Notes under the pieces: model-generated
Told to the model about the DNA's origin: nothing
Databases searched by the model: none
What the model saw: the letters and a program-made list of their open reading frames with translations, nothing else
Position numbers and translations under genes: made by a program
Virus record (IMG/VR): IMGVR_UViG_3300022188_000006
Location: 92,276-156,275 of that record
Strand: one strand, 5' to 3'
Length of the DNA stretch: 64,000 nt
DNA from: a virus
Shown here: positions 1 through 64,000 of the stretch, piece by piece
Position numbering within the stretch: the first letter of the stretch is position 1
Layout: the number at the start of each line of letters is the position of its first letter

Positions 1-2191
1 TCACGGAATAGCCTGTCGCCGATTTCTGCGTCTGATTAGTCAGAGATAGGGTCGCACCGCTGACCAACGTGCCATTCCGATGAACTTCGGCAACCCAGCT
101 CGCAATGTTGCGCGCACTCGCCGACATGGCAACCAGCTTGCAATTGTAAGGGATTACGAACCCATTCGAGCCGGTCGAAACACCATCAGCATAAAGGTAT
201 ATGTTCGAACTGTAATTTCTCCGGGCGGCCGTCAAACAGAACAAGCCACCCGCCGACTGCGGTCCCTGGTAACCCTGGCTGCCCTGAAATCCATTGGCAC
301 CTGTCTCGCCCTGAGGACCCTGACTGCCTTGCGGCCCCGGATTCGTACCCTGTGGTCCCTGAACACCCTGAGGACCGTAATCACCAGATATTCCCTGCCA
401 GCCCTGAGGCCCCTGGAACCCTGTCGGCCCCTGCACACCTTGACTGCCAGCAGCACCCTGTGCACCTTGTGGACCAGCGGCACCGGGGGGTCCAGCAACT
501 CCTTGCGGTCCAGCGGAGCCAACAGGCCCTTGAAAGCCGGTATCGCCCTGAACCCCTTGTGGTCCCTGTGGACCCTGCGGGCCGGGATTGGTGCCCTGCG
601 GGCCTTGTACGCCCTCGCCCTGCGGCCCCTGCACACCCTGCGCACCTTGCGAACCGAGATCGCCTTGATTACCCTGTTCGCCCTGCGGCCCCAAACCACC
701 TTGTGGACCCTGAACGCCTTGCGGCCCCGAATCCCCTTGAGGCCCTTGAACACCGCTTCCCTGCCAACCCTGCGGCCCTTGGTTTCCTTGTGAACCGGAA
801 ACACCTTGACTACCCTGAACACCGGCATCACCCTTCACCCCTTGCGGACCCTGCGCGCCGTCAGCACCAACATCGCCTTGTGGGCCAATAGACCCTTGGA
901 CGCCTTGAGCCCCTTGCACCCCTTGAACACCCTGTGGACCCTGGACTCCTTGTGTGCCAATTCCTTCGGCACCCTGCACGCCCTGAAATCCCTGTGCGCC
1001 TTGGTAACCAATAGCTCCCTGGTAGCCCTGCGGACCTCCAACGCCCTGTGGACCTTCCTGACCCTGGTACCCGATTGGACCCTGGTTGCCGTCTATGCCC
1101 TGCGGACCTTGATCACCTTGAAACCCGGTTGGACCTCTTATGCCTTGGGGTCCCTGACGACCTTGGTAACCTTGCGGGCCTTGAACACCCTGAGGGCCGG
1201 TATCTCCGGTTTGCCCCAGACCCTGCGGACCTTGCACGCCTTGGGAACCGGTTGGTCCAGCATCTCCTTGTGCACCCTTTTGCCCAATTGGCCCCTGTAC
1301 GCCTTGAGGACCTTGGTTTCCCTGAATCCCCGGTGTTCCTGGATCTCCTTTGAAACCTTGCGGGCCTTGCGGCCCAATCTGCCCGTCAAGTCCTTGTGGC
1401 CCTTGCATACCCTGCGGGCCTAGACCTTGAGGCCCCTGGGAGCCTGTTTCGCCGATATCGCCTTGCGGCCCAAGAGCGCCTTGCGGTCCTTGTGCCCCCT
1501 GCGCACCAGAAACACCCTGTGAGCCTTCCTCGCCCTGAGGTCCAGTCGCCCCTTGCGCACCTTGGTACCCGTAACCTTGTGGCCCCTGGGCACCTTGTGG
1601 CCCGAAGTCTCCCTGCGCTCCCGTATCTCCCACAGATCCCTGAGGACCAATCGAGCCGGTATTTCCCTGGGGACCTGCAGTGCCCTGCGGGCCTTGTGGA
1701 CCGGCTTCTCCTTGGTAACCCTGCGGGCCACGAAGACCAAGTGGCCCCTGCGCGCCAGTGTCCCCCTGGGCACCCTTGCTACCTTGGACACCCTGGTTTC
1801 CTATCGGCCCCTGATTCCCCGCAACACCTTGCCAGCCGCGAACTCCCTGTGGCCCCTGAACACCCTGGACACCTTGCGGTCCCTGAATACCCTGAGCACC
1901 ATCAAGGCCATCAACACCGTCAGCTCCGGAAGGCCCTTGGACACCCTGCGGACCGGAAATCCCTTGAGGTCCTTGCGCGCCTTTCAAACCTTCAAAACCC
2001 TGTGGACCTTGAACACCCTGCGGGCCTATTTGCCCCGTATCACCTTGCGGCCCCTGAGCACCTTGAAATCCATACCCCTGCGGACCCTGTGGACCTGGGT
2101 TGGTGCCTTGAGGCCCTTGAGGTCCGAGCCCCGTGACCTTCCTCCTAACACCGAATCCGCGTTCTCCGCGGGGAACATGCGAGACCGGCAT
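1..2191 (-). CDS. Collagen-like (G-X-Y, mostly G-X-Q) fibre protein, >730 aa, 3' end runs off the window; beta-rich C-terminal domain begins near nt 255
   Basis: Not in the ORF track (no stop in window). Manual translation from ATG 2191: [50 protein letters not shown]...; the same frame at the far end reads [28 protein letters not shown]... Confidence 0.93.
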
Positions 2192-2197
2192 CCGCGA

Positions 2198-2599
2198 CTA
2201 CCTCACGCTGCAATACAGAGAAGCTGTCCCTGTAAATGGCGGTGTTCCGGCTCCCCTGCAAGAGACCCTTATTCTGTCCTCGGACTCTCCGAGCTGGACG
2301 GGTATTCTGAACGTGCCGCTCTGAGTGAATCTGAAGATAAACGTCTCCGTAGTACCATCATTGTCGCTAATGGTGTCAGCGAAAAACAGATTGCTGGGCG
2401 AAGTGTCATCAAAAACAGGGCTGTACTCTACGAGAACCTGGAGTTCGTCCTCGTTTCCTTTTGTATAGTCGATGTAGACGAACGCTTGGATAACAGCAGG
2501 TGTCAAAGCTACCCTGGAATTATCCGAAAAGGTTGTCGTCAGGTTCGTGATGTCGAAGGTCTGGTCGTAATTCTCCCCCCAGTTGCTTTTTCCAGCCAT
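2198..2599 (-). CDS. Hypothetical beta-rich protein, probably virion-associated
   Basis: 133 aa, RBS AGGAAG, between the propeller and collagen genes. Confidence 0.7.
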   Translation of the reverse strand: MAGKSNWGENYDQTFDITNLTTTFSDNSRVALTPAVIQAFVYIDYTKGNEDELQVLVEYSPVFDDTSPSNLFFADTISDNDGTTETFIFRFTQSGTFRIPVQLGESEDRIRVSCRGAGTPPFTGTASLYCSVR

Positions 2600-2608
2600 G
2601 TTTGCTTC

Positions 2609-3793
2609 CTACAGTCTGCCGAGACGATAAAGCGCCTCCGTGACATCCGCATACATCCAGGGTATCGAAAAGTATCCACAAGTATAGTTACCCGAACTAT
2701 CACGACCGCTGACTAGCAGCTTGACATCAGCCTCGTCACCGGCACCAGAGAACCTATTTTCGAAGTCGACAACGGCCGACGGAGTATAGCACCTTTGCTC
2801 GCGCCACGTGCCGCTTACGCGACCAAACAGCGGCCCTTGAATCGTCAGCTTTGCCCAATCGAGTCCGTCATCCGAAACAGCCACTCCAATGCCCTCGTGT
2901 AGTGCGCCGGCTCCTCCGGAATAGAACATCATCCACTTTCCGAGAGTAGTCCGGAACACACTACAAGCACCTACGTAGCTGGAATCCCACGGAACAGGAT
3001 TGCCCCAGACGGTACTGCCATGGTCCAGTACCTTGTTATACAAAGAAAAGGTAACACCATCAGGGCTATAACCGAGTCCAATGGACTCAAAAGCACCGGT
3101 GGTGCCATCAAAGAACAGGACGTAGCTGTAGTCGTAGGGATTGCTACCGGAATTGCTAGCACCACTGTTGTAGATCACCGCGCAGGGACCATAGGAGCCG
3201 CGGTTCCAATCCGGATGTGTTCCTGTGACAATCGGAACAGCACCGTTTTGCAGCGGCTGATCATTACTCCAGTTAAGCAGGTCAGACGACTCAGCGGTCC
3301 TGATAGCCTGCACAGAGTATAACTGCGACGTGTCCCAGTAATAGATTCGGAAAGAAGAAGCTCCCGTTTGGACGACCTGGGAATGGTGTGCACCGGACGG
3401 CAAGCCGACAACAGGGTTACCGCCATTCAGGCGTGTCCACGTCGTGAAGTCGTTACTACCGGAAATAATGATGCCTCCACCGGCGTCCACGTCCGAAGAA
3501 TGTAGACACACGTATTTGTAAGCAGTCCCGGCGATGTCGAAGCCATCAGCGAAGTACAGAAGAGTCGGATAATATGCCCTGTCAACCGGAGGGTCGAGCA
3601 CAGGATTCTGATCGTATTCTTCTGGCAAGGCTAGGACCTTCCCGCCACCAGTAACATCCCAAACGCGCTGAAACCCGCCTTGTATGCTGTCACGGAGACG
3701 CTCCATCTCGGCTACCCAGGGCGTCAAACGGCGCTGACCTCGGTTAAGCTGGATCTCCTGTGATCCTCTGTGGTAGAATTGCTGCTGCGTCAT
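2609..3793 (-). CDS. Five-bladed beta-propeller glycoside-hydrolase-like protein (GH32/43/130-type fold)
   Basis: Repeated blade motifs SNDFTTW, SSDLLNW, SPDGVTF, SDDGLDW; WDSSYVG; MFYSG..GIGVAVS. Confidence 0.75.
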   Translation of the reverse strand: MTQQQFYHRGSQEIQLNRGQRRLTPWVAEMERLRDSIQGGFQRVWDVTGGGKVLALPEEYDQNPVLDPPVDRAYYPTLLYFADGFDIAGTAYKYVCLHSSDVDAGGGIIISGSNDFTTWTRLNGGNPVVGLPSGAHHSQVVQTGASSFRIYYWDTSQLYSVQAIRTAESSDLLNWSNDQPLQNGAVPIVTGTHPDWNRGSYGPCAVIYNSGASNSGSNPYDYSYVLFFDGTTGAFESIGLGYSPDGVTFSLYNKVLDHGSTVWGNPVPWDSSYVGACSVFRTTLGKWMMFYSGGAGALHEGIGVAVSDDGLDWAKLTIQGPLFGRVSGTWREQRCYTPSAVVDFENRFSGAGDEADVKLLVSGRDSSGNYTCGYFSIPWMYADVTEALYRLGRL

Positions 3794-4116
3794 CCGACCA
3801 CCCCCTCAAAAATGGCAGCGTAAGCGGCATCCTCTGCGTCCAGCTTCGTCCGCAACCGATCACGCGGAGAGAAAAGGAACTGCTGCCCCCGGGCCACCTC
3901 TGCAAATAGGTATGTGTTATTTACGGACCTGTGCACCTTTTCCAGCACTTCTCCCGCTGGCGCCTTCAGGTCGATTCCATCCATCCAATCCTCGTCAGCG
4001 CGTCCTCGCAGCAATACCGCCTTTCCGTCCTTGACAGCCCATTCCTGGACGATCACACAATCCCGTGTGCGCGGGTTTTGCTCGTAGACGGTCATGACAA
4101 CATTACCAGCGGCCAC
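3790..4116 (-). CDS. Hypothetical protein, putative partner/immunity protein of kinase 4103-4933
   Basis: Overlaps the kinase stop; similar to the C-terminal domain of 15547-17430. Confidence 0.7.
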   Translation of the reverse strand: MAAGNVVMTVYEQNPRTRDCVIVQEWAVKDGKAVLLRGRADEDWMDGIDLKAPAGEVLEKVHRSVNNTYLFAEVARGQQFLFSPRDRLRTKLDAEDAAYAAIFEGVVG

Positions 4117-4933
4117 CTAGTTTCCTCCATGTCCGCATTTTCTTGAGTTCCGAGTGACGCTTGAGAACCCCGTCTAGCTCACGGTCGCCCATTCGTGCCT
4201 CAGTCATTGCTTCCGCAACAGCCTCTAAGTCGGCCTTCTCCAGTATCTGCCGGACATCCTCGGTTATTTCTTTGCCGACGAGTCTCCGCCCAATCACAGA
4301 AAGCATATGCGTCCTGTCATCGCCGGAGGTAAAGGCGTAACCGTTGTCTATAGCGTAAATCCGCTTCTGCGGATCCACGAGCAGATTGCTTGCATGTCGG
4401 TCAATCTGTCCGCAGATAAAGTCGAATGCAGCACAACGATGAAACCAGGGATTTTCTGGATGCTGCCGATAATCGTATCGCCCCGACCGGCGTAACTCAC
4501 TCAACAATGGCAACCTGACCCACGCCATCATAGAACCGGAACCTTCATTGTCTAGCGTTCTGCCGACAACAGGGGGGACCAGGTCGAACCCATATATCCG
4601 GTCCAGCTTATACACCAGAAGCTCTCGCTCCGAAGGGCTCACCTTCGGATCCATTGCCGACAAGTACCGCCCGGTCTCATATCTAAACTCGTGCTTCTTA
4701 AATACAGCCTGTGTACAGTCGATAAAACCCTTGCGGAACGAAGTTTTCAATCTAACTCTCAAGGGACGATGGATCCCCTTGCCGATGGGCTCAGAGTACA
4801 GCTCTTCCGCCTGGGTTAGCACCAGACAACATTTGGCGTGGTCCAGATCGTCCAGACCCTTATCAAGATCAGCCGGCGCGAAGCCGGCCGACCTCCGCAT
4901 ACCGGAGAGTAGCCCACCAGTCAGCGCGTTCAT
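4103..4933 (-). CDS. PI3/PI4-kinase-like (HipA/CtkA-related) kinase
   Basis: AVFK, ERELLVYKLD..VPPVV, FDFICGQIDRHASNLL, IYAIDNGYAF. Confidence 0.85.
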   Translation of the reverse strand: MNALTGGLLSGMRRSAGFAPADLDKGLDDLDHAKCCLVLTQAEELYSEPIGKGIHRPLRVRLKTSFRKGFIDCTQAVFKKHEFRYETGRYLSAMDPKVSPSERELLVYKLDRIYGFDLVPPVVGRTLDNEGSGSMMAWVRLPLLSELRRSGRYDYRQHPENPWFHRCAAFDFICGQIDRHASNLLVDPQKRIYAIDNGYAFTSGDDRTHMLSVIGRRLVGKEITEDVRQILEKADLEAVAEAMTEARMGDRELDGVLKRHSELKKMRTWRKLGGRW

Positions 4934-4969
4934 GCGGTTTCCAGAGATGCCGCTACACAGCAGCCGGCG

Positions 4970-5425
4970 TCATTCGACTTTGAACGTGTGCGTGTGGCCG
5001 TCTGCCTCCTCAACGAGGCCGACCACCTTCACGTCATGCGTGTGGCCGTCGACACTGTCGGTCTTACCGTAAATGACACGCATATCTTTATCCACGAGGG
5101 CTACCACCCTGTGGCAGTGTCGGACCCCGTCTACACCGGCGTCCTGCGTAGTAATCGCCTCGATTTTTCGTTGCCCCGCTTGCTCACGAGCAAACGGCAT
5201 ACTGCCCGTGGTGCATGTGTTGTCCGGCGTGCCCGGACAGTCCACTTCGTTTTCGGCTGCAGCACCTATCCGCAGTCCTTCCCCGTAGGCATTATACCTC
5301 TTGAAGAAGAGAAGCCCAGAGTCGACAGCCACCAGCTCCCAACTAGCCCGACCTAGCTTCTCCAGCGTCGCAGTCAGGTCTCCACATTCAGACAAACTGA
5401 CCGTGTAGTAGTCCCATCCAGGCAT
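4970..5425 (-). CDS. DUF4177-like N-terminus plus His-rich (YmaF-like DGHxH) repeats
   Basis: WDYYTV..LEKLGRASWELVAV; HCHRV, DGHTHDV, DGHTHTF. Confidence 0.6.
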   Translation of the reverse strand: MPGWDYYTVSLSECGDLTATLEKLGRASWELVAVDSGLLFFKRYNAYGEGLRIGAAAENEVDCPGTPDNTCTTGSMPFAREQAGQRKIEAITTQDAGVDGVRHCHRVVALVDKDMRVIYGKTDSVDGHTHDVKVVGLVEEADGHTHTFKVE

Positions 5426-5451
5426 CGCTGCAACCCCCGTTAGATGCTTGA

Positions 5452-5488
5452 GGTCAGGCTGACCGGCCGAAACCGGTCAGCACTGACC
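5452..5488. other. Strong intergenic stem-loop without U-tract
   Basis: GGTCAG-GCTGACCGG-CCGAAA-CCGGTCAGC-A-CTGACC. Confidence 0.5.
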
Positions 5489-5494
5489 GAATCC

Positions 5495-5839
5495 TCAGAC
5501 GCGAGTCGGGCGCGCCCAAGCTCCGAATTGTCCCGGCGCAACACCGACCTGACCACCGCTCCTGGCCACGGAACTGACCACCTTCGGACCGTAGGCGGTC
5601 TCGCCACGTTCCACAGCGATCACCTTGCGAGCGTCCGCGTTGTTGCCCTGGCGAGCCAGATCGGCCATCTTGTCGGCCTCCGCAGGCGGCACACCGGCAG
5701 GGCCAGCATTCGGGATATTCGAATCCACAGGCGGCTGATCGGCGGGCTTTGTCACCATCTTGCTGATTTCCCCGCGCGCTTTACGCGCCTTCGAAACGGC
5801 GCCAGTTCCACCACGAGCAATTGTCGCCTTACCCATCAT
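5495..5839 (-). CDS. Hypothetical protein
   Basis: 114 aa, RBS GGAGG, overlaps the upstream stop. Confidence 0.65.
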   Translation of the reverse strand: MMGKATIARGGTGAVSKARKARGEISKMVTKPADQPPVDSNIPNAGPAGVPPAEADKMADLARQGNNADARKVIAVERGETAYGPKVVSSVARSGGQVGVAPGQFGAWARPTRV

Positions 5840-6180
5840 TCATCCTCCTTGCTTGACTTGACCCCTTCAAACCTGAAACCAGGACAATTTGGGGTCGGAG
5901 AGTCTGGAAATCCTCTACAAATCTGCGGCCTGTCCTCGTAGATGGTACAAACCGCTTCTCCGTTTTCCCACTTCAGAGCGGAACACCTCGCTTCGAAAAT
6001 AACTTCTGCTTCCCGCTCGTTGATCTGTTTGACCGAGACACCTTCGTGCAGGGCCGCCCAGCGTAGAAAATCTTGGGCTGCTGCCATCTCTAAGTCAGTC
6101 GTGGCACCCTCCATTCCAAACTTCAGGACCACCTTCTTGCAACAGTTGCCACACCGCAAGCACTCACCGGTTCTTTCCAT
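5836..6180 (-). CDS. YkgJ-family (CxxCxxCC) cysteine-cluster protein
   Basis: CLRCGNCC ... CSAL ... CTIYEDRPQICRGFP. Confidence 0.85.
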   Translation of the reverse strand: MERTGECLRCGNCCKKVVLKFGMEGATTDLEMAAAQDFLRWAALHEGVSVKQINEREAEVIFEARCSALKWENGEAVCTIYEDRPQICRGFPDSPTPNCPGFRFEGVKSSKEDE

Positions 6181-6941
6181 TACACCACCATCGGAGACAC
6201 ATGCTCGGTCTCCCCGCCGGGCGTGGCCATCTCGGGAAACCGAATGATAATCGAGCTGTCCTTAACAATGTATGGATAAGGGGTCTCCTTGTCCTTCACC
6301 GGGTACGGACCCTTCCCATCGAGTTCAAGCGCGAGGACCCGCTCCTCTTCTGAGAACGGCTCGCTTTTCCGCACCATTACACCGTGCGGATAGCCGTTCT
6401 TTGTCACAAGGCACTTGCATGTGTAGCACTTAGTAACCTTGCCCTGCGGGAAAATGTCGACGACGGCACCATGGACTCCGAGCGGAACCCAGTTTAGCAC
6501 TTGGACTCTATCGCCCACACGTAGGGTCCGCGGTCGCACAAAAGCAGGGGGCTCTTCCGGAACCTCACGCTCAACCCAGAGCTTGTTGGTCTTCCTAGAA
6601 ATGATCTCCCCATCTTTGGCGAGAGCACGAGCCAAAGCTTTTCTGAATTTCTCAGATTCGAGTAGTTCAACCGGATAGCCAGCCTTTTCAAGGGCCGCCG
6701 CCATGATCTGACGCGCCTTCTCTTTCAGCGCGCCTTCGGTCACGGGCTGGTCTTGCGCCGACCCCTTTTGCTCCGACGCCTGATCGTCCTGCTGGTCTTC
6801 GTCCTGTTCCTGCACGTCCTTCAGGATCGGGAACAACGGTTTGTTGAGCTTCGCAGAAAACGTCAGACCCTTACGAATCTCGGCGCCGTGCTCAATCTGA
6901 CTGCTGGAAGTCCATGTTTCTCGGTCGTGGATCTCATTCAT
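6180..6941 (-). CDS. Hypothetical protein with SH3/KOW-like segment
   Basis: 253 aa, RBS AGGAG; LRVGDRVQV...GAVVDI. Confidence 0.65.
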   Translation of the reverse strand: MNEIHDRETWTSSSQIEHGAEIRKGLTFSAKLNKPLFPILKDVQEQDEDQQDDQASEQKGSAQDQPVTEGALKEKARQIMAAALEKAGYPVELLESEKFRKALARALAKDGEIISRKTNKLWVEREVPEEPPAFVRPRTLRVGDRVQVLNWVPLGVHGAVVDIFPQGKVTKCYTCKCLVTKNGYPHGVMVRKSEPFSEEERVLALELDGKGPYPVKDKETPYPYIVKDSSIIIRFPEMATPGGETEHVSPMVV

Positions 6942-6950
6942 TTTATACTC

Positions 6951-7658
6951 CTACGCGAGAAGATCGTCGAGGGCTTTCTCGAAATCTTCTAGGCACTTGC
7001 CCACGAGGCACTCACCTCTGCCACCTTGCCCAAGTCCCGAACCATCCATCCGACCGCCACCCGGACCCATACCACGACGACCTTGCAGCAACCTGGGAGG
7101 CAGGTTTCCGGATGCCGCTTCGGTTTCGCTCTCGCTCGTAGTGGTAGTCTCTTCCTCTTCTTGGTTCGTCAGCCCCTGGAAAGGATGCAAGGCGCCACCA
7201 GCAGCCATATCTGCAGTGTCCATTTTCGTCACGCCGACCACCGACAGAACACCTGGCGCAGCCCAAACAATTCGCTCGCTCCCTGGCAACAGCCGCTGGA
7301 CGTCTACCCGGACAGCCATGTTATCGGAGGCGTCGATACTGTCGACCTGCAACCCGCGTTCGATGCACCACTCCTTGACCTTGGATGAGTTGGCGAACCG
7401 CTTTCTGCTGAACCACAAACTGCCAAGTTCGAAATCCGGCACCGACTTCTGGTAGCGCGTCTCATTGAGCATACCAGTCCATCGGTCATCGCTCAGCTCG
7501 GCCGCCCTTATCGCCTTAAAAGGATTGTCGCAGTACAGGCACTTGTGCTTTGCTCCCACAATCCTCGGGCGCCAAGCTAAAATAGAATCGACGCAGCAAC
7601 CGCGCACATCCTGTACGGCTTCAATGCCGATGCGGCCATCCAGATCCAAGCCAGCCAT
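6951..7658 (-). CDS. Hypothetical protein, possibly head-associated
   Basis: Start moved to ATG 7658 (GGAGG upstream); first gene after the promoter at 7790-7818. Confidence 0.65.
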   Translation of the reverse strand: MAGLDLDGRIGIEAVQDVRGCCVDSILAWRPRIVGAKHKCLYCDNPFKAIRAAELSDDRWTGMLNETRYQKSVPDFELGSLWFSRKRFANSSKVKEWCIERGLQVDSIDASDNMAVRVDVQRLLPGSERIVWAAPGVLSVVGVTKMDTADMAAGGALHPFQGLTNQEEEETTTTSESETEAASGNLPPRLLQGRRGMGPGGGRMDGSGLGQGGRGECLVGKCLEDFEKALDDLLA

Positions 7659-7789
7659 GGTCTTGCCTCCCATGAAGTTGCTTGCAGGACGCGGCCATTC
7701 GCTCTATGCCGGCACCCGAAGCAGACTTGTGTATCCCGCGCACATCGCGGTAGCAAAAGAGTCACAGCAGTATATGCTGCTACAATCCT

Positions 7790-7818
7790 AGTTTATCCCC
7801 TTTTTGATAGTGAGTCAA
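7790..7818 (-). promoter_or_regulatory. Sigma70-like promoter
   Basis: TTGACT-17 nt-TAAACT in the intergenic gap after terL. Confidence 0.65.
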
Positions 7819-7828
7819 GCCTTTCGCA

Positions 7829-9712
7829 CTACACAACGATGACGTTCTGAACGTACTTCGCCGAATCAAAAGGGTTCACAACGAAATCAGGAACGTCTAC
7901 AGCAACCTCGTTCAGACCATCTTCATCGAACTTCCTAGCCATCGCGCGCCGTTGTTTCTCTGCCTTTTTTGCTTCGAGCAACCGCGTTTGCACCTCAGCA
8001 GCGGACGCCTTCTCGATGTCTGGACCAAATTCGTCCTCGAAACGGAAATTCATCATGAGACACATGAGCGCGTCTGGTCCGTGATCCTTCTTCTTTAGGA
8101 TGGCACCGGTAGTCTCGGACCTACGGTAAGCCTTCAGTTGCTCGATTAGTATTTCCAGTGCCTTGTTTATGCGTATGCGCCTGAACACGAAGTACTTCGA
8201 AACATTTTCAATGCCTATCTTCTTCCATGTCCCGAAATTTATCGGCCGCACATCAAAACCAGCGCTAGAGAGTTCCGCGTTGTTGAATGGGTGAGACGAG
8301 TCTGCCAATACGGGGAACTCGCCAAACAGTGTCTTCCAATCGCGCAACTTTGTAGCTACATCGGAGACCAGCACGTGGTCTGTAAACTCAGCCTCATGGA
8401 TATAAACACATTCCCTCGTGCGTATCCCCAGGATCATCACCATGCTTCCCTGAGACTGAATACCCCAGTCGATACCAACCGCCGCCCTATCCACCGCACT
8501 GTCGATAAGGATAGGATCAGTAAGAGAAGCCTCAATCAGCTCAGGTGCATAGACGCAAGACGAATACGACGGGCGTTCGCAGGCAAACTCGGTCTCAAAG
8601 ACGGTCGTCCCGGCATTCATCTCCTTAGCTTCTGACACCATTTTGAAGGTGGCCCAGCCGTCACTGTGGCGCGCCTTTCCGTAACACCCCTTAAATACCT
8701 CTGTCTTCTTACCATCGGGACCATCCACCAAAACCCTGTCCGTCAAATAGCACCTCTTGCAGTACTCAAGAGCTTCCGGATCATCCTCCGTCGCCTCTTC
8801 GAGACCCCTCGTGCATCGTTCCATAGTATCAAACACGTTCCAGTTGTACCGCTGAAATCCCTTCTCCCTGTAACCATCCCAATACTCTTGGAACAGGCCG
8901 TGCGGTATATGGAACGTAGAAAACAAGCACACAATTGAATCCGGCTCTGACAGCGCGCCCTGCAAAGCAGCCCGCATCGCCTTTTCGACTCTGCGGTCCT
9001 CCTGGCAAACCTCGTCCACAAAAATTGTCCCAAAGTGCTTGCCGCGTCCTTGTTTCTCCGTCGCCGGCACACACTTCAAGAGAACACCTGTCACCAACCG
9101 GGTGACATCAGAAAGCGGATCGCCGAGCAGGAGACCGTCACGCAACCCGGGCACAGCATCCCAGAACATCTTCACGTAGTCATAAACAACTTTCGACTGT
9201 TCCCCCGAACCTGCCACATCCAGTATTTCCCGCTTCCAGTAGATGAGGAGCAACCAGATCAGCACAGCAGCCGAAAGAGATCCACCGCCACCACGCGGCT
9301 TCCAAGTGATCGTCTTTCGAACTCGACCAAAAAACACGTCGCCGACCCATTTGATGATCGGCGGAATGAGCTTCACATAGGTCTTTTTGCCGTCCTTAAT
9401 TACGTATAAGGTTTCCCCGACAAATGATGCAAGCCTTTCGTGTTGCCGCTTTATGTATGCTTCTTCACTTTCTTCGTATCCCAAGGGCTCGCGAACCCAG
9501 CCGTCTGTCACGTGCCAGCCTTTTTCGGCAGCCGTAACGGCGCTCATCTCTGGATCATAGACACCCTGCTTGAAGCCACGGGGAAACAGCAGATCAGGCA
9601 AACCGTAAGCACCCGGATATCCCCTTGCGAGACGATCCCTGATCTCTCGCTCAAGCAGCAGAAGCTGTCGTAGCTTCTCCTCTTTGCTTTGGCTCGCCTT
9701 ACGTTTTTTCAC
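7829..9712 (-). CDS. terL: Terminase large subunit
   Basis: Walker A-position WKPRGGGGS, RGKH, Walker B IFVDEV, STF coupling motif, RNase H-like VGIDWG and DHGPDA. Confidence 0.85.
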   Translation of the reverse strand: MKKRKASQSKEEKLRQLLLLEREIRDRLARGYPGAYGLPDLLFPRGFKQGVYDPEMSAVTAAEKGWHVTDGWVREPLGYEESEEAYIKRQHERLASFVGETLYVIKDGKKTYVKLIPPIIKWVGDVFFGRVRKTITWKPRGGGGSLSAAVLIWLLLIYWKREILDVAGSGEQSKVVYDYVKMFWDAVPGLRDGLLLGDPLSDVTRLVTGVLLKCVPATEKQGRGKHFGTIFVDEVCQEDRRVEKAMRAALQGALSEPDSIVCLFSTFHIPHGLFQEYWDGYREKGFQRYNWNVFDTMERCTRGLEEATEDDPEALEYCKRCYLTDRVLVDGPDGKKTEVFKGCYGKARHSDGWATFKMVSEAKEMNAGTTVFETEFACERPSYSSCVYAPELIEASLTDPILIDSAVDRAAVGIDWGIQSQGSMVMILGIRTRECVYIHEAEFTDHVLVSDVATKLRDWKTLFGEFPVLADSSHPFNNAELSSAGFDVRPINFGTWKKIGIENVSKYFVFRRIRINKALEILIEQLKAYRRSETTGAILKKKDHGPDALMCLMMNFRFEDEFGPDIEKASAAEVQTRLLEAKKAEKQRRAMARKFDEDGLNEVAVDVPDFVVNPFDSAKYVQNVIVV

Positions 9713-9760
9713 TGTAACACCGTGGGGCCGCCGTTGCCGACGGCCCCGATCGTCTTCTTT

Positions 9761-10711
9761 CTAGCCCTTCTTGCGGCCTCGCGCAGCCATCTGCTGGAAG
9801 CGCTTCTTCCCGTACTTGGCACGACCGAGACTGGCAGCCAAGGCAGCAGGGTTCTTCACGTCGCCACGCCGCCGCAGCTTGTCCTCCAAAGCCTCGAACC
9901 GGGCGCCTTCACCGGGAGGAGCTTTTGCCGAAGGCTCGCTCTTTCCGCCCTTCAGCGAACCGGGCTTGACCTTCCGTCCCTTACGGGTCTTCTCGATCTC
10001 GAAACCTGGGACCGACTCGTTCTCCTCGCAGAGGCTGTGCAGGATCTCATCCAGGGACTTCCCCGCGGCCGCCATCTCTTGGAACCGCTTCTTGCCCCAC
10101 TTTTTCCGGCCGATCCAAGCAGCCACGGCCTTCGGGTTCTTCACCCCGGGCTTCCCGCGAAGCTCCTCAACAAGCTCATCGAACCGCTTGCCACTGCCAA
10201 GCTTCGGCTTTTTCTTTTCCACCTTACCGTTCAGCGACTTGATCAGATCGTCCTCAGAAAACTCGACAGAAAAGCCGGCTTTGTTGACCCGAATATCCCG
10301 CAAACCCTGGGCAAACAGACCGATTGCCATGATCGCCTTGTGCGCAGCCTTCTCGCACTCAAGAATGAGCGAACGGACGCGATCAGCATCGCTGTCCAGC
10401 TCGTTCACGCTGTCACGGAGACGCTTGCCAACAAGCTCGGCCTGCCGACGAGTCCGGTCCATCTTCACGCCGGGAAGGGTTTCTGCCAGGTCGACGGCCT
10501 GGTCGACGAGGCCTGCACAGGCCAGCACCTTTGCTGCAGCACCGCGCCAGTCTCCCTTTCCGCGAAGCCCCTTGGCCATGTCCACGGCACTTAGAGCCTC
10601 CTCAACCATTGTCAGGAGCATCTCCTTCCTGGTCTTGTTCTTGCTCACCTTGGCGAGGCTCCCAAGAAAGCCCTTCTCAAGGTTCTCGCTCATTTCGTTT
10701 CTCATCGTCAT
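9761..10711 (-). CDS. Basic protein with two copies of a ~47-aa repeat
   Basis: RFxxLxxxL..VKNPxAxAAxxGRxKxGKKRFQxMAAxG occurs twice; RBS AGGAG. Confidence 0.75.
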   Translation of the reverse strand: MTMRNEMSENLEKGFLGSLAKVSKNKTRKEMLLTMVEEALSAVDMAKGLRGKGDWRGAAAKVLACAGLVDQAVDLAETLPGVKMDRTRRQAELVGKRLRDSVNELDSDADRVRSLILECEKAAHKAIMAIGLFAQGLRDIRVNKAGFSVEFSEDDLIKSLNGKVEKKKPKLGSGKRFDELVEELRGKPGVKNPKAVAAWIGRKKWGKKRFQEMAAAGKSLDEILHSLCEENESVPGFEIEKTRKGRKVKPGSLKGGKSEPSAKAPPGEGARFEALEDKLRRRGDVKNPAALAASLGRAKYGKKRFQQMAARGRKKG

Positions 10712-10738
10712 TCTCCTAGCTCTAATGAAACATGGACC

Positions 10739-11101
10739 TTACTCGTCCGTGCCTTCCTTGTCTGCGTCCTCTCCCTGTTCACCTTCCTGCTCGGAATCAC
10801 CGGCAGTCCCTTCTGGACCTTCGTTGTCCACAGCGTCATCTGCCTTGTCAGCCCCCGCAGCAGGCTCCGTAGCAGCAGCTTTCTCGGTCTTCACCAGTTC
10901 CATGCTGATCTTGCAACCAGCACAGACCAGCTTGCCGTCTTTCGCCTCCATAGCTTCACCACACCTCGGACATGTCGCATTCTCCATTCGATTCTCCTTT
11001 TTCTTTCCGACAGCAGCACTTATAGCCCTTGTCACGGCATTAAGACCGCCGTCGAACTGACCAATACCAACAGCACCGCTAGTATCTATTGCCTTTTTCA
11101 C
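10739..11101 (-). CDS. Zn-ribbon protein with acidic tail
   Basis: CPRC..CAGC; start uncertain (GTG 11101 or ATG 10987). Confidence 0.6.
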   Translation of the reverse strand: MKKAIDTSGAVGIGQFDGGLNAVTRAISAAVGKKKENRMENATCPRCGEAMEAKDGKLVCAGCKISMELVKTEKAAATEPAAGADKADDAVDNEGPEGTAGDSEQEGEQGEDADKEGTDE

Positions 11102-11375
11102 GCAACACCTTTCTGTTGAACCTTGCCAACTCCTTTACTACCCTGACGTTTACCGCTCTCGGCTTTGGCTCCCGAACTTTTTTCGGACTAGGATCTTTTC
11201 TCGGTTCCTTTGGCTTTGGCACAGGAACCGTCAGCTTTGGCTTACGAACCGGGACGTTTTGGTCTTGTGTTGCGGGAACAGGACCCTTCGCCCAATCGTT
11301 GCCTCCGGGGCCTGAGCTTGCATTCCTAGCCGCGTCCCTCGCTGGCCGTTTACCTCTTTCCGGATGCCTTGCCAT
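11079..11375 (-). CDS. Lys/Pro-rich basic hypothetical protein
   Basis: ORF 11079-11426; ATG 11375 preferred as start. Confidence 0.5.
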   Translation of the reverse strand: MARHPERGKRPARDAARNASSGPGGNDWAKGPVPATQDQNVPVRKPKLTVPVPKPKEPRKDPSPKKVREPKPRAVNVRVVKELARFNRKVLREKGNRY

Positions 11376-11520
11376 CCCTGATTTCTTTCGCTTCCTTCTT
11401 AGAAACAACACCGGTGCTCTCGGCACCGCTGATTACAGCGCCACGAATCTTTGCGGCATTCCCAGAACGTAGGTGCAGCGACGCCAGATCTCGAAGAACC
11501 TCAGACACAATCTTGTTCAT
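11350..11520 (-). CDS. Small hypothetical protein (56 aa, not in the ORF track)
   Basis: ATGA overlap with the 11517 stop; MNKIVSEVLRDLASLHLRSG...KASGKR*. Confidence 0.55.
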   Translation of the reverse strand: MNKIVSEVLRDLASLHLRSGNAAKIRGAVISGAESTGVVSKKEAKEIRDGKASGKR

Positions 11521-12137
11521 GCCTTCGCCTTCAGCATTAAGTCGCGTCTCTTAGCCAAGGATACCGAAATGTCGCCAAAAATCAACGAAACGCCGAGCCA
11601 GAATGTCTTCTCAGCGTCAGTAATCGTGACCGACGGACTGGCTCTCAGACCCCTACGGCCATACTTCACCGCAAACTTTTCCGCCTTGCAAACACGCTTG
11701 TTCAGATTTTTTGTCTCGGCACGCATCTCTCTCCAGACACTAGGCTTGAATCGTTTGCAGTTGGGATCCCGCTCGATCCTATCAAGCAGAGCTTTTACCT
11801 CTGCGATCAGCACATCGCGTTCCTTGGCAAAATGTGCACTCTTGAAACCTCCGGCACCGCCCCGGCTCAACTCCGTCAACTTCTGCAGTCGCCGTTGCAT
11901 CACGGCAAGTCTTCGCTTGGCAGCAGCTTTTACATGGTCGCCCCTCGGGGATTCCTCCTCTCCGCCTTTCTTGGAAGCTGTGTCTTTCTTGGGTCCTCGA
12001 TAGGGAACAATGTGTCCATTCGGAAGCTTAATGACCCGCTGTCCACCTTGCCGTGTCCAGATTTCTCCCACGCGCCGGCGGACCCATTTCTCCACCGCAA
12101 TCTCTGCCAAATCTACAGCCCAGCTATACTGTCTCAC
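11517..12137 (-). CDS. Basic hypothetical protein with VGE-x-W hairpin motif
   Basis: GTGA overlap; AVEK..RRVGEIWTRQGGQRVIKLPNG. Confidence 0.7.
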   Translation of the reverse strand: MRQYSWAVDLAEIAVEKWVRRRVGEIWTRQGGQRVIKLPNGHIVPYRGPKKDTASKKGGEEESPRGDHVKAAAKRRLAVMQRRLQKLTELSRGGAGGFKSAHFAKERDVLIAEVKALLDRIERDPNCKRFKPSVWREMRAETKNLNKRVCKAEKFAVKYGRRGLRASPSVTITDAEKTFWLGVSLIFGDISVSLAKRRDLMLKAKA

Positions 12138-12679
12138 GACAGGATCCTCACCGTAACCATGAATGCCATCGGGCGCTTCCCGCGGCGCCTGAATGCTCGC
12201 CCCTGAATCACATACTTGTTACCTTGGCTAAATACTCCTTCGGCTTCCTCCTTGAAACCGTCTGACAAAAGCGCATCTCGCAGATCTGCGATTCTGCGAC
12301 CAACATCCTCCTCTGCATCGCACACGACCGTGATATGGTAGGTATCCCCTCTATGTGCAGAGGGGGAGAGCCGACAGCCGCCCCTCCAGCCGCCCATCTT
12401 CCGCGCGATTCTTGAGGCGAACCGTCTGATCCCGGCATCGCTTTCCTTCACCACACGCTCAATAGCAGCATTAAAGGCGAATAGTTCTTCGGTGGCCAAA
12501 TCCTTCCCATAGTCATCGCAGTCTTCGCACTTTTTCACGACGCCCCAAGCCATTTTGTGGCACAAAGCGTCGTCTTTATGTCGCTCGTAGCAGCTGTTGA
12601 ATACCTCCACCCACTGCCGCTGCTTCTTCTCGCTAAGGCCTCTTAGCTTGCTAGGTGGATTGTTCACGTCGTAAGGCAT
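12134..12679 (-). CDS. ChaB-domain protein with C-terminal extension
   Basis: MPYDVNNPP..L..KQRQWVEVFNSCY...CHKMAWGVVK matches the ChaB pattern; GGAGG before ATG 12679. Confidence 0.75.
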   Translation of the reverse strand: MPYDVNNPPSKLRGLSEKKQRQWVEVFNSCYERHKDDALCHKMAWGVVKKCEDCDDYGKDLATEELFAFNAAIERVVKESDAGIRRFASRIARKMGGWRGGCRLSPSAHRGDTYHITVVCDAEEDVGRRIADLRDALLSDGFKEEAEGVFSQGNKYVIQGRAFRRRGKRPMAFMVTVRILS

Positions 12680-13404
12680 GTTCCAGCCTCCCATTTCTTG
12701 AGGGTATCCTGACAAAACGCTGACAACCCCTCTAGTGCTGATGCAATACCGTTCTCCCGCGAAATAGCGGCAACACCGTGTCCGCGAGCACGCAATTCTC
12801 CCTCCGCAGGCTTCCGCCCGATGACATTGCCCTTCGCATCCATAAGGTAGGTGACACCGTGTCTCGTGACCTGTGCAGCCACACGCGGCAACTTCGTCCG
12901 CGTAGGCTTTTTCTTGGGATGCTCGGGCTTTCTCTCCGGTTTCTTTTCTGGTTTCTTCTCTGACTTTGCACTCGGAGCAGGCAGATTAGCTCGCCGTTCG
13001 CGCCGCTCGAACTCCTCTTTTAGTCTCTCTGGAACTTTGATCCCGTACTTTCCGAAATCTCTCGGATATATTGGCTGCCAAGACCCACCGATCTTCATAT
13101 GTGGCAATAGCCTCGCCCTCGGACCCGACCCGGTCCGATACCACTCGATTCGGCCCTCACTCGCGGGCTTCGGACGCTGGGTAGGACGGGCGCGGCCTTT
13201 CGGTTCCTCGTACACATATATCGGCTTCTTGCCGGGACGCTCGATCTTCCTCTTATATTTGTGTGGTCTCAGCCTCTGGGCAAATCCCATCACCCGGCTC
13301 ACGAAACCGGCCTTCAGTAGTTCCTCGCCGACGCCGCGCGACTTCGATACGTCGAAGACGAAGTCACACAGGGCCAGCAACACATCGAATCGCGCGTCGT
13401 TCAT
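12664..13404 (-). CDS. Basic hypothetical protein with leader and HKY hairpin motif
   Basis: LCDFVFDVSKS..ELLKA..HKYKRKIERPGKKPIYVY; ATGA overlap. Confidence 0.7.
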   Translation of the reverse strand: MNDARFDVLLALCDFVFDVSKSRGVGEELLKAGFVSRVMGFAQRLRPHKYKRKIERPGKKPIYVYEEPKGRARPTQRPKPASEGRIEWYRTGSGPRARLLPHMKIGGSWQPIYPRDFGKYGIKVPERLKEEFERRERRANLPAPSAKSEKKPEKKPERKPEHPKKKPTRTKLPRVAAQVTRHGVTYLMDAKGNVIGRKPAEGELRARGHGVAAISRENGIASALEGLSAFCQDTLKKWEAGTCLTT

Positions 13405-14243
13405 TTTCTTCTGCCGATAATCTGCGCGACACGCCGGACATCGCCCGGCGTATCAATCGAACCTGTCTCTTCAACCAGCTTCGCCAACTTCTTGAGGAAG
13501 TCTAGGTAATGATACCTTTCGAAGAGTTTGTAGCGCACGTTCTCCGGAAGAAGGTTCGGCGAGGGGTACTTTTTCAGTCCTCTCCGCGCTAGCTCTAGCT
13601 CACGCTTGAACGCTTCAAGCCTGTCGCGGTGGATGTCAGACATCTCTGCCGCCATTTCCTGCACAGCGGCATCGAGGTCCTTGATCCGCCTACGCAACTT
13701 CGCCGCAACCTCAGCACTATTCGATACCGAGAGAACATCCGCCAGTCGCTCAATATCGATCAGGCTGCGCCACGCCTCAGCCTTATCAGCATCAATTTGC
13801 CGAACATCACGTTTCCACTGATCATAAACATCCAGCAGACTCACGCCGATATCGGGACTTGTCTTCAGCCACTTCTTTCGCATCAAGTCGTAAACAGCGT
13901 CGTACTTGTCGAGGTCGGCACTTTCTAGGACGAAAAAGTTGATTGGATGCTGCGTCCCGGGAGCAAGCTTACCGCTAAGCCGTGTTGCATTCTCGACAAG
14001 TGCCAGCAAGGTCTCTGGATCGACGTCCACCACAATGGACACATCAATGTCCGACTCAGGATTATATCTGAGTCCGGTAATACTCCCGACCAGGTAAGCA
14101 GCGCGAGGCTTCACACCAAGCAGGAGTTTGCGTGCCTGCTGTCGAATCGCCCCCGCGATCTCCGGTCTGAGTACGTACCTGTCCCCGCGCTTGTACCAAA
14201 CAAGCGGGTCCAGTCCCGGCATCTTTTCATCTAATATGCTCAC
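13401..14243 (-). CDS. Pol-beta superfamily nucleotidyltransferase
   Basis: YLVGS-ITGLRYNPE-SDIDV; helical C-terminal domain. Confidence 0.8.
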   Translation of the reverse strand: MSILDEKMPGLDPLVWYKRGDRYVLRPEIAGAIRQQARKLLLGVKPRAAYLVGSITGLRYNPESDIDVSIVVDVDPETLLALVENATRLSGKLAPGTQHPINFFVLESADLDKYDAVYDLMRKKWLKTSPDIGVSLLDVYDQWKRDVRQIDADKAEAWRSLIDIERLADVLSVSNSAEVAAKLRRRIKDLDAAVQEMAAEMSDIHRDRLEAFKRELELARRGLKKYPSPNLLPENVRYKLFERYHYLDFLKKLAKLVEETGSIDTPGDVRRVAQIIGRRK

Positions 14244-14524
14244 GTCTGGGCCTTCGCTTTCTTTTCTTCTTCGAGGACTGACTCCATGACAAGGAGCGCA
14301 GAATAGTAATCCGGATACTCAGCCAAGTGATCCAACGCAATCTGAGTGGCCACGTCTCGCCTGTCCGTGTGCTCCATCTCGATCTCGATACCGATGGCCA
14401 GCTGAACCGGGTCGACATCTTGCTCGGTAACGCCCTTCTTTGCCGCCATCCCGTTTAGCAGTGGCCTAGTGTCTCCTCTGCTCGACGCCCTCTGTTCTAC
14501 CGCCTTTTGGATTTTGTCAAACAT
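14240..14524 (-). CDS. DUF5661-like protein
   Basis: GIEIEMEHT....A..IALDHLAEYPDYYS. Confidence 0.75.
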   Translation of the reverse strand: MFDKIQKAVEQRASSRGDTRPLLNGMAAKKGVTEQDVDPVQLAIGIEIEMEHTDRRDVATQIALDHLAEYPDYYSALLVMESVLEEEKKAKAQT

Positions 14525-14536
14525 TTTGCTTTCCTG

Positions 14537-15064
14537 TCAGTTGCGCCCAAGCGGATGCTGTGCCATGTCCAGCAGATCCGGACTGTCCTCTCCTACCAAG
14601 TCGTCCAACAATCGTTTCTTCAGTGCTGTTAGTTCTTCCAAGGACGCACGCTCAAGATCTACTCCCTCTATGATGTGCCTGGTCGTCGTCTGTGTTACAG
14701 CCTTGGGAACAACGCCAGCCTCCATAAGAAGACTGGTTCGACGATGCAGGGCCGAAAGGGCCTTGTCCAAAAACGCAGCTCGCTGATTGGCACTCGAAGC
14801 CAGCGAATACTCCGACATGGCGCACCGGTAAATCTCATCGTATTTTTGACAGGCTTCGGCGACCTCGGCAGGTGGCTCAGCGTTCGATGTCTTCTCTGCT
14901 TCCTCTGCCTTCCACTGCTTGATCCAGTTTTCCACGGTCTGCTCTGTGCAACCTACAGCCTCGGCTATGTCGCTCTTGCGTGCACCCCTGATGTAGAGAC
15001 GGATCACGCGATCCTTTAGCCGCTCCCTTTCCTGCTTTGACATAGGGCCACGTCGTCTAGCCAT
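14537..15064 (-). CDS. HTH protein, probable terminase small subunit
   Basis: N-terminal HTH (ARKSDIAEAVGCTEQTVENW), helical core, DLERASLEEL tail; upstream of terL. Confidence 0.6.
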   Translation of the reverse strand: MARRRGPMSKQERERLKDRVIRLYIRGARKSDIAEAVGCTEQTVENWIKQWKAEEAEKTSNAEPPAEVAEACQKYDEIYRCAMSEYSLASSANQRAAFLDKALSALHRRTSLLMEAGVVPKAVTQTTTRHIIEGVDLERASLEELTALKKRLLDDLVGEDSPDLLDMAQHPLGRN

Positions 15065-15068
15065 ACCG

Positions 15069-15572
15069 CTATCCTGCCATTTGCAAGGTGTCGCCTACCT
15101 GCCGAATCCGGCCGGACTTAACAAGTACCTCCACCACCTCAGGAGCAACAGGATTTCTTTTACCATCAACACGCACAAGTACCGGTTGCGTCCCCATGGC
15201 CCTGTGCACCATTGTTATCCTGGCGTCATTTTGCAGAAAGAACATGAGATGGTTCGGATTCCTTATGATTCTTCCATCTGGATAGATCGGGGATCTGGCT
15301 GTCGATAGAGTCTTTGTCCTCGGCTCAAACAGCGTTTCCTTTGACTCAGGTTCTTTTCCTGCTACAGGTTCGCTTTTGCTTCCAAGAACACCGAGAACCT
15401 TGTCCAGCGCCTGCTCCACTGCACGCTCAGCCACTGCTATGTTTAGAGCAGGCGCAATTCTAGTCTTTTGCTCCGCAGGTCCTTTGTCCGCAATGACCGC
15501 GGTCCCGGCAGCACGAAGATTTTCTCCGTCCCAGACAAAATTCGTCTCATTCTGAACCCGGCGCATTGGCAT
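15069..15572 (-). CDS. Hypothetical protein
   Basis: Fills the gap between kinase and HTH genes; start uncertain. Confidence 0.55.
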   Translation of the reverse strand: MPMRRVQNETNFVWDGENLRAAGTAVIADKGPAEQKTRIAPALNIAVAERAVEQALDKVLGVLGSKSEPVAGKEPESKETLFEPRTKTLSTARSPIYPDGRIIRNPNHLMFFLQNDARITMVHRAMGTQPVLVRVDGKRNPVAPEVVEVLVKSGRIRQVGDTLQMAG

Positions 15573-17430
15573 TCGTCCGAGGAACAATTCTGACCATCGA
15601 ACCACAAAAACTCAAGGGCAGATCCTGCACAAACTTCTCTGGGGTGTTCGTCGTAATTCGCTCGCCCAGGGGTCCCAGGTAACCGCCCATTACGTACTCC
15701 ACAAGCGGATTTTCCTCGCCGCTGAGCACCACAACCTTGTCACCCTTTAGGGCGATCTCCCCGACAAGCTTTTGGTCTTTTCCAGCACCGGTGTAGACCT
15801 GCATAATCTCAGCGTTCTCAGACTTCAATATGAAGTCCTCTAGTTGGCGCAGAGCCATCGCAACAGTAGCCATCTCTGCCGCGTGTGGTTTCGGTTTAGG
15901 TGGCTTAGGTGTCTGGAGAGACCTTGCTCCCATGGCAAGCTCTACCATGTTCAACGTGCGAGGTAACCTGCCTTTCTCCTTTATTCGCCTAAGACGCGCA
16001 ATGACACCGTTGGCTTCCTTACCTAGGCCCCATTTTTCCAAGGTTTTCTTTAGTTGTCCCTCGTCTACTTTTTGCAGCTGCGAGACGATCCGCTTGTCTA
16101 TCTTCCCGCCGTTGTACTCATGGGAAAGCCAGTGAGGCACAGACGTAAAACCGTGAAAATCGCCTCGTTCATCACTGATCGGGAAGTTGAACCCATTGTC
16201 GATCGCGAATGCTTGCTTTCGGTCAGCACTGACCAAGTAATTCCCGAAGTGCCTGTCTGTGGCCCCTGTAAGGTAGTCAAAGACGGCCATTTTTTCCACG
16301 GAAAACCTGAAATCAGGATCGTTTTCGAAGTGCATCTGCGTCTTCGCCCGTGAAAAGTCACTCCCGCTCATAGCCCCTTCGACAAAATGCTGCCTAGAAG
16401 CAGAAGCCTCCGGATTCAGTGCAGCCTCTTGCAGTTCCTTCAAGGCTTCTTTTGAGAGCTTATTTTCCTTGTAAGCAGCCTGGAGTTCTGGGTGCATCAG
16501 AACCTGCTTGACAACCCTTGCTCTATCCTCGGCCGCTACCTGCGTCTTTGTCTTTACTGTTGGCGGGACAATGCCGAAACCCAGCAACCTGTCCACCTCA
16601 AAAGCCGCCGCTTCGCGCGCCCCCACCGACACTTTTTCGTTGAGAATACCACGCCGCATGAAACTAATCGGTGGACCAAGTCCATCCGGCTTTGTTACGC
16701 TCTTGCTGCCATCAGGTGCCTGATCGAAGTAAACCAGTGTTCGGCTGTCAATGCCTGCTTGCTCCCGTTTCACCGGGTCAGAGCGCAGAGCTTTTTCTAC
16801 TTGCTCTAGGTGTCCTTCCCAAGGAGCTGACGAGAGTGCACCCTTCTTGTAAACAAAATCTCCCCATCCCGTCTCTTCGTCGTGCTTGGCCGGACCGGCC
16901 TCCCTCTCATCCAGCTTGTCGAGTTTTTCTGCTATCTCCCGCAATATGCCGTAAGCTTTCTGGATCTGCTCGGCATCCCCTTTCTTGAATCCATCACGCA
17001 AAAGCTGAGCAAACTCCTTCGCCCGTGTGCTAATCTGTTCCAGGACCTTCTTCTGATGCTCAGTAGTAGCCTTGGTTTTCATTTCGCGGAACCGCTCACC
17101 GAACTTCTTCATTAGTTCGGCAGACTTCCGCTTCAGGTCCGGTGTTGCCTGCCTCGACGATCTCAACTGTCGGACAACGCTCTCGACCTCCTGGGCCAGC
17201 TTCGATGTCTTCGGGGACGGCCCTGCCACGGTCTCAGTCTTTGCGCCCTTGGGCGGCGTGTCCGAATACTCATAGGTACCATCGGGCAATTTACGCCGCC
17301 AGAGATGGCGCTTCCTGCCCGTGCGTCCCTCTGGGTCTGGGGGCTCCCAATCACCGACCTTCGCTTTCAATAGCAGGCTAAACTGCGTCAGCGATTCAAC
17401 GATGGCTTCCCTGGAAAGATCCGCGATCAC
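15547..17430 (-). CDS. Multidomain protein: leader, hairpin, helical region, PI3/PI4-kinase-like domain, C-terminal partner-like domain
   Basis: SVTKP, AREAAAFEVDRLLGFGIVPPTV, FDYLTGATDRHFGNYL, AFAIDNGFNFP. Confidence 0.85.
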   Translation of the reverse strand: MIADLSREAIVESLTQFSLLLKAKVGDWEPPDPEGRTGRKRHLWRRKLPDGTYEYSDTPPKGAKTETVAGPSPKTSKLAQEVESVVRQLRSSRQATPDLKRKSAELMKKFGERFREMKTKATTEHQKKVLEQISTRAKEFAQLLRDGFKKGDAEQIQKAYGILREIAEKLDKLDEREAGPAKHDEETGWGDFVYKKGALSSAPWEGHLEQVEKALRSDPVKREQAGIDSRTLVYFDQAPDGSKSVTKPDGLGPPISFMRRGILNEKVSVGAREAAAFEVDRLLGFGIVPPTVKTKTQVAAEDRARVVKQVLMHPELQAAYKENKLSKEALKELQEAALNPEASASRQHFVEGAMSGSDFSRAKTQMHFENDPDFRFSVEKMAVFDYLTGATDRHFGNYLVSADRKQAFAIDNGFNFPISDERGDFHGFTSVPHWLSHEYNGGKIDKRIVSQLQKVDEGQLKKTLEKWGLGKEANGVIARLRRIKEKGRLPRTLNMVELAMGARSLQTPKPPKPKPHAAEMATVAMALRQLEDFILKSENAEIMQVYTGAGKDQKLVGEIALKGDKVVVLSGEENPLVEYVMGGYLGPLGERITTNTPEKFVQDLPLSFCGSMVRIVPRTNANAPGSE

Positions 17431-17645
17431 TAGGCGCTAACCTCCCTAACAGCCCCGTCTTCAACAGGAACGACAGGGAAACCAAGAAACTCCTCCGGCA
17501 TAATAAGAGGTTCGCGCTCAAGAATCGGAACGAGTACCGTCCGGCCGTCCGCGCCTTTCCCTACACCAACAGACCGGGCTACCTTTACCTCTCTGTTTAT
17601 GCGCTGGAGCAGTTTCTGTGCGGCAACACGTTCTTCGTTGGTCAT
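17430..17645 (-). CDS. Small protein resembling protease pro-region-like domains
   Basis: SVGVG...VLV...MPEEFLGFPVVPVEDGAV. Confidence 0.55.
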   Translation of the reverse strand: MTNEERVAAQKLLQRINREVKVARSVGVGKGADGRTVLVPILEREPLIMPEEFLGFPVVPVEDGAVREVSA

Positions 17646-17646
17646 T

Positions 17647-18840
17647 TTACGGAATCACTTTCATCAATTGCTTCTCGAAATCAACCAGAGTCTTTTGAAC
17701 TGCTTTCTCGATCAACCCCCTCGGATCCTCGAAAGATTTCCCAGCAGACAAACGGGCGTGCAAACCAGCTGTCATCCGCTCGATGTTAAACTCTTCGCGA
17801 AGGTCGTCTTCGTCATCCTTGAACATAATGATTTTCAGTAGATTTTCGAATTGTTCAGGCGAAAGCTTTTCCATCTGCCGCTTTACCCTATTGAACTCCC
17901 GCATGTTCCTGTAATTTTGGGGATCCATACCATCCAGGAAATCGCGCTTCAACTGCTCTTTTGTCCTCCCCCTTCCACGCCTGCCCAGACTAAGTTTGAA
18001 GTACCCCATTTCGCTCATTAGGCTGTTCAGCAGCTCTTGTTCCTTTTCTGTCAATTTCACCCCAGCAGCCTTCAGAGCTTCTAAGTATCTCCGCTTTGAT
18101 TCTTTTGTCATGTGATCCGCCAAACCAGTGGCCTGTCGCAGCTGCATCACAAGCTTCGTGCCTCGTTTCCGCCCAGTCGGCTCCCAATCCTGCTTTTCCT
18201 TCGCGCCCTTCTTACCTACCTTCTTCATGTACTCGTCGTAAGCCTTCGAGCCACGTCGCACACGAACGATGGTGCCGTCCTTCCTCTTCGTCCATAGAGC
18301 CATGCCGCGTCCCTCAAAGCCAGACTTGGCCCACCAGAATTCCCCGACCTCGCGACGCTTCCGCGGCCCCGTCCGCCCGGCCTGGCCTGTTCCCTTCCCG
18401 CTTGTACCGAGCTTCAAGGCTCTTTTGCGCTGTTGCTTCGTAGTATAGCGTGGCTTCTTCGACTTGACTTTTTTGGGCTTTGCCTTTGCTTTTGCCTGCG
18501 CCCGCTTTTGCTGCATCAGCTTTGCCTTCGTCTTCCCGGACAGCTTGCGTTCTCTCTTTCCGGGTATCTTCCGCGGACGACCCTTGATGCCAACATCGCC
18601 GCCTCGCATGCTAGGCCCAACCGGCGCCTTCCCAAGCTTGATGAGTTCCTCTTCCTCATTCGCAATGAACTCATCTCCTACCCCGGCCATCTGGGCGACC
18701 GACGGGAGCGAGAAAGCGGAAGCCAAATCCCCAGCTTCTTTGCCAAGGACAATGTCCACAGCTCGCTTCTCAGGCAAGTCCTTTTCCTTTCGCCGACGCA
18801 CTGCCTGCTCCAGAATCTCCAACGTTTCGAAAAGCGCCAT
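17647..18840 (-). CDS. Highly basic Lys/Arg-rich protein with VGE-x-W hairpin
   Basis: Start moved to ATG 18840 (AAGGAG); REVGEFWW...LWTKRKDGTIV. Confidence 0.75.
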   Translation of the reverse strand: MALFETLEILEQAVRRRKEKDLPEKRAVDIVLGKEAGDLASAFSLPSVAQMAGVGDEFIANEEEELIKLGKAPVGPSMRGGDVGIKGRPRKIPGKRERKLSGKTKAKLMQQKRAQAKAKAKPKKVKSKKPRYTTKQQRKRALKLGTSGKGTGQAGRTGPRKRREVGEFWWAKSGFEGRGMALWTKRKDGTIVRVRRGSKAYDEYMKKVGKKGAKEKQDWEPTGRKRGTKLVMQLRQATGLADHMTKESKRRYLEALKAAGVKLTEKEQELLNSLMSEMGYFKLSLGRRGRGRTKEQLKRDFLDGMDPQNYRNMREFNRVKRQMEKLSPEQFENLLKIIMFKDDEDDLREEFNIERMTAGLHARLSAGKSFEDPRGLIEKAVQKTLVDFEKQLMKVIP

Positions 18841-18851
18841 CTGCCGCTCCT

Positions 18852-19064
18852 TTACGAACAAAGAGAATGAATGATCTCCTCCGTTCTTATCCTGCGTATC
18901 ACAATCTGCTTTCCAGCCCAGAGACTGGGTAAAGCTTCTCCGACAGGCTCCAACGCACCCGTGACCCACACGTACCACTTATTTGGGCGTTCTTCAACGA
19001 ATACTACGCCCGTCGTGGCACTGAGGGCCAGTTTATACAGATCCGTAGCGACCTTACTGTTCAT
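18852..19064 (-). CDS. Small hypothetical protein, weakly similar to 17430-17645
   Basis: YVWV...LPSLWAGKQIVI; overlaps the SOD stop. Confidence 0.5.
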   Translation of the reverse strand: MNSKVATDLYKLALSATTGVVFVEERPNKWYVWVTGALEPVGEALPSLWAGKQIVIRRIRTEEIIHSLCS

Positions 19065-19773
19065 GCCAGTTCCTGTCAGCAAAGCCCCAGTTGACGAGCT
19101 GTCTTACAGCCTTATTCAGGTACGACCGCCTATCGCTCTGATAGTCGAGATAGTAGGCATGCTCCCACAGGTCTATCGCGAGCAGCGGAGTCATACTCTC
19201 ATCCAGCAGTGGTCCCGCGGCATTTTCCCCGTAAACGACTTCTGGCTCTTCGTTTCTCTTGACCAGCCACAACCAACCGGAGCCAAAGAGTTTATCCCCC
19301 ATGTCTACCATGACACGCCGGCATTCTTCGGTCGAACCATATTTCCTTCGCACCGCAGACAGCAGATCACCTGTTGGCGCTGTGTCCTGACCAGGAGGGG
19401 ATATAGACATCCAATAGAATGCGTGATTCCAGGCTTCCCCCGCACGTCTGGCAAGCACCTTGTTCCCATCTGCTCCAGAAGAAATGAGACTTCTCAGATC
19501 TTCTTGCTCGAATCGAGTCCCGCGAACCATTTCCCTCACAAGATCCACGTACCTCTTGTGTATGCGAACGTGCGCCTCGATTGTATCCCTTGAGAGAGCG
19601 GGCGACAGCTCACCCATCTTGAAAGGTAATGCTGGCATCACTAGGCGGCCAGCAATGTCTGTAGCCGGCTGTTCGTTACCTTTTTGCTGCTTCACCTTTG
19701 TCACAAAGGCTGCATTGCTCCCCACAGATTTCAGGAGAGCCCCAAAACCTCCTAGACCAATGCCTGTCTGCAT
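19054..19773 (-). CDS. sodB: Fe/Mn superoxide dismutase family protein with N-terminal leader
   Basis: LPF...LSP..S..TIEAH, WNHAFYW, FGSGWLWL, DLWEHAYY; GGAGG before ATG 19773. Confidence 0.85.
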   Translation of the reverse strand: MQTGIGLGGFGALLKSVGSNAAFVTKVKQQKGNEQPATDIAGRLVMPALPFKMGELSPALSRDTIEAHVRIHKRYVDLVREMVRGTRFEQEDLRSLISSGADGNKVLARRAGEAWNHAFYWMSISPPGQDTAPTGDLLSAVRRKYGSTEECRRVMVDMGDKLFGSGWLWLVKRNEEPEVVYGENAAGPLLDESMTPLLAIDLWEHAYYLDYQSDRRSYLNKAVRQLVNWGFADRNWHEQ

Positions 19774-19844
19774 GCTCTCCTCCCATACACCGCCGGCAGA
19801 CACCGCCTAGCAGTATCAACCGAAGCAAACGCACTGTTATTTTA

Positions 19845-19873
19845 ATCTTATCTATGCCCGGCAAGGGAGTCAA
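19845..19873 (-). promoter_or_regulatory. Sigma70-like promoter opening the packaging/cargo cluster
   Basis: TTGACT-17 nt-TAAGAT; shares GCTTGACTC...GATAA with the 7790-7818 promoter. Confidence 0.65.
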
Positions 19874-19884
19874 GCAGAAGCAAG

Positions 19885-19912
19885 AGGGGCGCATGGCTGA
19901 TCATGCGCCCCT
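19885..19912 (-). terminator. Terminator-like hairpin
   Basis: 11-bp stem AGGGGCGCATG/CATGCGCCCCT with a weak pyrimidine tail. Confidence 0.5.
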
Positions 19913-19996
19913 TCTCGTGCCTCAATCTGGCAGAACCGTCGTCACAGGAGAGGACTATTTACTCCGTTTGTCAAACTTCTACTGCGTTCTTTCTGG

Positions 19997-20031
19997 AAAA
20001 ACGAGAGTCACGCCGGGCGAGCGTGACTCTC
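19997..20031 (-). terminator. Intrinsic terminator after nrdJ
   Basis: 11-bp stem GAGAGTCACGC/GCGTGACTCTC followed by GTTTTT on the minus strand. Confidence 0.65.
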
Positions 20032-20085
20032 TGGGCAACACAGGACACAAGGAAGCGCCTGTTAGTCACCAATATGGATACAACA

Positions 20086-22101
20086 TCAATCGTCCTGGAG
20101 AACAATCCTGCAAGAGTTATTCTTGCATTCAAGTTCTCCTGCAGCACTGAACTTCATTTCTGCTGCGTCGTAATCTTCTTTTTCGATGCGTTCATACGGC
20201 ATCTGCGGTCGGTTTGAAACAGTGGGCATGACTGTCGTACCCTTCAGGTGCGGCCCGAAAGCAATGAGAGCGCGTTCAACATCCTCCACAGTCACCTTTT
20301 CGGGATCCACGTTGACAGTGAAGGAAATCGAGTTGTCCACATAGCTGTCCTGAACTGTCTTCTGTACGTCAAGGTATTCCTCCAGGGTCAGGTCTGTCGA
20401 CTCCTCGACAAGCCCCGGATCAATTTCGGGATCGTCCAGTATCTTAGCCCGACAGATGTAAGAAACTACCTTCGTATTGGGACTATAAAGCGAATCCTCT
20501 ACATCGAGTCCGTTCTTTTCTGCCTCTTCGACGATTTTCCGTTGGTTTTCGTCGCTCATCAAATAGGCCACGCGACGCCGAAAATACCGGAACATCACCG
20601 GCTGCATACCCTCCGAACACCCCGCCAGCTTAGATGTCGAGCCCGTGGGAGCACACGTGCTCACCTTCACAGGTTCAGGTATCCTCAGTTCGAAAGCATA
20701 CTCGCGCGCTGCATTCCTTACCATCTTTGCCGCCTTCTGCAGGGCGGTCTTCTGCCTTTCGGCCGACGGAAACTCACTGAACCGCACGCCTTCCCTTACC
20801 AACCAATCGGCAAATCCCGTAAATCCGACGCCAATTCTCCTATCGCGTAGCACAACCTCACGTGCAGGCCCCTCCGGATAGTCGGCATACGTAGCACGGA
20901 TGAGGAATCGCGTCATCAGCCTAAACGCTTCCAACATTCCAGCCAAATCATGTGCAAATTTGCCCAAATTCACACTCCCGAGGATGCAGCTCCCCCACTC
21001 CGGCAGCGTTATCTCCCCACAAGGATTTGTGCAAACAATCTTGTTTGGCTCTCCCTCATTCGCTTTCGTTATGTTGAATATCCCAGGCTCACCATTTGAC
21101 AGGGCTCCTTCGGCAATCATCCGCATAATCTTTTGAGCGTGTGCATCCTTTCGTCGAAGTGCCAGCCAAAAGTAACTGTCAAGCACAATCGAGATATTCG
21201 TGGTCCAGTGCGCTGAGCCATCAGCTTTCAGGTCAAGAAACCTCTCGATGTCCTCGTCCTTCCAATGCTTCATTGACATCCTGGCACTACGCCGGGAGCT
21301 TCCAGCAACTACGCAGCGGGCAATCTCATGGTCTATATCCAGACAGAGAAATGAATCCGGTTTCGTGCCGACAGCGGCATTCATTCTGTCCGCGACCGAC
21401 AAAAGCATCTCTACAAGTGCGGCAGGTCCACTGGCAACCCCACCAAACCTCTTCAGTCGACTGCCGCTCGGCCGCACATGCGAGACATCGAACACCACCT
21501 CCTTTGCCCGTTCACCCTTTTCATAATATAGGTCTAACATGAGCCCGAGAGCGTCCACCCAGCCCTCGCGGCTATCTTCCACCTGGATCGCACCGGCCCA
21601 AGAGGCAGCATATTTCTTCGATAGGAATCCGCGTATCTGCTCATAGTCTTTGTGTGCTTCATCGCAAACAACATGGACATCCACCGGGTGATGGATTCTG
21701 CCGTACCGGCACACGAAGGGATTGCTGTAGTTTGCGCCGACACCACCTCCTTCCATCAGGCGCGCAAAGGTAAATCGGAAGTGCTCAGAAAATTTTTCAC
21801 CCCACCCGGACACCCAGCAGTTTGCCACCGTTTGTACACCTATCGCGCCCGTCGACCAAAGGTGTCGTCCGCCGGGCAGAAGCTTAAAATGGTAGATAAG
21901 GTTGAACAGCTTCTCAGGCTCTCCGCGCTCTATGAACCTCTTCGGCACAAACCTGCAGTTTCCTTCTACGACCCGTTTGACTGTTTCTGCCCACTCTTCC
22001 TTGCTACCATCCGGCTTGGTTCGACTGTATGTTCGCCGGAAAATATCCTCTCCAAGAGAACCCCACGAAGGCGCATCGAGCCGTTCAGGAAGCCGCAGCA
22101 T
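20086..22101 (-). CDS. nrdJ: Class II (AdoCbl-dependent) ribonucleotide reductase
   Basis: RTYSR, PGGR, ANC, EDSREGW, RRSA, TNPCGE, APTGS, C-terminal CxxxxC; ATG 22101 with AGGAG. Confidence 0.93.
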   Translation of the reverse strand: MLRLPERLDAPSWGSLGEDIFRRTYSRTKPDGSKEEWAETVKRVVEGNCRFVPKRFIERGEPEKLFNLIYHFKLLPGGRHLWSTGAIGVQTVANCWVSGWGEKFSEHFRFTFARLMEGGGVGANYSNPFVCRYGRIHHPVDVHVVCDEAHKDYEQIRGFLSKKYAASWAGAIQVEDSREGWVDALGLMLDLYYEKGERAKEVVFDVSHVRPSGSRLKRFGGVASGPAALVEMLLSVADRMNAAVGTKPDSFLCLDIDHEIARCVVAGSSRRSARMSMKHWKDEDIERFLDLKADGSAHWTTNISIVLDSYFWLALRRKDAHAQKIMRMIAEGALSNGEPGIFNITKANEGEPNKIVCTNPCGEITLPEWGSCILGSVNLGKFAHDLAGMLEAFRLMTRFLIRATYADYPEGPAREVVLRDRRIGVGFTGFADWLVREGVRFSEFPSAERQKTALQKAAKMVRNAAREYAFELRIPEPVKVSTCAPTGSTSKLAGCSEGMQPVMFRYFRRRVAYLMSDENQRKIVEEAEKNGLDVEDSLYSPNTKVVSYICRAKILDDPEIDPGLVEESTDLTLEEYLDVQKTVQDSYVDNSISFTVNVDPEKVTVEDVERALIAFGPHLKGTTVMPTVSNRPQMPYERIEKEDYDAAEMKFSAAGELECKNNSCRIVLQDD

Positions 22102-22145
22102 CCCTCTCCTCCTTTCCACTCTGTTCAACCAAAACCGGATAGGCT

Positions 22146-22409
22146 CTAAAGACTGTCCCAGGTAGCGACTTCCGCCGGGTCGAGAAGCTCTATCGGTAAC
22201 GCCAGGCGATACCGTCGATAGCTTCTTCCCTCTTCGTTAAGTCGCTCCTGGCATCTTTTACAGAACCTATTGAAGTTGCCTTCCGACCAGAACTTTTTTC
22301 CGCACCCCAGGCATGCTCTTTTTCGCCTACTCATTGGCAAGCCCTGTTGCGGGTGCCAACATTTGTATCGGGTCCGCCCTGTTGGCACCACTAGCCCATG
22401 AACAAGCAC
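22146..22409 (-). CDS. Small Zn-finger protein
   Basis: CLGCGKKFWSEG..NRFCKRC. Confidence 0.6.
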   Translation of the reverse strand: MLVHGLVVPTGRTRYKCWHPQQGLPMSRRKRACLGCGKKFWSEGNFNRFCKRCQERLNEEGRSYRRYRLALPIELLDPAEVATWDSL

Positions 22410-22426
22410 GCCCGGACAGCGTCCGT

Positions 22427-23062
22427 TTAGTTCTTTCCTGCTTTCTTTGCCGCTTCTTCTTTGTCCTCCTCTTCAGCAGCCATACTAAATGCCATCAGCA
22501 AATCCACCAAGAAGTCGTCGTCAGGATCCCCGTGAAAGGGCTCCGCCCAAATGACAAAGTTGCTCACCTTCGGAGACTTGACGATGAGTTCCTGTTCCTC
22601 GTCCTGGCCAAGCCGAACATCCACACCCCACTTCGCCAGCTTGGCGAGGTTCAACAGCTCACCTTCACCAGCGGCAGAGAGCAGCACGACTGAATCCGTA
22701 CCAAGCTTCCTGCCATCGTAGAAACCCTCCTGCACCAACTCGGCGGCGACTTCCTTCAGCATCTCGCCTGGCAATACATGCTCGAAGTACATTTCCAGAC
22801 CACTTTGCTTCAGGAAAGCGTCCAGAAAGTTCGTCTGATGTTTGGATGTGAGCGTAACCTGCTTGAAGAACCGCCGCGCTTCAGTCAGAAATGTCTCGAC
22901 ATGAGGCCGCAAAACGAGGGTACTTGTGTCCTGCATCCCGGCCACGTCATCGAAATACTTGAAAGCCACGGGCTTGAGTTTGCTGCTTAGCCGGGCCTCA
23001 GTCAGGTCTGTCGCAACCAGCACATCTTCCAGGTCCACCAAGAGGGTTTCGATCTTCTTCAT
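22427..23062 (-). CDS. HAD/FCP1-like fold protein, degenerate motif I
   Basis: LLVDLEDVLV in place of DxDxT; LRPHVETFL. Confidence 0.6.
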   Translation of the reverse strand: MKKIETLLVDLEDVLVATDLTEARLSSKLKPVAFKYFDDVAGMQDTSTLVLRPHVETFLTEARRFFKQVTLTSKHQTNFLDAFLKQSGLEMYFEHVLPGEMLKEVAAELVQEGFYDGRKLGTDSVVLLSAAGEGELLNLAKLAKWGVDVRLGQDEEQELIVKSPKVSNFVIWAEPFHGDPDDDFLVDLLMAFSMAAEEEDKEEAAKKAGKN

Positions 23063-23072
23063 TGTTGCGTCC

Positions 23073-23116
23073 TCCGGCTGTCTATCATACTATACGACAT
23101 GACAGCCGGAAATCAA
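23073..23116 (-). promoter_or_regulatory. RBS-sequestering hairpin with embedded promoter-like elements
   Basis: TCCGGCTGTC/GACAGCCGGA 10-bp IR overlapping GGAGG; TTGATT-16-TATAGT. Confidence 0.5.
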
Positions 23117-23123
23117 CCTACCA

Positions 23124-24947
23124 CTACTTGGCTTCAGCCCAGTTATCGCCAATACCGACCTTTGCTATCAGTGGGACAAGCAAATTTGTAACCGCCTCCA
23201 TAACCTCCTTCAGCCTCTGGGCTGCCTGCTCGGCGATTTCCTCCGGAGCCTCGACAACCAGCTCGTCATGGACCTGTAGGAGCATGTGCACACCCTCCCA
23301 GCGGGGATCCTGCATCATCATTCGTCTTCTCTCTCTGGAGAAGTTGCGCATCGCGATATTCATTATGTCTGCGGCACTACCCTGAATGCTGGCATTCGTT
23401 CCGACCCTGACCGCGCTCTCGAAGTCCTTTTTCACCAGCGCCGCAAGATTCCTTTTTCTCCCCGCTATGGTCGTCACATAGCCGCGTGTCCTCAACATTT
23501 CTCTGATCTGGAGGTGATACCGAGGTATCGCTGAATATCGCTCGAAGAACCTCGTGCTGTACTTCTTGCACTCAGCCACTGTCTTCACCAGGCGCGCATT
23601 TTTCCACAGCATCCGCTGTAGGCCCTGCGGACTCAGCCCGTAGATCAGCCCGAAATTGCACGCCTTTGCAATCACCCGGTTGTCCTCGGACCCGCCCAAT
23701 CCTAACGCTTCCTGCGTTCGACTGTGTATATCGCCATCCTCGCGGTAAATCTCGATCATCGTCTTATCTTGAGACCGATGCGCCATCAATCTCAGTTCTA
23801 TCTGGGAGTAATCTGCGACACACAGCTTGTTGCCGGGAGTAGCCACAAAAGCTTTCCTGAGTGCGTATTTTTCCCCTTTCTTTGGCCGCGGAATGTTCTG
23901 CAAATTGGGGTCAGAACTAGATAACCGCATCGTCTTCGTGCCGGTTGAGTGGAACGAGCAGTGTATCCGGCTCTCAGGATCTGAAGAAACCAGCTTGAGG
24001 AACGGGTCTACGTATGTGCCACGTATCTTCGTCAACTTACGGAAGTACAATAGGTCCCGCACGAAGTCATTCTCGACGTAGCGGGTCAGAATGTCCTCGC
24101 CAGTCCCGTAAAAACCCTTCTTCCCTCGCTTCATGAATGGCAACGGCTTGAGCCTGAGCCCCTCCGGGTCGTCGAATAGGTATTTGCTGATGCGCTCCGG
24201 ACTGGTCAACATGACCTTTCCATTTGACATAGCAATAGCCCTATCTTCTACCTCTTTGATTTCCTGCATAAGGTACTTACGGTACTCCCTCAGGTAGTCT
24301 CCGTCTATGCGGATACCTCGATACTCCATCTCTGCAAGAATGCGCACCAGGGGCATCGCCATGTCCCAGAATACCTTCTTCACCTTTGGTCGGCGATTGA
24401 CCTGCCTCGTCAGCTCCTTGTAGCACGCCATCGTCCAGAGCGCATCATCCTTTCCGTATTGCTCCTCGTCTTTCCCGAACAGACCGCCACTCAGAGCGCT
24501 CTCCTTCCATGTCTCCAAAATGACGCCAAACAGCTCGTGCGTCAAGCTACCACGGCCCTTCAGAGCAAGTCTGCCGGTTCCAGACCTGTTTTCGTCCAGA
24601 CAGTAGGCCAGTATCATTGTGTCTGCAACACGACAGTTCACGTCCCAGGAAGCTGCCCACATGAATTTCAAATCGAACTTACCACCATGAAACACTGCCG
24701 TCTTCTCGCTGTCTGAAAGCGCAGGCTTCAGTCTCTCTTTCAGAACGTGCAGAGGGATACTTCTAGATTGCCTCTGAACTCTGAAATACCATCCATCCTT
24801 CTCTGAAACAGCAAACGAAACGCCGATAATCCGGTCCTCACGTGGATTCAGACCCGTGGTCTCCAAGTCCATCGAGAAGACCTTGGCCTTCTTCAAGGAC
24901 TTCACACAAGAGTCGAGTTGAGCCAACAGAAGATCCGTCTCGTTCAT
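23124..24947 (-). CDS. polA: Family A DNA polymerase (3'-5' exonuclease + polymerase)
   Basis: DLETTG, RLSSSDPNLQNIP, ADYSQIELR, R..AK..NFGLIYG, QVHDE. Confidence 0.96.
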   Translation of the reverse strand: MNETDLLLAQLDSCVKSLKKAKVFSMDLETTGLNPREDRIIGVSFAVSEKDGWYFRVQRQSRSIPLHVLKERLKPALSDSEKTAVFHGGKFDLKFMWAASWDVNCRVADTMILAYCLDENRSGTGRLALKGRGSLTHELFGVILETWKESALSGGLFGKDEEQYGKDDALWTMACYKELTRQVNRRPKVKKVFWDMAMPLVRILAEMEYRGIRIDGDYLREYRKYLMQEIKEVEDRAIAMSNGKVMLTSPERISKYLFDDPEGLRLKPLPFMKRGKKGFYGTGEDILTRYVENDFVRDLLYFRKLTKIRGTYVDPFLKLVSSDPESRIHCSFHSTGTKTMRLSSSDPNLQNIPRPKKGEKYALRKAFVATPGNKLCVADYSQIELRLMAHRSQDKTMIEIYREDGDIHSRTQEALGLGGSEDNRVIAKACNFGLIYGLSPQGLQRMLWKNARLVKTVAECKKYSTRFFERYSAIPRYHLQIREMLRTRGYVTTIAGRKRNLAALVKKDFESAVRVGTNASIQGSAADIMNIAMRNFSRERRRMMMQDPRWEGVHMLLQVHDELVVEAPEEIAEQAAQRLKEVMEAVTNLLVPLIAKVGIGDNWAEAK

Positions 24948-24970
24948 ATCGACCTGTCAACCGCTCAATG

Positions 24971-24996
24971 AAAAAAGGGCGGGCCGAAGCCCGCCC
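24971..24996 (-). terminator. Intrinsic terminator after the SSB gene
   Basis: GGGCGGGC-TTCG-GCCCGCCC-TTTTTT. Confidence 0.85.
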
Positions 24997-25003
24997 CGGG
25001 ACG

Positions 25004-25807
25004 TCAGAACGGTATGTCATCAGCAGCAGAAATCGGATTCCCCGCCTCCGGCTTTGGCGCCGATGCTCCACTACTACTTCCCCCGGACTTCCGCCTCCCG
25101 TTGCCGTCCGTGATCTGGTACTGGCTGAAGAGCCGCTGCTGCTCATCAATCGGCATCGGAGCGAACAAGTCCCGATAGAATTTCTCGGCTTCCTCGGCCG
25201 TGAATCCATACGGATCCAGATTCATATTCTCCGCGCCGTACTGCTTCAGGTATGCCTTCAGGTCGTCGATCTTCTCCATTGGTTCATAATCGTCGCCGAC
25301 CCTAGGACTGCGCTTCTCGTGCCGAGCGACGGTGTACAGCCAACCCTTCAGGTTTCCCTTGCGTTCCTTCTTGGTCTCGATAATCGACAACGCTGAAGGA
25401 ACGGCCATAAGCAGCTTCTTTCGGGGTGTCACCCTCATCTCTCCGGTATCGCGGTCCTTCCAGGGCGTAACATCGAGAATAGTCATCGCACCGACGAACA
25501 TCCTGCGGAACCCGAGATCTGCCGGCTTACACGGAATCCCGGCCGTCTTCGTACAGGTCACGTAGACACAATTTGCCCAGTCGCCGTCCAAGTCGAGCTT
25601 GTACTCGTACCGACAGAACGGAACCAGTGGCATTGTGTGACCACCACGCTCAACTGTCCAGTCGAAATCGTCCAAGAAAATAATCCGGGCTTCCGAACCG
25701 ACCTTCAGCCAGAAGCGGCTCTGCCGGTTGTTCCCGAACTCGCCGCCAGACCCATCGTTCGTAACTCGCCCCTGCTCAAAACCTCCCATAAACCAGTCAC
25801 CAGCCAT
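25004..25807 (-). CDS. Phage single-stranded DNA-binding protein
   Basis: C-terminal DDIPF tail; RFWLK..RIIFLD; between primase and polA; strong RBS. Confidence 0.7.
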   Translation of the reverse strand: MAGDWFMGGFEQGRVTNDGSGGEFGNNRQSRFWLKVGSEARIIFLDDFDWTVERGGHTMPLVPFCRYEYKLDLDGDWANCVYVTCTKTAGIPCKPADLGFRRMFVGAMTILDVTPWKDRDTGEMRVTPRKKLLMAVPSALSIIETKKERKGNLKGWLYTVARHEKRSPRVGDDYEPMEKIDDLKAYLKQYGAENMNLDPYGFTAEEAEKFYRDLFAPMPIDEQQRLFSQYQITDGNGRRKSGGSSSGASAPKPEAGNPISAADDIPF

Positions 25808-25890
25808 TGCTCTACTCCTTTCCTCTCCTCTGTTGCCAATTTGGCACCATGACTTTACCGGCCACGCACCGGCCCATGAATTTGAGTGTG

Positions 25891-26958
25891 CTAAATAAAG
25901 CGAAGCGTCTCCGCTCTTTCAATGCACTTTCTGACAGAATCTTCATCCATGCCACAAAAATCCTTTTGCTTATATGATCCACTGTCGGCATCTCGTGCTG
26001 CACCGCACTTTCTGCATAGTATCTCCCTTCCAGAGGAAGACAATTTCAACCTAAAATCACCACATGCACAGGTCTCTGCAGGCCAGGCAACCTTCAGAAG
26101 GCATCTGTTCTTCAGTCGGTGAACAGCTTTCGCCATTCCACGTAAACCGGCGACATCCCAGTCGAGCGCGAGAACAATTGGCTTCTTCATAGATAACAGC
26201 TTTTCGGCCTGAATCGCTGAGACCTCGGCACCCATTACGGCCACCGCGTCAAAACCGCACTGCCTCAGCCAGATCGCGTCGAAAAAACCCTCCACAACCA
26301 GCATCTGGTCGGCGACACTCGCTAGGTGTTCACCATAAAGATATCGGCTCTTCTTAAAAGGAATCATCGGCAGATACTTGGGCCGCTGGTTCTCAAAAAT
26401 AGTCCTCGTCATTACACCCACAAGAGCCTTGTCGGCACTCCTCCTAACGGGAATCACGACCTTGCCCTCTTCCTTGTGATAACCCAGATCCCACAGCTTG
26501 CAGCTCTCCAGGGTTATCCCGCGGTCGAGGACGTAACGCGGAACCCTCCCAGAGAACGGCGCCAATTCTTCCTCTGAAAGTACCTCGTCAGGTTCTACAG
26601 CCACGGGAGCAAACTGATCCAACGTCCTATATTTTGTCTCCAAACTGGAGACACGTAGTGCCTCGCCCTCATGCTGCTCTACCAGCCTCAAAATCTCCGG
26701 AGGGATCAACATGCCAAGGCTCTGCAACCTACGGCAGAGCTTCTTCACCGAGCCGCCGGATTCTCCGCAAGCAAAGCAGTGATAGCGACTGCCCTGTCCT
26801 GGCTCAGAGATCTCTATACTGAATGATGGGTGGCGGTCCCTAAAATCCTTGTGCGTGAACCTGGCAAACGGACAGTTTGCAGAGATGTTTTTTTCTCTCT
26901 CTGATATCTTGCCGCAGCCCAGGCCCGAGAGGACCTGCCTTAGATGTGCTCTATCCAT
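25891..26958 (-). CDS. dnaG: DNA primase (Zn-binding + TOPRIM)
   Basis: CPF..H..D.HPSF..YHCFAC; VVEGFFDA; LALDWDVAG. Confidence 0.9.
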   Translation of the reverse strand: MDRAHLRQVLSGLGCGKISEREKNISANCPFARFTHKDFRDRHPSFSIEISEPGQGSRYHCFACGESGGSVKKLCRRLQSLGMLIPPEILRLVEQHEGEALRVSSLETKYRTLDQFAPVAVEPDEVLSEEELAPFSGRVPRYVLDRGITLESCKLWDLGYHKEEGKVVIPVRRSADKALVGVMTRTIFENQRPKYLPMIPFKKSRYLYGEHLASVADQMLVVEGFFDAIWLRQCGFDAVAVMGAEVSAIQAEKLLSMKKPIVLALDWDVAGLRGMAKAVHRLKNRCLLKVAWPAETCACGDFRLKLSSSGREILCRKCGAARDADSGSYKQKDFCGMDEDSVRKCIERAETLRFI

Positions 26959-27013
26959 TCCCCTTGCTAACCAAACGTCGCCGCAGATGCGGCCCCCGTC
27001 TCTCCGTCACCGG

Positions 27014-27322
27014 TCAGAGCCGGCCCCATTTTTCCGTCACGTGTAGCACTTGCGTGCCCTCTGGTAGAAATACGAATACCTTCTTCTCTCTCCTCGCCGC
27101 TTCCGCCACTGACTCTTTCAAAGCCTTCATGGCCTCCTCGGAGACTTCCTTCGGAAGCGTAAGAAACACAAGATTCTCCAGCTCGGTCCGCCAACAGCGT
27201 ATCTCGTCCAGCTCGATACCTTCTCCGTCCAACGCCTTCAATCTGAGTGTCAGACCCTCTGGAGCATGCTTTTTGTCGAACTCGTCCATACTAGACTTAC
27301 CGCCCTCGTTTACAGCTTTCAA
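27014..27322 (-). CDS. Hypothetical protein
   Basis: ORF in operon; start uncertain. Confidence 0.55.
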   Translation of the reverse strand: MKAVNEGGKSSMDEFDKKHAPEGLTLRLKALDGEGIELDEIRCWRTELENLVFLTLPKEVSEEAMKALKESVAEAARREKKVFVFLPEGTQVLHVTEKWGRL

Positions 27323-27831
27323 GTAACTTTCCTGGCACGCGCTTCGATTTCCTCAAACATCGCAATAGCAATCATGCTGGCAAGCTTGTCACGGATTTCC
27401 CGTGTGTGCGTCCGATAAAATTCTTCCTGTTGTTCTGGCGTAGTGTAATCAGGGTTAATGTATCCAGAATCTAGCATCTCCTCCCGGTCTGCCTCTGCGG
27501 CTACCCGCCGCGCCACTTCCCAAAGCCACTTCGGAATTACATCGGAAACAAAACAAAGCTTGAACACGTCTTTCGTAACAAGCTGCCCCAGTCCATTCTC
27601 CTCTGCATCGCCATTACCGGCATAGATCGCATAGACCTCACCATCCGGGACATTAAGCCTGCGCCACTTCTTTGCCTCGCGAAACGAACGCCACACACGA
27701 GTTCCCCGAGACACGCTTGCCTCGGGGTCGTTCTTTATCCGCCGGTACTCCTGCCGGCTCAGCACCACATACATCGCGTCAGGCATCTTCATACGTGGGC
27801 GCCTCGGCCGCAACGACAACTTTCCTGTCAT
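27319..27831 (-). CDS. Hypothetical protein
   Basis: ORF in operon. Confidence 0.6.
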   Translation of the reverse strand: MTGKLSLRPRRPRMKMPDAMYVVLSRQEYRRIKNDPEASVSRGTRVWRSFREAKKWRRLNVPDGEVYAIYAGNGDAEENGLGQLVTKDVFKLCFVSDVIPKWLWEVARRVAAEADREEMLDSGYINPDYTTPEQQEEFYRTHTREIRDKLASMIAIAMFEEIEARARKVT

Positions 27832-28804
27832 CGGTCACCGGGCCATCACCCTTGTACTCCTTGCTGTTGGGGAGCGTAAAGAGTCCTTTGACCTGCTTTA
27901 ACGCCTGGTCGTAACTGTTGCCCATCACAATGACCGAGATGAACAGCTCTTTCAGGTGAGCGAAGGAAAGCCCCTCGGTATCGTCGACCCACCGGTCGAT
28001 ATCAGCGACCGCGACATCATCGTAGTTCTCGGCACCCTGCGAAAACAGGAACTTGAAGAATGCTTTCCGGCAGATCGGAGAAGGCGGTCCGAAGTAGTAT
28101 CTCCGGTCGAACCTGCTCGGTCTATTGATGATCCGCTCCCCCAGCCTCTCAGGGTAGTTCGTCGTCGCGATGTACACTACCTTCGAAACCCCAGAAACAC
28201 CGTCCAATAGGTTCAGCACCGTGCTCTCGCAAAACCGCTGTACTAGGGAGTCGATGTCTTCCAGGAGAACGATCAGAGGCACATCAGGCTGCACGTTCCT
28301 GACAGTCCGGAGCGCACTCACGAGCGTCTCCGGAGGGCAATCCCCAAGCAGCACGATGCCTCCACGGGAGACCAGCTGCGTGGTTAGTAGTTTTACAGCC
28401 GATGTCTTTCCTCCACCGGGAGGCCCGTGAAAGAGAATCCCACGCTTGTAGACCAGCCCGTAGTCGTGGAAAATCTGCTCCCTCTTCCAGAAATCCTCAA
28501 TGTGCTCTAGGACATCCGCAGCAAAGCTGTCAGGAAGAGCTGCGAGCTTTCCGCCACTATCCGGCATCCGAACAAAAATCAGGCCACGCTCCATGGTCAC
28601 CACAGGTTTGTACATGCCAGGCGGCAACTCGTTCTGCGTATGGCCGACCGCGGCAAACTCTACACCGTCATTAGACGCCCACTGCGTTGCTGTCAGTAGG
28701 CCGCCCCTCTTGGCAGTTCTGAGTACACGTAGCGCATCTTCCGGCGCCAGATGTATCCCAAACTCCTGCCGAAAGAAATCACTTACTTTTTGTTCGGCAG
28801 CCAT
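27779..28804 (-). CDS. AAA+ ATPase (BCS1-like)
   Basis: YKRGILFHGPPGGGKT, LLEDID, LNLLDG, ATTN, NRPSRFD. Confidence 0.88.
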   Translation of the reverse strand: MAAEQKVSDFFRQEFGIHLAPEDALRVLRTAKRGGLLTATQWASNDGVEFAAVGHTQNELPPGMYKPVVTMERGLIFVRMPDSGGKLAALPDSFAADVLEHIEDFWKREQIFHDYGLVYKRGILFHGPPGGGKTSAVKLLTTQLVSRGGIVLLGDCPPETLVSALRTVRNVQPDVPLIVLLEDIDSLVQRFCESTVLNLLDGVSGVSKVVYIATTNYPERLGERIINRPSRFDRRYYFGPPSPICRKAFFKFLFSQGAENYDDVAVADIDRWVDDTEGLSFAHLKELFISVIVMGNSYDQALKQVKGLFTLPNSKEYKGDGPVTDDRKVVVAAEAPTYEDA

Positions 28805-28812
28805 CTTGACCC

Positions 28813-29019
28813 CTAATCTGCGATCTTGACCTTTGTCGCGATCTTGCCCCTACGGCCATCTGTGAGTTCATATTCTACAGTCTGATTTTCCTGCAAGATA
28901 CGAAATCCCTCGCCGTCGATGCCGGTATAATGCACGAACACGTCGCTCCCGCCGTCATCAGGGATGATAAACCCGTAGCCCTTCTTTTTGTCAAACCACT
29001 TTACTCTTCCGCTCGGCAT
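28813..29019 (-). CDS. cspA: Cold-shock protein
   Basis: GRVKWF..KKGYGFI (RNP1), DVFVHY (RNP2). Confidence 0.95.
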   Translation of the reverse strand: MPSGRVKWFDKKKGYGFIIPDDGGSDVFVHYTGIDGEGFRILQENQTVEYELTDGRRGKIATKVKIAD

Positions 29020-29041
29020 TTGTGTTCCTTTCGAAGCTGCG

Positions 29042-29347
29042 CTATTCGATGTCGTTCAGGCCGCCCACAAGACCGTCGGGCTTCCTATCTAATAGTTTAT
29101 TCAGTTGTATCTCCTTGTACAAGTCTCCGACCTGTCCATCCTCTCTGAAGTCGAACCAGACAACCGTCTGACACTTCGCACAGGCGAAGAACATTCGGCT
29201 AACAAGCAACGGCCTCCCGTTGTCATCGAGCTCCGGGCCGGTCATATCGGCGTTGGGCCTGTGCTGATGCGCTTTGGTCCGAACGTACCGCATTTTTCGC
29301 TCGCACATTGGGCAGTAGACAACACGCTCAAATCTTAATCCGGACAT
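29042..29347 (-). CDS. Zn-ribbon hypothetical protein
   Basis: CPMC ... CAKC; RBS GAAAG. Confidence 0.6.
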   Translation of the reverse strand: MSGLRFERVVYCPMCERKMRYVRTKAHQHRPNADMTGPELDDNGRPLLVSRMFFACAKCQTVVWFDFREDGQVGDLYKEIQLNKLLDRKPDGLVGGLNDIE

Positions 29348-29369
29348 GGTTCTTTCCTATAATGAGCTG

Positions 29370-30152
29370 TCACGGCAGCCTGTTCTGCAAATACTCACCA
29401 ACCAATATACACGTCGGCGTATAACCAACGGTCTTCTTGACTCCGGCCTTGACGTACCGCTTGTAAGGCCAATTCTTGAAGGGCCAGGAACCCGGTTTTC
29501 TCTCTGCGAACGGCACCACCTGGTTGGTCTCCTCCTCGTGTCCCTCCGACCACCTATAGACATCTGGATACTCGACTCGACATTTCCGGCGAGCGATGTA
29601 AGAATAGAACGGGTTCTCCTCGCAAAGCCAGATGAGGCTTTTAGATGGCGTCTTACCGGTAACCAGGTAAGCCAGGAATACAGAGTTCACGTGCTGTCTC
29701 AGCCATGGAATCCAGCGTACCAGCCACCCAAAAGCGGGTCCACATCGCACCAACCATCTGGCCTTGTGCTTCACAAGAAACGGGTCCTGCAGCTTGGCGC
29801 CGCAGTCAATGGCAAACCGCAATCCGGCGGGTCCAGCGAAAGACTGCGCTTTCTTCTTGTACCAGAATTCCGGCATCTTCTCTGACCGAATCCAGTCAGC
29901 ACTGACCGGCATAGGAGCAAAATTCCGCGCGTCAGGACCAACCTCCAGCAAAACGCGCAGATACCTCTCCGCTTTCTCGGCTACCTCTTTGTCGCCCTCC
30001 AAGAGAGAAGCGCCGCAAAGCAACCCAACCCAAGCCATACCGTCTATCCAGTTGGTATACCCGAAAGGCACGACCTGGGAGAAATACCCATTCTCCTCCG
30101 AGAATGCTGACAACACAAGCTCCCTAGCCTCTTCCAGCTTGTTCTTGTCCAT
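29370..30152 (-). CDS. Hypothetical protein
   Basis: 260 aa ORF in operon. Confidence 0.65.
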   Translation of the reverse strand: MDKNKLEEARELVLSAFSEENGYFSQVVPFGYTNWIDGMAWVGLLCGASLLEGDKEVAEKAERYLRVLLEVGPDARNFAPMPVSADWIRSEKMPEFWYKKKAQSFAGPAGLRFAIDCGAKLQDPFLVKHKARWLVRCGPAFGWLVRWIPWLRQHVNSVFLAYLVTGKTPSKSLIWLCEENPFYSYIARRKCRVEYPDVYRWSEGHEEETNQVVPFAERKPGSWPFKNWPYKRYVKAGVKKTVGYTPTCILVGEYLQNRLP

Positions 30153-30164
30153 GGGATGACCTTT

Positions 30165-30419
30165 TTATTCCGGCCGGTATCTCTCAATCACAGCCAGCGC
30201 GTCCCTGGCGGCCTGTCGAAATCGCTCGTCCCCTTCCTGCTCTGCAATGTCTTGCAGGATCTTGGCCGCCACGAAGAAACTTCCAGTCCCAAACTGCCAG
30301 CCACTTGGTGTCTGCTCGACTCGGCAGTTACCTGCTTTTTCGTCGATAACGGCTACTAGCCCAAAATCTCCCTCATACCTACGCTTCGTTCTTCCGTCCT
30401 CAATGCTCACAGAGACCAT
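30165..30419 (-). CDS. Hypothetical protein
   Basis: 84 aa ORF in operon. Confidence 0.55.
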   Translation of the reverse strand: MVSVSIEDGRTKRRYEGDFGLVAVIDEKAGNCRVEQTPSGWQFGTGSFFVAAKILQDIAEQEGDERFRQAARDALAVIERYRPE

Positions 30420-30434
30420 CGTTCTTTTCCTTTC

Positions 30435-31424
30435 CTAAATAGAACCGGCTACAAGCGCACCGCGCGTGACCGTATACAGTGGGTCATCAGCGACCCTGAT
30501 GTCTTTCACCGGAATTGGAAACTGCAGACGCTCGAACACATCGGTGAACACCTTCACAAAACCATTCGGAGCCGAGGTTCCTCCGGCACTCACAATCGTG
30601 ACTGGCTCGCTAAAGTTCGGCATGTCCTTGCCTGCTTCGAACCTCCGCTTGATGTTCTCCAGTGAATACTGGATGGCAGCCTCATAGTAAGACCTAATAG
30701 CCGCCTGTTCTCTGCTCAGCTTTTCCCCGGTCAGGCTGAACGCCGGATCTTCCTTAATCGCCGTCATCCGCGGCTTCACCTCCCCACAGACCTGCGCCGC
30801 TTTTTCGTCGATGTAGTCTCCTGCCCGGGCGGAAGAAAAAGTTATCACAGGAACACTCTTAAACGCGACACAGACGTTGACCATGCCGCCACCCCAAGAA
30901 ATTCCAATCCCGGTAAACTGCTCGTCTGCCAGTTCTGCGAGGACCACCGCATGGCCCTCGGTCACGGGCACAGACTCGATCTGTCTTTTTTGTAGAATCC
31001 CTTCGATCACGGACTTGTGGAAAGTGCCGTCGAAGTTTGCGTCCACAGGATCCGCAGGCATCGAATAGCAGCACTTGTCTCCAGCTTCTGCGCCAGCGTC
31101 TGAAAGGAGCCTACCTATCATCCTGTCCATCATTGGTATGGCATCAGCCTCCCCAGAACTGATAACTCCAGACTGCATGGGCCGACGCACTTCCTTCCCA
31201 AATGTCTTCGCCAGCTCGAAAGCTTCGTCACCGGCGATATACAGCTTCCCGTCCAACTCAAACTCAGGGACGTTCATGGTGCCCAACATCCTCTTGCTGA
31301 ACGCATCGTTCGGAACCTCAAAGAATACGTTCCGCAGACTTGACACCTTCACATCTCCGTCCGAATCTTCCCACGCACAGACCAGCGTCGCTGTTCCTGG
31401 ATCCAAGGCCACAACCTTAGGCAT
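30435..31424 (-). CDS. Actin-like ATPase (MreB/MamK/ParM superfamily)
   Basis: Phosphate-1 ALDPGT, RRPMQSG, EGHA, phosphate-2 SWGGG, AGDYID, IKE, adenosine SAGGT. Confidence 0.85.
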   Translation of the reverse strand: MPKVVALDPGTATLVCAWEDSDGDVKVSSLRNVFFEVPNDAFSKRMLGTMNVPEFELDGKLYIAGDEAFELAKTFGKEVRRPMQSGVISSGEADAIPMMDRMIGRLLSDAGAEAGDKCCYSMPADPVDANFDGTFHKSVIEGILQKRQIESVPVTEGHAVVLAELADEQFTGIGISWGGGMVNVCVAFKSVPVITFSSARAGDYIDEKAAQVCGEVKPRMTAIKEDPAFSLTGEKLSREQAAIRSYYEAAIQYSLENIKRRFEAGKDMPNFSEPVTIVSAGGTSAPNGFVKVFTDVFERLQFPIPVKDIRVADDPLYTVTRGALVAGSI

Positions 31425-31905
31425 CGTTCTTCCCTCCGCGCAATTTTCTCAACAATTCCTTATTTCGGGCCACACCGGCCGTCTTGTCACCGCGAAGTTC
31501 TACCTCGTCGATATTTGTAGTCATCTCGGAACTGAACACCTCGGAAGCTAGAGCCTCCTTGATATTGGGAACGCCAGCATCACCGGAAACTGGGCTAGCC
31601 GTAGCCGGCACCGCAAGTCCCGAAAGTTTTTCCTCAAGCACTTCGGCCAGCATCTCCCGCAAAGCATTTGGATCCTGCTGTACACTGATACTTACCTCCT
31701 GCGGCGTTTTTTGTGCTGCGGATCCAACGGCTGCCAAAAACACCATTCGCATGACCTCTTTTAGTTCCGCCTTGTCCTTTTCGTTGAGGCTACGGAGCCG
31801 CGCCTTCTGTCGATCAAGGCGTGCCCACAATCTCTCAAAGGCTTCGACAGCTTCGTTATTCAACGCAGTTTCAGTTCCAGTGTCACAGCATTGCAGTGCC
31901 GGCAA
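31417..31905 (-). CDS. Hypothetical helical protein, possible actin adaptor
   Basis: Overlaps the actin start; amphipathic C-terminus ELLRKLRG. Confidence 0.55.
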   Translation of the reverse strand: MPALQCCDTGTETALNNEAVEAFERLWARLDRQKARLRSLNEKDKAELKEVMRMVFLAAVGSAAQKTPQEVSISVQQDPNALREMLAEVLEEKLSGLAVPATASPVSGDAGVPNIKEALASEVFSSEMTTNIDEVELRGDKTAGVARNKELLRKLRGGKNDA

Positions 31906-32255
31906 ATAGCTACCTCGTCGATCTCAAGCCGCCGGCCACACCTCCCGCAGTGTCTGTTCGCCTTGGCTCTCTTTCTTTCTATCTCGTCCTTTGTCAGGGC
32001 TATGATCGCTGAGATGCTGTACTTTGTTTTGCGCTTCACCCAGTTGTCAAAGCCGCCAAGCTCCAACAGGGCATACTCTGAAGCTGGTAAAACCTCCTTA
32101 AGTACGTCCAACGAGCGCATCAGAAATTTCTTCTGTGCGTCCGTAACGGCACTCTCTATCGCAAAACCTCCCTCCCACCAATCAGATGGAGGCTTCTGTT
32201 TTTCCATTTTACGTGACCTTTGGTTTTGTTCAACCGTTCGCACTGTCGCGGACAT
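31860..32255 (-). CDS. Hypothetical protein with C-terminal Zn finger
   Basis: CGRC..CRHC. Confidence 0.55.
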   Translation of the reverse strand: MSATVRTVEQNQRSRKMEKQKPPSDWWEGGFAIESAVTDAQKKFLMRSLDVLKEVLPASEYALLELGGFDNWVKRKTKYSISAIIALTKDEIERKRAKANRHCGRCGRRLEIDEVAICRHCNAVTLELKLR

Positions 32256-32673
32256 GCAATCTTACCAAAGCGCCTGTTTCCTGATCCGCTGCTTGCCATA
32301 CTCCGTCCGTCAGTACATCCGTGCCACGGAGACCTATGACTTCTACGTTTATCCGTGTAACCAGCCCCTCCTCGTTCCTCTCGTAGCCGTCGGCGGTTAG
32401 TCTTACACGCCTCGCGTGCTCCGAAAATCTGTCAACGACTCTCTGCACGACGCGGCGCGCGTCCGACAGGGGTATCGCTTTCCCGTTCTCCGTTTGTGTC
32501 AGCATCTCGATATGTTTGCAGGTCCGTCCGAATTTCCCGGCCCTGCACGTGCAGGTACCCGCCTCTCGGTCTATCTCGTACTTAGCCGCCAGGATCCATC
32601 GTTCGTCATCCTGCGCGTACTTGAAGACAGTGGCCGTTTTCTCATCACTCTTCACTATGTACCGATAGTTCAT
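32230..32673 (-). CDS. SWIM zinc-finger protein
   Basis: CTC......CKH. Confidence 0.7.
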   Translation of the reverse strand: MNYRYIVKSDEKTATVFKYAQDDERWILAAKYEIDREAGTCTCRAGKFGRTCKHIEMLTQTENGKAIPLSDARRVVQRVVDRFSEHARRVRLTADGYERNEEGLVTRINVEVIGLRGTDVLTDGVWQAADQETGALVRLHVRDSANG

Positions 32674-33466
32674 CGACCACATCCTTTCCGAACACAGGCC
32701 CTTCCTCATCGAAGGCCACGAGCTTCACTCGGAATACCCGCTCGACCCTGCGGCACACCTCGTCAAGCCCCTCCTTTCTCGTATCAAATCCTTCCGAGTT
32801 GAAAGCCATCGCAATACAGTCAATCAACCACGGCAGTTTATCACTGCCAGTTATTTTTCGCGCTTTGTCTAGGGCTATATTCCAATTCTCCCATTGATCG
32901 TCGTAGAGAGGAATCCGGATGACATGAATCGACTCTGGTACCTCCTCTCGGCTGGGAATCTCAAGACCTTCTTGTTTCGCTTTTTTCTTCTCGGCCTTCT
33001 CCCGTGCTTTCTTGGCGATCTCCGTCAGGTCCGCAAAGCTGCTCTTTTCTACTCGCTCCATCCACGGCTTAACGTTCCCTTCCGTGATAATTCCCTTCGC
33101 AGCCAAAGGGGCCAAGAGCGACATCTTGGACCATCCCACCTGTTCTGCCCATTTCTTCGGAAAGGGTCCTTCCTCTGTTTGGGCATAGATAAGTGCTAGG
33201 TGGTTCGCTTTTCTCTCTTTGAAACCCAGTTCTTGCTCGCAGTAGGCTGCGAAGGTCTGAAAACCCCAGCTTCGATAGACCGGGATACCTTCCTGGGTAA
33301 CTGCCTTAGCGATGAGCTTGAGAAACTTCCCAAGCTCCAGATAACTCTTCTCGACTATCTCCTTCAGCTCAAGGGCTCGCTTGCGCGCCTCTTTTGCTTC
33401 CTTCTCACCTAAAACTATCTCCCCGACCTTGTGGGCATCTACCTTGACCACTTTGTTCTGTGTCAT
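32645..33466 (-). CDS. Hypothetical DNA-binding protein (DUF3102-like N-terminal region)
   Basis: YLELGKFL..YRSWGFQTFAAYCEQELG; similar to the N-terminus of 55663-56631. Confidence 0.6.
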   Translation of the reverse strand: MTQNKVVKVDAHKVGEIVLGEKEAKEARKRALELKEIVEKSYLELGKFLKLIAKAVTQEGIPVYRSWGFQTFAAYCEQELGFKERKANHLALIYAQTEEGPFPKKWAEQVGWSKMSLLAPLAAKGIITEGNVKPWMERVEKSSFADLTEIAKKAREKAEKKKAKQEGLEIPSREEVPESIHVIRIPLYDDQWENWNIALDKARKITGSDKLPWLIDCIAMAFNSEGFDTRKEGLDEVCRRVERVFRVKLVAFDEEGPVFGKDVVDELSVHSEE

Positions 33467-34263
33467 TTCCAGCCCCTTTCCTTCATTACACGCACAACGC
33501 GCTCGTCCTTTAACAAGTCAGCGCACGATTTGCCAAACCGCCGGCATAGGCACATCTCAGGCAACGTGCCGCTCTTTCTTGCTATCTGCACGCACTTGGT
33601 CTTTGATTTTGCTTCTGAGACGACAGCCTCGTCATACTCCACCACCATGTCTTTGACGAAATCCTCCCCGCCGTCCTTGTTCAGATACACCACACGGCCT
33701 TTTCGTATTCCGGACAGCCACATGTAGACGATTATTTGGAACCGGTCAGCAGGCCAGATATCCTTTATTGCCTTGTATCTACTCGCGCTTCTGGTCTTGA
33801 TGTCCATGACCTCGTATTCCCCGTCGAAGTCCAGGATACCGTCCATTCTCCCTACTATCTCGTGCTCTTTGTTCTCCACCCGAATCTCTGAGTAGAGCCA
33901 TTCGGAGTCCTTGCAATGAATATACACGGGCATCTTGGCCATGTGGACCACGTGCCCGCAACGACTACAAACCCAATCACCAACCAATAGGCCCATTGGT
34001 CCGAGGTACTTTTCTTGCCACCATCTGTGTAGCGCATGCCCGATATCAAACGTTATCTCGTTGGCAGGAGTCCGTTCGATTCTTCTGATCCCGCCAACAG
34101 CCTCGGACAAGACTTCAAATCTCGGACAAAGGTAATGCAACTCCGACACGTGGAAGCCCGCTTCTCGCTCTTCCTCCTCGCGGGTCACAACCCACTTTGA
34201 CACTAGGGATTTTAGCGACTCGCGCTTGATCGTGTTCGCCGCTATATCCGCGAAGCTACTCAC
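33463..34263 (-). CDS. Cas4/AddB-like PD-(D/E)XK exonuclease
   Basis: SEL..LCPR, GHALH, GRMDG, DIKT, Q...YM, C-terminal Cys cluster. Confidence 0.8.
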   Translation of the reverse strand: MSSFADIAANTIKRESLKSLVSKWVVTREEEEREAGFHVSELHYLCPRFEVLSEAVGGIRRIERTPANEITFDIGHALHRWWQEKYLGPMGLLVGDWVCSRCGHVVHMAKMPVYIHCKDSEWLYSEIRVENKEHEIVGRMDGILDFDGEYEVMDIKTRSASRYKAIKDIWPADRFQIIVYMWLSGIRKGRVVYLNKDGGEDFVKDMVVEYDEAVVSEAKSKTKCVQIARKSGTLPEMCLCRRFGKSCADLLKDERVVRVMKERGWK

Positions 34264-34681
34264 TGGCTGCCACCTTCGCCAGATACTCCATAGGAACCAT
34301 CGCCCATTCCTTAGTCCCGAGCTTCTTCATTCCTCCAATCTCTACACAGAGACAAGGCACCCGGCCAGCAAGATCTGCCTCAGCCTCTAACTTCAGGAGC
34401 CAGTCACCCTTTATCGAAATTGACTTCTTGTCAGTTCTCTTCGCCTCGATCAGTAGTTTTTTGCAACTTACGTCTGCAGAGAGGCCCACCTTACCACCGA
34501 CCAATCCATCTTTTACTGTCACTTGACCATCGCGAATTTGGACCGAACCAAAGGCTCCAGAACCGGCCACTACCCTCCCCTTGTACCTGCGTGCAAGCCG
34601 CTTCTCTTGCTTCATGGACTTCTTCTTATTCCCGTACCCCGGATCCAGGGCTCTACACCTGGGCGGTTCGTGCTCAGGCAT
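34256..34681 (-). CDS. Holliday-junction resolvase-like PD-(D/E)XK nuclease
   Basis: QEKRLA..GSGA..ADV..LLIEAK; GGAGG before ATG. Confidence 0.7.
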   Translation of the reverse strand: MPEHEPPRCRALDPGYGNKKKSMKQEKRLARRYKGRVVAGSGAFGSVQIRDGQVTVKDGLVGGKVGLSADVSCKKLLIEAKRTDKKSISIKGDWLLKLEAEADLAGRVPCLCVEIGGMKKLGTKEWAMVPMEYLAKVAASE

Positions 34682-35981
34682 CATCTCCCTCCAAACCGAT
34701 ATTTTTGAGTGCGTCCTTCTCCTCGATAGTGCCCAGGCGCTCTGCCAGAAGGGTCTGCCGAAGTCGTTCCAGCTCGTCAGGATTTTCGACGAGGTACTTA
34801 TAGATGCTCTTCGCTGTCTTGAACTTCTTGTCGTCGTAGACCCAGCCACTGCTACTATCCCCAAACCAACCGCGGCTCTGGGCGACCCCGAGTATTGTCT
34901 TCAACTCATTCGTGTCCCCAGGGGTGTGCCCATCAATATCAGCGAGCCAGACGCGGAACGTGCACTCCATCTGGGGCGGCGCGCTTTTGTTCTTCTCACA
35001 GGTCGCCTTCACTAGCTGGCTCAAGGTGTTACCATACTCATCCTTTTCGTACTTGCCACCTCGCATCCGCAGGTCAATCGTCGTAGCAAACTCCTGCCCC
35101 ATCCCTCCTGGTTTTGTCTCGGGATTCCCGAACATCACGCCCAGCTTCATACGCACCTGATTCAGGAGCAGGACTGTTGGCCGCACCCCGCTGTTCAACT
35201 TCTGCGCATTCTGCGCCGAAACGGAACGCCGCAGGAGCTTGTTGATAAGCCTTGCCTGCAATCCCATCTGCCAATCCGTGGCAGACGCCTCTATTTCTGC
35301 CGACGGAATTAGATGTGCGAGAGTATCGATCACAAATAACTCGCAGGCACCCGCGCGCAGAAAAGCATCCGCCATGTCAACGCCCTGCTCAGCATACTCA
35401 GCCCGACTCAGCAGCAACTTGCTACAATCGACTCCCAGAGCAGCAGCCCATCGGTTTTCGAAGCTACCCTCAGCGTCCCACCAGATAACCCGAAAAGGAT
35501 TGTACTCCCCGCACTCCGGGCACTTCAGCTCGAAATCACCCTTGTCCACCAGATGGGATTCGTAACCAAGCTCCTTGCACTCCGGACACAGGCCCCCAAG
35601 TTCATCTCCGCGGTAACCACACTCTTCGCAGCGATACTTGCGCTTCTCGGTCCGCTTCATCTTACAAAGGTGCTTCCGGCAGTATCCCTGCGCCGCCGCC
35701 GCTGTCTTCAGCGCCACCAGCGTCTTGCAGGACGAGCGCAATCCGTAGATTCCAATGATTCGCCCTATCGGAAATCCGCCACCGGTAATGTAGTCGATAC
35801 CGAAAATCCCGGTCTGTAATCTTGGGATCGTCAGAGCCCGAGCACTGGAAGCTCGCATGATGGCCCCAGCACCGAACTTTGCATTGACCTTTGCCACCAA
35901 CTCGTCAAAGCTGAGATCGCCGCTCGTTTTTTTCTTCGGTCTCCCCGCCACGCTGTTCTCCCTCAAACTGAATGGGTTCAT
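34674..35981 (-). CDS. recA: RecA/UvsX recombinase with Zn-ribbon insertion
   Basis: TG..GID..TGGGFPIGRI, G.RSSCKT, WDAE, GLQARL, NQVRMKLGVMFGNPETKPGG, KNK. Confidence 0.93.
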   Translation of the reverse strand: MNPFSLRENSVAGRPKKKTSGDLSFDELVAKVNAKFGAGAIMRASSARALTIPRLQTGIFGIDYITGGGFPIGRIIGIYGLRSSCKTLVALKTAAAAQGYCRKHLCKMKRTEKRKYRCEECGYRGDELGGLCPECKELGYESHLVDKGDFELKCPECGEYNPFRVIWWDAEGSFENRWAAALGVDCSKLLLSRAEYAEQGVDMADAFLRAGACELFVIDTLAHLIPSAEIEASATDWQMGLQARLINKLLRRSVSAQNAQKLNSGVRPTVLLLNQVRMKLGVMFGNPETKPGGMGQEFATTIDLRMRGGKYEKDEYGNTLSQLVKATCEKNKSAPPQMECTFRVWLADIDGHTPGDTNELKTILGVAQSRGWFGDSSSGWVYDDKKFKTAKSIYKYLVENPDELERLRQTLLAERLGTIEEKDALKNIGLEGDDA

Positions 35982-36201
35982 TTACTTTTTGCCTAATAGC
36001 CTCCACCTCGGAAGCTATCTTCCTCAGTACAAAGTCTCGACACTCCTCGTAACACGCAGCCTTGTCGTCATCCTCGCCCACTTTACGCACTATCCAACAA
36101 TCCACGCGGGCAAAAGCGAAGTGATCTAGCGGAAGCGTCAGGCCGATAGACGACCCAACAACTTGCGTGCTACTTCCGCTTTTTGAGCTTGCTGACGGCA
36201 T
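35905..36201 (-). CDS. Hypothetical protein, paralogue of 36170-36421
   Basis: GLTLPLDHFAFARVDCW. Confidence 0.6.
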   Translation of the reverse strand: MPSASSKSGSSTQVVGSSIGLTLPLDHFAFARVDCWIVRKVGEDDDKAACYEECRDFVLRKIASEVEAIRQKVNEPIQFEGEQRGGETEEKNERRSQL

Positions 36202-36421
36202 CCTTGATCTTTCCTGTCACGAACTCGTAGCACTTCTCGTAGGCCTGCTCCTCCTCGCCCGCTTTACACGGCCGACTGCACCAGCAGTCTATCCTCGCTG
36301 ACTCGTAGTTGCCAAGGTTCACAGTCAACCCACGAGACAATCCCACCGTCACCGTCTGCTCTGGGGAAACGTCCTCAGGCACGGGCTCTGCTCCAACCTC
36401 ATTTGTAATCTGCCTGTCCAT
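36170..36421 (-). CDS. Conserved phage protein (TxNLGNYESxRID type)
   Basis: GLTVNLGNYESARIDCW; start uncertain. Confidence 0.7.
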   Translation of the reverse strand: MDRQITNEVGAEPVPEDVSPEQTVTVGLSRGLTVNLGNYESARIDCWCSRPCKAGEEEQAYEKCYEFVTGKIKDAVSKLKKRK

Positions 36422-36517
36422 TCCTTTTTCCTTCATTGTTACTAACAGCCCCCAGGAAGCATGCTCCCGCGGCATTTTTAACTGTGGTGATCGGTCGCCG
36501 CAAACAATCACAGGTGA

Positions 36518-37096
36518 TCAGTTCCTACGTTCTAGCACGACGCGCCCGCGCTCGTTGGCACAGATGACTCTGTTGTTAGCGCGCCTATCTCTTAGGATGA
36601 GGGTCTCACCCACTAGGCTGTAGTTCACACGCAGCGTATGGGCTCCAACGACCTCACAATCCACTTGCTCGCCAGTAGCTTTTCTCTCGATGGCCCATTG
36701 TTGGATATTTTCGGCATCAAAAGGCACGGAAACCAGACCTCCAGCCTCTACCTGCCTCTCATAGCTGTTCAGGCTTATATCCTGACCACCCAAAGCAGAA
36801 ACAACTTCAAGTTTGGCTTCCGCCTCGCCGCACCACTTGACGATCTGCTCCACGAGCCTTTCCACCCAGTCGGAGCGTTCAAGAATTTCCGTGGAATCCA
36901 CCCGAAAAATTTCCCTTAGTCCTGAGGGAGTGTGCAGGACCGACCACCCAACGAAACCCTTGGTCAATCGACCGTAGGGTCCGGAAATCGACCAGTCGGA
37001 CCTGATTCTACCTGCAGACACGGCCTCCGCGAAAAGAACACCGACACGGTCGGCTCCGCTTATCCCAGCAGGTGATCGGTCCCACACGGTAATCAT
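36518..37096 (-). CDS. Hypothetical protein
   Basis: 192 aa ORF. Confidence 0.55.
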   Translation of the reverse strand: MITVWDRSPAGISGADRVGVLFAEAVSAGRIRSDWSISGPYGRLTKGFVGWSVLHTPSGLREIFRVDSTEILERSDWVERLVEQIVKWCGEAEAKLEVVSALGGQDISLNSYERQVEAGGLVSVPFDAENIQQWAIERKATGEQVDCEVVGAHTLRVNYSLVGETLILRDRRANNRVICANERGRVVLERRN

Positions 37097-37129
37097 ACAG
37101 GACTAAACGCCTGAACCGCACAGATTCAA

Positions 37130-37570
37130 CTAAAGCTCGCCCTTTTCCTTGAGCACAGGATAAAGAGCCTCCACCGCGACCTCGGCCATCATCGGGATCA
37201 CGGTTTCCTCAACCTTCCGCTCGAAGGCACCAAAGAGCAGCGGTATGTCGATGTTGTTCTCGTTGCCAGACTTACCACCGTCGTAGGTCTTGTAGACGAG
37301 CCAGATCGCTTCCTTGACGAACTCCTTTTTCTGCTCACCAGACAAGCCGTCGATTTCTTTGGCAATGGTCATCAAAGGCCGGACGCACCGAAAGATCAGC
37401 ACTACATCCTGCCACTGGAAACCGTCACCCAACGTTTTTTTGACATCAGCTGCGATTTCCTCGATTTTTGGCAAGTACTCCTTAACCAACGCGCCTTGCC
37501 TAATCTGCTGGGTATTACCCAAACCTTCCAGCACCTTCGCCATTGCCTCTTTCATTTGTTCACCCTTCAT
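37130..37570 (-). CDS. Hypothetical helical protein
   Basis: LSGEQKKEFV; RBS AAGGAG; ATGA overlap. Confidence 0.65.
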   Translation of the reverse strand: MKGEQMKEAMAKVLEGLGNTQQIRQGALVKEYLPKIEEIAADVKKTLGDGFQWQDVVLIFRCVRPLMTIAKEIDGLSGEQKKEFVKEAIWLVYKTYDGGKSGNENNIDIPLLFGAFERKVEETVIPMMAEVAVEALYPVLKEKGEL

Positions 37571-37947
37571 CTCTCACTCCTTTCCTCATAACAAAACAAC
37601 CAACCGTGCAACGTTGTAACCGGGACACACACCCGGTACATCTTTTGCATCATCTCGGATACAGCACTAAGTGTAAACCCCTCTTTTATTAGCCTTTGTG
37701 CTTCTCTAATCAAGTCCCATCCGTACTTGCTCTTTTTGGGGGCCAGATGCTTCTCTACAGCAGGATTACAAAAGTGCCGCTGGCACTCAGGACAATAGTG
37801 CTTCGACGAAATCACCAGCACATCTGTCGAAAGTGTACGCACCAGCCTCTCTGAGACACTATGTTTTTTCGAGATGCTTTTGCACTTTGGGCATTTTGCC
37901 ACCTGCGCGACACAGTTCAGTGTTTTCTTCCTTCGCTTCCGAGCCAC
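37567..37947 (-). CDS. Zn-ribbon + HTH protein resembling a transposase N-terminus, no catalytic domain
   Basis: CPKC..CPEC; TLSAVSE..VPVTTLHGW. Confidence 0.55.
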   Translation of the reverse strand: MARKRRKKTLNCVAQVAKCPKCKSISKKHSVSERLVRTLSTDVLVISSKHYCPECQRHFCNPAVEKHLAPKKSKYGWDLIREAQRLIKEGFTLSAVSEMMQKMYRVCVPVTTLHGWLFCYEERSER

Positions 37948-37949
37948 GG

Positions 37950-38729
37950 CTAGATTTCTCCCGGGTCTACTGCGGGCAGCTTATCCTGCCCACAGAGGTC
38001 CAGCCATTCTTCCCGCTGCATGAGATCCTCGATCAGGTCAGCCAAAACCGACTGCAATCGGTTTTTCTTCCTGCCAAGCCCCTCGCTCAGCGCTGAAAGT
38101 AGGCTCGCCAATCTCCCGTCACAACGGACAGCCAGGTGGACCGTGTCTCCTCTCAAGAACAGAATGAAACCACGACCGTCCAGGTCCCCCTCTGCGTCAA
38201 TAATTTCCTTTACCGCCGCACCTAGGGCATCATCGATCTTTTCTCCAGTTTCTTCTCCACCGCCTCCCGCGCCTCCGCCTGTGTCCTCCTTGACAAGGGC
38301 CGCCAGGTCGAGAGCTTCAGCCACCTCGGCCAGTTCCTCGTTTATCTCCTCAACCAAGTCTGCCACCCTGTCATCCAGCAGACGACCCATCGACCGACGA
38401 TTATTGAGAGATAGAAGCAGAGCCTTTTCGCGAGCACCGCCGGGTTCCAGATCCACCCAGGTAATGTCATCCTTGTGTACCACATCCTGTCCGAGTGCCT
38501 GTAGCGCTTCCAGCCGCCGATGCCCTCCGACAATTCTGTTCCCCCGCTTGTTGATCGTGATTGTCCCGCATAAACGGTACCCGTCCTCGCGACGCCAACC
38601 GGGAATAGCCTCCGTGTGTTCCTTGATGGACGCCTGCAGTCGTTGCATGTTCTTCTTCGATATCTTCGTGACGTTGTATTCGGCTGGCTTGAAGTTCGAA
38701 ATCATAATCCAGTCAGCATCCTTGCTCAT
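37950..38729 (-). CDS. ParB/Srx N-terminal domain protein
   Basis: PAEYN..IS..L..SI, ITINKR..IVGGHRRLEAL. Confidence 0.8.
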   Translation of the reverse strand: MSKDADWIMISNFKPAEYNVTKISKKNMQRLQASIKEHTEAIPGWRREDGYRLCGTITINKRGNRIVGGHRRLEALQALGQDVVHKDDITWVDLEPGGAREKALLLSLNNRRSMGRLLDDRVADLVEEINEELAEVAEALDLAALVKEDTGGGAGGGGEETGEKIDDALGAAVKEIIDAEGDLDGRGFILFLRGDTVHLAVRCDGRLASLLSALSEGLGRKKNRLQSVLADLIEDLMQREEWLDLCGQDKLPAVDPGEI

Positions 38730-39121
38730 TTACCTTTCCCTTTCACTTGTTTCTTCAACGTGACCAGTACTTCCGCTTTCAATACGCTGATCGCGTGTGT
38801 TGCAGCGGTTCCGTCTGGGTATATCAGCCGATTTCCACGCAGTGTGTCAAACAGGGCTCGTGTTCTGGCCTCGCTGAATCCTGCACTCTGCGCAAGCTGA
38901 TTCCATGGAATGTCTACCTTTGTCCAGAGCCAATCCCACCGCTCGCGTTCATCCTTTGGTATTTCACCTTTACGGATTGGTAAGGTGAGAATCGAGAGAT
39001 GTGTCCAGGAAGAGAGAAGTCGCTGCAAATCGGGATCGCCAACAAGTATAGCGGAACTGTGGTACCAGCGCTCTTCCTGGTCCCGGTACCAGTCCACAAG
39101 CTTCATGAATTCGCTGTCCAT
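38726..39121 (-). CDS. Hypothetical protein
   Basis: 131 aa ORF in operon. Confidence 0.6.
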   Translation of the reverse strand: MDSEFMKLVDWYRDQEERWYHSSAILVGDPDLQRLLSSWTHLSILTLPIRKGEIPKDERERWDWLWTKVDIPWNQLAQSAGFSEARTRALFDTLRGNRLIYPDGTAATHAISVLKAEVLVTLKKQVKGKGK

Positions 39122-39129
39122 GTTCTTGA

Positions 39130-39957
39130 TTACTTTTTGAACGGATTCTGTTTACACTGAAAACCGGCAGCGCCCTTGTGTCCGCCACCACCGTAGAGTT
39201 TTGCAATCTTGCCTACGTCTAGGTCCGGTCGCACTGTGTACAGCGAAACAGTGTACTCCTTCCCTGTCCAGACAAACGTGGCAACAATATCATATCTGTT
39301 GATCTTCTCCCCAAAAGCCTCCGAGTTCAATCCTTCTGAGTTCACGACAAAGCATTTATGTCCCGCAAACTTCGCCTCGAATCCGAACTTTTCAACGACC
39401 TCTGCTGCTTTGCTCAGTAGTGCTCTGCGAATCCAGCGCCCTTGCTCGATAACCTCCAGAACCACCCTTGTGTCATCAGCCAGCAGATCTTTCCACAGCG
39501 GATTCTCCGGCTCGTCTCTTCCGGTTAACCCGGCGACAAAACACAGGCTTTTCTCGCCGAACGCATGTTTCCACGTGTCGAAATCGGAAACCAACTTCAC
39601 TGCTTCTGGTGGTGATTTTCGGAAGCAGTACTTCCAAGTCAGAAGAGCCGCTGAATCATTTACATCCCGAATACCTTCAAGATCCTCTGCTGGGGTGCCT
39701 TTCGCAGCGTCAATAGCACTGGCATGGTGGTCAATCCAGACAACGTTCTTTGTCACAGCCAGCAACTTCTTCCAGGATGCAGCCGGTTGCATGCTGAAAT
39801 CGACGATGTAGATGCTCTCATTCTTCCGTATGCTCTCCAAAGGCAGCCCGCGCTCGTAGCTAACCTCGACAACGTTGACTGGCATTCCGGCCAAGGATTT
39901 TAGCAGCACCGCGGCCGAACAGCGACCATCGGTGTCATCGTGATGGAATATCTTCAT
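39130..39957 (-). CDS. DHH/DHHA1 phosphoesterase
   Basis: HDDTDG, VDFS, IDHH, GGGGHKGAAGF; start at the ATGA overlap. Confidence 0.92.
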   Translation of the reverse strand: MKIFHHDDTDGRCSAAVLLKSLAGMPVNVVEVSYERGLPLESIRKNESIYIVDFSMQPAASWKKLLAVTKNVVWIDHHASAIDAAKGTPAEDLEGIRDVNDSAALLTWKYCFRKSPPEAVKLVSDFDTWKHAFGEKSLCFVAGLTGRDEPENPLWKDLLADDTRVVLEVIEQGRWIRRALLSKAAEVVEKFGFEAKFAGHKCFVVNSEGLNSEAFGEKINRYDIVATFVWTGKEYTVSLYTVRPDLDVGKIAKLYGGGGHKGAAGFQCKQNPFKK

Positions 39958-40220
39958 CCTTCTTTCCCCAAATGCGCAAGCGCCTCTGGATAACCGAAGC
40001 ACCGCTCTCCCACACAAACTATTGGGTACTTTCCGTCATTCATTTGCAGGGCGACAAACACCTGTAGTGCCACTTTGTCACGCCGTCTCCCCGTCTCTAT
40101 GTCGCGTATGTCAGCTTTCAGAGGCTCAACGCCCGTAATTTCCTTGATATGCGTCCAGGCGCGTCTGCATCTCGCACAGTTATCCATCCCCCATATCGTG
40201 ATATTAGTCAACTTCGGCAT
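39954..40220 (-). CDS. Glutaredoxin/NrdH-like protein
   Basis: IWG..NCARC ... YPIV. Confidence 0.65.
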   Translation of the reverse strand: MPKLTNITIWGMDNCARCRRAWTHIKEITGVEPLKADIRDIETGRRRDKVALQVFVALQMNDGKYPIVCVGERCFGYPEALAHLGKEG

Positions 40221-40404
40221 CGTTGAAACTTCCGCGCCAGTCTATGAATGTCTCATCGAGAAACTCCCGCATCTCCTGCTCGGTCATACCCGTTTTCCGC
40301 ACATATTCAGGCCGCTTATGAAAAACCCTTTGGAATAAAAACCAGCGTGCCTCCCGAACTTCTGCTCTCCATCTCTCAATGATGCTCTCCTCGGATTCGT
40401 CCAT
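40204..40404 (-). CDS. Small hypothetical protein
   Basis: ORF in operon; ATG 40404 preferred as start. Confidence 0.45.
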   Translation of the reverse strand: MDESEESIIERWRAEVREARWFLFQRVFHKRPEYVRKTGMTEQEMREFLDETFIDWRGSFNDAEVD

Positions 40405-40783
40405 CTGCCGCCCCCTGCCACAGCCAATCTCTAAACGCCATGATGTCGTGCCAACTGCCGGTAAGTAGGATTGCAGCGGCATCGCCCGGGAATTGTGAAA
40501 TGCAGGCCTGCAACATATGCTTCAGAGCGTCCGATCCGCCACCCTGTCCTTCTGCTAACTCTCTCATGCTGCGCGCTCCGAGCCGAACACACAGGTCTCC
40601 TGGAAAGCGCCTATCCAGGTACTCATCCAACATCATACGATATTCGTTGGGAAGTTGCAAGTCTTTATCTTCAAGGATGCGCAGGGCCAGGCTATACAGT
40701 CTATCCTTGAAAACGTCTGATATCACTGCTGTCTTCGCGAGTTCCTCTCTCAACTCGCGCAGAGCTTCCGGTTCCTCATCCAC
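40376..40783 (-). CDS. Hypothetical protein
   Basis: 135 aa ORF. Confidence 0.6.
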   Translation of the reverse strand: MDEEPEALRELREELAKTAVISDVFKDRLYSLALRILEDKDLQLPNEYRMMLDEYLDRRFPGDLCVRLGARSMRELAEGQGGGSDALKHMLQACISQFPGDAAAILLTGSWHDIMAFRDWLWQGAADGRIRGEHH

Positions 40784-40796
40784 CGCTTACACCTTT

Positions 40797-42047
40797 TCAT
40801 CCGAAGCTGACAACTGTCCCGAACGGGACCGGATACTCGGCATACTCTTCGGGAACAACCCAGATGACCGGATAATCCGGTTCCTCGTCCGGGAAGGTTC
40901 CCATCAGGTCGGTCATGTAAAACAAACAGCTGGGCCTGTAGCGATCCTCGGCCAGTTTCTCGAATACCGGCACAAAACTGGTTCCGCCTCTTCCCTTCAG
41001 CGTTCTGGGAATATCATCCACATCAGATATCAGCACGTCATCCACCACAGCCGCGTCGCACATCAATAACCTGACCTCGGAAATGTCGCGCGCCCGCACC
41101 AGGCGCAGCATCATTGAAAGAAAATCCGCAGCCATGTCCAGGTCTATCGACCCGGAGCTATCCAAGCCCACCGCGACCCTGGTAGTCTCGATATCGAGAC
41201 TTGGGAGATAGAGTCGCCTTGACACGTACCTCCGGTCAAACTCCAACATGCTGTAGTCGCTTTTGCTCACCTCGTCGAGGAACATCGCGGCCAATTTCTC
41301 AAGCGGAAGCTTCGGCTCCGTCAGTTCCTCTACAAGCTCCTCCATTCCAGCGGGAACGTGACCTTGCATCTTCCCAGCGGCCACCGCCTCCACCAGCCTG
41401 TCACGCCACTGCTTTTCCTGCTCCCGCATCTGCTGTTCAAGGCTGCCACTTCCGTCCATCGGAAACTGCTGGCCATCATTCTTATCATCTGAGGCGCCGC
41501 CACTCTGCCCTTGCTGGGCTCCACTGCTGTTGTCTGAGCCGTCCCCGGGAGGCGGCAGCAAGTCTTCCATGCCAGGTTGCTGCTCGTTACCCCCTCCTCC
41601 TGACTGTTCCTGCTGCTCTTCCTGAAGTACCTGATAGACCTCCTCGACAGACATGCCGCTAAATCTGTCATCGCAGTACCAGTCACCAGGTACGTACATC
41701 TCTTCCGACTTCAGGAAGTTGTTTACCACGTGGTCAGCCGCGATGTTCCACAGCTTCCTGTCCCGCCACTCGATCCTCCATGGCCAGATGTGTCCGAGCG
41801 CAGCATGCAGCACCTCGTGACAAAGCACAGACAGTTTTTCCGCGTTGTCCTTTTTTTCCATCTCGCTCCGCTTAAAGTAGAGCCGCCGTCCGTCAGTACC
41901 TACAAAACTACTGTCCGGGTATCCGGCCGCGGCCCACTCGGCCTCGCTCATCTCCATCTCTTCCATGTGCAAGGCCAGCGTTGCGAAGAACTGGTAGTCA
42001 GTTACCAGACGCACCTTTGTATTTTCGAATAGCTTCGACTTTTTCAT
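40797..42047 (-). CDS. Metallopeptidase-like + vWA protein (DUF2201 type)
   Basis: GTDG, HEVLH, WNIAAD; LDSSGSI MIDAS, GRGGT.F, YMTD. Confidence 0.88.
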   Translation of the reverse strand: MKKSKLFENTKVRLVTDYQFFATLALHMEEMEMSEAEWAAAGYPDSSFVGTDGRRLYFKRSEMEKKDNAEKLSVLCHEVLHAALGHIWPWRIEWRDRKLWNIAADHVVNNFLKSEEMYVPGDWYCDDRFSGMSVEEVYQVLQEEQQEQSGGGGNEQQPGMEDLLPPPGDGSDNSSGAQQGQSGGASDDKNDGQQFPMDGSGSLEQQMREQEKQWRDRLVEAVAAGKMQGHVPAGMEELVEELTEPKLPLEKLAAMFLDEVSKSDYSMLEFDRRYVSRRLYLPSLDIETTRVAVGLDSSGSIDLDMAADFLSMMLRLVRARDISEVRLLMCDAAVVDDVLISDVDDIPRTLKGRGGTSFVPVFEKLAEDRYRPSCLFYMTDLMGTFPDEEPDYPVIWVVPEEYAEYPVPFGTVVSFG

Positions 42048-42049
42048 GA

Positions 42050-43108
42050 CTACACCATCGTGGCGGCCTGATACTTCTTGCCGAAGGCAGCCCATTCCTC
42101 ACTTTTGACCAGCTCATCCCAATGGTCATTGAAAGCGGGCGTCTTCAAGAGATCCTTCACAGCATAGGTCGCGAACTCAGCCGGCATTTGCTCTGTCGCG
42201 TACCTCACCATGTTCCGCATGCCCTGAAGCACGTTCTCGCAGCTGGTCGCCGCGCCCACCAGCGCGCCGCCAAAGGCGAACAACTCGTCCGGCTTTGTCG
42301 GACACTTCACCGACATGTCCCCGCTCACGACCGCCTCGGCGTTCGGGATCTTGTTGTAGACTCGCATGAACCCGGCAAACTGAATTGCAACCGATTCTCC
42401 CAAACACGGAACAAACCTCTCCGCTTCTTTCGCCGACGGATCCACCGAAAGCAGCCTAGACACGAACTCCCAGCTCCGGGGCGTCGGGAACTGATAAACG
42501 TGTACTTTTTTGTCGAAGAAGTAGAGGTACTTCGGCTGATAAGACAGGTAAGCAATCACCTCCTCCTTGATTCCGTTCTTCAGCGCCCACTTTTTCCAGG
42601 CTGAGAGACTCACCTCGACCTCGTAATGCACGAACCGGTTCCGCAACGCGCTGCTCATCTCGTAGGTGACTGCAAGATCGTCGATCAGGTTGCCAGCGGC
42701 GATGATGTCGACTCCATCTGCCAACTCTGCATCGCCGGTCCGCCGGTCAAAAACAAGTTGGTAAGCGGCTACCTGCAGCGCCCGAGGACAGGCGTTGATC
42801 TCGTCCAGGAAGAGGATGGCATTCTCCAGCTTCTTGTCACCTTTCAGCGGGAGTGACTTTGGCGGGAACCACACCATTCTCCCGCCTTCCTCGCCGGGCA
42901 CACCAAGCACGTCTACCGGGTTCCGCATGCTCAACCTGAAGTCCACCAAAGGTCGACCGCTCTCTTCGGCGATCTGCTTGACCGCGGCGCTCTTCCCACA
43001 GCCGGGGTGCCCGTGCAGCATCACCGGCAACCGCGCCTGAAAACACACCTTGATCTCATCCTTCAGGCGGTCAATCGGATATGTGACTCTCTTTATGTCT
43101 TTTGCCAT
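42050..43108 (-). CDS. MoxR-like AAA+ ATPase
   Basis: GHPGCGKS, LFLDE, AAGN, ALRNRF, TPRSW. Confidence 0.9.
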   Translation of the reverse strand: MAKDIKRVTYPIDRLKDEIKVCFQARLPVMLHGHPGCGKSAAVKQIAEESGRPLVDFRLSMRNPVDVLGVPGEEGGRMVWFPPKSLPLKGDKKLENAILFLDEINACPRALQVAAYQLVFDRRTGDAELADGVDIIAAGNLIDDLAVTYEMSSALRNRFVHYEVEVSLSAWKKWALKNGIKEEVIAYLSYQPKYLYFFDKKVHVYQFPTPRSWEFVSRLLSVDPSAKEAERFVPCLGESVAIQFAGFMRVYNKIPNAEAVVSGDMSVKCPTKPDELFAFGGALVGAATSCENVLQGMRNMVRYATEQMPAEFATYAVKDLLKTPAFNDHWDELVKSEEWAAFGKKYQAATMV

Positions 43109-43118
43109 GGGACTGCTC

Positions 43119-43694
43119 CTAGAAGAGGGTCAGTTGGGCTTCCATTTCGACCTGTTTAGCAGATTCGCGGCTTGCCCTCAGTTGCTCTTTCACCTGTTCC
43201 TCGCGCTCCTCGAACAGGCGAAGCGCCGCCGTCAGGGCTACCTCGATATCCTTTGTCAAACCGTAAAGCACCGCCAAGCCGTTAATTTCCTTGAGCCTCT
43301 CCTTTCCGTCCCGCACGTACCGCAGACTCACACCGCCGTCTTCCTTTTTCTCCGCCTCCTTCTTGTAGAGCCTCTTTACCAGTTCATCGACCTGTTGTTT
43401 CAAGGCCGAGGCCGCCAGCCTTCTAACCTTGTCCACGGACCTGTTGTCAAATGGCAACACGAAGACTGCTGCCCTGTTGCCGGTCTCGTACTCTGCCTCG
43501 GCCACGATCTGTTCCAACTTCTCCTTGAGACCCCATTGAAACAGATAGACGCTCAGGTTTACCCTGATTGCCAGACGCCGGATCGCCCGGTAGAGCTTGT
43601 TGTAGAGGCTCTGGTGCCCGTTCGGCACGTCGTAGACCAGAATCCCGTAAGTGATTCCGTTTCCCTGTTCTTCTACTTCGAGTCCGTCCGCCAT
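43119..43694 (-). CDS. Cas2/VapD/PaaX-like ferredoxin-fold domain + coiled coil
   Basis: ILVYDVP...LYRAIRRLAIRVNLSVYLF; RBS AAGGAG. Confidence 0.55.
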   Translation of the reverse strand: MADGLEVEEQGNGITYGILVYDVPNGHQSLYNKLYRAIRRLAIRVNLSVYLFQWGLKEKLEQIVAEAEYETGNRAAVFVLPFDNRSVDKVRRLAASALKQQVDELVKRLYKKEAEKKEDGGVSLRYVRDGKERLKEINGLAVLYGLTKDIEVALTAALRLFEEREEQVKEQLRASRESAKQVEMEAQLTLF

Positions 43695-43748
43695 GGTTCA
43701 CTCCTTTCTTGCTGCTTCCATGACACTTAGCGACGAACTCTTCGTATT

Positions 43749-45158
43749 TCAACCACCGCCATGACTGATAATCTCGAAACCTTTGGCAGCATACAACCGT
43801 GCCCGTTTCCCCCAGAATCTCCCCAAGATGTCGTTCTTGACCTCCCTGCCACCGACATCGGAAATTGCGTCTATTGGATCGACAACCATTGGATCTTTCT
43901 TTCCGGCACAGCCTCGCAGGATCCTTCCCACTGGCTGCTCCACGTCTGCTTTTGGCGTTAGAAAAACCAGAGTATCCAATGCCGGTAAGTCGAGCGCATC
44001 CTTCGCCATTCCATAGGTGCCTATGAGCAGATCCGCTTCGTGCGCCTTTGCTTGGTCTTTCTTCTTTGTCGCACCCACATACCTGAGGACACGGTACTGC
44101 GGCATCCGCCGTTCTACCTCGTCGGCGAGCAGGTGCACCTGTTCGAGCCGGTCGCTGAGGGCAATCACCTTACGACCCTTTTCTAATGCGCGACACAGCA
44201 CGCGAAGAAGGATTGCATTTCTCTTCCTGTTCTTCGCAAGCCAGTTTATCAGTCTCGACATGTACACCTTGTCACCGGACCGAGGCATGTAGTAATTGCT
44301 GGGCACCACCATTGGGACTGCCAGAGCATATACCTTACAGTCGACGACCCTGACAGTATCCATGACTGTCAAGACCTTCCCCATATGTCTCTCGAATATC
44401 CCTTGTAAGCCATCCGAACGTCTAGGTGTCGCCGTCAGCCCTATACGCACCGAGGCCGAGAACCTTGGAACCACTGTCTGGAACAAGGGCGCGCCAAACT
44501 TATGCACCTCGTCCACGATTAGCAGCCCAGCAAAGTTCTCTAGCTTCTCGTTTCTTCCCCGTGAATACAGCGTCTGCGCCATACACAGAACCACCTTGCA
44601 TCCGTCTATTCTGCTCTTGCTCTGTCTTACCTCTCCCACATCATCCTTGCCAAGTCCGAGGAACCTTTCGAGGCGTTCCCTCCACTGTCGTATGAGGAAG
44701 TCCTTGTCAACAACGACAGCCGTCGTTCTTTTCAACTTGGCCATCATCTTACAAGCGCACACGGTCTTACCCTGGCCGCACTCAGCGCAAAAGATTCCGT
44801 GTTTGAACGGCGACTCCTGCCGCCCCATCTTGCTGAAAAACTCGGCTATCGCCCTATCCTGCGCATCGGACAACTGTTTGAAACGGTCCTTGTCCTCCCC
44901 AGGATTGAATACAAAGTCGACCCGCTCACCCCGCGACATCCGATCTTCCACATCCTTGCTTCTTAATTCTTCCCACCAGTAAGACCGTGGAAGCGTTATC
45001 AGGTCTCGGTCTTCCTCCAGTAAACTCACCGTCACACCTGGTCCGAATCCAAAATACTCCCCTCCGCGCGACCTGAACAGCAGATCTCGCTTTGCTTTTC
45101 CGTACTCCGCTTCGGTCAGCACTGACCGACTCAGGGTCACAGTCCCATCAAGTATCAA
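43749..45158 (-). CDS. SF2 (DEAH) helicase
   Basis: CGQGKT, DEVH, TAT, QPVGRILR. Confidence 0.9.
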   Translation of the reverse strand: MILDGTVTLSRSVLTEAEYGKAKRDLLFRSRGGEYFGFGPGVTVSLLEEDRDLITLPRSYWWEELRSKDVEDRMSRGERVDFVFNPGEDKDRFKQLSDAQDRAIAEFFSKMGRQESPFKHGIFCAECGQGKTVCACKMMAKLKRTTAVVVDKDFLIRQWRERLERFLGLGKDDVGEVRQSKSRIDGCKVVLCMAQTLYSRGRNEKLENFAGLLIVDEVHKFGAPLFQTVVPRFSASVRIGLTATPRRSDGLQGIFERHMGKVLTVMDTVRVVDCKVYALAVPMVVPSNYYMPRSGDKVYMSRLINWLAKNRKRNAILLRVLCRALEKGRKVIALSDRLEQVHLLADEVERRMPQYRVLRYVGATKKKDQAKAHEADLLIGTYGMAKDALDLPALDTLVFLTPKADVEQPVGRILRGCAGKKDPMVVDPIDAISDVGGREVKNDILGRFWGKRARLYAAKGFEIISHGGG

Positions 45159-46486
45159 AACGTCATCTCCATCGTCGTCGGCTGGTCCCCGGATTCTCCC
45201 TCGTCGATCACATCTCCGTCCAGGTCAACCACAGCCTTCTGGCTGAAGTCCATGTTGTCGAAATCCCAATTCACGTGGATGTTCACCTGCTCGCCTTCGC
45301 GGTGTTCCAACAGTCTTACGAGCATTTCTTTTTCCTCACGCATAATGCTCGTCTGGAACATGCCTATGAGTCCGTCACAGTTCTGTGCGATCTCATATGC
45401 GTACCCGATGTCTTCAGAACCCGCATCGACACGGGACCGCTTCACCTTTCTGGAGAACTGTGTCGTCCCGATAATCTTGGTCATCTTGCTCTGCGCGATG
45501 TCCTGCAAGTGGTCAGCTATCGTGGAAACCCGCTCGTACTTCGACATTGCCTTGGTTCCAGCCACCTGCATGAGATAAATGCCGTCTATTAGGGCAACAT
45601 CGGGCTTGATGTCCTCGATAAGCATTTCCAGGTCGTCAGGCGTTTTTACTAAGCCCTTACCGCAAATGAACGCAGCTTGGCCAAGGTTTTTGATCTTGTT
45701 CAGGTGCTCTGCGTAGCGCTCCTCAAGCGCCTGGTCTAGGAATCCTTTTCTCAGCGACTCAAACGGAATCTTCCCAGCCAAAGCATCGTATCTTCTGGAC
45801 ATCTTGCTTATCGGCATTTCCATAGACACCAGCAGCGTCGTAGCCCCATGCTGGAGAAAAGTGTCCATGAGTGCTATCTCACACCATGTCTTTCCTGTCT
45901 TTAACCTAGCGACAATGAACCACAGCTCCCCGTTGTGTATGCCTCCTGTTACCTCGTTGAACGCTTCCCAAGGAAAGGGGAGACCGTCGATCTTCCCCTG
46001 CATGGTCTTCATCTTCAGGTACTCTTCCCACCGTTCCTCGGTGTTCGTCCTGATGTCGACTATGCCGGTCTCTTTCCCGGTCTGCCCAACCATCATAATC
46101 TCGCGGATGCGCTCTTTGACTACGTCGACCGCCGCTTCTGTCCTGCCGGACATTACTTCGTCGTGGCTCTTCGACAGCGCCTCCGCAAGCCGATACCTGC
46201 GCCACCTCTCGACGATCTCGTTTGTATAGTATTCAAGCGGTTCCAGTTTTCCTGGGGCGAATTTTACACCACACTTCTGTTCTACCGTTTCTACCGTAGG
46301 CATCTTGCCGTAGTTTCGGTAGAAGTCAGAAACAAACTCATATGCGATGCCCCACACCTCTGTGTCCTTCACCCACCCTACCATGGTCGACTTAAAACCT
46401 GCCTCCAGCAAGGGGCGCATCCCTTCACTTTCCAGCAACGCCCGTACAAAGCGTTCGTCCAGCACATACACTTGCTCGTCAGCCAT
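45155..46486 (-). CDS. dnaB: DnaB-like replicative helicase
   Basis: ARLKTGKT, SMEM, IDGIYLM, QFSR, REG. Confidence 0.88.
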   Translation of the reverse strand: MADEQVYVLDERFVRALLESEGMRPLLEAGFKSTMVGWVKDTEVWGIAYEFVSDFYRNYGKMPTVETVEQKCGVKFAPGKLEPLEYYTNEIVERWRRYRLAEALSKSHDEVMSGRTEAAVDVVKERIREIMMVGQTGKETGIVDIRTNTEERWEEYLKMKTMQGKIDGLPFPWEAFNEVTGGIHNGELWFIVARLKTGKTWCEIALMDTFLQHGATTLLVSMEMPISKMSRRYDALAGKIPFESLRKGFLDQALEERYAEHLNKIKNLGQAAFICGKGLVKTPDDLEMLIEDIKPDVALIDGIYLMQVAGTKAMSKYERVSTIADHLQDIAQSKMTKIIGTTQFSRKVKRSRVDAGSEDIGYAYEIAQNCDGLIGMFQTSIMREEKEMLVRLLEHREGEQVNIHVNWDFDNMDFSQKAVVDLDGDVIDEGESGDQPTTMEMTF

Positions 46487-47084
46487 TCCGCCCGACCTCC
46501 ATCACGACGGTCTTCGTTGTTGTCTTCAGAAGCTCCAGAACCGTAGGGCCGTAGGCCGCGGAAAGTGCCTTCACGGTCAAGTTCGTGCTGACAATGGTTG
46601 GAAGCCCTGCGTTGTATCTGCAGCGCAGTATGCGCTCCGTCATAGCCTTTGCCACCTCCTTTCCGGCCATCGCGCCGAGGTCATCCAGAATCAGGAACGC
46701 CGCATGTCGCAATCTTCTTCTGCGATCATCATCATCGCTCATTTCTATCTCAGCAAGATCCCATTCAGCCTCGAAATGAGGCCAGCAACCACGTCTGATA
46801 ATCTCCTTGCCGATAACTACGGTCCCCGAGGTCTTTCCTAGTTGCGGTGGTCCGATAATCAGGAGGCCTATTCCCTGCTCCCGATACCCTTCCAGGTTCT
46901 CCATGTACTCGACGATTCCTTCCTTGACCTTCGGGTACCTGTCGAACCATGACAGCCGCGCCTTCCAAAATTTCCTAGGGATATTACAGAGAGCGAGTCT
47001 ACGCGCCGTCAAACGGGCGTCATCCGGTTCCCGGAGCGGCCGCTTCGCCTCTATCCTGGCTGCCAGATCCTCGTCCGAAATCAC
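46479..47084 (-). CDS. DnaC/IstB-like ATPase (helicase loader)
   Basis: GPPQLGKT, LILDDLG, R.RY...PTIVSTN. Confidence 0.85.
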   Translation of the reverse strand: MISDEDLAARIEAKRPLREPDDARLTARRLALCNIPRKFWKARLSWFDRYPKVKEGIVEYMENLEGYREQGIGLLIIGPPQLGKTSGTVVIGKEIIRRGCWPHFEAEWDLAEIEMSDDDDRRRRLRHAAFLILDDLGAMAGKEVAKAMTERILRCRYNAGLPTIVSTNLTVKALSAAYGPTVLELLKTTTKTVVMEVGRNG

Positions 47085-48415
47085 CAGATGCCCTCACTGT
47101 AGTTCGTGTCCCTAGCGCGATCTGCAGCCGTGAACCTTCTGGCTCGTTCCTTCTGCGCCTCAATCTTGGAGACGCCACCGTTCTTCACCCAAAAGTATAC
47201 CTGGTCCTTGATGGCATCTACTAGGCCCAGCGTCGGCACCTCCATGCCCCGTGCGCGGAAGTTCACCGCCTTGATGTCGTCCCAGTTGTCGCAAACGAAC
47301 TCCATCATTGCCACGGCCAGGTCGTAGTTCTTCCCGGAGTAGTTGTAGATGTTCTTGAGGTGCCCGAAATCGGCGCCCACTGGCCGTTCCATAGGTATAG
47401 CGTGCCCCGTCAGGATGCGCATCGCCTGCTTCCACTTCTCCCACATGTGCCAGATGTACCTCTTGCTGCTGCTCTTTTTCTTCTGTGGCCTCTTCCTCGC
47501 GTCCTCTGCCGCGCGCTTGCTTCCGCCTATGCGAGCCGTCTGCGGCCTCTGTACAGTTGACTCAACGCGACCCGGAGGTTTTCTCAACTCCATTCCGATC
47601 TCCCCGACTTCATCTGGACAGGTGTCCAGCGTGTCATTTTGACCCGGTGCGACTTTATGTCTTAGTTCCCCAGCGGAAAAAATCTGTCTCGGACTTTCAC
47701 TCTGTATCGTCTGTGTTTGCTGTGTGCGTCTAACCTTCGATCGGATCCTACGTCCTATGCGCTTGGCAAAAACTCCTAGGGTTATCAGTATCGCATTGAG
47801 TTCCTGCATCTGTGTCGGAGCTTGCTCCGACGCAGTGCAAACACGCGAAGCGTGTTTTCCAGTGGGTTCTCCTAATACATCCTCTCCTGCGGGTGTCACG
47901 CTTGTCACCCGGGGGTGACAGTCCTGTCTCCCTTGCTTTTCTCGCGGTTTTTGGGGGGTGACACCACTGTCACCCCTCTTTTCTGAAGAAAAATGGCCCT
48001 GATTTGCGCCCTTCACGCGGAGCGTCCGGCGACCTGCGGGCATCTGAGATTCGGCATATTTGGCGGCAGCTTCGATGTCCCGGAGCGGATTCCTCGAAGC
48101 AATGTCAGGATAAACAGTATTTACGTCTCGAAGAATAATGAGAGAAGTACTGTTAGAAATCCTGACTAAACCGAGTTTCCGTAGGTCGGAAATGTAACGC
48201 TGGACGCTGCGCCTAGAGCACTGCATCTCTTTGGCAAGGTCGGCGCGCTTGAGGAACACTCTGTTCTGGGTGCCAGCGTGGTCGCAGATGATTGAGTAAG
48301 CCATCTGGGCGCCGAAGGTAAGCCGCGGGTCGTAGAGGACCGGGCGCGGCACGGAAGAATAACGCAGGCCGGTCAATCTGCTTGCCGACCTGCCCAACCG
48401 CTTGCGCTTGTACAT
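47081..48415 (-). CDS. Replication initiator (N-terminal wHTH) containing the origin
   Basis: DPRLT...Y...LAKEMQCSRRSVQRYISDLRKLGLV; upstream of DnaC-like/DnaB; internal iterons. Confidence 0.75.
   Translation of the reverse strand: MYKRKRLGRSASRLTGLRYSSVPRPVLYDPRLTFGAQMAYSIICDHAGTQNRVFLKRADLAKEMQCSRRSVQRYISDLRKLGLVRISNSTSLIILRDVNTVYPDIASRNPLRDIEAAAKYAESQMPAGRRTLRVKGANQGHFSSEKRGDSGVTPQKPREKQGRQDCHPRVTSVTPAGEDVLGEPTGKHASRVCTASEQAPTQMQELNAILITLGVFAKRIGRRIRSKVRRTQQTQTIQSESPRQIFSAGELRHKVAPGQNDTLDTCPDEVGEIGMELRKPPGRVESTVQRPQTARIGGSKRAAEDARKRPQKKKSSSKRYIWHMWEKWKQAMRILTGHAIPMERPVGADFGHLKNIYNYSGKNYDLAVAMMEFVCDNWDDIKAVNFRARGMEVPTLGLVDAIKDQVYFWVKNGGVSKIEAQKERARRFTAADRARDTNYSEGIW
47891..47975. repeat. 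Three 20-bp palindromic iterons, putative origin of replication
   Basis: GGGTGTCA-cgct-TGTCACCC (47891), GGGTGACA-gtcc-TGTCTCCC (47913), GGGTGACA-ccac-TGTCACCC (47956). Confidence 0.8.
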
Positions 48416-48427
48416 GAATTCTCTCCC

Positions 48428-48736
48428 TTACGAATGATTGATGCGCTCGAAAAGAGCCTCGACAGTTGCCTGACAACCTTTGCAGACGCCGAGAGTTCCG
48501 CCGTGCGGACCGGATATCCGCAGCAGCATCACCGGGGTGGCTCCGCAAATAAAACAGAACGACGAGAGGTTACCTTTCAGGGGGCCTTCATAGGCATTGA
48601 AGGTGCCGCCACGGGAAGGGCCTCTACAGTCTACACCGCAAGATGTCTGACCAGCGGCAAGAGCCTTCGCCATATGTGCACAAAACGTACACGGAAAGGC
48701 GAGCCCCGGACAGACCAAGGGGAATTGCTCTGGCAT
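48428..48736 (-). CDS. Cys-rich hypothetical protein
   Basis: CTFC, CFIC, CKGC. Confidence 0.6.
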   Translation of the reverse strand: MPEQFPLVCPGLAFPCTFCAHMAKALAAGQTSCGVDCRGPSRGGTFNAYEGPLKGNLSSFCFICGATPVMLLRISGPHGGTLGVCKGCQATVEALFERINHS

Positions 48737-48750
48737 AACAACACCTGTAA

Positions 48751-48996
48751 TTAAACGACTACGTGCTTGTCCGGTATTCTGGTGATTTCTGGCTTGGTAA
48801 TCGTGAGTATTGTGAGATTGATCAGTCTCTGCGCCCGTTTTACCGAGTAAAGGAATGGGTCTGGTTCGTATGGAGGTGAGTAGTAGATGAAGTGCTTATT
48901 CAGTAACTGTTCGAGTTGTTTGTCTTCGCTTTCCCATCTGAACTCGCCATCGCGGCCAAAGAAACACAGGCTTGAGTCAATCTGAACGGCGACCAT
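48751..48996 (-). CDS. Small protein, putative immunity partner of the zincin
   Basis: TGATG coupling to 48996-50003; WESEDKQLEQLLN..YEPDP. Confidence 0.6.
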   Translation of the reverse strand: MVAVQIDSSLCFFGRDGEFRWESEDKQLEQLLNKHFIYYSPPYEPDPFLYSVKRAQRLINLTILTITKPEITRIPDKHVVV

Positions 48997-50003
48997 CACA
49001 GCCCCCTTATGCAGGAAATCACGAGGTCGAAGAACTCCGGGTCCTGCGAAGCAAACTCCTGCGGGTCATACATGAGTCGTTCCATGCCGCAGGAGAGCAC
49101 TTCCATGCCAGCTCCTTCTTCTGTGTCTCCTTCCGACTTGCCATACAATCTGCCTGTGTACTCGCGTCCGCCCTTTTCTACCCATTTGTCCGGTTTGTAT
49201 CTGTATTTTCCAATTAGCGGTGATGTTTCCTCTATGACCTCGTCGTCTTTGGTCCTTTCATGGAAGAAGCGCTCAACAGCGTCTCTGATAGCTTTGTTCT
49301 GATGCCATAAGTGGTGCATGTACTCGTGATAAAGGTCATCTTCGGTTTTGTCTATGGTGGCCTCCTTGGCGTAGGCTAGCAATATGACCGGTCCCTCGTA
49401 ATCCACTGGATCATTGCGTGTCCCTCGTTTTCCCCGAGCGTCGTACAGGCTGAACCTGTCTACGTCAATACTGACCGGTTTTGTCTCCAACTGGGAGAAA
49501 ACATCTGCGGAGATCATCCTGGAAAGCGTTTCCATAGCAGGCGCAATTTTTGCCATCCTAGCTTTCGCCAATTCAGGATTGGGCAACCACTCGTGCCGCA
49601 ACTTGATGGCATCGCTGAGTGGTTTTCGCTCCAATTTGGCCGGGTCCCTCACGGAAAGGCTGGCTACTAGGCGCCTTCTTCTCAAAGCGTCTGCTGCTTG
49701 GAACTCTGCAGCGGCTTGAAGGGCAGTCACACTGTCAACCTTTCCTGCGGCTTGTCCCTCAGAAGCACGTTCGTAGTTTTCCTTTGCCTGGCGGTACTCG
49801 GCAACTTCCTCTGGTGTCATATAATTCGCGAGGTCAGAAGCGAAATCCAGGAAATGCTCCCGGACCTGGGAAGGAGATTGTATCTTCTTGGCAGTTGCTT
49901 CGGAAACGCGCGTCCAGCCGGTATCGGTGCGGACCCATGGCTCGGGTTTCCCGCCGGGGCCAGTCTTCCAGTTTCTGATTTCGCCTACACGAGCCGGTTT
50001 CAC
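48996..50003 (-). CDS. Zincin-like metallopeptidase with N-terminal VGE hairpin motif
   Basis: HEYMHH; EVLSCGME; YTGRLY; N-terminus ARVGEIRNWK..WVRTDTGW. Confidence 0.75.
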   Translation of the reverse strand: MKPARVGEIRNWKTGPGGKPEPWVRTDTGWTRVSEATAKKIQSPSQVREHFLDFASDLANYMTPEEVAEYRQAKENYERASEGQAAGKVDSVTALQAAAEFQAADALRRRRLVASLSVRDPAKLERKPLSDAIKLRHEWLPNPELAKARMAKIAPAMETLSRMISADVFSQLETKPVSIDVDRFSLYDARGKRGTRNDPVDYEGPVILLAYAKEATIDKTEDDLYHEYMHHLWHQNKAIRDAVERFFHERTKDDEVIEETSPLIGKYRYKPDKWVEKGGREYTGRLYGKSEGDTEEGAGMEVLSCGMERLMYDPQEFASQDPEFFDLVISCIRGL

Positions 50004-51124
50004 GCGGCACTCGCCTCCGCAAGAAGAGCTTCGGCCAGGGTCGGCCGTTCCCAGGAATAGAACCCGGGATGACCGAAGTGCCCATAGACCGAGGTATCAT
50101 AGTAGATGGGCTTGCGCAAATCAAGACACTTGATAATCCCGGTAGGGCTGAGGTCAACCATCTCCGGAAGAACGCGGGAAAGTATGGAATCCATCTCGCG
50201 TCCGGCGTCGGTCTTCACAAAAACGGACAGGGGCCGCTCGACGCCAATCGCATAGGAAAGTTGAACTTCGCACTCCCCTGCGAGTCCTGCAGCGACAACA
50301 TTGAGGGCCAGCCAGCGGGCCATGTAGGCGGCGGACCTGTCGACCTTTGTGGGGTCCTTGCCGGAAAATGCGCCACCACCATGGCGCGCCCAGCCACCAT
50401 AGGTGTCGACGATGATCTTCCGACCTGTCAGCCCGCAGTCACCAGCAGGCCCACCAATAACGAACTTGCCGGTTGGATTGATGAGAACCCTCTTCGGCTG
50501 GAAGTAATCCTGGAAGACCTGGTCTATGACGGGCTGCAGCAGGTCGGGAACGTGCTTGGTAAGATCGGGATGATGTTGGACGCTGACGAGCAAACTCTCC
50601 ACCGAGACGGGGTGATTATCATCGTCGTAGGCAACGATAATCTGGACCTTGCCATCGGGCCAGATGCCATGAATGTCCGCTTGGTCAATGGCCCGACAAA
50701 GACGCTGGCAGAGGTAAATGGGCAGCGGCATGTAAGCGGTCGTCTGGTTGGTCGCGTAACCGAACATGAGGCCCTGATCGCCAGCTCCACCGGCATCAAC
50801 CCCCTGAGCAATGTCTCTGGACTGGGCGACCAACTTCGACGCTACGGGAAGCGTCTCCGGGTCCATTCCATAGCTTGCTTCGGTATACCCGGCGTCGGAA
50901 AGAACGGAATGAACAACGACGGCGGGGTCGACTTTTCCTGCGGAAGTGACTTCTCCGGCGACAACGGCCAGATGGCCGGTGATCATGGTTTCGCAGGCTA
51001 CTCTGGACAGCGGATCCTGCTCAAGGAGAGCATCCAGGACACCATCGGAAATGGAATCGGCCAGCTTGTCCGGATGACCGCGACGCACACACTCTGAAGC
51101 AAACAGAAAGCCATTGTTATTCAT
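50000..51124 (-). CDS. metK: S-adenosylmethionine synthetase
   Basis: GHPDK, GAGDQG, DGK, GLTGRKIIVDTYGG, GGGAFSGKDPTKVDRS; start ATG 51124. Confidence 0.97.
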   Translation of the reverse strand: MNNNGFLFASECVRRGHPDKLADSISDGVLDALLEQDPLSRVACETMITGHLAVVAGEVTSAGKVDPAVVVHSVLSDAGYTEASYGMDPETLPVASKLVAQSRDIAQGVDAGGAGDQGLMFGYATNQTTAYMPLPIYLCQRLCRAIDQADIHGIWPDGKVQIIVAYDDDNHPVSVESLLVSVQHHPDLTKHVPDLLQPVIDQVFQDYFQPKRVLINPTGKFVIGGPAGDCGLTGRKIIVDTYGGWARHGGGAFSGKDPTKVDRSAAYMARWLALNVVAAGLAGECEVQLSYAIGVERPLSVFVKTDAGREMDSILSRVLPEMVDLSPTGIIKCLDLRKPIYYDTSVYGHFGHPGFYSWERPTLAEALLAEASAA

Positions 51125-51392
51125 TGCCTTGCTCCTTGTTTTTGTGCTCAACACCGTCCGGGCCAACGATGTCGAACATCTTCTGCTCGTCGTAATCAGG
51201 TTTGCGTTTCTTGAACTCCTCGTAGGCCCACTGGACGAAGCGGTAGAGCACTCGCGGGCGACTGGTGCCCAGGAAACGGGCGACAGCAGAAATAATGACG
51301 TAAGTTTCTGCATCGACGTTGAGGGTGCGATTCCGATATCGCTTCGGAGCGCGCAATAACTCGTCGAGGTGATCCGTGTGTTGTTCGGTCAT
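51117..51392 (-). CDS. Small ribbon-helix-helix-like protein
   Basis: RTLNVDAETY..IS..A..LG.SR..VL; RBS GAAAGG. Confidence 0.5.
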   Translation of the reverse strand: MTEQHTDHLDELLRAPKRYRNRTLNVDAETYVIISAVARFLGTSRPRVLYRFVQWAYEEFKKRKPDYDEQKMFDIVGPDGVEHKNKEQGNE

Positions 51393-51406
51393 GGCAGTTG
51401 TTCCTT

Positions 51407-52699
51407 TCATACTACTAAACCTAAGCGCGGAAGAAGCTTTTCTACAATGTACTCTTCCTGTTTTTTTGAGCGGTTGTCGACAAAGAATCCACAGGCAGCC
51501 AAAAACGCCTGGACAGCCGTGGTCCGCGCCGAGGTACACTCGTTTGCGGGAAGATAAAGGAAAAGCTCTGACTTCAAGTTGGAGAAGAGAAGCGGTGGAT
51601 GGTTGGTGTTGGAGAAGAACATGACCTCCATAATGTCCAGTCCGAAGATCTCTTGCAGAACAGTTTTCGCCTGCTTCGCAAGACCGCGCCGGTACTCAGT
51701 GAGCGGTTCGAGAGCAAGATCCGACTTTGCGGCGTAGCCGAGTGCATCCTCGGACGGAATACCGTCTTTGGCGAGCATCTCCGAAAGCTTGTCAGGAAGA
51801 CGAACGGGGGTCCGTCCAGACGCCTTCACAGACTGGGCGACGTTTTCCGACGGATTGAAGCAGAGCATGCCATCAGGAAAGGCTTCATCAAACGCTTCTC
51901 GCCACTTCTGAACGACCGACTTATTCCAGTCGTGGTAATACAAATCGCGCTCAATAAGCTTCTCCTGCGTGTTGGTGACGGCTTTGATAAACTCTACACG
52001 TCTTTCTAGGCTGCAGGTAGCCAAAAGCTCGGCTATGGCCCAGCGAATGTCTGAGACCGTAGCGGTCCTTGACTCTGTGAGGTTTAAGTCGAAGAGGTCG
52101 TAGTCATACAGAGAGGACACAGGAAGCTCGGTCACAAAGATTCCCTGTTTGTAGATGCGACACTTTTCGCCGAGTCTGGAATAAATGCGACCGGTGCCGG
52201 TTTCCTCGATCAGGCCGGTGGAGCGGATGTAGTATTCCAGGTTGTCGACGACCTGCCGGAGGCGGGGAGTAATCTGGATAAAAACGCGCGAGCACCCAGG
52301 CTCACCTACCGGATCTTCGTCTGCTAGGCGAAGGACGTGGGATCCCTCATCAGCGGCATTCGCGAAGAACTCGCGGAGGATAAGCCAGTGGTCGTTCCAG
52401 TCGTGCTTACCGAAATCGGTAGTAATTGAAGTTGGAATCACTTCGTCTTCGACGAGAACGTCAATTCGCTGTGTACGCCTGCCACGAAACTCAGTCGGTA
52501 TCTGGCAAAACTCAATCCTCTTAGTGCCAGAAAAGACCACAACTTCAACTCCTTCGCGTGCTGCCAAAGCGACAGAGTAGTTGAGCCCGCTGCCAAACAT
52601 ACCGATTGGATCATCGATCTCCTTGACGCTTATGCCTAAAAGGCTGAAGGCGCGCGGGTCGATTTCACCAGCATTCTGAATAAGCACCCACTTGGACAC
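51407..52699 (-). CDS. GHKL (HATPase_c)-like protein with permuted motif order
   Basis: IQNAG, IGMFGSG, then ILREFFANAAD. Confidence 0.7.
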   Translation of the reverse strand: MSKWVLIQNAGEIDPRAFSLLGISVKEIDDPIGMFGSGLNYSVALAAREGVEVVVFSGTKRIEFCQIPTEFRGRRTQRIDVLVEDEVIPTSITTDFGKHDWNDHWLILREFFANAADEGSHVLRLADEDPVGEPGCSRVFIQITPRLRQVVDNLEYYIRSTGLIEETGTGRIYSRLGEKCRIYKQGIFVTELPVSSLYDYDLFDLNLTESRTATVSDIRWAIAELLATCSLERRVEFIKAVTNTQEKLIERDLYYHDWNKSVVQKWREAFDEAFPDGMLCFNPSENVAQSVKASGRTPVRLPDKLSEMLAKDGIPSEDALGYAAKSDLALEPLTEYRRGLAKQAKTVLQEIFGLDIMEVMFFSNTNHPPLLFSNLKSELFLYLPANECTSARTTAVQAFLAACGFFVDNRSKKQEEYIVEKLLPRLGLVV

Positions 52700-52703
52700 G
52701 GAA

Positions 52704-52752
52704 ATCTCCTGTAGAAGTTCCTGTTTTCTACACTAAACTTCCGACAGGAGAT
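52704..52752 (-). promoter_or_regulatory. RBS-sequestering hairpin
   Basis: ATCTCCTGT(CG)GAAGTT ... AACTTC(T)ACAGGAGAT covers the AGGAG of the GHKL gene. Confidence 0.5.
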
Positions 52753-52755
52753 GTT

Positions 52756-55608
52756 TCAACCTGATTGCTTGAGAAGCCATTCCTGTTGGGGAGATTCGGC
52801 ATCACCGTAAATCACGGTTGGGAGCTTCGTAAAGGCCACCTCGCCAGGCCAACGGCTGCAGAATTCCCAGTCGTGGGCGTAACCAACTTCTTCCCGAGAC
52901 TTCCACCAGCCAGACGTAAGCACGATGTGTTTCCTGTGTAGCATACAGCTCGTATCGACCTGGCCACGCTCTTTCCTTTTGAATATCAGCGGAACGGAGT
53001 TTGACTCTAATTCCATGGAAGAAATGACGCCGGAGGTTGCTGGGGAGAGAAGGGAAACCAGCGAAGACAGATGGTTAGGCTTCCAGCGGTTGTCATCATC
53101 GAGGTAAGCGATCAGTGGAAATCTGGAGGCAGCAATGCCGACGTTCCGCGGGTAAGCACCACCAGCACCATGATTGGTGTCAAGAGAAATAACCCACAGC
53201 AGTAAGCGGAGAGAATCGGGAATCTGAATAAGCGTCTCCGGAACCGGCCCTCCGTCATTGACAACAAGAACTTCGAAGGGGAAATAGTCCTGAGCCAAAG
53301 CCGACTCAAGAGCCTTTAGAAGCTTCTGTGGTCTGTTGTGGGTAGGAATGACCACAGAAACTCCGGGGCCAAAATGAACCTGCGGTATAAGGTGGTTGCG
53401 CGGATGCCGGTAGGTAAAAACAGGGAAACCATCAAGGAGCAAATCCGAGTGATCACAGCCAAGTTCATTGTACCAGATTGCGTTTCGGTCGCGCCGGGCC
53501 TGATCGTGAGCCGAAAGATCGTGGAGGATGAAAATGTCGTCCTTGATGAGAATCTGTCTTTCGCCTCCTATCAGTTTTTCGTGGACCGGAAGCTTCCAGC
53601 GGAGCGCGTTTGTCATGCGGAAAAGATAAGGTTTTGGCACCCACTCCTTGTCATCGCTGTCCTTGAGGCGGAGGTGCAGAACGTCATATGGAAAGCAGTC
53701 GCTGATCTCTACCAGTCTGGAAAGAATCTCTTGCGGAGGAATCTCGTCTGGATCCTGCATGACCACCATATCACCTGGCTTAGCGAAGACAGAAAGGGCA
53801 GCGTTGCGCTGTTCTGCGAAGTTAGTGAACTTTCGCTCGGAATAATAAACGCCGTTGGCAGAAGCCCACTCCTTGGTTCCATCCGTAGAACCGGAATCAA
53901 GGATACAAATAGAATCGACCCCGGCTTCCCTGTACATGGGAACAATCCGTTCCAGCTGTGGCCGTTCATTCAAGGTGATCATGATGAGACTTAGCCGGTG
54001 TCTGAGTGCAGGAACGGCAGGAACAGAGGCTTTCTTGTTGTCTGATATGCAAGGAACAAAGCTCTCCATCACAACCTCTGTCTGCGGCTGAATCTTCTTG
54101 AGGTAAGCTGCCAAGGAACACAGCGGATCATGAAACCAACAGGGCAGATAGTCGATAGACGCATCCGGCGGGAGATAAACAAGCGACGGATTGTCAGCAG
54201 CCGATGCCTGAAAAACGATGGGCTTGTCGGAGCAGCGCGCAAAAATGTCCTGGAAGGAATTACCAGAGATAGGAATTTTGAGAGAGGGGTGCACGATCAG
54301 AGTGGCCTCGGTGGTTCCAGCAAGCAGGAGGCGTAGAAGGTCAGCCATCGAAGGTTGGTCCGACTTGTCGAACTCTGGACAAGAAACACCGGCCGCTACC
54401 CTGCCGGTCCAAGATGAAATATACCCCAAAACAAGCGAACCTTCGGGGACTGGACAGCAGACGCGAATGTCTCGGTCAGTGCTGACCGAAACGACCGGCC
54501 GGTTGTTGGAACCAGAAAGGCGCTCAGAGTTTACACGCTCAAACTCGGTGCGATAGTGTTGGCGACCAAGAGCCAGATGGTCCTGGATTGCCTTGTTGCG
54601 GAGGAAGGTGGTATTTTTCCAGGAGTCATGGTAGCGATAGAGGTAGAGCATCTTGTCGAGGTGCAGACACTTCGAATACAGGAAGAACCGTGCAAAGAGA
54701 TCCCAGTCATCTGCCACAGGTAGATTCGGGTTGTAGCCGCCAAGTTCGCGGAAGATACTCGCGCGAAAAGCGCGGACATGGTTAGGCCCAACTGTAAGGA
54801 ACCAAGCGAACTGCTGATCAAAGCCATCCCCGAAGCGGTCATAAATGTTCGGATTCACAGCTTCTTTGTAGACCTTACCACGGTACTCGGTGTCGCGGTA
54901 CCGCTGGCGCCAGAAGTCGTCAGTGAACTGCTGCGGGCTGCCATCCGGAAAAAACGAGGCGCAGTTGCTGTAGACCATGCCAACGTCCGGGTTAGCCTGA
55001 AAGGCAGAGACAACCTCTTGCAGAGCATCGTCGGCGAGCATGTCATCGTGGTCCAGCTCAACAAGAAACTCACCGCGGGCCAGCCGGGTGGCCACGTCCT
55101 TGCTGTATCCAATCTTTCCCTGATGCGGCATGAGGAATGGCCGAACCCGAAAGTCTTCCTGGGCCAGACTCATGATACGCTCCGCGGTTCCATCTGTGCT
55201 TCCATCATCGACCACGCACCACTCCCAGTTCGAGTAGGTTTGCTCTCTGAGTGACTGGTAGGTGTCGCGGAGCAGGTCTCCAGTGTTGTAGGTACAGGTA
55301 TACACAGAAACGAGTGGGAAGTCAGCGTCGTGAGGATGAGGGGACCAGATGTTGAATGAGTAGCACTGCTCAACAGCTCGACAGACATCTTCCGAAGGGC
55401 TGTTCGGGGGAACGTCGATCCAGCGTTTCCTGAGGGCGAACGGTGCTCTGGAGAGAACAGAAGGCAAATTGCCGGAAGTAACAACGACATCCGGCCGAAA
55501 CCCGGCAACGTCAAGGAATATCCGGCGCGGGTCCTCGTTGACCATGGTGTCGTAGGGAAGATGAAAATCGCAGCCAACCAAAAGCACCTTGATACCGGAT
55601 ACAGACAT
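52756..55608 (-). CDS. Multidomain glycosyltransferase (three GT2/GT-A domains)
   Basis: VSVYTCTYN/VDDGS/LDHDD; LSLIMITLNE/LDSGSTD/QDPDE; VSVVIPTHNR/VNDG/YLDDD. Confidence 0.88.
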   Translation of the reverse strand: MSVSGIKVLLVGCDFHLPYDTMVNEDPRRIFLDVAGFRPDVVVTSGNLPSVLSRAPFALRKRWIDVPPNSPSEDVCRAVEQCYSFNIWSPHPHDADFPLVSVYTCTYNTGDLLRDTYQSLREQTYSNWEWCVVDDGSTDGTAERIMSLAQEDFRVRPFLMPHQGKIGYSKDVATRLARGEFLVELDHDDMLADDALQEVVSAFQANPDVGMVYSNCASFFPDGSPQQFTDDFWRQRYRDTEYRGKVYKEAVNPNIYDRFGDGFDQQFAWFLTVGPNHVRAFRASIFRELGGYNPNLPVADDWDLFARFFLYSKCLHLDKMLYLYRYHDSWKNTTFLRNKAIQDHLALGRQHYRTEFERVNSERLSGSNNRPVVSVSTDRDIRVCCPVPEGSLVLGYISSWTGRVAAGVSCPEFDKSDQPSMADLLRLLLAGTTEATLIVHPSLKIPISGNSFQDIFARCSDKPIVFQASAADNPSLVYLPPDASIDYLPCWFHDPLCSLAAYLKKIQPQTEVVMESFVPCISDNKKASVPAVPALRHRLSLIMITLNERPQLERIVPMYREAGVDSICILDSGSTDGTKEWASANGVYYSERKFTNFAEQRNAALSVFAKPGDMVVMQDPDEIPPQEILSRLVEISDCFPYDVLHLRLKDSDDKEWVPKPYLFRMTNALRWKLPVHEKLIGGERQILIKDDIFILHDLSAHDQARRDRNAIWYNELGCDHSDLLLDGFPVFTYRHPRNHLIPQVHFGPGVSVVIPTHNRPQKLLKALESALAQDYFPFEVLVVNDGGPVPETLIQIPDSLRLLLWVISLDTNHGAGGAYPRNVGIAASRFPLIAYLDDDNRWKPNHLSSLVSLLSPATSGVISSMELESNSVPLIFKRKERGQVDTSCMLHRKHIVLTSGWWKSREEVGYAHDWEFCSRWPGEVAFTKLPTVIYGDAESPQQEWLLKQSG

Positions 55609-55662
55609 TGTAGCCCTTTCAAAGAAGTCTTCGTTCCAGGTTAATTAGTTGGCACTCAAGAA

Positions 55663-56631
55663 CTAATCAGCAAACGAAGACAGCTTCGGGTATTGCTTCG
55701 GCAGCGCCTTCAGCCCGTCCACCCACAGAACGGGGACATTGGACGTAACGGCCGAGACAATCATCTTGAATACGGTCTGCCAGGTAACGTGTGGTGATGG
55801 CTCGAACACCAGCCAAGAGAACGGGTCAACGTTGAGTTCGATGTGCGACGAATCGCCGGGCTTGATGACCGCGACGCAATGAAACCGAACTGCGTATGCT
55901 GCCGTTTCCGCGCGCGTGGCATCCGTCTGGTGTGTAATGTCGAACAGAGCGAAGACGTTTTGCGGAGGCTCATCGACCTGCTGCATGGCAGGGAGATATG
56001 GACACAGGAAAACCCAGTCTGTCAGGCGGCCACAGAAGCCGAGAAAACCATCCAGATCCAGATCCTGGTTGTGCTCGACGTAGACCAGACAATCCGAAAG
56101 AGAAGAGGAAGGAGGCGAGGGTGCTGTGAAAGAGGTGTTGTCACGGAGGGTGTGTGACTTGCACAGCCAAGGCACCCACGGTCTGGGGTACTGGGGAGCA
56201 AAAGCCGGTTGGTGGTCGTTGGATTGTCTCGTCTGGTACGCTTCACGTTCCCGTAGAAGGTTTTGCAGTTGCGAAGCAGATGGCTTGTCCCCAAACCTTG
56301 TTCTCGCCTCCTCCCAAATTTCCTTTCGGATGTCCGGGTCTTTGATCTTGGTCAGCGGGCGCACCTGGCCTTCGCTGACCGGGTCGCCGTCTAGCTCCTC
56401 TGCGACTTTAGCAGAAGCAATGAGGCGATACGCATGCGCGCGCCCCATATTCCACCGCTGCTTGCAGTACTCCGAGAAAGTCTGGTACTGTTCCCGGTAA
56501 AGCTGCTGCTCCTTGATCTTCAAGAGGGCCGTACCGACCTCCACAAACGAGCGCATACCACGCCTGATCACGCCTTCGTAACGGCGCAGTTCGGCACGTT
56601 CGGTGGTGGTGAGTCCGTTACGTTCGCTCAA
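55663..56631 (-). CDS. DNA-binding-like N-terminus + degenerate Gp37Gp68 (DUF5131)-like C-terminus
   Basis: EVGTALLKI...LYREQYQTFSEYC; C-terminal similarity weak. Confidence 0.55.
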   Translation of the reverse strand: MSERNGLTTTERAELRRYEGVIRRGMRSFVEVGTALLKIKEQQLYREQYQTFSEYCKQRWNMGRAHAYRLIASAKVAEELDGDPVSEGQVRPLTKIKDPDIRKEIWEEARTRFGDKPSASQLQNLLREREAYQTRQSNDHQPAFAPQYPRPWVPWLCKSHTLRDNTSFTAPSPPSSSLSDCLVYVEHNQDLDLDGFLGFCGRLTDWVFLCPYLPAMQQVDEPPQNVFALFDITHQTDATRAETAAYAVRFHCVAVIKPGDSSHIELNVDPFSWLVFEPSPHVTWQTVFKMIVSAVTSNVPVLWVDGLKALPKQYPKLSSFAD

Positions 56632-56647
56632 TGTTAGCGTCCAGGTT

Positions 56648-56684
56648 GACTATCTCACTATACGGACGGGAAGCAGATTTTCAA
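56648..56684 (-). promoter_or_regulatory. Promoter-like element matching the one at 23081-23116
   Basis: TTGAAA-16-TATAGT-gaGATAGtc versus TTGATT-16-TATAGT-atGATAGac. Confidence 0.45.
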
Positions 56685-57361
56685 GCTGTTTTCCTGCCGG
56701 AGATACCGTCAGCGAAGTAAGCACAGCGCGACGTGTCACGCTCCATCTTGAAAATCGAGCGGATCAAAGGCTCAGCTACACCGCGGATGACCAATGTTCT
56801 TCGACTCTTCAGACCAAGCGGCGCCACAGCGAGTGCGACCGTTCGCGATTTCCCCATGAAGTAGCGGCAGAAACCAATCCTGGAGAAATCGGGAAGAGAA
56901 GCCAGGAAATCGTCTACAGTTTTGGCCAGGTGAGGCTGCGGGCACGAGGCTCTCAACACCATGAGCAAGATATGCACTTCGTCACCAGGCCAGTCCAAGA
57001 GTGTAGCTCCGGTATTCCTGTAGAGTCTGGCTGTGGAGGTAGATGCCTCGTAAGCGAAGCCAACATCGCGCCAACGCAGGCGCCGGAGGACAACTTGCCC
57101 AAAGACACGGGTGCCGCGGAGGGTGTCGCGAAATTCCCGCCACGGAAACGAGACTTTCTCACGAACAAAGGCCGGATCTAGGGAAACCTGATAGCTGAAC
57201 TCAGCAGGCTCACCTGTGCCCTTTCGGCAAGCCACGTGCCCCGGACAAAACCAGTTTCCCATGATCCGAACAGCGAACTCGCACTTGGGGGCAGCTATGC
57301 ACTCTGTGTATTCGACCACGGATTCTCCAGGACCGGTTTCAGGATGGACGGGATTTGGCAA
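56681..57361 (-). CDS. Hypothetical protein
   Basis: ORF in operon; start uncertain. Confidence 0.5.
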   Translation of the reverse strand: MPNPVHPETGPGESVVEYTECIAAPKCEFAVRIMGNWFCPGHVACRKGTGEPAEFSYQVSLDPAFVREKVSFPWREFRDTLRGTRVFGQVVLRRLRWRDVGFAYEASTSTARLYRNTGATLLDWPGDEVHILLMVLRASCPQPHLAKTVDDFLASLPDFSRIGFCRYFMGKSRTVALAVAPLGLKSRRTLVIRGVAEPLIRSIFKMERDTSRCAYFADGISGRKTA

Positions 57362-57717
57362 AGAACGTAGTCGGACTGCATCTTCTTACGTACAATCGTC
57401 GCTCCAACAACAGAAATCTCGCCTGACACGTCTACTGCGACAACTGCGCGGTGCTGGTTGCTGTAGATGTAGAAGCACCTCAGCAAGTGCTGACCAGGTT
57501 CGATTCTGAATTTCACTGTGTCGTAAAGCCAGGGAGCAACTTCCATCCTCAAGTAGTGAACAAGGGCATCCGGTTGTTCGACAGGCTGCCAGCCGCACCC
57601 CTGCTCTAAGAGATGCTTTCTCCAGGAGGGGTCAGAGTAACGAACAATCAAACCGATGTTATGCAGGGCCATGGCCATGGCACGCTCTTGCCAAGTGCAT
57701 TGGACGGCTTCCATCAC
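57295..57717 (-). CDS. Hypothetical protein
   Basis: 140 aa ORF. Confidence 0.55.
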   Translation of the reverse strand: MMEAVQCTWQERAMAMALHNIGLIVRYSDPSWRKHLLEQGCGWQPVEQPDALVHYLRMEVAPWLYDTVKFRIEPGQHLLRCFYIYSNQHRAVVAVDVSGEISVVGATIVRKKMQSDYVLCQIPSILKPVLENPWSNTQSA

Positions 57718-57743
57718 GTGCCCTCAATGTCCAGGGAAATCCA

Positions 57744-58166
57744 TCAGGATATGCCTTTCATCCTGGCCTCGTATCTGATCCAATCGAGATTATCAAGTAT
57801 TTGATCTGCAGGGATCGTCCTACAGGGTTCCTCCGGGCGCGCATACGTCACAGGCATCCCATGTTCCAGAGCAAAGCGCCGTTCTGCTTGTACGCCCTGG
57901 CTCTGAAAGAAACCATCAGGGTCGATAAGAAGGATCCGCAGCTCTGTTGCCCGTTCGAGCATCTGCAGATCCCAAGACACCCAGTTGAAATCTTTGGGGA
58001 TAATTCCCGTCGTCATGCGCAGAAGCGCGGTAGCTTGGACAATGGGCGAAAACACGGGCTGGCCAGTTTCGGCAATAATCCTGGCCGTGGCCAAGGCTGC
58101 GAGCCTTGCTCTTCTGGCCATCACCTCCGGATTAGGATGTCGATAAGGAGATGCAAGGTAAATCAC
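57744..58166 (-). CDS. DUF1937 family (deoxyribosyltransferase-like fold)
   Basis: IYLASPY, VFSPI, W..WD..ML, SQGVQAE..A. Confidence 0.8.
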   Translation of the reverse strand: MIYLASPYRHPNPEVMARRARLAALATARIIAETGQPVFSPIVQATALLRMTTGIIPKDFNWVSWDLQMLERATELRILLIDPDGFFQSQGVQAERRFALEHGMPVTYARPEEPCRTIPADQILDNLDWIRYEARMKGIS

Positions 58167-58183
58167 GCCGGTTTTCCTTCAAG

Positions 58184-58735
58184 TCACGGCACCCGCGGCA
58201 GTCCGAAGTCGCGCTTCTTAATCTTCCCTTTTCTTCCATCTGGATGCCAGAACACGATTCCTTCTATGTCCATGTCGGCCAGCCATTCCCTAAGCTCGTC
58301 GAATGTACGCGGGCAATCGGCAAGAATATCCCGACCGTGAGGGACAAGCACGTGTTCATCGAATCCCTCTGGATTGCCTTGTACTTTTGGGCCACACAGC
58401 TCATAGGTACCATCGGGAGGCGTTCCGATCCTGTCAAGAGCCTCGAAGTAGTATCGGTCGTTGGGATCGCCCATGCGAACAGGAACCCAACCGATTCTTT
58501 TGCCGGTTTCTCGATCAACCTGGACCTCGATGAAGTCAGCGGGCGCCTTCTTCCCGGGGCGAACCTCTCGCCGCTTGAAGCACTGTCCATCCTGTATAAG
58601 CACACATGTGCCGTCGTACTTCCTTGTCGGAAGTCCTTCGCCGCGGAAAACCCAGTCGCAGTCAGGGTGCGGATTCCTTGTGATGCGGGACTTGTTGTCT
58701 AGGTCACGAAGGAAAATAGTGGGAATCTTGCGCAT
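58184..58735 (-). CDS. RNA ligase-like nucleotidyltransferase (DUF5565 type)
   Basis: PTRKYDGT, GTYELCGPK.QGNP, EGIVF, KIK. Confidence 0.8.
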   Translation of the reverse strand: MRKIPTIFLRDLDNKSRITRNPHPDCDWVFRGEGLPTRKYDGTCVLIQDGQCFKRREVRPGKKAPADFIEVQVDRETGKRIGWVPVRMGDPNDRYYFEALDRIGTPPDGTYELCGPKVQGNPEGFDEHVLVPHGRDILADCPRTFDELREWLADMDIEGIVFWHPDGRKGKIKKRDFGLPRVP

Positions 58736-59757
58736 TACTTCTCCGGCAGAGGAACCAGTGGAGCATCCACAGTCTTTGGCTGTCGACCGCTGAGAACGGC
58801 GTTTCCACAGGTAATCATACCTTCGTCCTCATCCATCGAGGGAACAAATACCAGCACGTCGAAGCCATTGGCTTTGAGATCTTCTTCGCACTGCTGATAG
58901 GGTACGTATGAGTGATAACCTTCGGCAGTAGTAACACCAAACTTTGTCGAGGTCGTCGTAACGTGAATTGGGGTGATCTTGCAGATGAAGCGGGCTGGGT
59001 CGAAAAGACGGGCCATTTCTTTGCCATCAACTTCAGTTCCGTCAGCCAGAGCAATGTTCACAGTATATTTGCGACCGACGGGATCAGGCAGCTTACCGGC
59101 AATTTCGGAAATTTCTGCGAGAGACAGAGAACAGCCGTCGAACATATCCTGTCTCTGCTGCTCGTTGGTGGTGTTGATGGACAGTTGCAGGCCGGCGTTT
59201 CCGCCAAAAACTTCGTTTTTGATCTCGCACCACTCCAGCAGGTAATCCAGCAGAGATGTATGCGCCTTGGGCATCATGGTAGAGAGTACGGGATGGACAA
59301 GGCTATTGCGGACGACATCATGCTGCGGAGAACGGATAAGATTCCGCGCATGTTCCAGAACCGCCGGGTTGAACGTGGGCTCTCCCATCCTGGCATAGTG
59401 GATGTTGAGCCTGGCTGTCTTGGTAATATCTGGGAACATCGACAAGGCGCTGGCTACTTGGAGATCCATGTCCGTAACGCTGGCGTTGATACCAGGCCCA
59501 ACCAGGGGCACGTCGCAGAACTTGCACCGCATGGAGCAGCCGTACTGACTAGAAATCGTGACGACCCACTTCTTCGTCAGCGGCATTACCTGCTTGGCTG
59601 TGACACCGTTGATGGGATCCGGCAAGCCAAGGAAATCCGCCTTGATGTTGTGCTCTTTGCCGTAGTCCCCGATGGAAAGGCATTCGAGCTTGCCCTTCTG
59701 ACCTTCAACTATGAGGATATATCCGGTAGGCACACGGATGACTTCCTTGATAGCCAT
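58735..59757 (-). CDS. RlmN/Cfr-related radical SAM protein
   Basis: SSQYGCSMRCKFC, RMGEP, LQLSIN, C-terminal TCG. Confidence 0.85.
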   Translation of the reverse strand: MAIKEVIRVPTGYILIVEGQKGKLECLSIGDYGKEHNIKADFLGLPDPINGVTAKQVMPLTKKWVVTISSQYGCSMRCKFCDVPLVGPGINASVTDMDLQVASALSMFPDITKTARLNIHYARMGEPTFNPAVLEHARNLIRSPQHDVVRNSLVHPVLSTMMPKAHTSLLDYLLEWCEIKNEVFGGNAGLQLSINTTNEQQRQDMFDGCSLSLAEISEIAGKLPDPVGRKYTVNIALADGTEVDGKEMARLFDPARFICKITPIHVTTTSTKFGVTTAEGYHSYVPYQQCEEDLKANGFDVLVFVPSMDEDEGMITCGNAVLSGRQPKTVDAPLVPLPEK

Positions 59758-59783
59758 TTCATTCTCCTATTTCTGTGGAGCCT

Positions 59784-60020
59784 CTAGTCGTCCCTAACTC
59801 CAAGGTGATCAAGTACCTGCCGAGCCATCGCGGGGTTGTATCTGAGGATCATCTTAACGAGTGTGGTAAGGTCGTCAGCATCCAGGATGACATCTCCGAG
59901 GCTCCTGAATTCGACTTCACCGGTGCTGGCATCGAAGAAAACAACGAGATCCGGCTCGCCCTCCTTACCACTGGTGAAAGTGATAGAACTAATCACGGGT
60001 TTCTCCTTTTCCATGCCCAT
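59784..60020 (-). CDS. Small hypothetical protein
   Basis: ORF in operon. Confidence 0.5.
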   Translation of the reverse strand: MGMEKEKPVISSITFTSGKEGEPDLVVFFDASTGEVEFRSLGDVILDADDLTTLVKMILRYNPAMARQVLDHLGVRDD

Positions 60021-60856
60021 ATTCCGGGCGGATCCTTGCTTTCTTCTATGGTGCCGTCGGGCCTGAGCCGGTACCAGTACCCGCTCTTGGCTTCTTTTCC
60101 GACATGTAGCGCCTTGCATATCATTCGTTTAGTGTGCCCGTTCCAGGTGGCTAGCAAAATACAGCCCTCTTGCCCGGCCGAAGCCCAACCTCCATGAACA
60201 GCAACGGCTACGCCGTAGTGACCTGGAGCGGCGGCGCATCCGTCATCAGCGAGCGCACAAGCGTGGCCCGCTGTGCCCTCAGCCAGCGCACAGCTGGACG
60301 ATCCAGCAACAACCGCGTGACTTTGGTAGCCGGTAGCTCTGGCTCCGCTCTCATCACCGCTTGCCAGGGCGTGTGCGCGCCAGCCCTTGGCCAAAGCCTT
60401 GGACTCATCTTGCTTGACATGGGCGTGCTCGTAATCCCCGGAAGTGCGGGAACGACCCCTGTAGGCATTCTCCCCGTAACCGACAATACAAGCCGGATCC
60501 GGGGCGTAACGAGCAAGGAAAGCCGTCGCACTGCGCCGAGTACCGATGTGGACAATGCGGCAGCGTTTACACTTGGCGCCTATCTCCATGTCGACCAATG
60601 GCTTGTGCACTGCCAACACCAGCCAAACGCTCCCACGACGCCAGTTCAGGAGGCTGTAACTCCCTTTGCCCCATGGCAGGTAGTAGAGGCCGTCCCAGTA
60701 CTTATTTGTCGCCGTCCACTTTTCGGCGTGTACCCAGGCACCAACCTTTAGGGGCCATATCATACCTTCGGGGCCGATGCCTTCGGAACTTACGCTTTTT
60801 AACCCGAGCAGTGCATCGCCTGGGAGACGGTTCCAGCTTTTTCCCCGAGGTTTCAT
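59993..60856 (-). CDS. Phage protein with Ala/Gly-rich beta-helical repeats
   Basis: Repeated AxAxGxxxx; C-terminal WYRL..DG; RBS GGAGG. Confidence 0.65.
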   Translation of the reverse strand: MKPRGKSWNRLPGDALLGLKSVSSEGIGPEGMIWPLKVGAWVHAEKWTATNKYWDGLYYLPWGKGSYSLLNWRRGSVWLVLAVHKPLVDMEIGAKCKRCRIVHIGTRRSATAFLARYAPDPACIVGYGENAYRGRSRTSGDYEHAHVKQDESKALAKGWRAHALASGDESGARATGYQSHAVVAGSSSCALAEGTAGHACALADDGCAAAPGHYGVAVAVHGGWASAGQEGCILLATWNGHTKRMICKALHVGKEAKSGYWYRLRPDGTIEESKDPPGIWAWKRRNP

Positions 60857-60915
60857 TCTAGTCCTCCGACGGAGAAACCTTGTACAGAAGAACTAAGCGG
60901 GCAGCCGAACACTTA

Positions 60916-61155
60916 TCAACCGTTCACCAGGGACGGCTGAACGTGGGAACCGCAGCACTTCAGGAAGGGACCAACATCATCAGCATCGCCGGCGAACTGC
61001 AGGACGCAACCATTCGGACATTTCCAGGAGGCATGGCAGTAGGTTGTGCCTGTGTCCTCTCGCCCAACAGTCGCCATCTCGGAGCCTGTTGGGCGCATTC
61101 TGTGCACGTTGAGCAGAATCATCGGCTTGTTATGAATCGGACAAAGTGGTTGCAT
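60916..61155 (-). CDS. Small Cys-rich hypothetical protein
   Basis: CPIH..CPNGC; abuts the upstream stop. Confidence 0.5.
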   Translation of the reverse strand: MQPLCPIHNKPMILLNVHRMRPTGSEMATVGREDTGTTYCHASWKCPNGCVLQFAGDADDVGPFLKCCGSHVQPSLVNG

Positions 61156-61923
61156 CTAGCCATCCCGATAATGCGCTTGGACATACTTCTGAATGTCATC
61201 TCGCAAGAAATCGAAGTAACCACGACACAGGTGACCTTGGTGGTAATGGCTGTCGCAAAACTCAAGCACGTCCTCAGCCGATTCAGGCGTTCGCGTGAGG
61301 ACATCCTCGTACACTTCACAGAGGAACCGCGGCAAGTGCTTTTCGACGGTTCGGTAGTACTCTTCTGATAGCGTGCCTCCGGGTGTCCTGTGAGCGTTGA
61401 TCGCGATCTCAACAGGGTGGAGCAGGCCGCACAACCAACCGGTTTTAACGGCACTTACAAAAAACCTGTTGTAGGCGGAATCCCCAAAAGCAGAGGATTC
61501 TGTCGGCGGAATCTCCGGCGAATCGCTGGCATTGGTCCCGGCAGGAACGCCATAGGCGAAGGAAAGGGTTCGCAGAACGAGCCCGGTTAGGCAGAAGCGC
61601 CGATGACCGCGCGAGCAGGAACATTCCTTGCACGCGGATCCGATCTGTTCTTTCTTGATAACCTGCATGAGTTTGTGGGCGATACTCCTGGCGTCGTTAT
61701 CTCTCCCTTCGGAGTCGGCCAGGGTCAGTTGCGTCGTCAATTTGCTAACGGCACCGGCAGGACAGCCATCTGCGTGATGTACAGAGAACGTGTCCTGGCC
61801 TAACACTGCCGAAGTGCCGCAGAGTGCGCAACCTACGACCTTTCCAGATTCTTTTCTCATCCAGCGTTCGGTGACAAACGCCGCGATCCGGAGCCTAATC
61901 GTGTCGGCAAGGAAATGAGGCAT
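61156..61923 (-). CDS. Hypothetical protein with two Cys/His knuckles
   Basis: CALC..H...C; CKEC..H...C. Confidence 0.6.
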   Translation of the reverse strand: MPHFLADTIRLRIAAFVTERWMRKESGKVVGCALCGTSAVLGQDTFSVHHADGCPAGAVSKLTTQLTLADSEGRDNDARSIAHKLMQVIKKEQIGSACKECSCSRGHRRFCLTGLVLRTLSFAYGVPAGTNASDSPEIPPTESSAFGDSAYNRFFVSAVKTGWLCGLLHPVEIAINAHRTPGGTLSEEYYRTVEKHLPRFLCEVYEDVLTRTPESAEDVLEFCDSHYHQGHLCRGYFDFLRDDIQKYVQAHYRDG

Positions 61924-62125
61924 CAGTGTTTCTCCGCGGACAGCGAGAAAAGAAAATCCTTGGCTTCTTCCAGGTTGTCAAAAGTCACCGCCAAAGGCGT
62001 CTCGGCGGACACCATGTTGACGACGCCGGAAGCTGAAACAAGAAGAAAAGCTGTTGGACACAAGCGATGGTCATTTCCGTCAAAGAGAACGAAATCATGA
62101 CGGCTGGAAGAACGATTCTAATCAC
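61923..62125 (-). pseudogene. Frameshifted, internally deleted paralogue of 62582-62851
   Basis: VIRIVLPAVMI, then in another frame HDFVLFD..FLLVS..MVSAETPLAVTFDNLEEAKDFL; 203 nt, not a multiple of 3. Confidence 0.75.
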
Positions 62126-62435
62126 CTGGGTTCTCTGGTAAATCTGCGGAATCAGCGGATTGTGACTTGGATGAGGCCGGGCACAAACGTGTTTCCTTCT
62201 GCTCGTTCAGGGTAAGATTGCTGACGACGATGGCAAAGTCTTCATCTGCCATATTTTCGCAGGCATCGACAAAGTGGGACAACGTCAAGTCAATGGGCAG
62301 GAAGACTTGGCCGCGTTCAGAACTGCGAGCTTCCATGCAGATCTCACCATCCCTCATCACAACTCTGCACCATTCCAGCAGCCCCTCGACTTTGATGCCC
62401 ATCTGTAGCGCTTTCAGAACAATTGGTGCTTTCAT
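62118..62435 (-). CDS. Hypothetical protein
   Basis: RBS AAGGAG; 105 aa. Confidence 0.6.
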   Translation of the reverse strand: MKAPIVLKALQMGIKVEGLLEWCRVVMRDGEICMEARSSERGQVFLPIDLTLSHFVDACENMADEDFAIVVSNLTLNEQKETRLCPASSKSQSADSADLPENPGD

Positions 62436-62581
62436 AGCGTTATCTCCTTACGTGAGAACCTTGGGTCGCCCGGACTGGCTGTCCTGCAAACGTTGGTGGA
62501 GAGTCCCACACAGCCAACTGATCCGAGCAATGCACAAAAGGCCCCGGGTAGCTCTTGTTATCGCCGGATTGGGCTGTGACT

Positions 62582-62851
62582 CTATTCCTCTGCAACTGCA
62601 ACGAGATCTGATAAGAACTCCTTTGCGTCCTTTAGCTCGTCAAAGTACACGGCCAGAGGTGTTTCGGCAGACACCATGAGAATGTTCGAGCCGGACACAA
62701 GAAGGAAACTGCCGGAGACAAGCGAGACGCGGTTGCCCTGCTCGTCAAACAAGAACAGGTCCTGAACGAGACGATACTGCTTTGTGCCGGTTGGCTTACG
62801 AACTGTAGTACCAAGTGGAATCATGTGCGCTGGAAGGATGATCTTAATCAT
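62582..62851 (-). CDS. Hypothetical protein
   Basis: GGAG before ATG 62851; MIKIILPAHMIPLG... Confidence 0.65.
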   Translation of the reverse strand: MIKIILPAHMIPLGTTVRKPTGTKQYRLVQDLFLFDEQGNRVSLVSGSFLLVSGSNILMVSAETPLAVYFDELKDAKEFLSDLVAVAEE

Positions 62852-63656
62852 GCTGTGCTCCAAGCCCTGGAAGACAATTCCGGCAAGCAAGCTCTTCGGC
62901 GCGGATACGGTCTCGCGCGACGCTAAAATACGCTTCGTCGATCTCTATTCCGATGAAGTCTCTGCCAAGGCGTACACAGGCAACACCGGTTGTTCCACTG
63001 CCCATAGCAAAGTCGAGAACGGTGTGGCCTGGGTTCGTATAGGTACGTACTAGGTATTCAAGCAGTTCCACGGGTTTCTGTGTAGGATGTAATTTTCCGC
63101 TGGAATTGTGAACACACTTAATACCCTGCAAGACGGTATCAGGATTTATCCAATCGTCCTGTCTGTCTAAGTAAAACTCGCGTTGACGCCCATAGACGCT
63201 CGTTTTGCTATTCCTTTTATTCCCTGACTTTCGCTCGGTGGTCCTGGGACGCTTCTGCGGATTGTAGGTACCTCCGAGTTTGTCGCAGAAGATTGAAATT
63301 ATCTCGTGCCCGGTCATGGGTTTCTTGCGCGCATTCAGATTGTCTGATTTCAGGTTTTTCACCCAGATCCAATCGTAGCGGAAATTGGAAAGGTTGCTCA
63401 TACGGAGCAAGCTGCTAAAAGGCTCACTCCCGAACAAGGCAATCACGGCATTCGGCTTTGTCACTCTCCGCAGCTGCGCCCACATTGGTTCAAGAGGAAT
63501 GACAGCATCCCATTTGCAGGCGGTTTTTCCGTATGGCGGATCCGTGATAACGGCATCAACTGACCCTGAGGGCAGAGATTCCATCTGCTCCAAGCAGTCG
63601 CCTAGTAAAAGAAGATTCTTGGACATGTTACCTGTCGACTTGTAATTCCTAGACAC
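62844..63656 (-). CDS. DNA N6-adenine/N4-cytosine methyltransferase (beta class)
   Basis: GDCL, DPPY, HPTQKP, VLDFAMGSGTTG; start may be ATG 63626. Confidence 0.93.
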   Translation of the reverse strand: MSRNYKSTGNMSKNLLLLGDCLEQMESLPSGSVDAVITDPPYGKTACKWDAVIPLEPMWAQLRRVTKPNAVIALFGSEPFSSLLRMSNLSNFRYDWIWVKNLKSDNLNARKKPMTGHEIISIFCDKLGGTYNPQKRPRTTERKSGNKRNSKTSVYGRQREFYLDRQDDWINPDTVLQGIKCVHNSSGKLHPTQKPVELLEYLVRTYTNPGHTVLDFAMGSGTTGVACVRLGRDFIGIEIDEAYFSVARDRIRAEELACRNCLPGLGAQHD

Positions 63657-63743
63657 AGGACACTATCCTGCATGACGCGATGACTCCTTTTGTTCACAGT
63701 ACTTACCGCTTGAGCCTGGATTTTTCAACGGCACGCCGGAAAA

Positions 63744-64000
63744 TCAGAACAACGGGGCGATCTCAGCATGATAGCTGAGTGTGTCCAACCCGCTGACGCA
63801 GGCCATTTGAATACTGACGGAAGCACGCGGCTCTACTTCTCGGGCAGCTTCTACGATCCATTGGCAAAGAGCGAGCTCGTTGTCAACGCTCGCCGAGAGA
63901 TGGCCGGATTTCCTCGTAACGTAGCGTACTGTCGCCTGATTCTCGTGAGAGGCACATCTGTAATCCGTATGGCGGGTCCAGTTTCCATCGGAAAACGAAA
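63744..64000 (-). CDS. 3' end of a hypothetical gene entering from outside the window
   Basis: Open frame from the window edge to TGA at 63744. Confidence 0.3.
   Translation of the reverse strand, partial: SFSDGNWTRHTDYRCASHENQATVRYVTRKSGHLSASVDNELALCQWIVEAAREVEPRASVSIQMACVSGLDTLSYHAEIAPLF

Follow-up and report, generated by a model that had tools for sequence, protein, structure and literature searches.

The T4 prohead protease gp21 cuts after Glu in L/I-x-E, and the proteases of the phiKZ-like giant phages recognise a motif that ends in Glu as well. In T4, a capsid-targeting sequence (CTS) on the internal proteins IPI-III and Alt is removed by gp21 (Mullaney and Black 1996, as cited in PMC9024508 and PMC10052503). 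The N-terminal 30 residues of P1 DarB suffice to send this large enzyme, and also a reporter, into the head (PMC9024508), and in the phiKZ-like phage SPN3US the substrates of gp245 include many head and ejection proteins with N-terminal propeptides (PMC10052503, PMC7411985). The HK97-like protease gp32 of the Staphylococcus aureus phage phi12 cuts after K or R, namely after R128 in CP and after K87 in Ccm (PMC8569155); this was the sole literature support that we found for a basic residue at the P1 cleavage position.

Here we describe a locus of an uncultivated tailed phage of 156 kb, with portal, terminase, sheath and tape measure all present, in which unrelated proteins carry a short leader ending in Lys. 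We put at roughly 55% the probability that this leader is a capsid-targeting propeptide like the T4 CTS, cut after Lys by the phage's own head-maturation protease. The window analysed is a 64,000-nucleotide stretch, and all features located below are on the minus strand. The large terminase gene (7829..9712, phrog_9), which has no leader and is 37-50% identical in four relatives by tblastn, lies in the middle of the motif-rich block (3790-19873). The two look-alike promoters reported earlier are present as sigma-70-like sites upstream of the superoxide dismutase (SOD) gene (19845..19873) and downstream of terL (7790..7818); they share a 9-base stretch with a TTGACT -35 hexamer and a GATAA -10 core.

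The preliminary description had reported a recurring helix ending in hydrophobic-x-Lys-[Ala/Ser/Gly] in about 20 genes of this block, and all the strings that it quoted were found in the genes named. Defined as [LIVMFYW]-x-K-[ASG] and compared with shuffled sequences, the motif occurs 43 times at 3790-19873 against 27.2 +/- 5 (z 3.2-3.3), whereas other segments of the genome show no excess (z -0.5 to 0.9), so the enrichment that had been expected at 3.8-19.8 kb relative to the rest was indeed found. It is strongest at N-termini: the first 31 residues of the region's proteins hold 12 motifs where 3.5 are expected (z 4.65), and 10 of the 22 proteins have one there (3.2 expected). Local shuffles of residues 2-40 gave 10 against 4.0 (p 0.008), and the reversed motif showed no excess in this test. 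When 4081 class patterns were enumerated without bias, hydrophobic-[polar/acidic]-K-small came out on top, homology-caused patterns aside. The recurrence thus held, but the genuine excess amounts to about 6-8 N-terminal sites; the figure of about 20 genes was too high because chance alone is expected to place one match somewhere in a protein.

The SOD gene (19054-19773) begins with a leader of 15 residues (19729..19773), L-x-x-F-x-x-L-L-K followed by Ser, then a linker of about 30 residues and the Fe/Mn SOD domains. The Pfam domains begin at residue 56 if the long ORF is read, or at residue 46 counting from the ATG at 19773, which is preceded by an SD. The leader therefore extends the protein N-terminally of the domain, as had been proposed. 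All 19 aligned homologues have the leader, with L and W/F at 90% or above, followed by a linker of variable length; these SODs are 43-55% identical, and the leader is conserved position by position. The leader of this phage's SOD also contains a Gly-rich hydrophobic run of 11 residues.

Kinase 2 (15547-17430, PI3_PI4_kinase-like) has L-x-x-F-x-x-L-L-K followed by Ala within residues 1-22 (17365..17430), and the spacing from L-x-x-F to K is identical to that of the SOD leader. Among 12 distant orthologues (27-38% identity), 11 have L-x-x-F...h-x-K (h, hydrophobic) in their first 31 residues. An internal motif, L-E-D-F-I-L-K followed by S (15820..15852), lies where the kinase joins a C-terminal domain some 90 residues long. 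It coincides with a gene border in relatives, since L071 and L076 encode this domain in a gene of its own behind the kinase, and the fused kinases of L073 and P0123 have h-x-K at the same junction. The N-terminus of kinase 1, with L-D-K followed by G (4859..4933), was quoted as a further example; it is absent or different in four relatives (G001, G003, G004 and G005), and by this comparison is probably not a conserved site.

Further proteins of the block carry the motif at one end or the other. At the C-terminal end of a very basic 397-residue protein (17647-18840, net charge +42), I-E-K followed by A and a terminal helix F-x-x-x-L-x-K (17650..17724) were found; the L071 and L073 orthologues keep the helix as F-[DE]-x-x-L-x-x-[IL]-[IL]-K and also have h-x-K followed by S at their N-termini. 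Residues 1-7 of the DUF5661 protein (14504..14524) read F-x-x-I-Q-K followed by A, and its L075 counterpart has a 17-residue leader like the SOD leader of the same contig. The leader of a basic 246-residue protein, whose start codon is uncertain, has two candidate sites (13312..13404), L-x-D-F-x-x-x-V-x-K followed by S and L-L-K followed by A, and matches in type the leaders that WYL-like proteins carry at the syntenic position of L071 and L073 (F-x-x-x-V-h-E-K followed by G-R-V). In a basic 314-residue protein (9761-10705), residues 1-11 (10673..10705) end in L-E-K, followed by G; the L075 orthologue has M-E-K followed by G and then the same mature start. The leader of a 253-residue protein (6180-6941), residues 1-24 (6870..6941), ends in I-R-K, followed by G, and an x-K-[S/G/A] site occupies the same place in G001, G003, G004, G005 and L075, with a hydrophobic P3 in five of the six x-x-K sites. 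The N-terminus of a 114-residue protein (5759..5839) holds two A-R-x-G...h-x-K modules, with candidate sites after K17 and K27, and both are kept in 4/4 whole relatives. The 235-residue protein (6951-7658) ends in a helix L-E-D-F-E-K-A-L-D-D-L-L (6954..6992), of which D/I-F-E-K-A is kept in the L075 orthologue while other relatives diverge. When compared with the N-arm of the major capsid protein, the same protein also has a copy of that peptide, T-x-D-h-x-x-G-G-x-L-x-P (7182..7229), directly after h-x-K. All six members of its family have G-G-x-h-x-P-x-Q-[G/Q] (G in five, Q in L075), preceded by h-x-K in four.

From the orthologue alignments, the leader consensus is L-x-x-[F/W], 2-7 residues, hydrophobic-x-K and then a linker, which varies in length and composition while the leader stays conserved. 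Conservation is highest at the upstream Leu, the aromatic residue and the hydrophobic-Lys pair. The hydrophobic-x-K part of the ending first described was thus kept in orthologues, but the small residue after it was not, and A, S, G, T, Q, D, E, K and R all occur there. One short leader is common to SOD, kinase 2, DUF5661 and basic proteins here, and in relatives the same type stands on unrelated proteins that include WYL-like, Lys/Ala-rich (339 residues), AAA+ (939 residues), ART-like (1100 residues) and DUF5661 proteins. Two paralogues have an identical mature start behind different leaders. These alignments support the motif as a real portable module on unrelated proteins, and the earlier suggestion of a portable tag was borne out by orthologues that conserve the leader and not the linker. 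RNR, NTase, the terS-like protein and ChaB had no leader in any phage compared, which speaks against ChaB as part of the cargo first listed; the 70-residue proteins lacked it in all relatives compared. A Sec, Tat or lipoprotein signal peptide was rejected on reading the alignments, which show a charged helix and no basic n-region. An encapsulin cargo-loading peptide was rejected as well, given the portal, terminase, sheath and tape measure and a leader that is not of the G-S-L type.

Outside the accessory proteins, the motif was found on the head proteins. The N-terminal 200 residues of one protein (L005:13027-14904) were modelled as an assemblin fold (pLDDT 77) that matches T4 gp21 (5jbl) with Z 12.0 over 135 residues at 3.0 A and herpesvirus proteases with Z 8.3 (VZV protease); His65 and Ser122 are invariant. 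The model indicates that the phage encodes a prohead protease of the assemblin/T4 gp21 fold, fused to an acidic scaffold. The protein matched no Pfam or PHROG protease family, the HK97 gp4-type Peptidase_S78 / U35 profile included, so its specificity is not readable from a family. Its scaffold part holds 36 motifs against 14.8 expected over five phages (Poisson 2e-6). The protease's own K16-A17 motif lies inside the first beta-strand of the modelled fold, and this apparent site may therefore be structural. In the major capsid protein, encoded outside the window (L005:11613-12974), hydrophobic-E-K stands directly before the conserved N-arm, as in about 26 relatives, and capsid and scaffold thus both carry the motif, as the preliminary description had asked to be checked. 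The capsid pattern is [E/A/L/T]-h-h-E-K, with the first position mostly E, behind a prefix of variable length. This prefix has only 9-20 residues (in Streptomyces phage Yaboi the motif is at residues 5-9), and its conservation could be structural. The portal protein has the motif here, and the site is missing in several relatives. Both capsid and portal proteins are HK97-type by Pfam.

The excess recurs in related phages. In 20-gene windows around terL and the capsid gene, the counts were 11 against 2.3 (G003), 12 against 2.6 (G005) and 8 against 2.0 (G004); the excess was not significant in G001, one of the four whole related phages. In three distant syntenic contigs with database gene calls (L073, L075 and L076), 23 of 48 proteins have the motif against 12.0 +/- 2.9, a level reached by 0 of 1000 shuffles, and controls were flat. 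Collapsing homologues into clusters left a moderate effect (OR 2.0, p 0.014). Control patterns with Arg, Glu or reversed order showed no excess in three tests out of four; the remaining test gave a mild enrichment of the reversed motif in zone clusters (20 against 12.6, z 2.4). The Glu pattern, which corresponds to a T4 gp21-like specificity, was not enriched; the conserved residue is Lys.

It is improbable that Lys-rich amphipathic N-termini of late proteins yield, by chance and composition, a loose four-residue pattern that was chosen after the fact. The motif is short, with about 1 match expected per 200-250 residues, a de novo EM search did not recover it, the effect is moderate once homologues are removed, and of the quoted examples kinase 1 lacks conservation and those in 10739 and 12664 hinge on doubtful start codons. 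Yet local shuffles of the clusters that keep N-terminal composition gave z 3.0 in the zone and 1.1 outside it, the excess recurs in further genomes with independent gene calls, and Arg and Glu controls were flat. The position-by-position conservation of the leader in SODs and kinases at the identities given above, as judged from the orthologue alignments, largely refutes this explanation. Handling by the host, as an export signal, degron or chaperone tag, is still harder to credit: the orthologous leaders carry charged residues within the helix and have neither a basic n-region nor a long hydrophobic core, and the same mark is on capsid, scaffold and portal proteins, which stay cytoplasmic. 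The Gly-rich hydrophobic run of this phage's SOD leader is what speaks for it.

The leader could also be a docking or localisation helix that is never cut, its terminal Lys being part of the surface that binds a common partner (scaffold, portal, a replication or assembly factory, or the cell membrane). We consider this rather unlikely, although conservation that peaks upstream of the post-Lys residue would suit it, C-terminal copies would hardly be worth removing by a protease, and PI3/PI4-kinase-like enzymes could plausibly act at membranes. An uncut helix is harder to reconcile with the enrichment of the hydrophobic-x-K-small string in the scaffold, with a motif that precedes the capsid N-arm or stands at a kinase-partner junction where relatives have a gene border, and with a maturation protease fused to the scaffold in this phage. 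Docking and cutting are also compatible, and T4 does both.

If the leader is a CTS-like propeptide, the motif would be what the phage's own head-maturation protease recognises and cuts. In accessory proteins it would end a short amphipathic helix, which is N-terminal and sometimes C-terminal or internal. The helix (L-x-x-[F/W], 2-7 residues, hydrophobic-x-K) would dock the protein onto the scaffold core or the inner shell during procapsid assembly. The assemblin-fold protease fused to the acidic scaffold would then cut after Lys, which would free the cargo inside the head, with the scaffold degraded and the capsid protein trimmed, and the cargo would leave with the DNA at infection. The predicted cargo comprises SOD, kinase 2 and its partner domain, DUF5661, the 6180 and 5495 families and several very basic proteins. 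The packaging and maturation tag proposed in the preliminary description is favoured by the portable module, the motifs on capsid and scaffold and the protease fold, and disfavoured by kinase 1, ChaB and the post-Lys residue.

A broader proposal, for which we would give somewhat less than even odds, is an undescribed Lys-ended address-and-cut code across a clade of uncultivated HK97-type myophages (about 100 to >225 kb, 48-68% GC) that would load exchangeable enzymes into the head for delivery with the DNA. Its cargo would include SOD, PI3/4-like kinases, ART-like and AAA+ proteins and histone-like basic proteins. The partner domain of the PI3/4-like kinase would be released at a cut site, and one accessory protein would expose its copy of the capsid N-arm after cutting and so take a place in or on the shell.

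If correct, these readings would make the injected protein set of a phage readable from sequence alone across a broad uncultivated clade, and that set would include an SOD and lipid-kinase-like kinases, neither of them known to be carried in heads. The tag-load-cut scheme of T4 would extend, under another rule (after Lys), to phages with HK97-type head genes, and a tag of 15-25 residues would become available for attempts to load foreign proteins into capsids. In annotation, tryptic proteomics would be blind to such Lys-ended maturation sites because trypsin also cuts after Lys.

Several known systems resemble this one in part. Encapsulins also use a short peptide and flexible linker to direct unrelated enzymes into an HK97-fold shell, but they are not known to have a protease step; the present phage has a tail, with portal, terminase and sheath, and another peptide consensus. 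P1 DarB is likewise packaged into a myophage head by an N-terminal signal, and the P1 capsid protein is also processed; no consensus common to many P1 proteins is described, and we found no sequence similarity. In SPN3US and other phiKZ-like phages, too, one protease motif is cut and recurs within propeptides and scaffold, but their genomes exceed 200 kb and their propeptides are long and do not form one shared helix. The HK97 gp4-type systems share the HK97-type capsid and portal and cleavage after a basic residue. They differ in cutting off a delta domain, about 100 residues long and serving as scaffold, whereas the scaffold here is fused to a protease without a Pfam family match, and tagged cargo is not known from them. 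From the T4 CTS the present system would differ in a cut after Lys rather than Glu, and it differs in a capsid and portal that are HK97-type by Pfam and not gp23/gp20-type, in the fusion of protease and scaffold, and in leader consensus and cargo (SOD, PI3/4-like kinases, WYL, ART-like). It would share with T4 a leader ending in the motif that the head protease also uses on capsid and scaffold; what it has in common with T4 is the short N-terminal amphipathic leader on unrelated proteins and the modelled protease fold (Z 12).

The motif hydrophobic-x-Lys-[Ala/Ser/Gly] occurs in the region at 3790-19873 of the window more often than chance predicts. Among the 22 region proteins, 43 occurrences of [LIVMFYW]-x-K-[ASG] were observed vs 27.2 ± 5.0 in shuffles, and the remaining three genome segments showed no excess. 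Residues 1-31 of these proteins held 12 sites vs 3.5 expected, spread over 10 of the 22 proteins (3.2 expected), and the N-terminal excess persisted after start codons were curated by Shine-Dalgarno sites. Shuffles that preserve local composition gave a similar result for the N-terminal motif (10 vs 4.0, p 0.008) and no excess for the reversed motif (3 vs 4.1). The recurrence noted in the preliminary description was thus confirmed.

The window is the final 64 kb of one 156,275-bp virus contig, with nearly all of its genes on the minus strand. Region genes encode kinase 1, a PI3_PI4-kinase-like protein (4103-4933), a CxxCxxCC protein, the large terminase TerL (7829-9712, phrog_9), ChaB, a nucleotidyltransferase (NTase), a DUF5661 protein, an HTH/terminase-small-like (terS-like) protein, a second kinase, kinase 2 (15547-17430), and an Fe/Mn SOD (19054-19773); five region proteins are very basic, with net charges of +18 to +42. 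Right of the region come a class II RNR and the replication genes; head and tail genes, including those for sheath, tape measure and baseplate, lie to the left of the window. In this left-hand sequence of the same phage (L005), the minus strand carries the portal (14931-16802), an adjoining 625-aa protein (13027-14904) and an HK97-type capsid protein (11613-12974). A terminator-like hairpin (19885-19912) precedes the promoter-like site upstream of the SOD gene and another (7762-7785) follows the promoter-like site downstream of terL, suggesting two transcription units, one from SOD to terL and one from the gene for the 235-aa protein (6951) onward. Positions 1-2191 encode a fibre protein with collagen-like G-x-x repeats, at least 730 aa long, that runs off the left window end; two genes upstream of it is a 394-aa protein (2609-3793) with a weak glycoside hydrolase 43 match. 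The TerL P-loop (9277-9306) reads W-K-P-R-G-G-G-G-S, without Lys at the usual Walker A position; TerL of two whole related phages, G003 and G005, has an identical string, so it is a feature of the lineage and not an error. The basic 314-aa protein (9761-10705) contains the string G-K-K-R-F-Q-x-M-A-A twice, in mid-protein and at the C-terminus.

Relatives were reached via the capsid protein and via SOD homologues; searches for related loci with kinase 2 alone or TerL alone as the query found none. The capsid protein query retrieved 30 related IMG/VR loci (59-91% identity), and four whole relatives (G001, G003, G004 and G005; GC 48-68%) were scanned in 20-gene sliding windows. The N-terminal excess peaked near terL and the head genes in G003 (11 vs 2.3), G005 (12 vs 2.6; 56 vs 26 over whole proteins) and G004 (8 vs 2.0), and no significant peak was found in G001. 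These four genomes lack the region's right half, from SOD to ChaB, with SOD and a basic 443-aa protein absent or nearly absent. Three more distant contigs, reached from SOD homologues, share a gene order of NIF, NYN, RNR, SOD, a 75-aa gene, a basic protein of 417-551 aa, a 70-aa gene, kinase and partner, a terS-like gene, a WYL/DUF5661 gene, a basic protein, NTase, ChaB, and homologues of the 314-aa protein, TerL, the 235-aa protein and the 253-aa protein (gene 6180). Using the database's own gene calls and the first 40 residues, the motif was found in 23 of the 48 proteins of this syntenic block vs 12.0 ± 2.9 in local shuffles, a count reached by none of 1000 shuffles, and in 7 of 23 proteins (vs 4.8) of the upstream block; Arg and reversed-motif controls were flat. 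On one of these contigs (L073), the RNR and an AAA+ protein (1592-6847 and 13882-16701) contain inteins with LAGLIDADG homing endonuclease domains according to the database Pfam matches.

A ZOOPS-EM motif finder run on N-termini returned equally weak motifs in zone and control; since the tool proved too weak, discriminative enumeration was used in its place. In an unbiased enumeration of 4081 four-position class patterns over the first 45 residues in five phages, proteins near terL and the head genes were contrasted with all other proteins, and the top class pattern, leaving aside those caused by homology, was hydrophobic-[polar/acidic]-K-small. With homologues collapsed to clusters, the effect was moderate but present (OR 2.0, p 0.014) and was larger for clusters with Asp/Glu/Asn/Gln preceding the Lys (OR 5.2, p 7e-4); the local-shuffle z was 3.0 in the zone vs 1.1 outside. 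An extended motif with an aromatic residue 2-7 positions upstream of h-x-K (h, hydrophobic), tested by regular expression, occurred in 20 vs 10.9 clusters in the zone and in 47 vs 57 outside.

Alignments of orthologues indicate that the motif belongs to a defined leader. Each of the 19 SOD relatives aligned (43-55% identity, 229-263 aa) starts with a helix of about 16 residues, consensus h-E-K-[A/S]-L-x-L-x-x-W-x-x-h-L-K, followed by a linker of 15-40 residues of biased and variable composition that leads into the SOD domain. In this phage, the SOD matches the second half of the consensus (L-x-x-F-x-x-L-L-K), and the kinase 2 leader has the same spacing. Similar leaders occur in relatives on a WYL-like protein, a 339-aa protein rich in Lys and Ala, an intein-containing AAA+ protein, an ART-like protein of 1100 aa and a DUF5661 protein, the last resembling the SOD leader on the same contig; in relatives, two paralogues with different leaders have one mature start in common. 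Sites in the families of the 253-aa protein and the 114-aa protein (gene 5495) are kept in all closer relatives, and C-terminal versions of the motif are found in a 397-aa basic protein and the 235-aa family. A PHROGs search with ten leader-bearing proteins gave no matches. A leader is never present on RNR, NTase, the terS-like protein, ChaB or the 70-aa proteins, and the kinase 1 site is not conserved; in the preliminary description, ChaB as cargo and the kinase 1 example are weak points. An encapsulin-like G-I-G-L reading of some leaders was rejected, as orthologues do not keep it.

Other features of these families were also recorded. At 19435-19437, within the conserved string A-x-Q-A-W-N-H, the SOD carries Glu in place of the Gln that 21 of 21 close homologues have, a change that may alter metal redox tuning or activity. 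The 114-aa family (5759-5839 here, and in all four whole relatives) is built of repeated A-R-x-G...h-x-K modules, expanded in G004 to 256 aa with Thr/Pro-rich spacers. A family of large proteins of about 850 aa (three paralogues in G003, genes 3, 5 and 6, L044; G004 gene 81; L075:13137-15341) has a mature part opening with N-P-W-H-D or H-W-H-N-P directly after a Lys-ended leader.

Kinase 2 places the motif at a domain border as well. Among orthologues at 38% identity or less, 11 of 12 keep h-x-K-[S/A]...A-L-E-x-F-N...h-x-K within the first 31 residues. The internal site falls at the exact position of the border between kinase and partner (about 90 aa) genes in relatives: the last 95 or so residues (15547-15852) form a domain that two relatives encode separately, in a small gene following the kinase (L071:14554-14823 and L076:9723-9983), and that two others have fused to the kinase. 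As judged from these gene structures, the motif-marked junction is a point of gene fusion or fission. The 108-aa ORF after kinase 1 (3790-4116) was considered as a copy of this domain and is unsupported (BLASTP E 1.6).

The head genes provide a candidate protease. A model of residues 1-200 of the 625-aa protein (pLDDT 77) aligned to T4 gp21 with Z 12.0 over 135 residues at 3.0 Å; for herpesvirus proteases Z reached 8.3. The fold was settled by VIA-align, Foldseek alone being weak. His65 and Ser122 show no variation among 19 relatives. Searching PDB sequences with a profile of the protease alignment yielded only spurious leucine-rich-repeat matches. The rest of the protein (425 residues) is acidic and scaffold-like, with 6 motif sites vs 2.1 expected in this phage and 36 vs 14.8 over five phages. 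In about 26 relatives, [E/A/L/T]-h-h-E-K, mostly with E first, directly precedes a strongly conserved N-arm of the capsid protein, behind a short prefix that differs in length and sequence and that also stands right at the beginning of the capsid protein of a distant Streptomyces phage. The capsid and scaffold proteins, which the preliminary description had singled out for a check, do carry the motif, and the portal has a comparable site in many relatives, though not all. In the 235-aa family (6951-7658, adjoining terL), the capsid N-arm peptide has a copy, T-x-D-h-x-x-G-G-x-L-x-P (7182-7229); its core G-G-x-h-x-P-x-Q-[G/Q] is present in all six members examined, with h-x-K ahead in four, and the protein may mimic the N-arm for incorporation into the shell.

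The best-supported reading, to which we assign a probability of roughly 0.55, is a T4-CTS-like system in which the leader helix would direct its protein into the procapsid during assembly and the assemblin-fold protease would cut the targeted proteins after Lys. The scaffold sites, the variable prefix ahead of a conserved capsid N-arm and the mature start common to two paralogues are consistent with such cutting. Its weak points are the variable residue after Lys, the short capsid prefix, present in the Streptomyces phage too, and the h-x-K-A near the protease N-terminus, doubtful as a self-cleavage site as it is located in a beta-strand of the modelled fold. A helix that docks without being cut, in whose favour the variable residue after Lys and the C-terminal versions of the motif speak, is possible though rather unlikely. 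Chance recurrence, for which the moderate effect after collapsing homologues would count, is improbable beside the shuffle results and the conserved SOD helix. Least probable by our estimate is a signal handled by the host; a Gly-rich hydrophobic run in this phage's SOD leader speaks for it, and the occurrence of the mark on capsid, scaffold and portal proteins speaks against it.

Precedents for targeting leaders and propeptides are found in the T4 CTS and P1 DarB's 30 N-terminal residues (PMC9024508) and in the SPN3US propeptides (PMC10052503), and a basic P1 residue is used by the HK97-like protease of phi12 (PMC8569155). The likeness to the T4 CTS lies in the proposed mode of working. The conserved residue here is Lys in place of Glu, capsid and portal are of the HK97 type, and the protease, which is joined to the scaffold in one protein, has no match to any sequence family; the system is therefore not a member of the T4 CTS family and would instead resemble it in how it works.

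What the first reader, a model, noticed from the sequence alone, without database searches (positions are those of the whole stretch)
3790..4933. Kinase + small partner gene pair, with the partner domain recurring at the second kinase
SEEN: the 108-aa ORF coupled to kinase 1 aligns with the last ~90 aa of kinase 2: VMTVYEQNPRTRDCVIVQEWAVKDGKAVLLRG vs IMQVYTGAGKDQKLVGEIALKGDKVVVLSG, then PAGEVLEKVHRSVNNTYLFA vs PEKFVQDLPLSFCGSMVRI. Both kinases retain K, E, DRHxxN and IDNG. KNOWN: HipA-like kinases are often toxins with an adjacent antitoxin or immunity gene. INFERENCE: an unnamed immunity/regulator family specific to phage PI3/4K-like kinase effectors.
Basis: partly seen in the sequence, partly recalled or inferred. 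Interest (0 to 1): 0.8.

Follow-up and report, generated by a model that had tools for sequence, protein, structure and literature searches.

The report
Phage kinase with active-site partner domain
A large uncultivated phage carries six atypical protein-kinase-like genes, and a previously undescribed ~80-residue domain is encoded right after them, fused to one of them, or (in related phages) fused to a phosphatase; it is predicted to plug the kinase's catalytic cleft, which suggests a new built-in kinase regulator.

Summary
The two genes are real. K1 (276 aa, 4103-4933, minus strand) is a type-II-PI4K/Fam20-like kinase. S1 (108 aa, 3790-4116) is translationally coupled to it and under purifying selection (dN/dS 0.11).

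Its register is right, though. Both sequences join one undescribed ~80-aa domain family that I assembled from other phages:
- Family profile versus the S1 subfamily: hhalign 93%, score 41 against a shuffle maximum of 19.
- Family profile versus the K2 tail: 76-81%, score 32 against a shuffle maximum of 19.

The domain has no Pfam, PHROG or PDB match. In every whole-record scan it lies directly downstream of a kinase (7 of 7 hits in five other phages). The same genome has three more copies inside a four-kinase array. In K1-type cassettes elsewhere it is usually fused behind a capless HAD phosphatase (11 of 11 loci fetched without using the kinase).

A complex prediction supports K1-S1 binding: score 0.90, best control 0.38. 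It places the family's conserved G-[T/S]-Y motif in the kinase's catalytic cleft.

The most likely role is a cognate kinase inhibitor or regulator, analogous to HipS-HipT but unrelated in sequence. This is untested at the bench. First readers of this scan noted the same pattern elsewhere in this genome; none of those notes had been followed up.

The parts
4103..4933 (-). K1: 276-aa atypical kinase (type-II-PI4K/Fam20-like), with G-loop IGKGIHRP (50-57), K79, E86, D178-R-H-A-S-N183 and I195-D-N-G198
   Evidence: PF00454 E 1e-5, 25.9 bits, just under the 27.1 cut-off; invariant columns in 20 orthologues; Fam20 hits in the PDB
3790..4116 (-). S1: 108-aa stand-alone partner domain. It is a divergent 'S1-type' member of the kinase-partner family, with conserved motif R63-S-V-N-N-T68-Y69-L-F-A-E-V74
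   Evidence: one distant homologue, E 4e-16; family membership; predicted to bind K1; dN/dS 0.11
4124..4128 (-). GGAGG ribosome-binding site for S1 inside the 3' end of K1, 7 nt before the GTG start at 4116-4114. The K1 stop TAA is at 4105-4103
   Evidence: sequence read directly
15547..17430 (-). K2: 627-aa kinase of the same superfamily (DRHFGN, IDNG), with N-terminal leader-like helix, helical region, kinase domain, Pro/Lys linker and C-terminal partner domain
   Evidence: (PF00454 E 5e-11, 43.4 bits, above the cut-off)
15586..15810 (-). K2 tail (residues about 541-615): partner domain fused in frame to the kinase. This is the only kinase-fused copy found
   Evidence: ranks next after true members; E 0.002-0.005 in 2683 ORFs; hhalign 75.5-80.9%, score 32 against shuffle maximum 18.8; no other fusion to a kinase
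15886..15924 (-). Pro/Lys-rich linker (QTPKPPKPKPH) between the K2 kinase domain and the tail. No strong internal ribosome-binding site precedes the tail

Best explanation
S1 and the C-terminal ~80 residues of K2 are two divergent copies of one undescribed small domain. The domain has an N-terminal three-strand meander with a D/G-G hairpin, a short helix, then P-x-D-G-x-x-F-L-x-A-L and a C-terminal G-[T/S]-Y-L-[W/F]-A-E motif. It is genetically locked to phage kinases of the type-II-PI4K/Fam20-like kind.

Proposed mechanism. The domain binds its cognate kinase and lays the G-[T/S]-Y segment into the cleft formed by the glycine-rich loop, the ATP lysine region, the hinge, the DRHxxN catalytic loop and the IDNG aspartate. 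This keeps the kinase off as a plug or pseudosubstrate.
- S1 does this in trans for K1, and its translation is coupled to K1's.
- K2 carries its plug in cis behind a flexible linker.
- In most K1-type cassettes of related phages, the same domain tethers a capless HAD phosphatase to the kinase. That adds enzymatic reversal of phosphorylation.

Shown: family membership, genomic linkage, the three architectures, intact catalytic motifs, and purifying selection on S1.

Inferred: physical binding (one controlled prediction), inhibition, and why a phage needs it. The purpose may be to keep kinases silent while they are made late and perhaps packaged.

My confidence by step: about 0.9 that S1 belongs to the family, about 0.8 for the K2 tail, about 0.65 for binding, and about 0.5 for inhibition.
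For: Family
- An HMM built only from six partner ORFs of other phages finds the three small ORFs of this genome's kinase array (E 2.5e-7 to 1.5e-4). The K2 tail and S1 are the very next hits among 1011 ORFs.
- After iteration (24 members, neither S1 nor K2), both score E about 0.002-0.005 in 2683 ORFs.
- The same external HMM hits an S1-type HAD fusion (L049) at E 2.2e-6.
- hhalign: core family versus S1 subfamily 93.4%, score 41.1, against a shuffle maximum of 19.4. Family versus K2 tail 75.5-80.9%, score 32, against a shuffle maximum of 18.8.

Linkage
- Whole-record scans of five other phage records (about 504 kb) give 7 partner hits. Each lies directly downstream, on the same strand, of one of the 9 kinase hits.
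- Of 11 viral loci fetched with the HAD+partner protein alone, all 11 have a K1-type kinase whose end overlaps the HAD gene start by 25 nt.
- All 38 partner hits in the fetched loci have a kinase within 1300 nt upstream.
- In this genome, five of the six kinases have a partner adjacent or fused.

Fusions
- The domain is fused to the kinase in K2.
- It is fused to a HAD domain with motifs D-x-D-x-T, W-T, K and D-D conserved (PDB 2obb E 2e-11).

Binding
- K1+S1 complex prediction: score 0.90, best of 3 controls 0.38. That mark was reached by 58 of 80 solved complexes and 2 of 110 mismatched pairs; the counts hold only roughly because my own alignments were used.
- The runs agree in at least 73% of contacts, and the partner's pLDDT is at least 71.
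- S1 residues 63-74, especially T68 and Y69, touch K1 50-57, 77, 85-88, 138-146, 178, 180-183 and 195-196.
- Those S1 residues are the family's best conserved columns: T/S in 20 of 24, Y in 19 of 24. The K1 residues are invariant in 20 orthologues.

Gene reality
- S1 has dN/dS 0.11, and every change within residues 63-74 is synonymous.
- It has a strong ribosome-binding site and is translationally coupled on both sides.
Against: - No experiment exists, and the binding evidence is a single in-silico prediction with custom unpaired alignments. The control that kept S1 and replaced the kinase still scored 0.38.
- Stand-alone AlphaFold2 models of S1 and of the K2 tail are poor (pLDDT 45 and 52), so the fold is unknown and no structural comparison was possible.
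- K2-tail membership rests on 76-81% hhalign probability and HMMER E about 0.002. It lacks the Y of the motif (G-S-M).
- The T/S position is not invariant: G, N, D or R appear in some members.
- Several intact kinases have no partner: K3 and K4 here, and L010/L011, L030 and L039/L040 elsewhere. The kinases therefore cannot be unconditionally lethal without it.
- A plug permanently fused to K2 needs a release step that is not shown.
Confidence: 0.6

Rival explanations
1. The partner domain is a genuine substrate or phospho-switch, or an activating or targeting subunit, rather than an inhibitor. The kinase would phosphorylate the conserved T/S of the G-[T/S]-Y motif, and the fused HAD phosphatase would reset it.
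For: - A hydroxyl residue occupies the key column in 20 of 24 members.
- It is modelled next to the catalytic and metal-binding aspartates D178 and D196.
- Fusing a phosphatase to the very domain that enters the kinase cleft fits a write/erase cycle on that residue.
- Partner-less kinases exist, so the partner is not needed for survival.
Against: - The position is not invariant.
- The modelled contacts also cover residues I take to line the adenine pocket (I50, V77, hinge 138-146, I195). That looks more like occlusion of the nucleotide site than substrate docking.
- This genome has no HAD domain at all.
Confidence: 0.2
2. The partner is an assembly or packaging chaperone or adaptor that escorts the kinases into the capsid or keeps them soluble, with no effect on catalysis.
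For: - Kinases K2-K5 share an N-terminal leader-like motif, L..F..[LW]K[AQS]. It is enriched in the genome: 7 matches against 0.9 expected.
- K1 and K2 sit near the terminase and fibre genes.
- The partners are translationally coupled to the kinases.
Against: - Nothing shows that the kinases are packaged.
- The predicted interface is the catalytic cleft, not a leader.
- The HAD fusion is not explained by this reading.
Confidence: 0.1
3. The S1 versus K2-tail resemblance is chance. S1 is just the surviving C-terminal piece of a decayed HAD-partner gene with no function of its own, and the K2 tail is an unrelated extension.
For: - The direct pairwise and subfamily-profile comparisons are not significant.
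- The closest K1 relatives carry HAD+S1-type fusions, whereas S1 lacks the HAD part.
- The K2 fusion is a singleton.
Against: - S1 has its own strong ribosome-binding site, dN/dS of 0.11, and 48% identity to the fused form across the whole domain.
- Stand-alone partners are the rule for the larger kinases.
- Family-profile scores for both sequences lie far above shuffles and above every other small ORF of the genome.
Confidence: 0.05

Closest known systems
HipBST toxin-antitoxin system (HipT kinase neutralised by the ~100-aa HipS; PMC10627512)
   Same: - A small protein of about 100 aa, encoded next to a kinase of the protein-kinase-like superfamily.
- Per that paper's abstract, HipS inhibits the kinase by inserting a conserved aromatic residue (Trp) into the active site.
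- Here a conserved T/S-Tyr pair is predicted to enter the cleft.
   Different: - No HipA_C or HipA N-terminal Pfam match for the kinases or the partner.
- The partner is downstream of the kinase, not upstream.
- No HipB-like DNA-binding gene is present.
- The setting is a phage structural or late region, with up to six kinases per genome.
- The partner also occurs fused to a HAD phosphatase or to the kinase itself.
Type II phosphatidylinositol 4-kinases / Pfam PI3_PI4_kinase (PF00454)
   Same: - K2 scores above the Pfam cut-off.
- Four more kinases of this genome also score above it.
- The DRHxxN catalytic loop and the AIDNG motif are present.
   Different: - Only the C-lobe core aligns.
- K1 is just under the cut-off.
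- There is no evidence of a lipid substrate.
- The profile of K1 orthologues hits Fam20 kinases in the PDB instead.
Fam20 secretory-pathway kinases (FAM20A/B/C)
   Same: The K1-family profile matches FAM20A (E 8e-9), Fam20B (1e-5) and FAM20C (3.5e-5) over the R-E-x-x-A-Y...V-P-P segment. Fam20C is a protein Ser kinase.
   Different: - The match covers only about 30 residues.
- The Pfam Fam20C model gives E 0.26 for K2.
- There is no signal peptide or disulphide pattern.
Enzymatic antidotes tethered to a toxin-binding module (for example DarT-DarG), recalled from general knowledge and not tested here
   Same: The HAD+partner fusion would combine a binding or plugging domain with an enzyme that can undo the modification. 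It is encoded right after the modifying enzyme.
   Different: - The chemistry differs: phosphorylation rather than ADP-ribosylation.
- The folds differ.
- Toxicity of the kinase is not shown.
- The window's own phage has lost the HAD part.

Membership tests
Pfam PI3_PI4_kinase (PF00454) | Score above the curated gathering cut-off (27.1 bits) | tested here: met
   K2 scores 43.4 bits. Four further kinases of the genome score 29-41 bits. K1 itself scores 25.6-25.9 bits, just below the cut-off.
Pfam PI3_PI4_kinase (PF00454) | Catalytic loop D-R-H-x-x-N and metal-binding Asp (I-D-N-G, as I recall for type II PI4K), plus the ATP-binding Lys | tested here: met
   K, D, H, N and I-D are invariant in all six paralogues and in 20 K1 orthologues. 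K3-K5 have D-G-H instead of D-R-H.
Pfam PI3_PI4_kinase (PF00454) | Phosphoinositide substrate | not testable with these tools
   Needs a biochemical assay.
HipA/HipT kinase toxins with HipB/HipS antitoxins | Kinase matches the HipA_C model; the small partner matches the HipA N-terminal subdomain | tested here: not met
   No HipA model appears among Pfam hits at E up to 1 for K1 or K2. None appears at E up to 0.1 for 26 partner domains.
HipA/HipT kinase toxins with HipB/HipS antitoxins | Antitoxin gene upstream of the kinase, with an HTH regulator | tested here: not met
   The partner is always downstream of the kinase, on the same strand. No adjacent HTH gene was seen next to K1.
Fam20 kinases | Full-length similarity to the Fam20 kinase domain | tested here: inconclusive
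   The PDB profile search hits FAM20A/B/C at 8e-9 to 7e-5, but over about 30 residues only. The Pfam Fam20C model gives E 0.26.
HAD phosphatase superfamily (for the domain fused to the partner in related phages) | Motifs I (D-x-D-x-T), II (S/T), III (K) and IV (D-D), and profile similarity | tested here: met
   The motifs are invariant or nearly so in 11 sequences. PDB 2obb gives E 2e-11, with many other HAD entries. HAD Pfam models match 6-7 of 11 members. No HAD is present in the window's own genome.
MuF-type polymorphic phage toxins with downstream immunity gene | N-terminal MuF (Phage_Mu_F) domain on the toxin | tested here: not met
   No such Pfam or PHROG hit for K1 or K2.
New kinase-partner domain family (defined here) | Profile match to the family, and position directly downstream of or fused to a PI4KII/Fam20-like kinase | tested here: met
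   S1. K2 tail: (weaker). Position.

The most novel reading that the evidence does not exclude
These phages carry a latent-kinase system. Several PI4KII/Fam20-like kinases would be made late and kept off by a dedicated active-site plug domain. In K1-type cassettes a plug-tethered HAD phosphatase would erase stray phosphorylation. The kinases would be switched on only when separated from the plug. For K2 that would mean cleavage at the leader-like L-E-D-F-I-L-K-S site before the tail, for example by the prohead protease, so that active kinase is delivered into the next host. K2 would then be a zymogen-like, self-inhibited kinase, a regulatory principle not described for phage proteins.
Probability: 0.2. 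Interest if true: 0.85.

Novelty: new variant of a known kind. Interest (0 to 1): 0.68.

Why it matters
Phage-encoded protein kinases are rare and poorly understood tools of host takeover. Here a whole clade of large environmental phages carries one to six atypical kinases, each tied to a dedicated, unannotated partner domain.

If the partner is an active-site plug, it would matter in several ways:
- It is a new, compact, genetically encoded inhibitor scaffold for PI4K/Fam20-like kinases.
- It gives a clear handle for finding what these kinases phosphorylate, by expressing the kinase with and without its partner.
- It offers a natural kinase-phosphatase-plug cassette to study how phages keep dangerous enzymes silent during assembly.

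It also gives domain databases a new family, with a simple genomic rule for recognising it.

Tried and rejected
- **Direct comparison of S1 with K2.** Smith-Waterman with shuffles gave p 0.023 against the tail and 0.17 against the whole protein. hhalign of S1+P0004 against the tail gave 8%, and of the five-member S1 subfamily 0.6%. The pairwise claim is rejected as significant on its own.
- **Three-member HMM of this genome's small ORFs.** It found neither S1 nor the K2 tail.
- **Word-index homology searches.** Searches for S1, the K2 tail and the three-member alignment returned only self hits. The exhaustive search for S1 found one distant homologue.
- **Close relatives of K2 or the region.** K2 has no close relatives in viral contigs. 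There is no DNA similarity of the region to deposited phages.
- **Stand-alone AlphaFold2 models.** S1 reached pLDDT 45 and the K2 tail 52, too poor for fold searches, so none was run.
- **ESM Atlas search with S1.** Only sub-threshold leads.
- **Library searches for the partner domain.** No hit in Pfam, PHROGs, PADLOC or the PDB.
- **Metagenome scans.** The K1-orthologue alignment worked.
- **The 28%-identity group of metagenome hits (most of L051-L106).** The three examined sit in GC-rich, apparently bacterial contexts. Only L065 and L089 of this group carry a partner-domain hit, and the rest were set aside.
- **Literature searches.** Searches for phage PI4K/Fam20-like kinases with partners found nothing relevant.
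Full report
**What is in the window**

The window is the last 64 kb of a 156,275-bp IMG/VR virus record, 89% complete by CheckV. An almost identical 162-kb assembly exists elsewhere. Nearly all genes are on the minus strand. The window holds a large terminase, ribonucleotide reductase, DNA polymerase, primase and a long collagen-like protein.

S1 starts at a GTG seven bases after a GGAGG that lies inside the end of K1, and it overlaps the K1 stop. Its own stop overlaps the ATG of the next gene. Compared with a 93%-identical variant from another sample, S1 shows 18 synonymous and 7 non-synonymous codon changes, giving dN/dS 0.11. It is a real gene.

The second kinase, K2, is 15547-17430 (627 aa). 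K1 and K2 are homologous (E 5e-12). Both keep the Lys, Glu, DRHxxN and IDNG residues.

**The kinases**

K2 passes the Pfam PI3_PI4_kinase cut-off, and K1 falls just under it. No HipA model matches. A profile of 20 K1 orthologues hits FAM20A/B/C in the PDB over a short stretch. I therefore call them type-II-PI4K/Fam20-like atypical kinases, not HipA-like.

The genome has six of them. The other four (487-519 aa) form an array at genome 26.7-33.8 kb, outside the window. That array is interleaved with three small paralogous ORFs of 91-119 aa.

Taken alone it is not significant:
- BLASTP finds nothing at that register.
- Smith-Waterman recovers block 1 with p 0.023 against the tail only, and 0.17 against all of K2.
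- An S1-subfamily profile against the tail gives 0.6%.
- The three array ORFs did not link to either sequence at first.

**Building the family**

An exhaustive search gave S1 a single distant homologue: a 243-aa protein whose N-terminal half is a HAD-type phosphatase and whose C-terminal half is S1-like (48% identity, E 4e-16).

Searching viral and metagenome contigs with kinase alignments returned many loci. In these loci, the ORF that follows the kinase is again and again one of two things:
- a small protein of about 85-110 aa, or
- a ~190-260-aa protein made of a HAD domain plus a small C-terminal domain.

These small domains share three features: a three-strand meander with a D/G-G hairpin, a P-x-D-G-x-x-F-L-x-A-L segment, and a terminal G-[T/S]-Y-L-[W/F]-A-E.

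The statistics are as follows:
- An HMM built only from six members of other phages finds the three array ORFs of this genome (E 2.5e-7 to 1.5e-4). The next two of 1011 ORFs are the K2 tail and S1.
- The same HMM hits an S1-type HAD fusion at E 2.2e-6.
- After iteration, with 24 members and neither S1 nor K2 included, both score E about 0.002-0.005 in 2683 ORFs.
- In profile-profile comparison, the core family versus the S1 subfamily gives 93.4% (score 41.1). The family versus the K2 tail gives 75.5-80.9% (score about 32).
- Shuffled controls reach at most 19. The 94 other small ORFs of the genome reach at most 17.

S1 is therefore a divergent member: its NNTYLFAE corresponds to RGTYLWAE in the core family. 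The K2 tail is a probable member.

**Linkage to kinases**

- Whole-record scans of five other phage records found seven partner domains. Each lies directly downstream, on the same strand, of one of the nine kinase hits.
- When I searched viral contigs with the HAD+partner protein alone, all 11 loci had a K1-type kinase whose end overlaps the HAD gene start by 25 nt.
- All 38 partner hits in the fetched loci have a kinase upstream within 1300 nt. Of these, 23 are HAD-fused and 15 stand-alone. None except K2 is fused to the kinase.
- The K1 cassette sits in a conserved block in many phages: a CxxCxxCC protein, a 114-aa protein, a 151-aa protein, K1, the partner, and then a 133-aa protein and a collagen-like gene.
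- The partner is not universal. Several intact K1 orthologues, and K3 and K4 here, lack one.
- The window's phage has no HAD domain anywhere. S1 is therefore the partner stripped of the phosphatase that its closest relatives carry.

**The HAD part**

It has the four HAD motifs and matches a 142-aa minimal HAD structure (PDB 2obb, E 2e-11). From general knowledge of the superfamily, capless HADs tend to act on macromolecular substrates. This was not tested here. It would fit a protein phosphatase that reverses the neighbouring kinase.

**Mechanism**

Stand-alone models of S1 and the K2 tail were poor, though both show three strands followed by helices.

The complex prediction of K1 (20-row alignment) with S1 (26-row alignment) supports binding:
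- The score is 0.90, and the best of three controls is 0.38.
- That mark was reached by 58 of 80 solved complexes and 2 of 110 mismatched pairs. The counts hold only roughly, because my own alignments were used.
- The runs agree in at least 73% of contacts, and the partner's pLDDT is at least 71.

The interface pairs S1 63-74, above all T68 and Y69, with these K1 residues: the glycine-rich loop (50-57), V77, the E86 region, 138-146, D178/H180-N183 and I195/D196. These are the best conserved partner columns and the invariant catalytic residues.

I read this as a plug or pseudosubstrate in the nucleotide and catalytic cleft. The nearest described analogue is HipS, which inhibits HipT by inserting a conserved Trp into the active site (PMC10627512, abstract). 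There is no detectable sequence relationship to HipS. No similar complex is known for this family, so the pass is unlikely to come from memory. It remains a prediction.

**Alternatives**

- The conserved T/S could be a real phospho-acceptor, making the domain a substrate or switch.
- The partner could be a packaging chaperone.
- The kinases K2-K5 share an N-terminal L..F..[LW]K[AQS] motif, with 7 matches against 0.9 expected. A similar LEDFILKS precedes the K2 tail. First-reader notes on this genome suggest protease processing and capsid delivery. I could not test that.

**Novelty**

The partner domain has no Pfam, PHROG, PADLOC or PDB match, and I found no paper on it. A small cognate inhibitor encoded next to a kinase is a known principle. 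What is new is the domain, its three architectures (free, kinase-fused, phosphatase-fused) and the phage setting with up to six kinases.

Noticed in passing
genome coordinates 26747-33777 (outside the window; loci L003-L006): Tandem array of four paralogous kinases (487-519 aa) interleaved with three partner-domain ORFs (119, 108 and 91 aa). K3-K5 have D-G-H instead of D-R-H in the catalytic loop. Four kinases share three partners.
   Followed up: partly
window 17350-17400 and 15808-15831; genome-wide: An N-terminal leader-like motif L..F..[LVIMW]K[ASGQ] occurs at residues 4-17 of kinases K2-K5 and of a 249-aa protein (window 19054-19803). There are 7 matches against 0.9 expected from shuffles. 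A similar LEDFILKS lies just before the K2 tail. It may be a processing or targeting signal.
   Followed up: partly
window 4970-6180 and 2198-2599: A conserved syntenic block surrounds K1 in more than 15 metagenomic phages. It comprises a CxxCxxCC zinc/iron protein (5836-6180), a 114-aa protein (5495-5839), a 151-aa protein with a protease-like C-terminus (4970-5425), K1, the partner, a 133-aa protein (2198-2599) and a collagen-like gene.
   Followed up: partly
window 2-2191 (-): A very long collagen-like protein (more than 730 aa of G-P-Q-G-type triplets) with a non-repetitive C-terminal domain. It is probably a fibre, and related phages have one at the same place (L033).
   Followed up: no
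window 2609-3793 (-): A 394-aa gene translationally coupled to S1 (ATGA overlap), with only a faint GH43-like hit. It is absent at this position in most related cassettes. A homologue lies upstream of the kinase in L035.
   Followed up: no
L028 1116-1661; L008 2-157: In the closest K1 relatives, a 181-aa lipoprotein-like gene (signal peptide ending in Cys) is inserted between the kinase and the HAD+S1-type gene.
   Followed up: no
L030, L032-L034, L036, L037, L039-L042, L045: A conserved ~80-aa gene starting MP(A/I)GGGDPK.IGDG follows the HAD+partner gene. In L039/L040, and about 100 nt downstream in L030, it follows the kinase directly where the partner is missing.
   Followed up: no
most of L051-L106 (examples L060, L081, L094): A large group of about 237-aa PI4K-like proteins. 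The three examined sit in GC-rich, apparently bacterial contigs next to a histidine-phosphatase-like gene. Most of the group has no partner domain (L065 and L089 do). These are distant cellular cousins of the phage kinases.
   Followed up: partly
L087 3983-4273; L069 1595-1906; L018 2977-3288; L043/L044 C-termini: Small ORFs or C-terminal domains right after kinases. They look like further, more divergent partner domains but fall below the HMM threshold, so the family is probably wider than counted.
   Followed up: partly

Follow-up and report, generated by a model that had tools for sequence, protein, structure and literature searches.

A short β-strand module ahead of enzyme units in giant phage proteins, and its firm and probable copies in a 156-kb phage

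In a 64,000-nucleotide stretch of a phage genome (the window), a preliminary description had picked out a 'VGE-x-W ... K/R-x-x-(D/N)-G' β-hairpin on otherwise unrelated proteins and proposed it as an address label. This raises two questions: whether the segments are copies of one module, and what such a module would do. All of the quoted peptides are present in the window, and the carriers A, C, D and E are mutually unrelated; the positions given for them, 11517 (A), 12664 (B), 15547 (C), 17647 (D) and 48996 (E), are the low ends of minus-strand open reading frames rather than those of the motifs. The segments themselves lie as follows.

48996–50003, minus strand: carrier E, 335 residues, with a C-terminal HExxH ('HEYMH') domain.
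49893–50000, minus strand: module copy in E, residues 2–37, at the extreme N terminus (hhalign, foreign-only HMMs, BLAST).
17254–17370, minus strand: probably degenerate N-terminal module region of C, residues 21–59 (full-length kinase alignment).
11991–12083, minus strand: candidate divergent copy in A, residues 19–49 of a 206-residue orphan (hhalign, AlphaFold2).
13060–13170, minus strand: probable copy in B (246 residues), residues 79–115, 'GRIEWYRTG...PHMKIGGSWQPIYP' (BLAST, hhalign).
13207–13263, minus strand: hairpin 'HKYKRKIERPGKKPIYVY' of B, flagged in the preliminary description (sequence reading only).
18250–18360, minus strand: uncertain look-alike in D, residues 207–243 of a 443-residue open reading frame (hhalign).
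60026–60085, minus strand: hairpin look-alike 'YWYRLRPDGTIEE' at the C terminus of a 287-residue protein (identity to C, HMM).

We are confident that a real module family underlies the observation. Its consensus, [hydrophobic]-x-K-[G/A]-[K/R]-x-[Y/F]-P-V-G-[T/E]-[V/I]-R-x-W-x-x-G-x3-K-x2-[D/N]-G-x-W-x-P-V, describes a β-strand-type module of about 30 residues, in which the R, W, K and W of G-[T/E]-[V/I]-R-x-W ... K ... [D/N]-G-x-W are invariant and the G positions near-invariant (alignment A6). The strongest copies in this genome are found in four tandem kinases, K1–K4, outside the window (genome positions 27998–33660), and a profile built from the six copies of a single foreign contig recovers K1–K4 at 6e-8 to 5e-6. 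HMMs built from K1–K4 alone, or from the four originally described segments alone, were too narrow, leaving omitted members at iE 0.08–5, and hhalign of those four segments against K1–K4 gave no more than P = 0.019. In a word-indexed search the K2 module region matched only itself. The nine segments of this phage fall into one common register with MAFFT; the genafpair alignment of the same segments was inconsistent, and an anchored alignment was used in its place. The 30-residue core has a mean net charge of +3.8, although one foreign copy stands at −2, so that a basic charge is not common to all members.

Across 1.84e9 proteins, an exhaustive profile search returned 17 matches at E ≤ 1e-3, of which 9 are foreign clusters: five kinases, a 94-residue protein, the 826-residue fusion P0018 and two doubtful matches. 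The 94-residue protein (P0015) comes from a contig of 860 bp; it is possibly incomplete and was not counted as a stand-alone module. P0016, a protein of four repeats on contigs of 36–219 kb, was discounted as a spurious or doubtful match, as was P0010, a 1,805-residue protein without any matched stretch. At least 11 IMG/VR phage contigs contain the family, with one to five copies per giant open reading frame and one to eight per whole record, three of the records being complete genomes. Among cultured phages the only sequence match is Leptospira phage LE1, whose gene LE1-0025, adjoining the capsid gene, contains two copies. No Pfam-A family matched any of six module segments at E ≤ 10, the giant carriers have no Pfam match over their module positions, the module profile found no match among PDB sequences, and no Pfam, NCBIfam or PDB entry spans the module. 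Lacking prior annotation, it tends to stand as a header of enzyme units in giant multi-enzyme phage proteins that are putatively loaded into the head.

Within the window, E very probably belongs to this family. Aligned by hhalign with a profile from which it had been omitted, it gives P = 4e-7 (hhalign probability 93%); foreign-only HMMs detect it at iE 4e-5 and 5e-5, and BLAST links it to P0018 and P0031 at 4e-4 to 9e-4. Like K1–K4, it keeps all of the invariant and near-invariant positions. The protein starts 'MKPAR', with the module directly after, and carries an insertion of five to six residues within the first turn. E also matches phrog_33618 and, by tblastn at 1e-6, a protein of Geobacillus phage GBK1 that combines PF04233 (MuF) with a C-terminal 'HEVGH'; a search against the PDB gave no match. 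MuF-containing head morphogenesis proteins have a C-terminal domain to which the HExxH domain of E is related, and the module occupies the place that MuF has in GBK1.

The other candidates are more divergent. C, a PI3/4-kinase-like protein of 627 residues (PF00454 at 5e-11), has in its N-terminal region the positional equivalent of the module of its paralogues, as defined by the full-length kinase alignment; that position is occupied by 'HLWRRKLPDGTYEY', not by 'VGDW', and only the second half of the module is retained (hhalign P = 0.018). C is rather likely to be a member, probably degenerate. A aligns in the family register from end to end (hhalign P = 0.034): 'VEK' occupies −9 to −7 and P-Y closes the segment. 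It conserves G, G, K, G and P-Y, lacks the R, and its W stands two residues before the family position. An orphan in the word-indexed search, A is rather likely to be a member, again probably degenerate. In B the hairpin 'HKYKRKIERPGKKPIYVY' exists as had been described, but it gave no significant match and resembles the generic K-x-x-(D/N)-G-x-W-x-x-V unit that also comes after the module in the kinases. A second site, overlooked previously, is more module-like (BLAST 0.003 to the foreign kinase P0011 and 0.031 to K2; hhalign P = 0.031 over residues 84–118), and B, a small basic protein like A, is a probable degenerate carrier. D is a basic orphan that probably starts at Met47, giving the 397-residue form that the databases contain, and it has no match among phages. 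V-G-E, K-x-x-D-G and the final strand persist in its segment around an eight-residue insertion, with a register unlike that of the family (hhalign P = 0.045); for residues 203–256 the ESM Atlas offered no usable feature match, with a weak TM of about 0.5 to assorted small proteins. Its membership is doubtful. The hairpin 'YWYRLRPDGTIEE' shares 52% identity with C over 21 residues and reaches iE 0.079 with the HMM, neither of which is significant. The firm carriers of this phage are K1–K4 and E, the probable degenerate ones C, A and B, and the doubtful one D.

AlphaFold2 models were made of segments of K2 and A. K2 residues 36–95 (pLDDT 75) form five strands, at IRRW, GLHIKL and EWFPYD plus two more (pLDDT 83–89), and A residues 8–62 form three, IWT, RVIK and IVP, in the aligned columns (core pLDDT 76–78). 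The module is predicted to be a three-stranded β-meander, with five strands in the kinases. The K2 model has no significant structural neighbour in the PDB (Foldseek best E 0.49; VIA-align wide Z ≤ 2.5) or in BFVD (best E 0.27). Choline-binding repeats appear among the weak Foldseek rows and have the same hairpin grammar.

What the module is fused to bears on its role. The earlier proposal of a portable β module on unrelated proteins is borne out by the foreign carriers, which comprise kinases, a peptidase–kinase fusion and giant polyvalent proteins (ART, topoisomerase IB, C5-methylase, ddrB-ParB, InPase, DUF5661); the module stands ahead of kinase, metallopeptidase-like, ART-like, topoisomerase IB, methylase and ParB-like domains. 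Profiles built from foreign copies alone find E and K1–K4, but not A, B, C or D. The order in P0018 is module, metallopeptidase-like domain, module, kinase-like region. We read the three copies of P0031 (1,124 residues) as module, ART-like, module, ART-like, module, topoisomerase IB, the ART-like assignment following from an R/S/ExE pattern. In L014 a module at residues 12–39 precedes a methylase at 51–218, and another at 1028–1060 precedes a topoisomerase at 1084–1281. At least two unrelated effector domains, hallmark ones included, share a polypeptide in P0018, P0031 and open reading frames of L010, L012 and L014, and the hallmark polyvalent domains found in carriers are InPase, ddrB-ParB, ART-PolyVal, DUF5661, DNA methylase and Topoisom_I. 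The carriers of this phage are single-unit genes and do not have such a multi-domain make-up: its units are encoded as separate genes, not as one polyprotein, and the window has related domains (kinase, NTase, DUF5661, ChaB) on separate genes.

Carrier genes lie near portal or major capsid protein (MCP) genes in L003, G001–G004 and LE1; the gene order in L003 is carrier, portal, two open reading frames, P0031 and a ParB-like carrier. An HK97-type portal (PF04860) is present in all six module-bearing records tested and MuF in none of them: PF04233 had no match at E ≤ 1 in the five foreign records or at E ≤ 10 in this genome, whereas control genomes matched. TerL found no relatives among GenBank phages or in IMG/VR. 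As read from gene order, the neighbourhood of portal genes fits the idea of a putative cargo-related label.

The preliminary description had also placed the module close behind a lysine site. This holds for the polyvalent-type copies, 18 of 27 of which have hydrophobic-x-K-[G/A] at −9 to −6 (20 of 27 have K at −7, and 18 of 27 have [G/A] at −6 and a hydrophobic residue at −9), but not for the kinase-type copies, which have no K at −7 and in which some 30 residues of linker, rich in Pro and Lys, part leader and module. First copies start 5–20 residues after the start codon and resemble the proposed product of a cut. In this phage, hydrophobic-E-K↓[S/A] occurs at residue 10 of the MCP and at several boundaries of a 625-residue protein encoded between portal and MCP. 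Pfam detected no prohead protease (PF04586 and PF00574 negative). The N-terminal 202 residues of the 625-residue protein found no match in the PDB; its position and its 'LLDNH' stretch tentatively suggest a protease–scaffold fusion.

The explanation that we favour overall, by a modest preference, is that the module stands ahead of polyvalent cargo units and serves as a cargo handle after the cut site. Each unit would begin with an amphipathic L..L..F helix ending in hydrophobic-x-K, where the head-maturation protease would cleave, leaving the basic, aromatic module about five residues from the new N terminus. The retained module would then hold the unit to packaged DNA or to the ejection path, and the unit would exit the capsid with the genome. 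A putative cargo-handling role of some kind is fairly likely; that it serves specifically for retention or ejection is a tentative proposal.

Polyproteins that are already inside the capsid would need no address for each unit, which favours a role in the junctions and their cleavage instead. The module would then be a P′-side docking element or a structural stop that presents hydrophobic-x-K↓G/A to the maturation protease, with no role after release, and it may additionally mark a boundary for recombinational exchange of units. The distribution of about one module per junction, six residues past the conserved K-[G/A], speaks for this, as do the higher copy numbers (one to eight per record) in records with larger multi-domain carriers and the hydrophobic-E-K↓S/A of this phage's MCP N terminus and portal–MCP protein. 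Many first copies, however, sit at the very N terminus, where there is nothing to remove; 'MKPAR' directly precedes the module in E, and about 30 residues separate the kinase-type copies from the lysine site. To our knowledge, the prohead proteases T4 gp21, phiKZ gp175 and HK97 gp4 require no such exosite, and we consider this account unlikely. Less probable still is that the module works inside the host, once injected, as a small nucleic-acid- or protein-binding domain in the style of SH3, WW, Tudor or cold-shock domains that localizes enzymes to a common target and is unrelated to virion loading. A surface that is both basic and aromatic, conservation of R, K and both W, and the presence of the module on DNA-acting enzymes (topoisomerase, methylase, ParB) as well as protein-acting ones, would suit such a domain, but neither fold nor sequence matches a binding domain (Foldseek E 0.49, VIA Z ≤ 2.5, BFVD E 0.27, no Pfam family at E ≤ 10), and the strict position at unit starts and the proximity of the lysine site would be left unexplained.

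A further alternative concerns the family's extent in this phage: the real module may be confined to E and the kinases, with A, C, D and the hairpins of B and F reflecting chance and a convergent hairpin grammar of an aromatic/basic strand, a D/N-G turn and another strand in Lys/Arg/Gly-rich proteins. A, C and D score below 1 bit in foreign-only HMMs, in which B is likewise without a match, and leave-group-out iE values are 0.01–0.5. The score of A against D is equalled by 25 of 100 shuffles, the register of D deviates, and choline-binding repeats show the same grammar. Since the foreign-only HMMs miss A, C and D, and shuffles do as well as the pairing of A with D, the shared module remains mostly unproven across the set originally described: E is a firm member, whereas A, C and D are not demonstrably homologous. 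Convergence accords less well with other results. The hhalign P values of A, B, C and D, weak individually (0.02–0.05 each), range over 0.018–0.045 (n = 4) and combine to about 5e-4 (Fisher, hand calculation); HH-suite P values may be ill-calibrated for so short a module, with profiles of 35 columns. The originally described pattern occurs 3–4 times in this proteome against 0.01–0.07 in 300 composition-preserving shuffles, a post hoc count biased by the derivation of the pattern from the same data. A keeps the family register throughout, including 'VEK' and P-Y, and its aligned columns are predicted as three strands; the region in C is the positional homologue of its paralogues' module. We regard convergence as possible, at somewhat longer odds than even.

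Phage choice, processing and injection of protein cargo are understood in few models, namely T4 CTS, P1 DarB and MuF/gp7. Were the module a cargo label, cargo proteins would be recognizable in metagenomes, including orphans such as A, B and D, and a defined peptide would be available for work on capsid loading, cleavage and delivery, with LE1 as a cultivable carrier. The present data suggest that the 156-kb phage may load kinases, a metallopeptidase-like protein and basic proteins into its head. A broader and rather improbable extension is that a large MuF-less group of HK97-portal phages shares the module as a universal 'ride-along' handle; in these a Lys-specific head protease would cut the junctions and the module would bind packaged DNA or the exit channel and decide co-injection; it would then amount to a portable tag for loading and delivering arbitrary proteins. 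Even as a cleavage-junction element, the module would map unit boundaries in polyvalent proteins.

In size and form the module resembles WW, CW_binding_1, SH3-like and cold-shock modules, with about 30 residues, three antiparallel strands, Gly-rich turns and conserved aromatics, and it shares the K-x-x-D/N-G-x-W-x-x hairpin grammar of small β modules; unlike these, it has no Pfam match at E ≤ 10 and no significant structural match. The WW consensus differs from it in W spacing (12–13 residues in the module) and in the conserved R and K.

Phage-type polyvalent proteins have N-terminal 'header' domains, among them MuF and ArdC-N (Iyer, Burroughs, Anand, de Souza and Aravind 2017, PMC5512222). 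The carriers share with the proteins described there the ART-PolyVal, ddrB-ParB, InPase, kinase and NTase-type neighbours and the location near portal and head genes; the units of this phage, unlike polyvalent proteins, are on separate genes. Like a MuF header, the module takes the N-terminal place that MuF has in other phages, the C-terminal domain of E being MuF-fused in GBK1. At about 30 residues it is much smaller than MuF, it precedes internal units as well as the N terminus, and PF04233 is absent from the six records tested. It also matches no Pfam family, including those LPD families of that paper that Pfam contains.

The closest functional parallels may be capsid-targeting sequences. 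In P1 DarB, itself polyvalent, the N-terminal 30 residues are such a sequence (PMC9024508), and the module, like DarB and T4 CTS, is a short N-terminal element on proteins that are putatively loaded into the head and injected. In the T4 internal proteins and Alt, the CTS is coupled to a site of the prohead protease gp21, as proposed here for the leader helix and lysine site. Whereas the T4 CTS is removed by cleavage, the module comes after the putative cut and, if it has a targeting function, would be retained on the released unit.

The source is a single IMG/VR phage record of 156,275 bp (completeness 89% according to CheckV); the window forms its final 64 kb, and nearly all genes lie on the minus strand. 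The flagged region extends from the small terminase gene to past that of the large terminase, and also encodes nucleotidyltransferase-like, ChaB-like and DUF5661 proteins and several basic orphans. Its principal landmarks are:

Window positions 14537–15064: small terminase (HTH/Terminase_5)
Window positions 7829–9712: large terminase
Within the flagged region: protein C, PI3/4-kinase-like (PF00454, 5e-11)

Approximately 13 kb away are the genes for the portal (PF04860), a very acidic 625-aa protein and an HK97-fold capsid protein. Searches of the whole phage record for the MuF, S78 and ClpP families returned zero matches. Elsewhere in the window, strong collagen triple-helix repeats (PF01391, 3.6e-82) occur in a minus-strand protein at 2–2191, at least 730 aa long, which is probably a fibre. 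A 316-aa protein (9761–10711, minus strand), without a match in Pfam or PHROG, contains, twice, a repeat some 30 residues long, 'KNP-x-A-x-AA-x-[IL]GR-x-K-[WY]-GKKRFQ-x-MAA-x-G'. The phage also encodes an Fe/Mn superoxide dismutase (PF02777/PF00081) and, directly downstream of the 335-aa HExxH protein E, an S-adenosylmethionine synthetase-like protein recognized by reading the sequence (19054–19803 and 50000–51313, minus strand, for the two jointly).

BLAST searches with the 206-aa orphan A and the 246-aa protein B led to the N-termini of the four tandem kinase paralogues of C (K1–K4; genome 26.7–33.8 kb, outside the window), which bear 'G-T-I-R-R-W-x-D-G-L-H-I-K-L-K-G-E-W-F-P-Y', and also indicated a second site in B, residues 84–118. 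All nine segments were placed in a single register by MAFFT, and an exhaustive search of 1.84 billion representative proteins with the resulting profile gave 17 matches at E ≤ 1e-3: eight proteins of the same phage and nine foreign clusters. Five of these foreign clusters are kinases, roughly 500 aa long, whose module occupies the same N-terminal place, and one is a 94-aa protein, possibly a fragment. The repeat protein P0016 and P0010, which shows no matched stretch, are doubtful. Another, P0018 (826 aa), consists of a module, a metallopeptidase-like domain ('HEMGH'; Peptidase_Mx1 at 4e-4), a second module and a kinase-like C-terminus. A word-indexed search added P0031 (1124 aa), with three copies.

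The preliminary description had proposed a shared 'VGE-x-W' hairpin module in A, C, E and the 443-aa basic protein D, with a related hairpin in B. The quoted peptides are all present and their carriers are unrelated to one another, A and D having no significant likeness as whole proteins, but only E clearly joins the family, and the positions taken as motif sites are the ends of open reading frames. The proposed pattern occurs three to four times against 0.01–0.07 expected from within-protein shuffles, the pattern having been derived from the same data. Profiles of the four segments retrieved nothing else significantly.

E is a clear member (hhalign P 4e-7 with a profile built without it; iE 4e-5 with HMMs made of foreign copies only); its residues 3–35 are covered at iE 5e-5 by an HMM of the 'G-E-I' subtype alone, BLAST links it with the two P0018 copies and with P0031 at 4e-4 to 4e-3, and its first turn holds an insertion of 5–6 residues. 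B probably belongs through residues 84–118, not through its flagged hairpin. C belongs by position: when the kinases are aligned over their full length, 'HLWRRKLPDGTYEY' of C occupies the place of the module in its paralogues, and C therefore resembles a decayed copy. A is a plausible member, aligning over the whole module in the register of the family (P 0.034) with 'V-E-K' at −9 to −7, P-Y at the end and three strands in the aligned columns of an AlphaFold2 model; it was found by no HMM. The membership of D is doubtful (P 0.045; its register differs from that of the family). Its open reading frame (17647–18978, minus strand) has a database form of 397 aa starting at Met47 ('MALFETLEIL...'), and the roughly 100 residues ahead of the hairpin, almost pure Lys, Arg, Ala and Gln, suggest a histone-like internal protein.

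Residues 36–95 of K2 were modelled with AlphaFold2 from a 12-sequence alignment as five strands (mean pLDDT 75, core 83–89). Strands 1–3 constitute the module, and strands 4 and 5 form an extra K-x-x-D-G-x-W-V hairpin resembling strands 2 and 3, which suggests an internal repeat. The 'K/R-x-x-(D/N)-G' half of the proposed pattern captures this repeating hairpin unit, which accounts for the similar stretches in B, in D and in a 287-aa protein at 59993–60856. The modelled module had no significant neighbour in Foldseek searches of the PDB and BFVD or in VIA-align, and its predicted fold can be named only as a small β-meander.

A profile of six copies from the P0031 contig alone found K1–K4 of this phage (6e-8 to 5e-6) and retrieved 11 IMG/VR loci, whose giant open reading frames (570 to over 2000 aa) contain 1–5 copies each. 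Whole records, three of them complete genomes, hold 1–8 copies. The giant proteins contain InPase, ddrB-ParB, ART-PolyVal, DUF5661, C5-methylase and topoisomerase IB domains, as identified with Pfam; the first four are hallmark polyvalent-protein domains (Iyer et al. 2017, PMC5512222). Wherever positions are readable, a domain closely follows the module. Copies in polyvalent proteins encoded near head genes tend to precede enzyme domains, as is seen directly in locus L014, with a methylase (51–218) after a module at 12–39 and a topoisomerase (1084–1281) after one at 1028–1060. P0031 itself, whose gene lies near that of the portal in an IMG/VR contig, can be read as three modules, the first two each followed by an ART-like unit and the third by topoisomerase IB (PF01028, 1.4e-12), the ART-like label being an R/S/ExE pattern spotted by eye. 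Two further copies lie in an open reading frame upstream and another in a 1201-aa ParB-like one downstream. A further gene of the same contig (L003, 14248–18993) specifies a protein longer than 1582 aa that includes an SNF2 helicase domain and thereby resembles polyvalent proteins of the P1 DarB type. The one cultured phage with the module is Leptospira phage LE1, in which LE1-0025 (L018, 2396–5053; 885 aa), directly after the capsid gene, has two copies ('Q-V-G-E-I-R-T-W'); its annotation as 'tail protein' may be wrong, and it is a candidate cargo protein.

A conserved Lys-Gly/Ala motif precedes the module. In polyvalent-type copies, Lys is at −7 in 20 of 27, and [G/A] at −6 with a hydrophobic residue at −9 in 18 of 27; an amphipathic L..[L/F]..F helix can often be read in the stretch before the Lys. 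K1–K4, C, B, A and the foreign kinases start with a similar helix ending in Lys. In the polyvalent proteins the first copy begins 5–20 residues from Met, and so resembles what cleavage after such a Lys would leave. In this phage the capsid protein has hydrophobic-E-K|[S/A] at residue 10 and the 625-aa protein has it at several of its boundaries, which fits a Lys-specific head protease. HK97 gp4 cleaves after Lys. The capsid protein (genome 83612–84973; L006 5614–6975, minus strand; PF05065, 3.9e-6) begins 'MDQNELLVEK|S', its first ten residues being a possible propeptide ending in the same motif. Between the portal and capsid genes, outside the window, the 625-aa protein (genome 85027–86904; L006 7028–8905, minus strand) comprises a globular N-terminal part (about 190 aa, including an 'LLDNH' stretch), an extremely acidic, Glu-rich region (about 240–360), a helical tail and several hydrophobic-x-K|S/A sites. 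It looks like a protease–scaffold fusion, for which family and PDB searches returned no supporting match.

The original observation is partly confirmed, and its reading as a second address label is partly supported: it holds for a portable element after a Lys motif, and binding to DNA or the exit path is a proposed function. We propose that the Lys site would be cleaved in the prohead, that the released unit would retain the module, usually basic (mean net charge +3.8 per 30 residues), and that the module may help the unit to stay with DNA or the exit path and be injected. The principal alternative is that it serves the junction itself, through presentation to the protease or cassette exchange. 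The presence of one module per junction favours this alternative, and the N-terminal copies, which have nothing to remove, speak against it. MuF (PF04233) is the header domain of other phages' polyvalent proteins. A PF04860 portal was found in 6/6 module-bearing records tested and MuF in 0/6, and E bears the module where a Geobacillus phage bears MuF. In these phages the module may therefore take the functional place of the MuF header, a correlation over six records.

A domain homologous to the C-terminal HExxH domain of E forms the C-terminus of MuF-containing 'head morphogenesis' proteins in three phages: Geobacillus phage GBK1, Bacillus phage vB_BpsS-36 and Planktothrix phage PaV-LD. The relationship concerns window 48996–50003 and L002 941–2803, and the domain of E may be a polyvalent-protein-type metallopeptidase without a Pfam model. 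No entry in Pfam, NCBIfam or PDB sequences covers the module, which appears undescribed in the libraries searched. The class of system is already known, comprising capsid-delivered polyvalent proteins (PMC5512222), the N-terminal targeting signal of P1 DarB (PMC9024508) and the T4 CTS.
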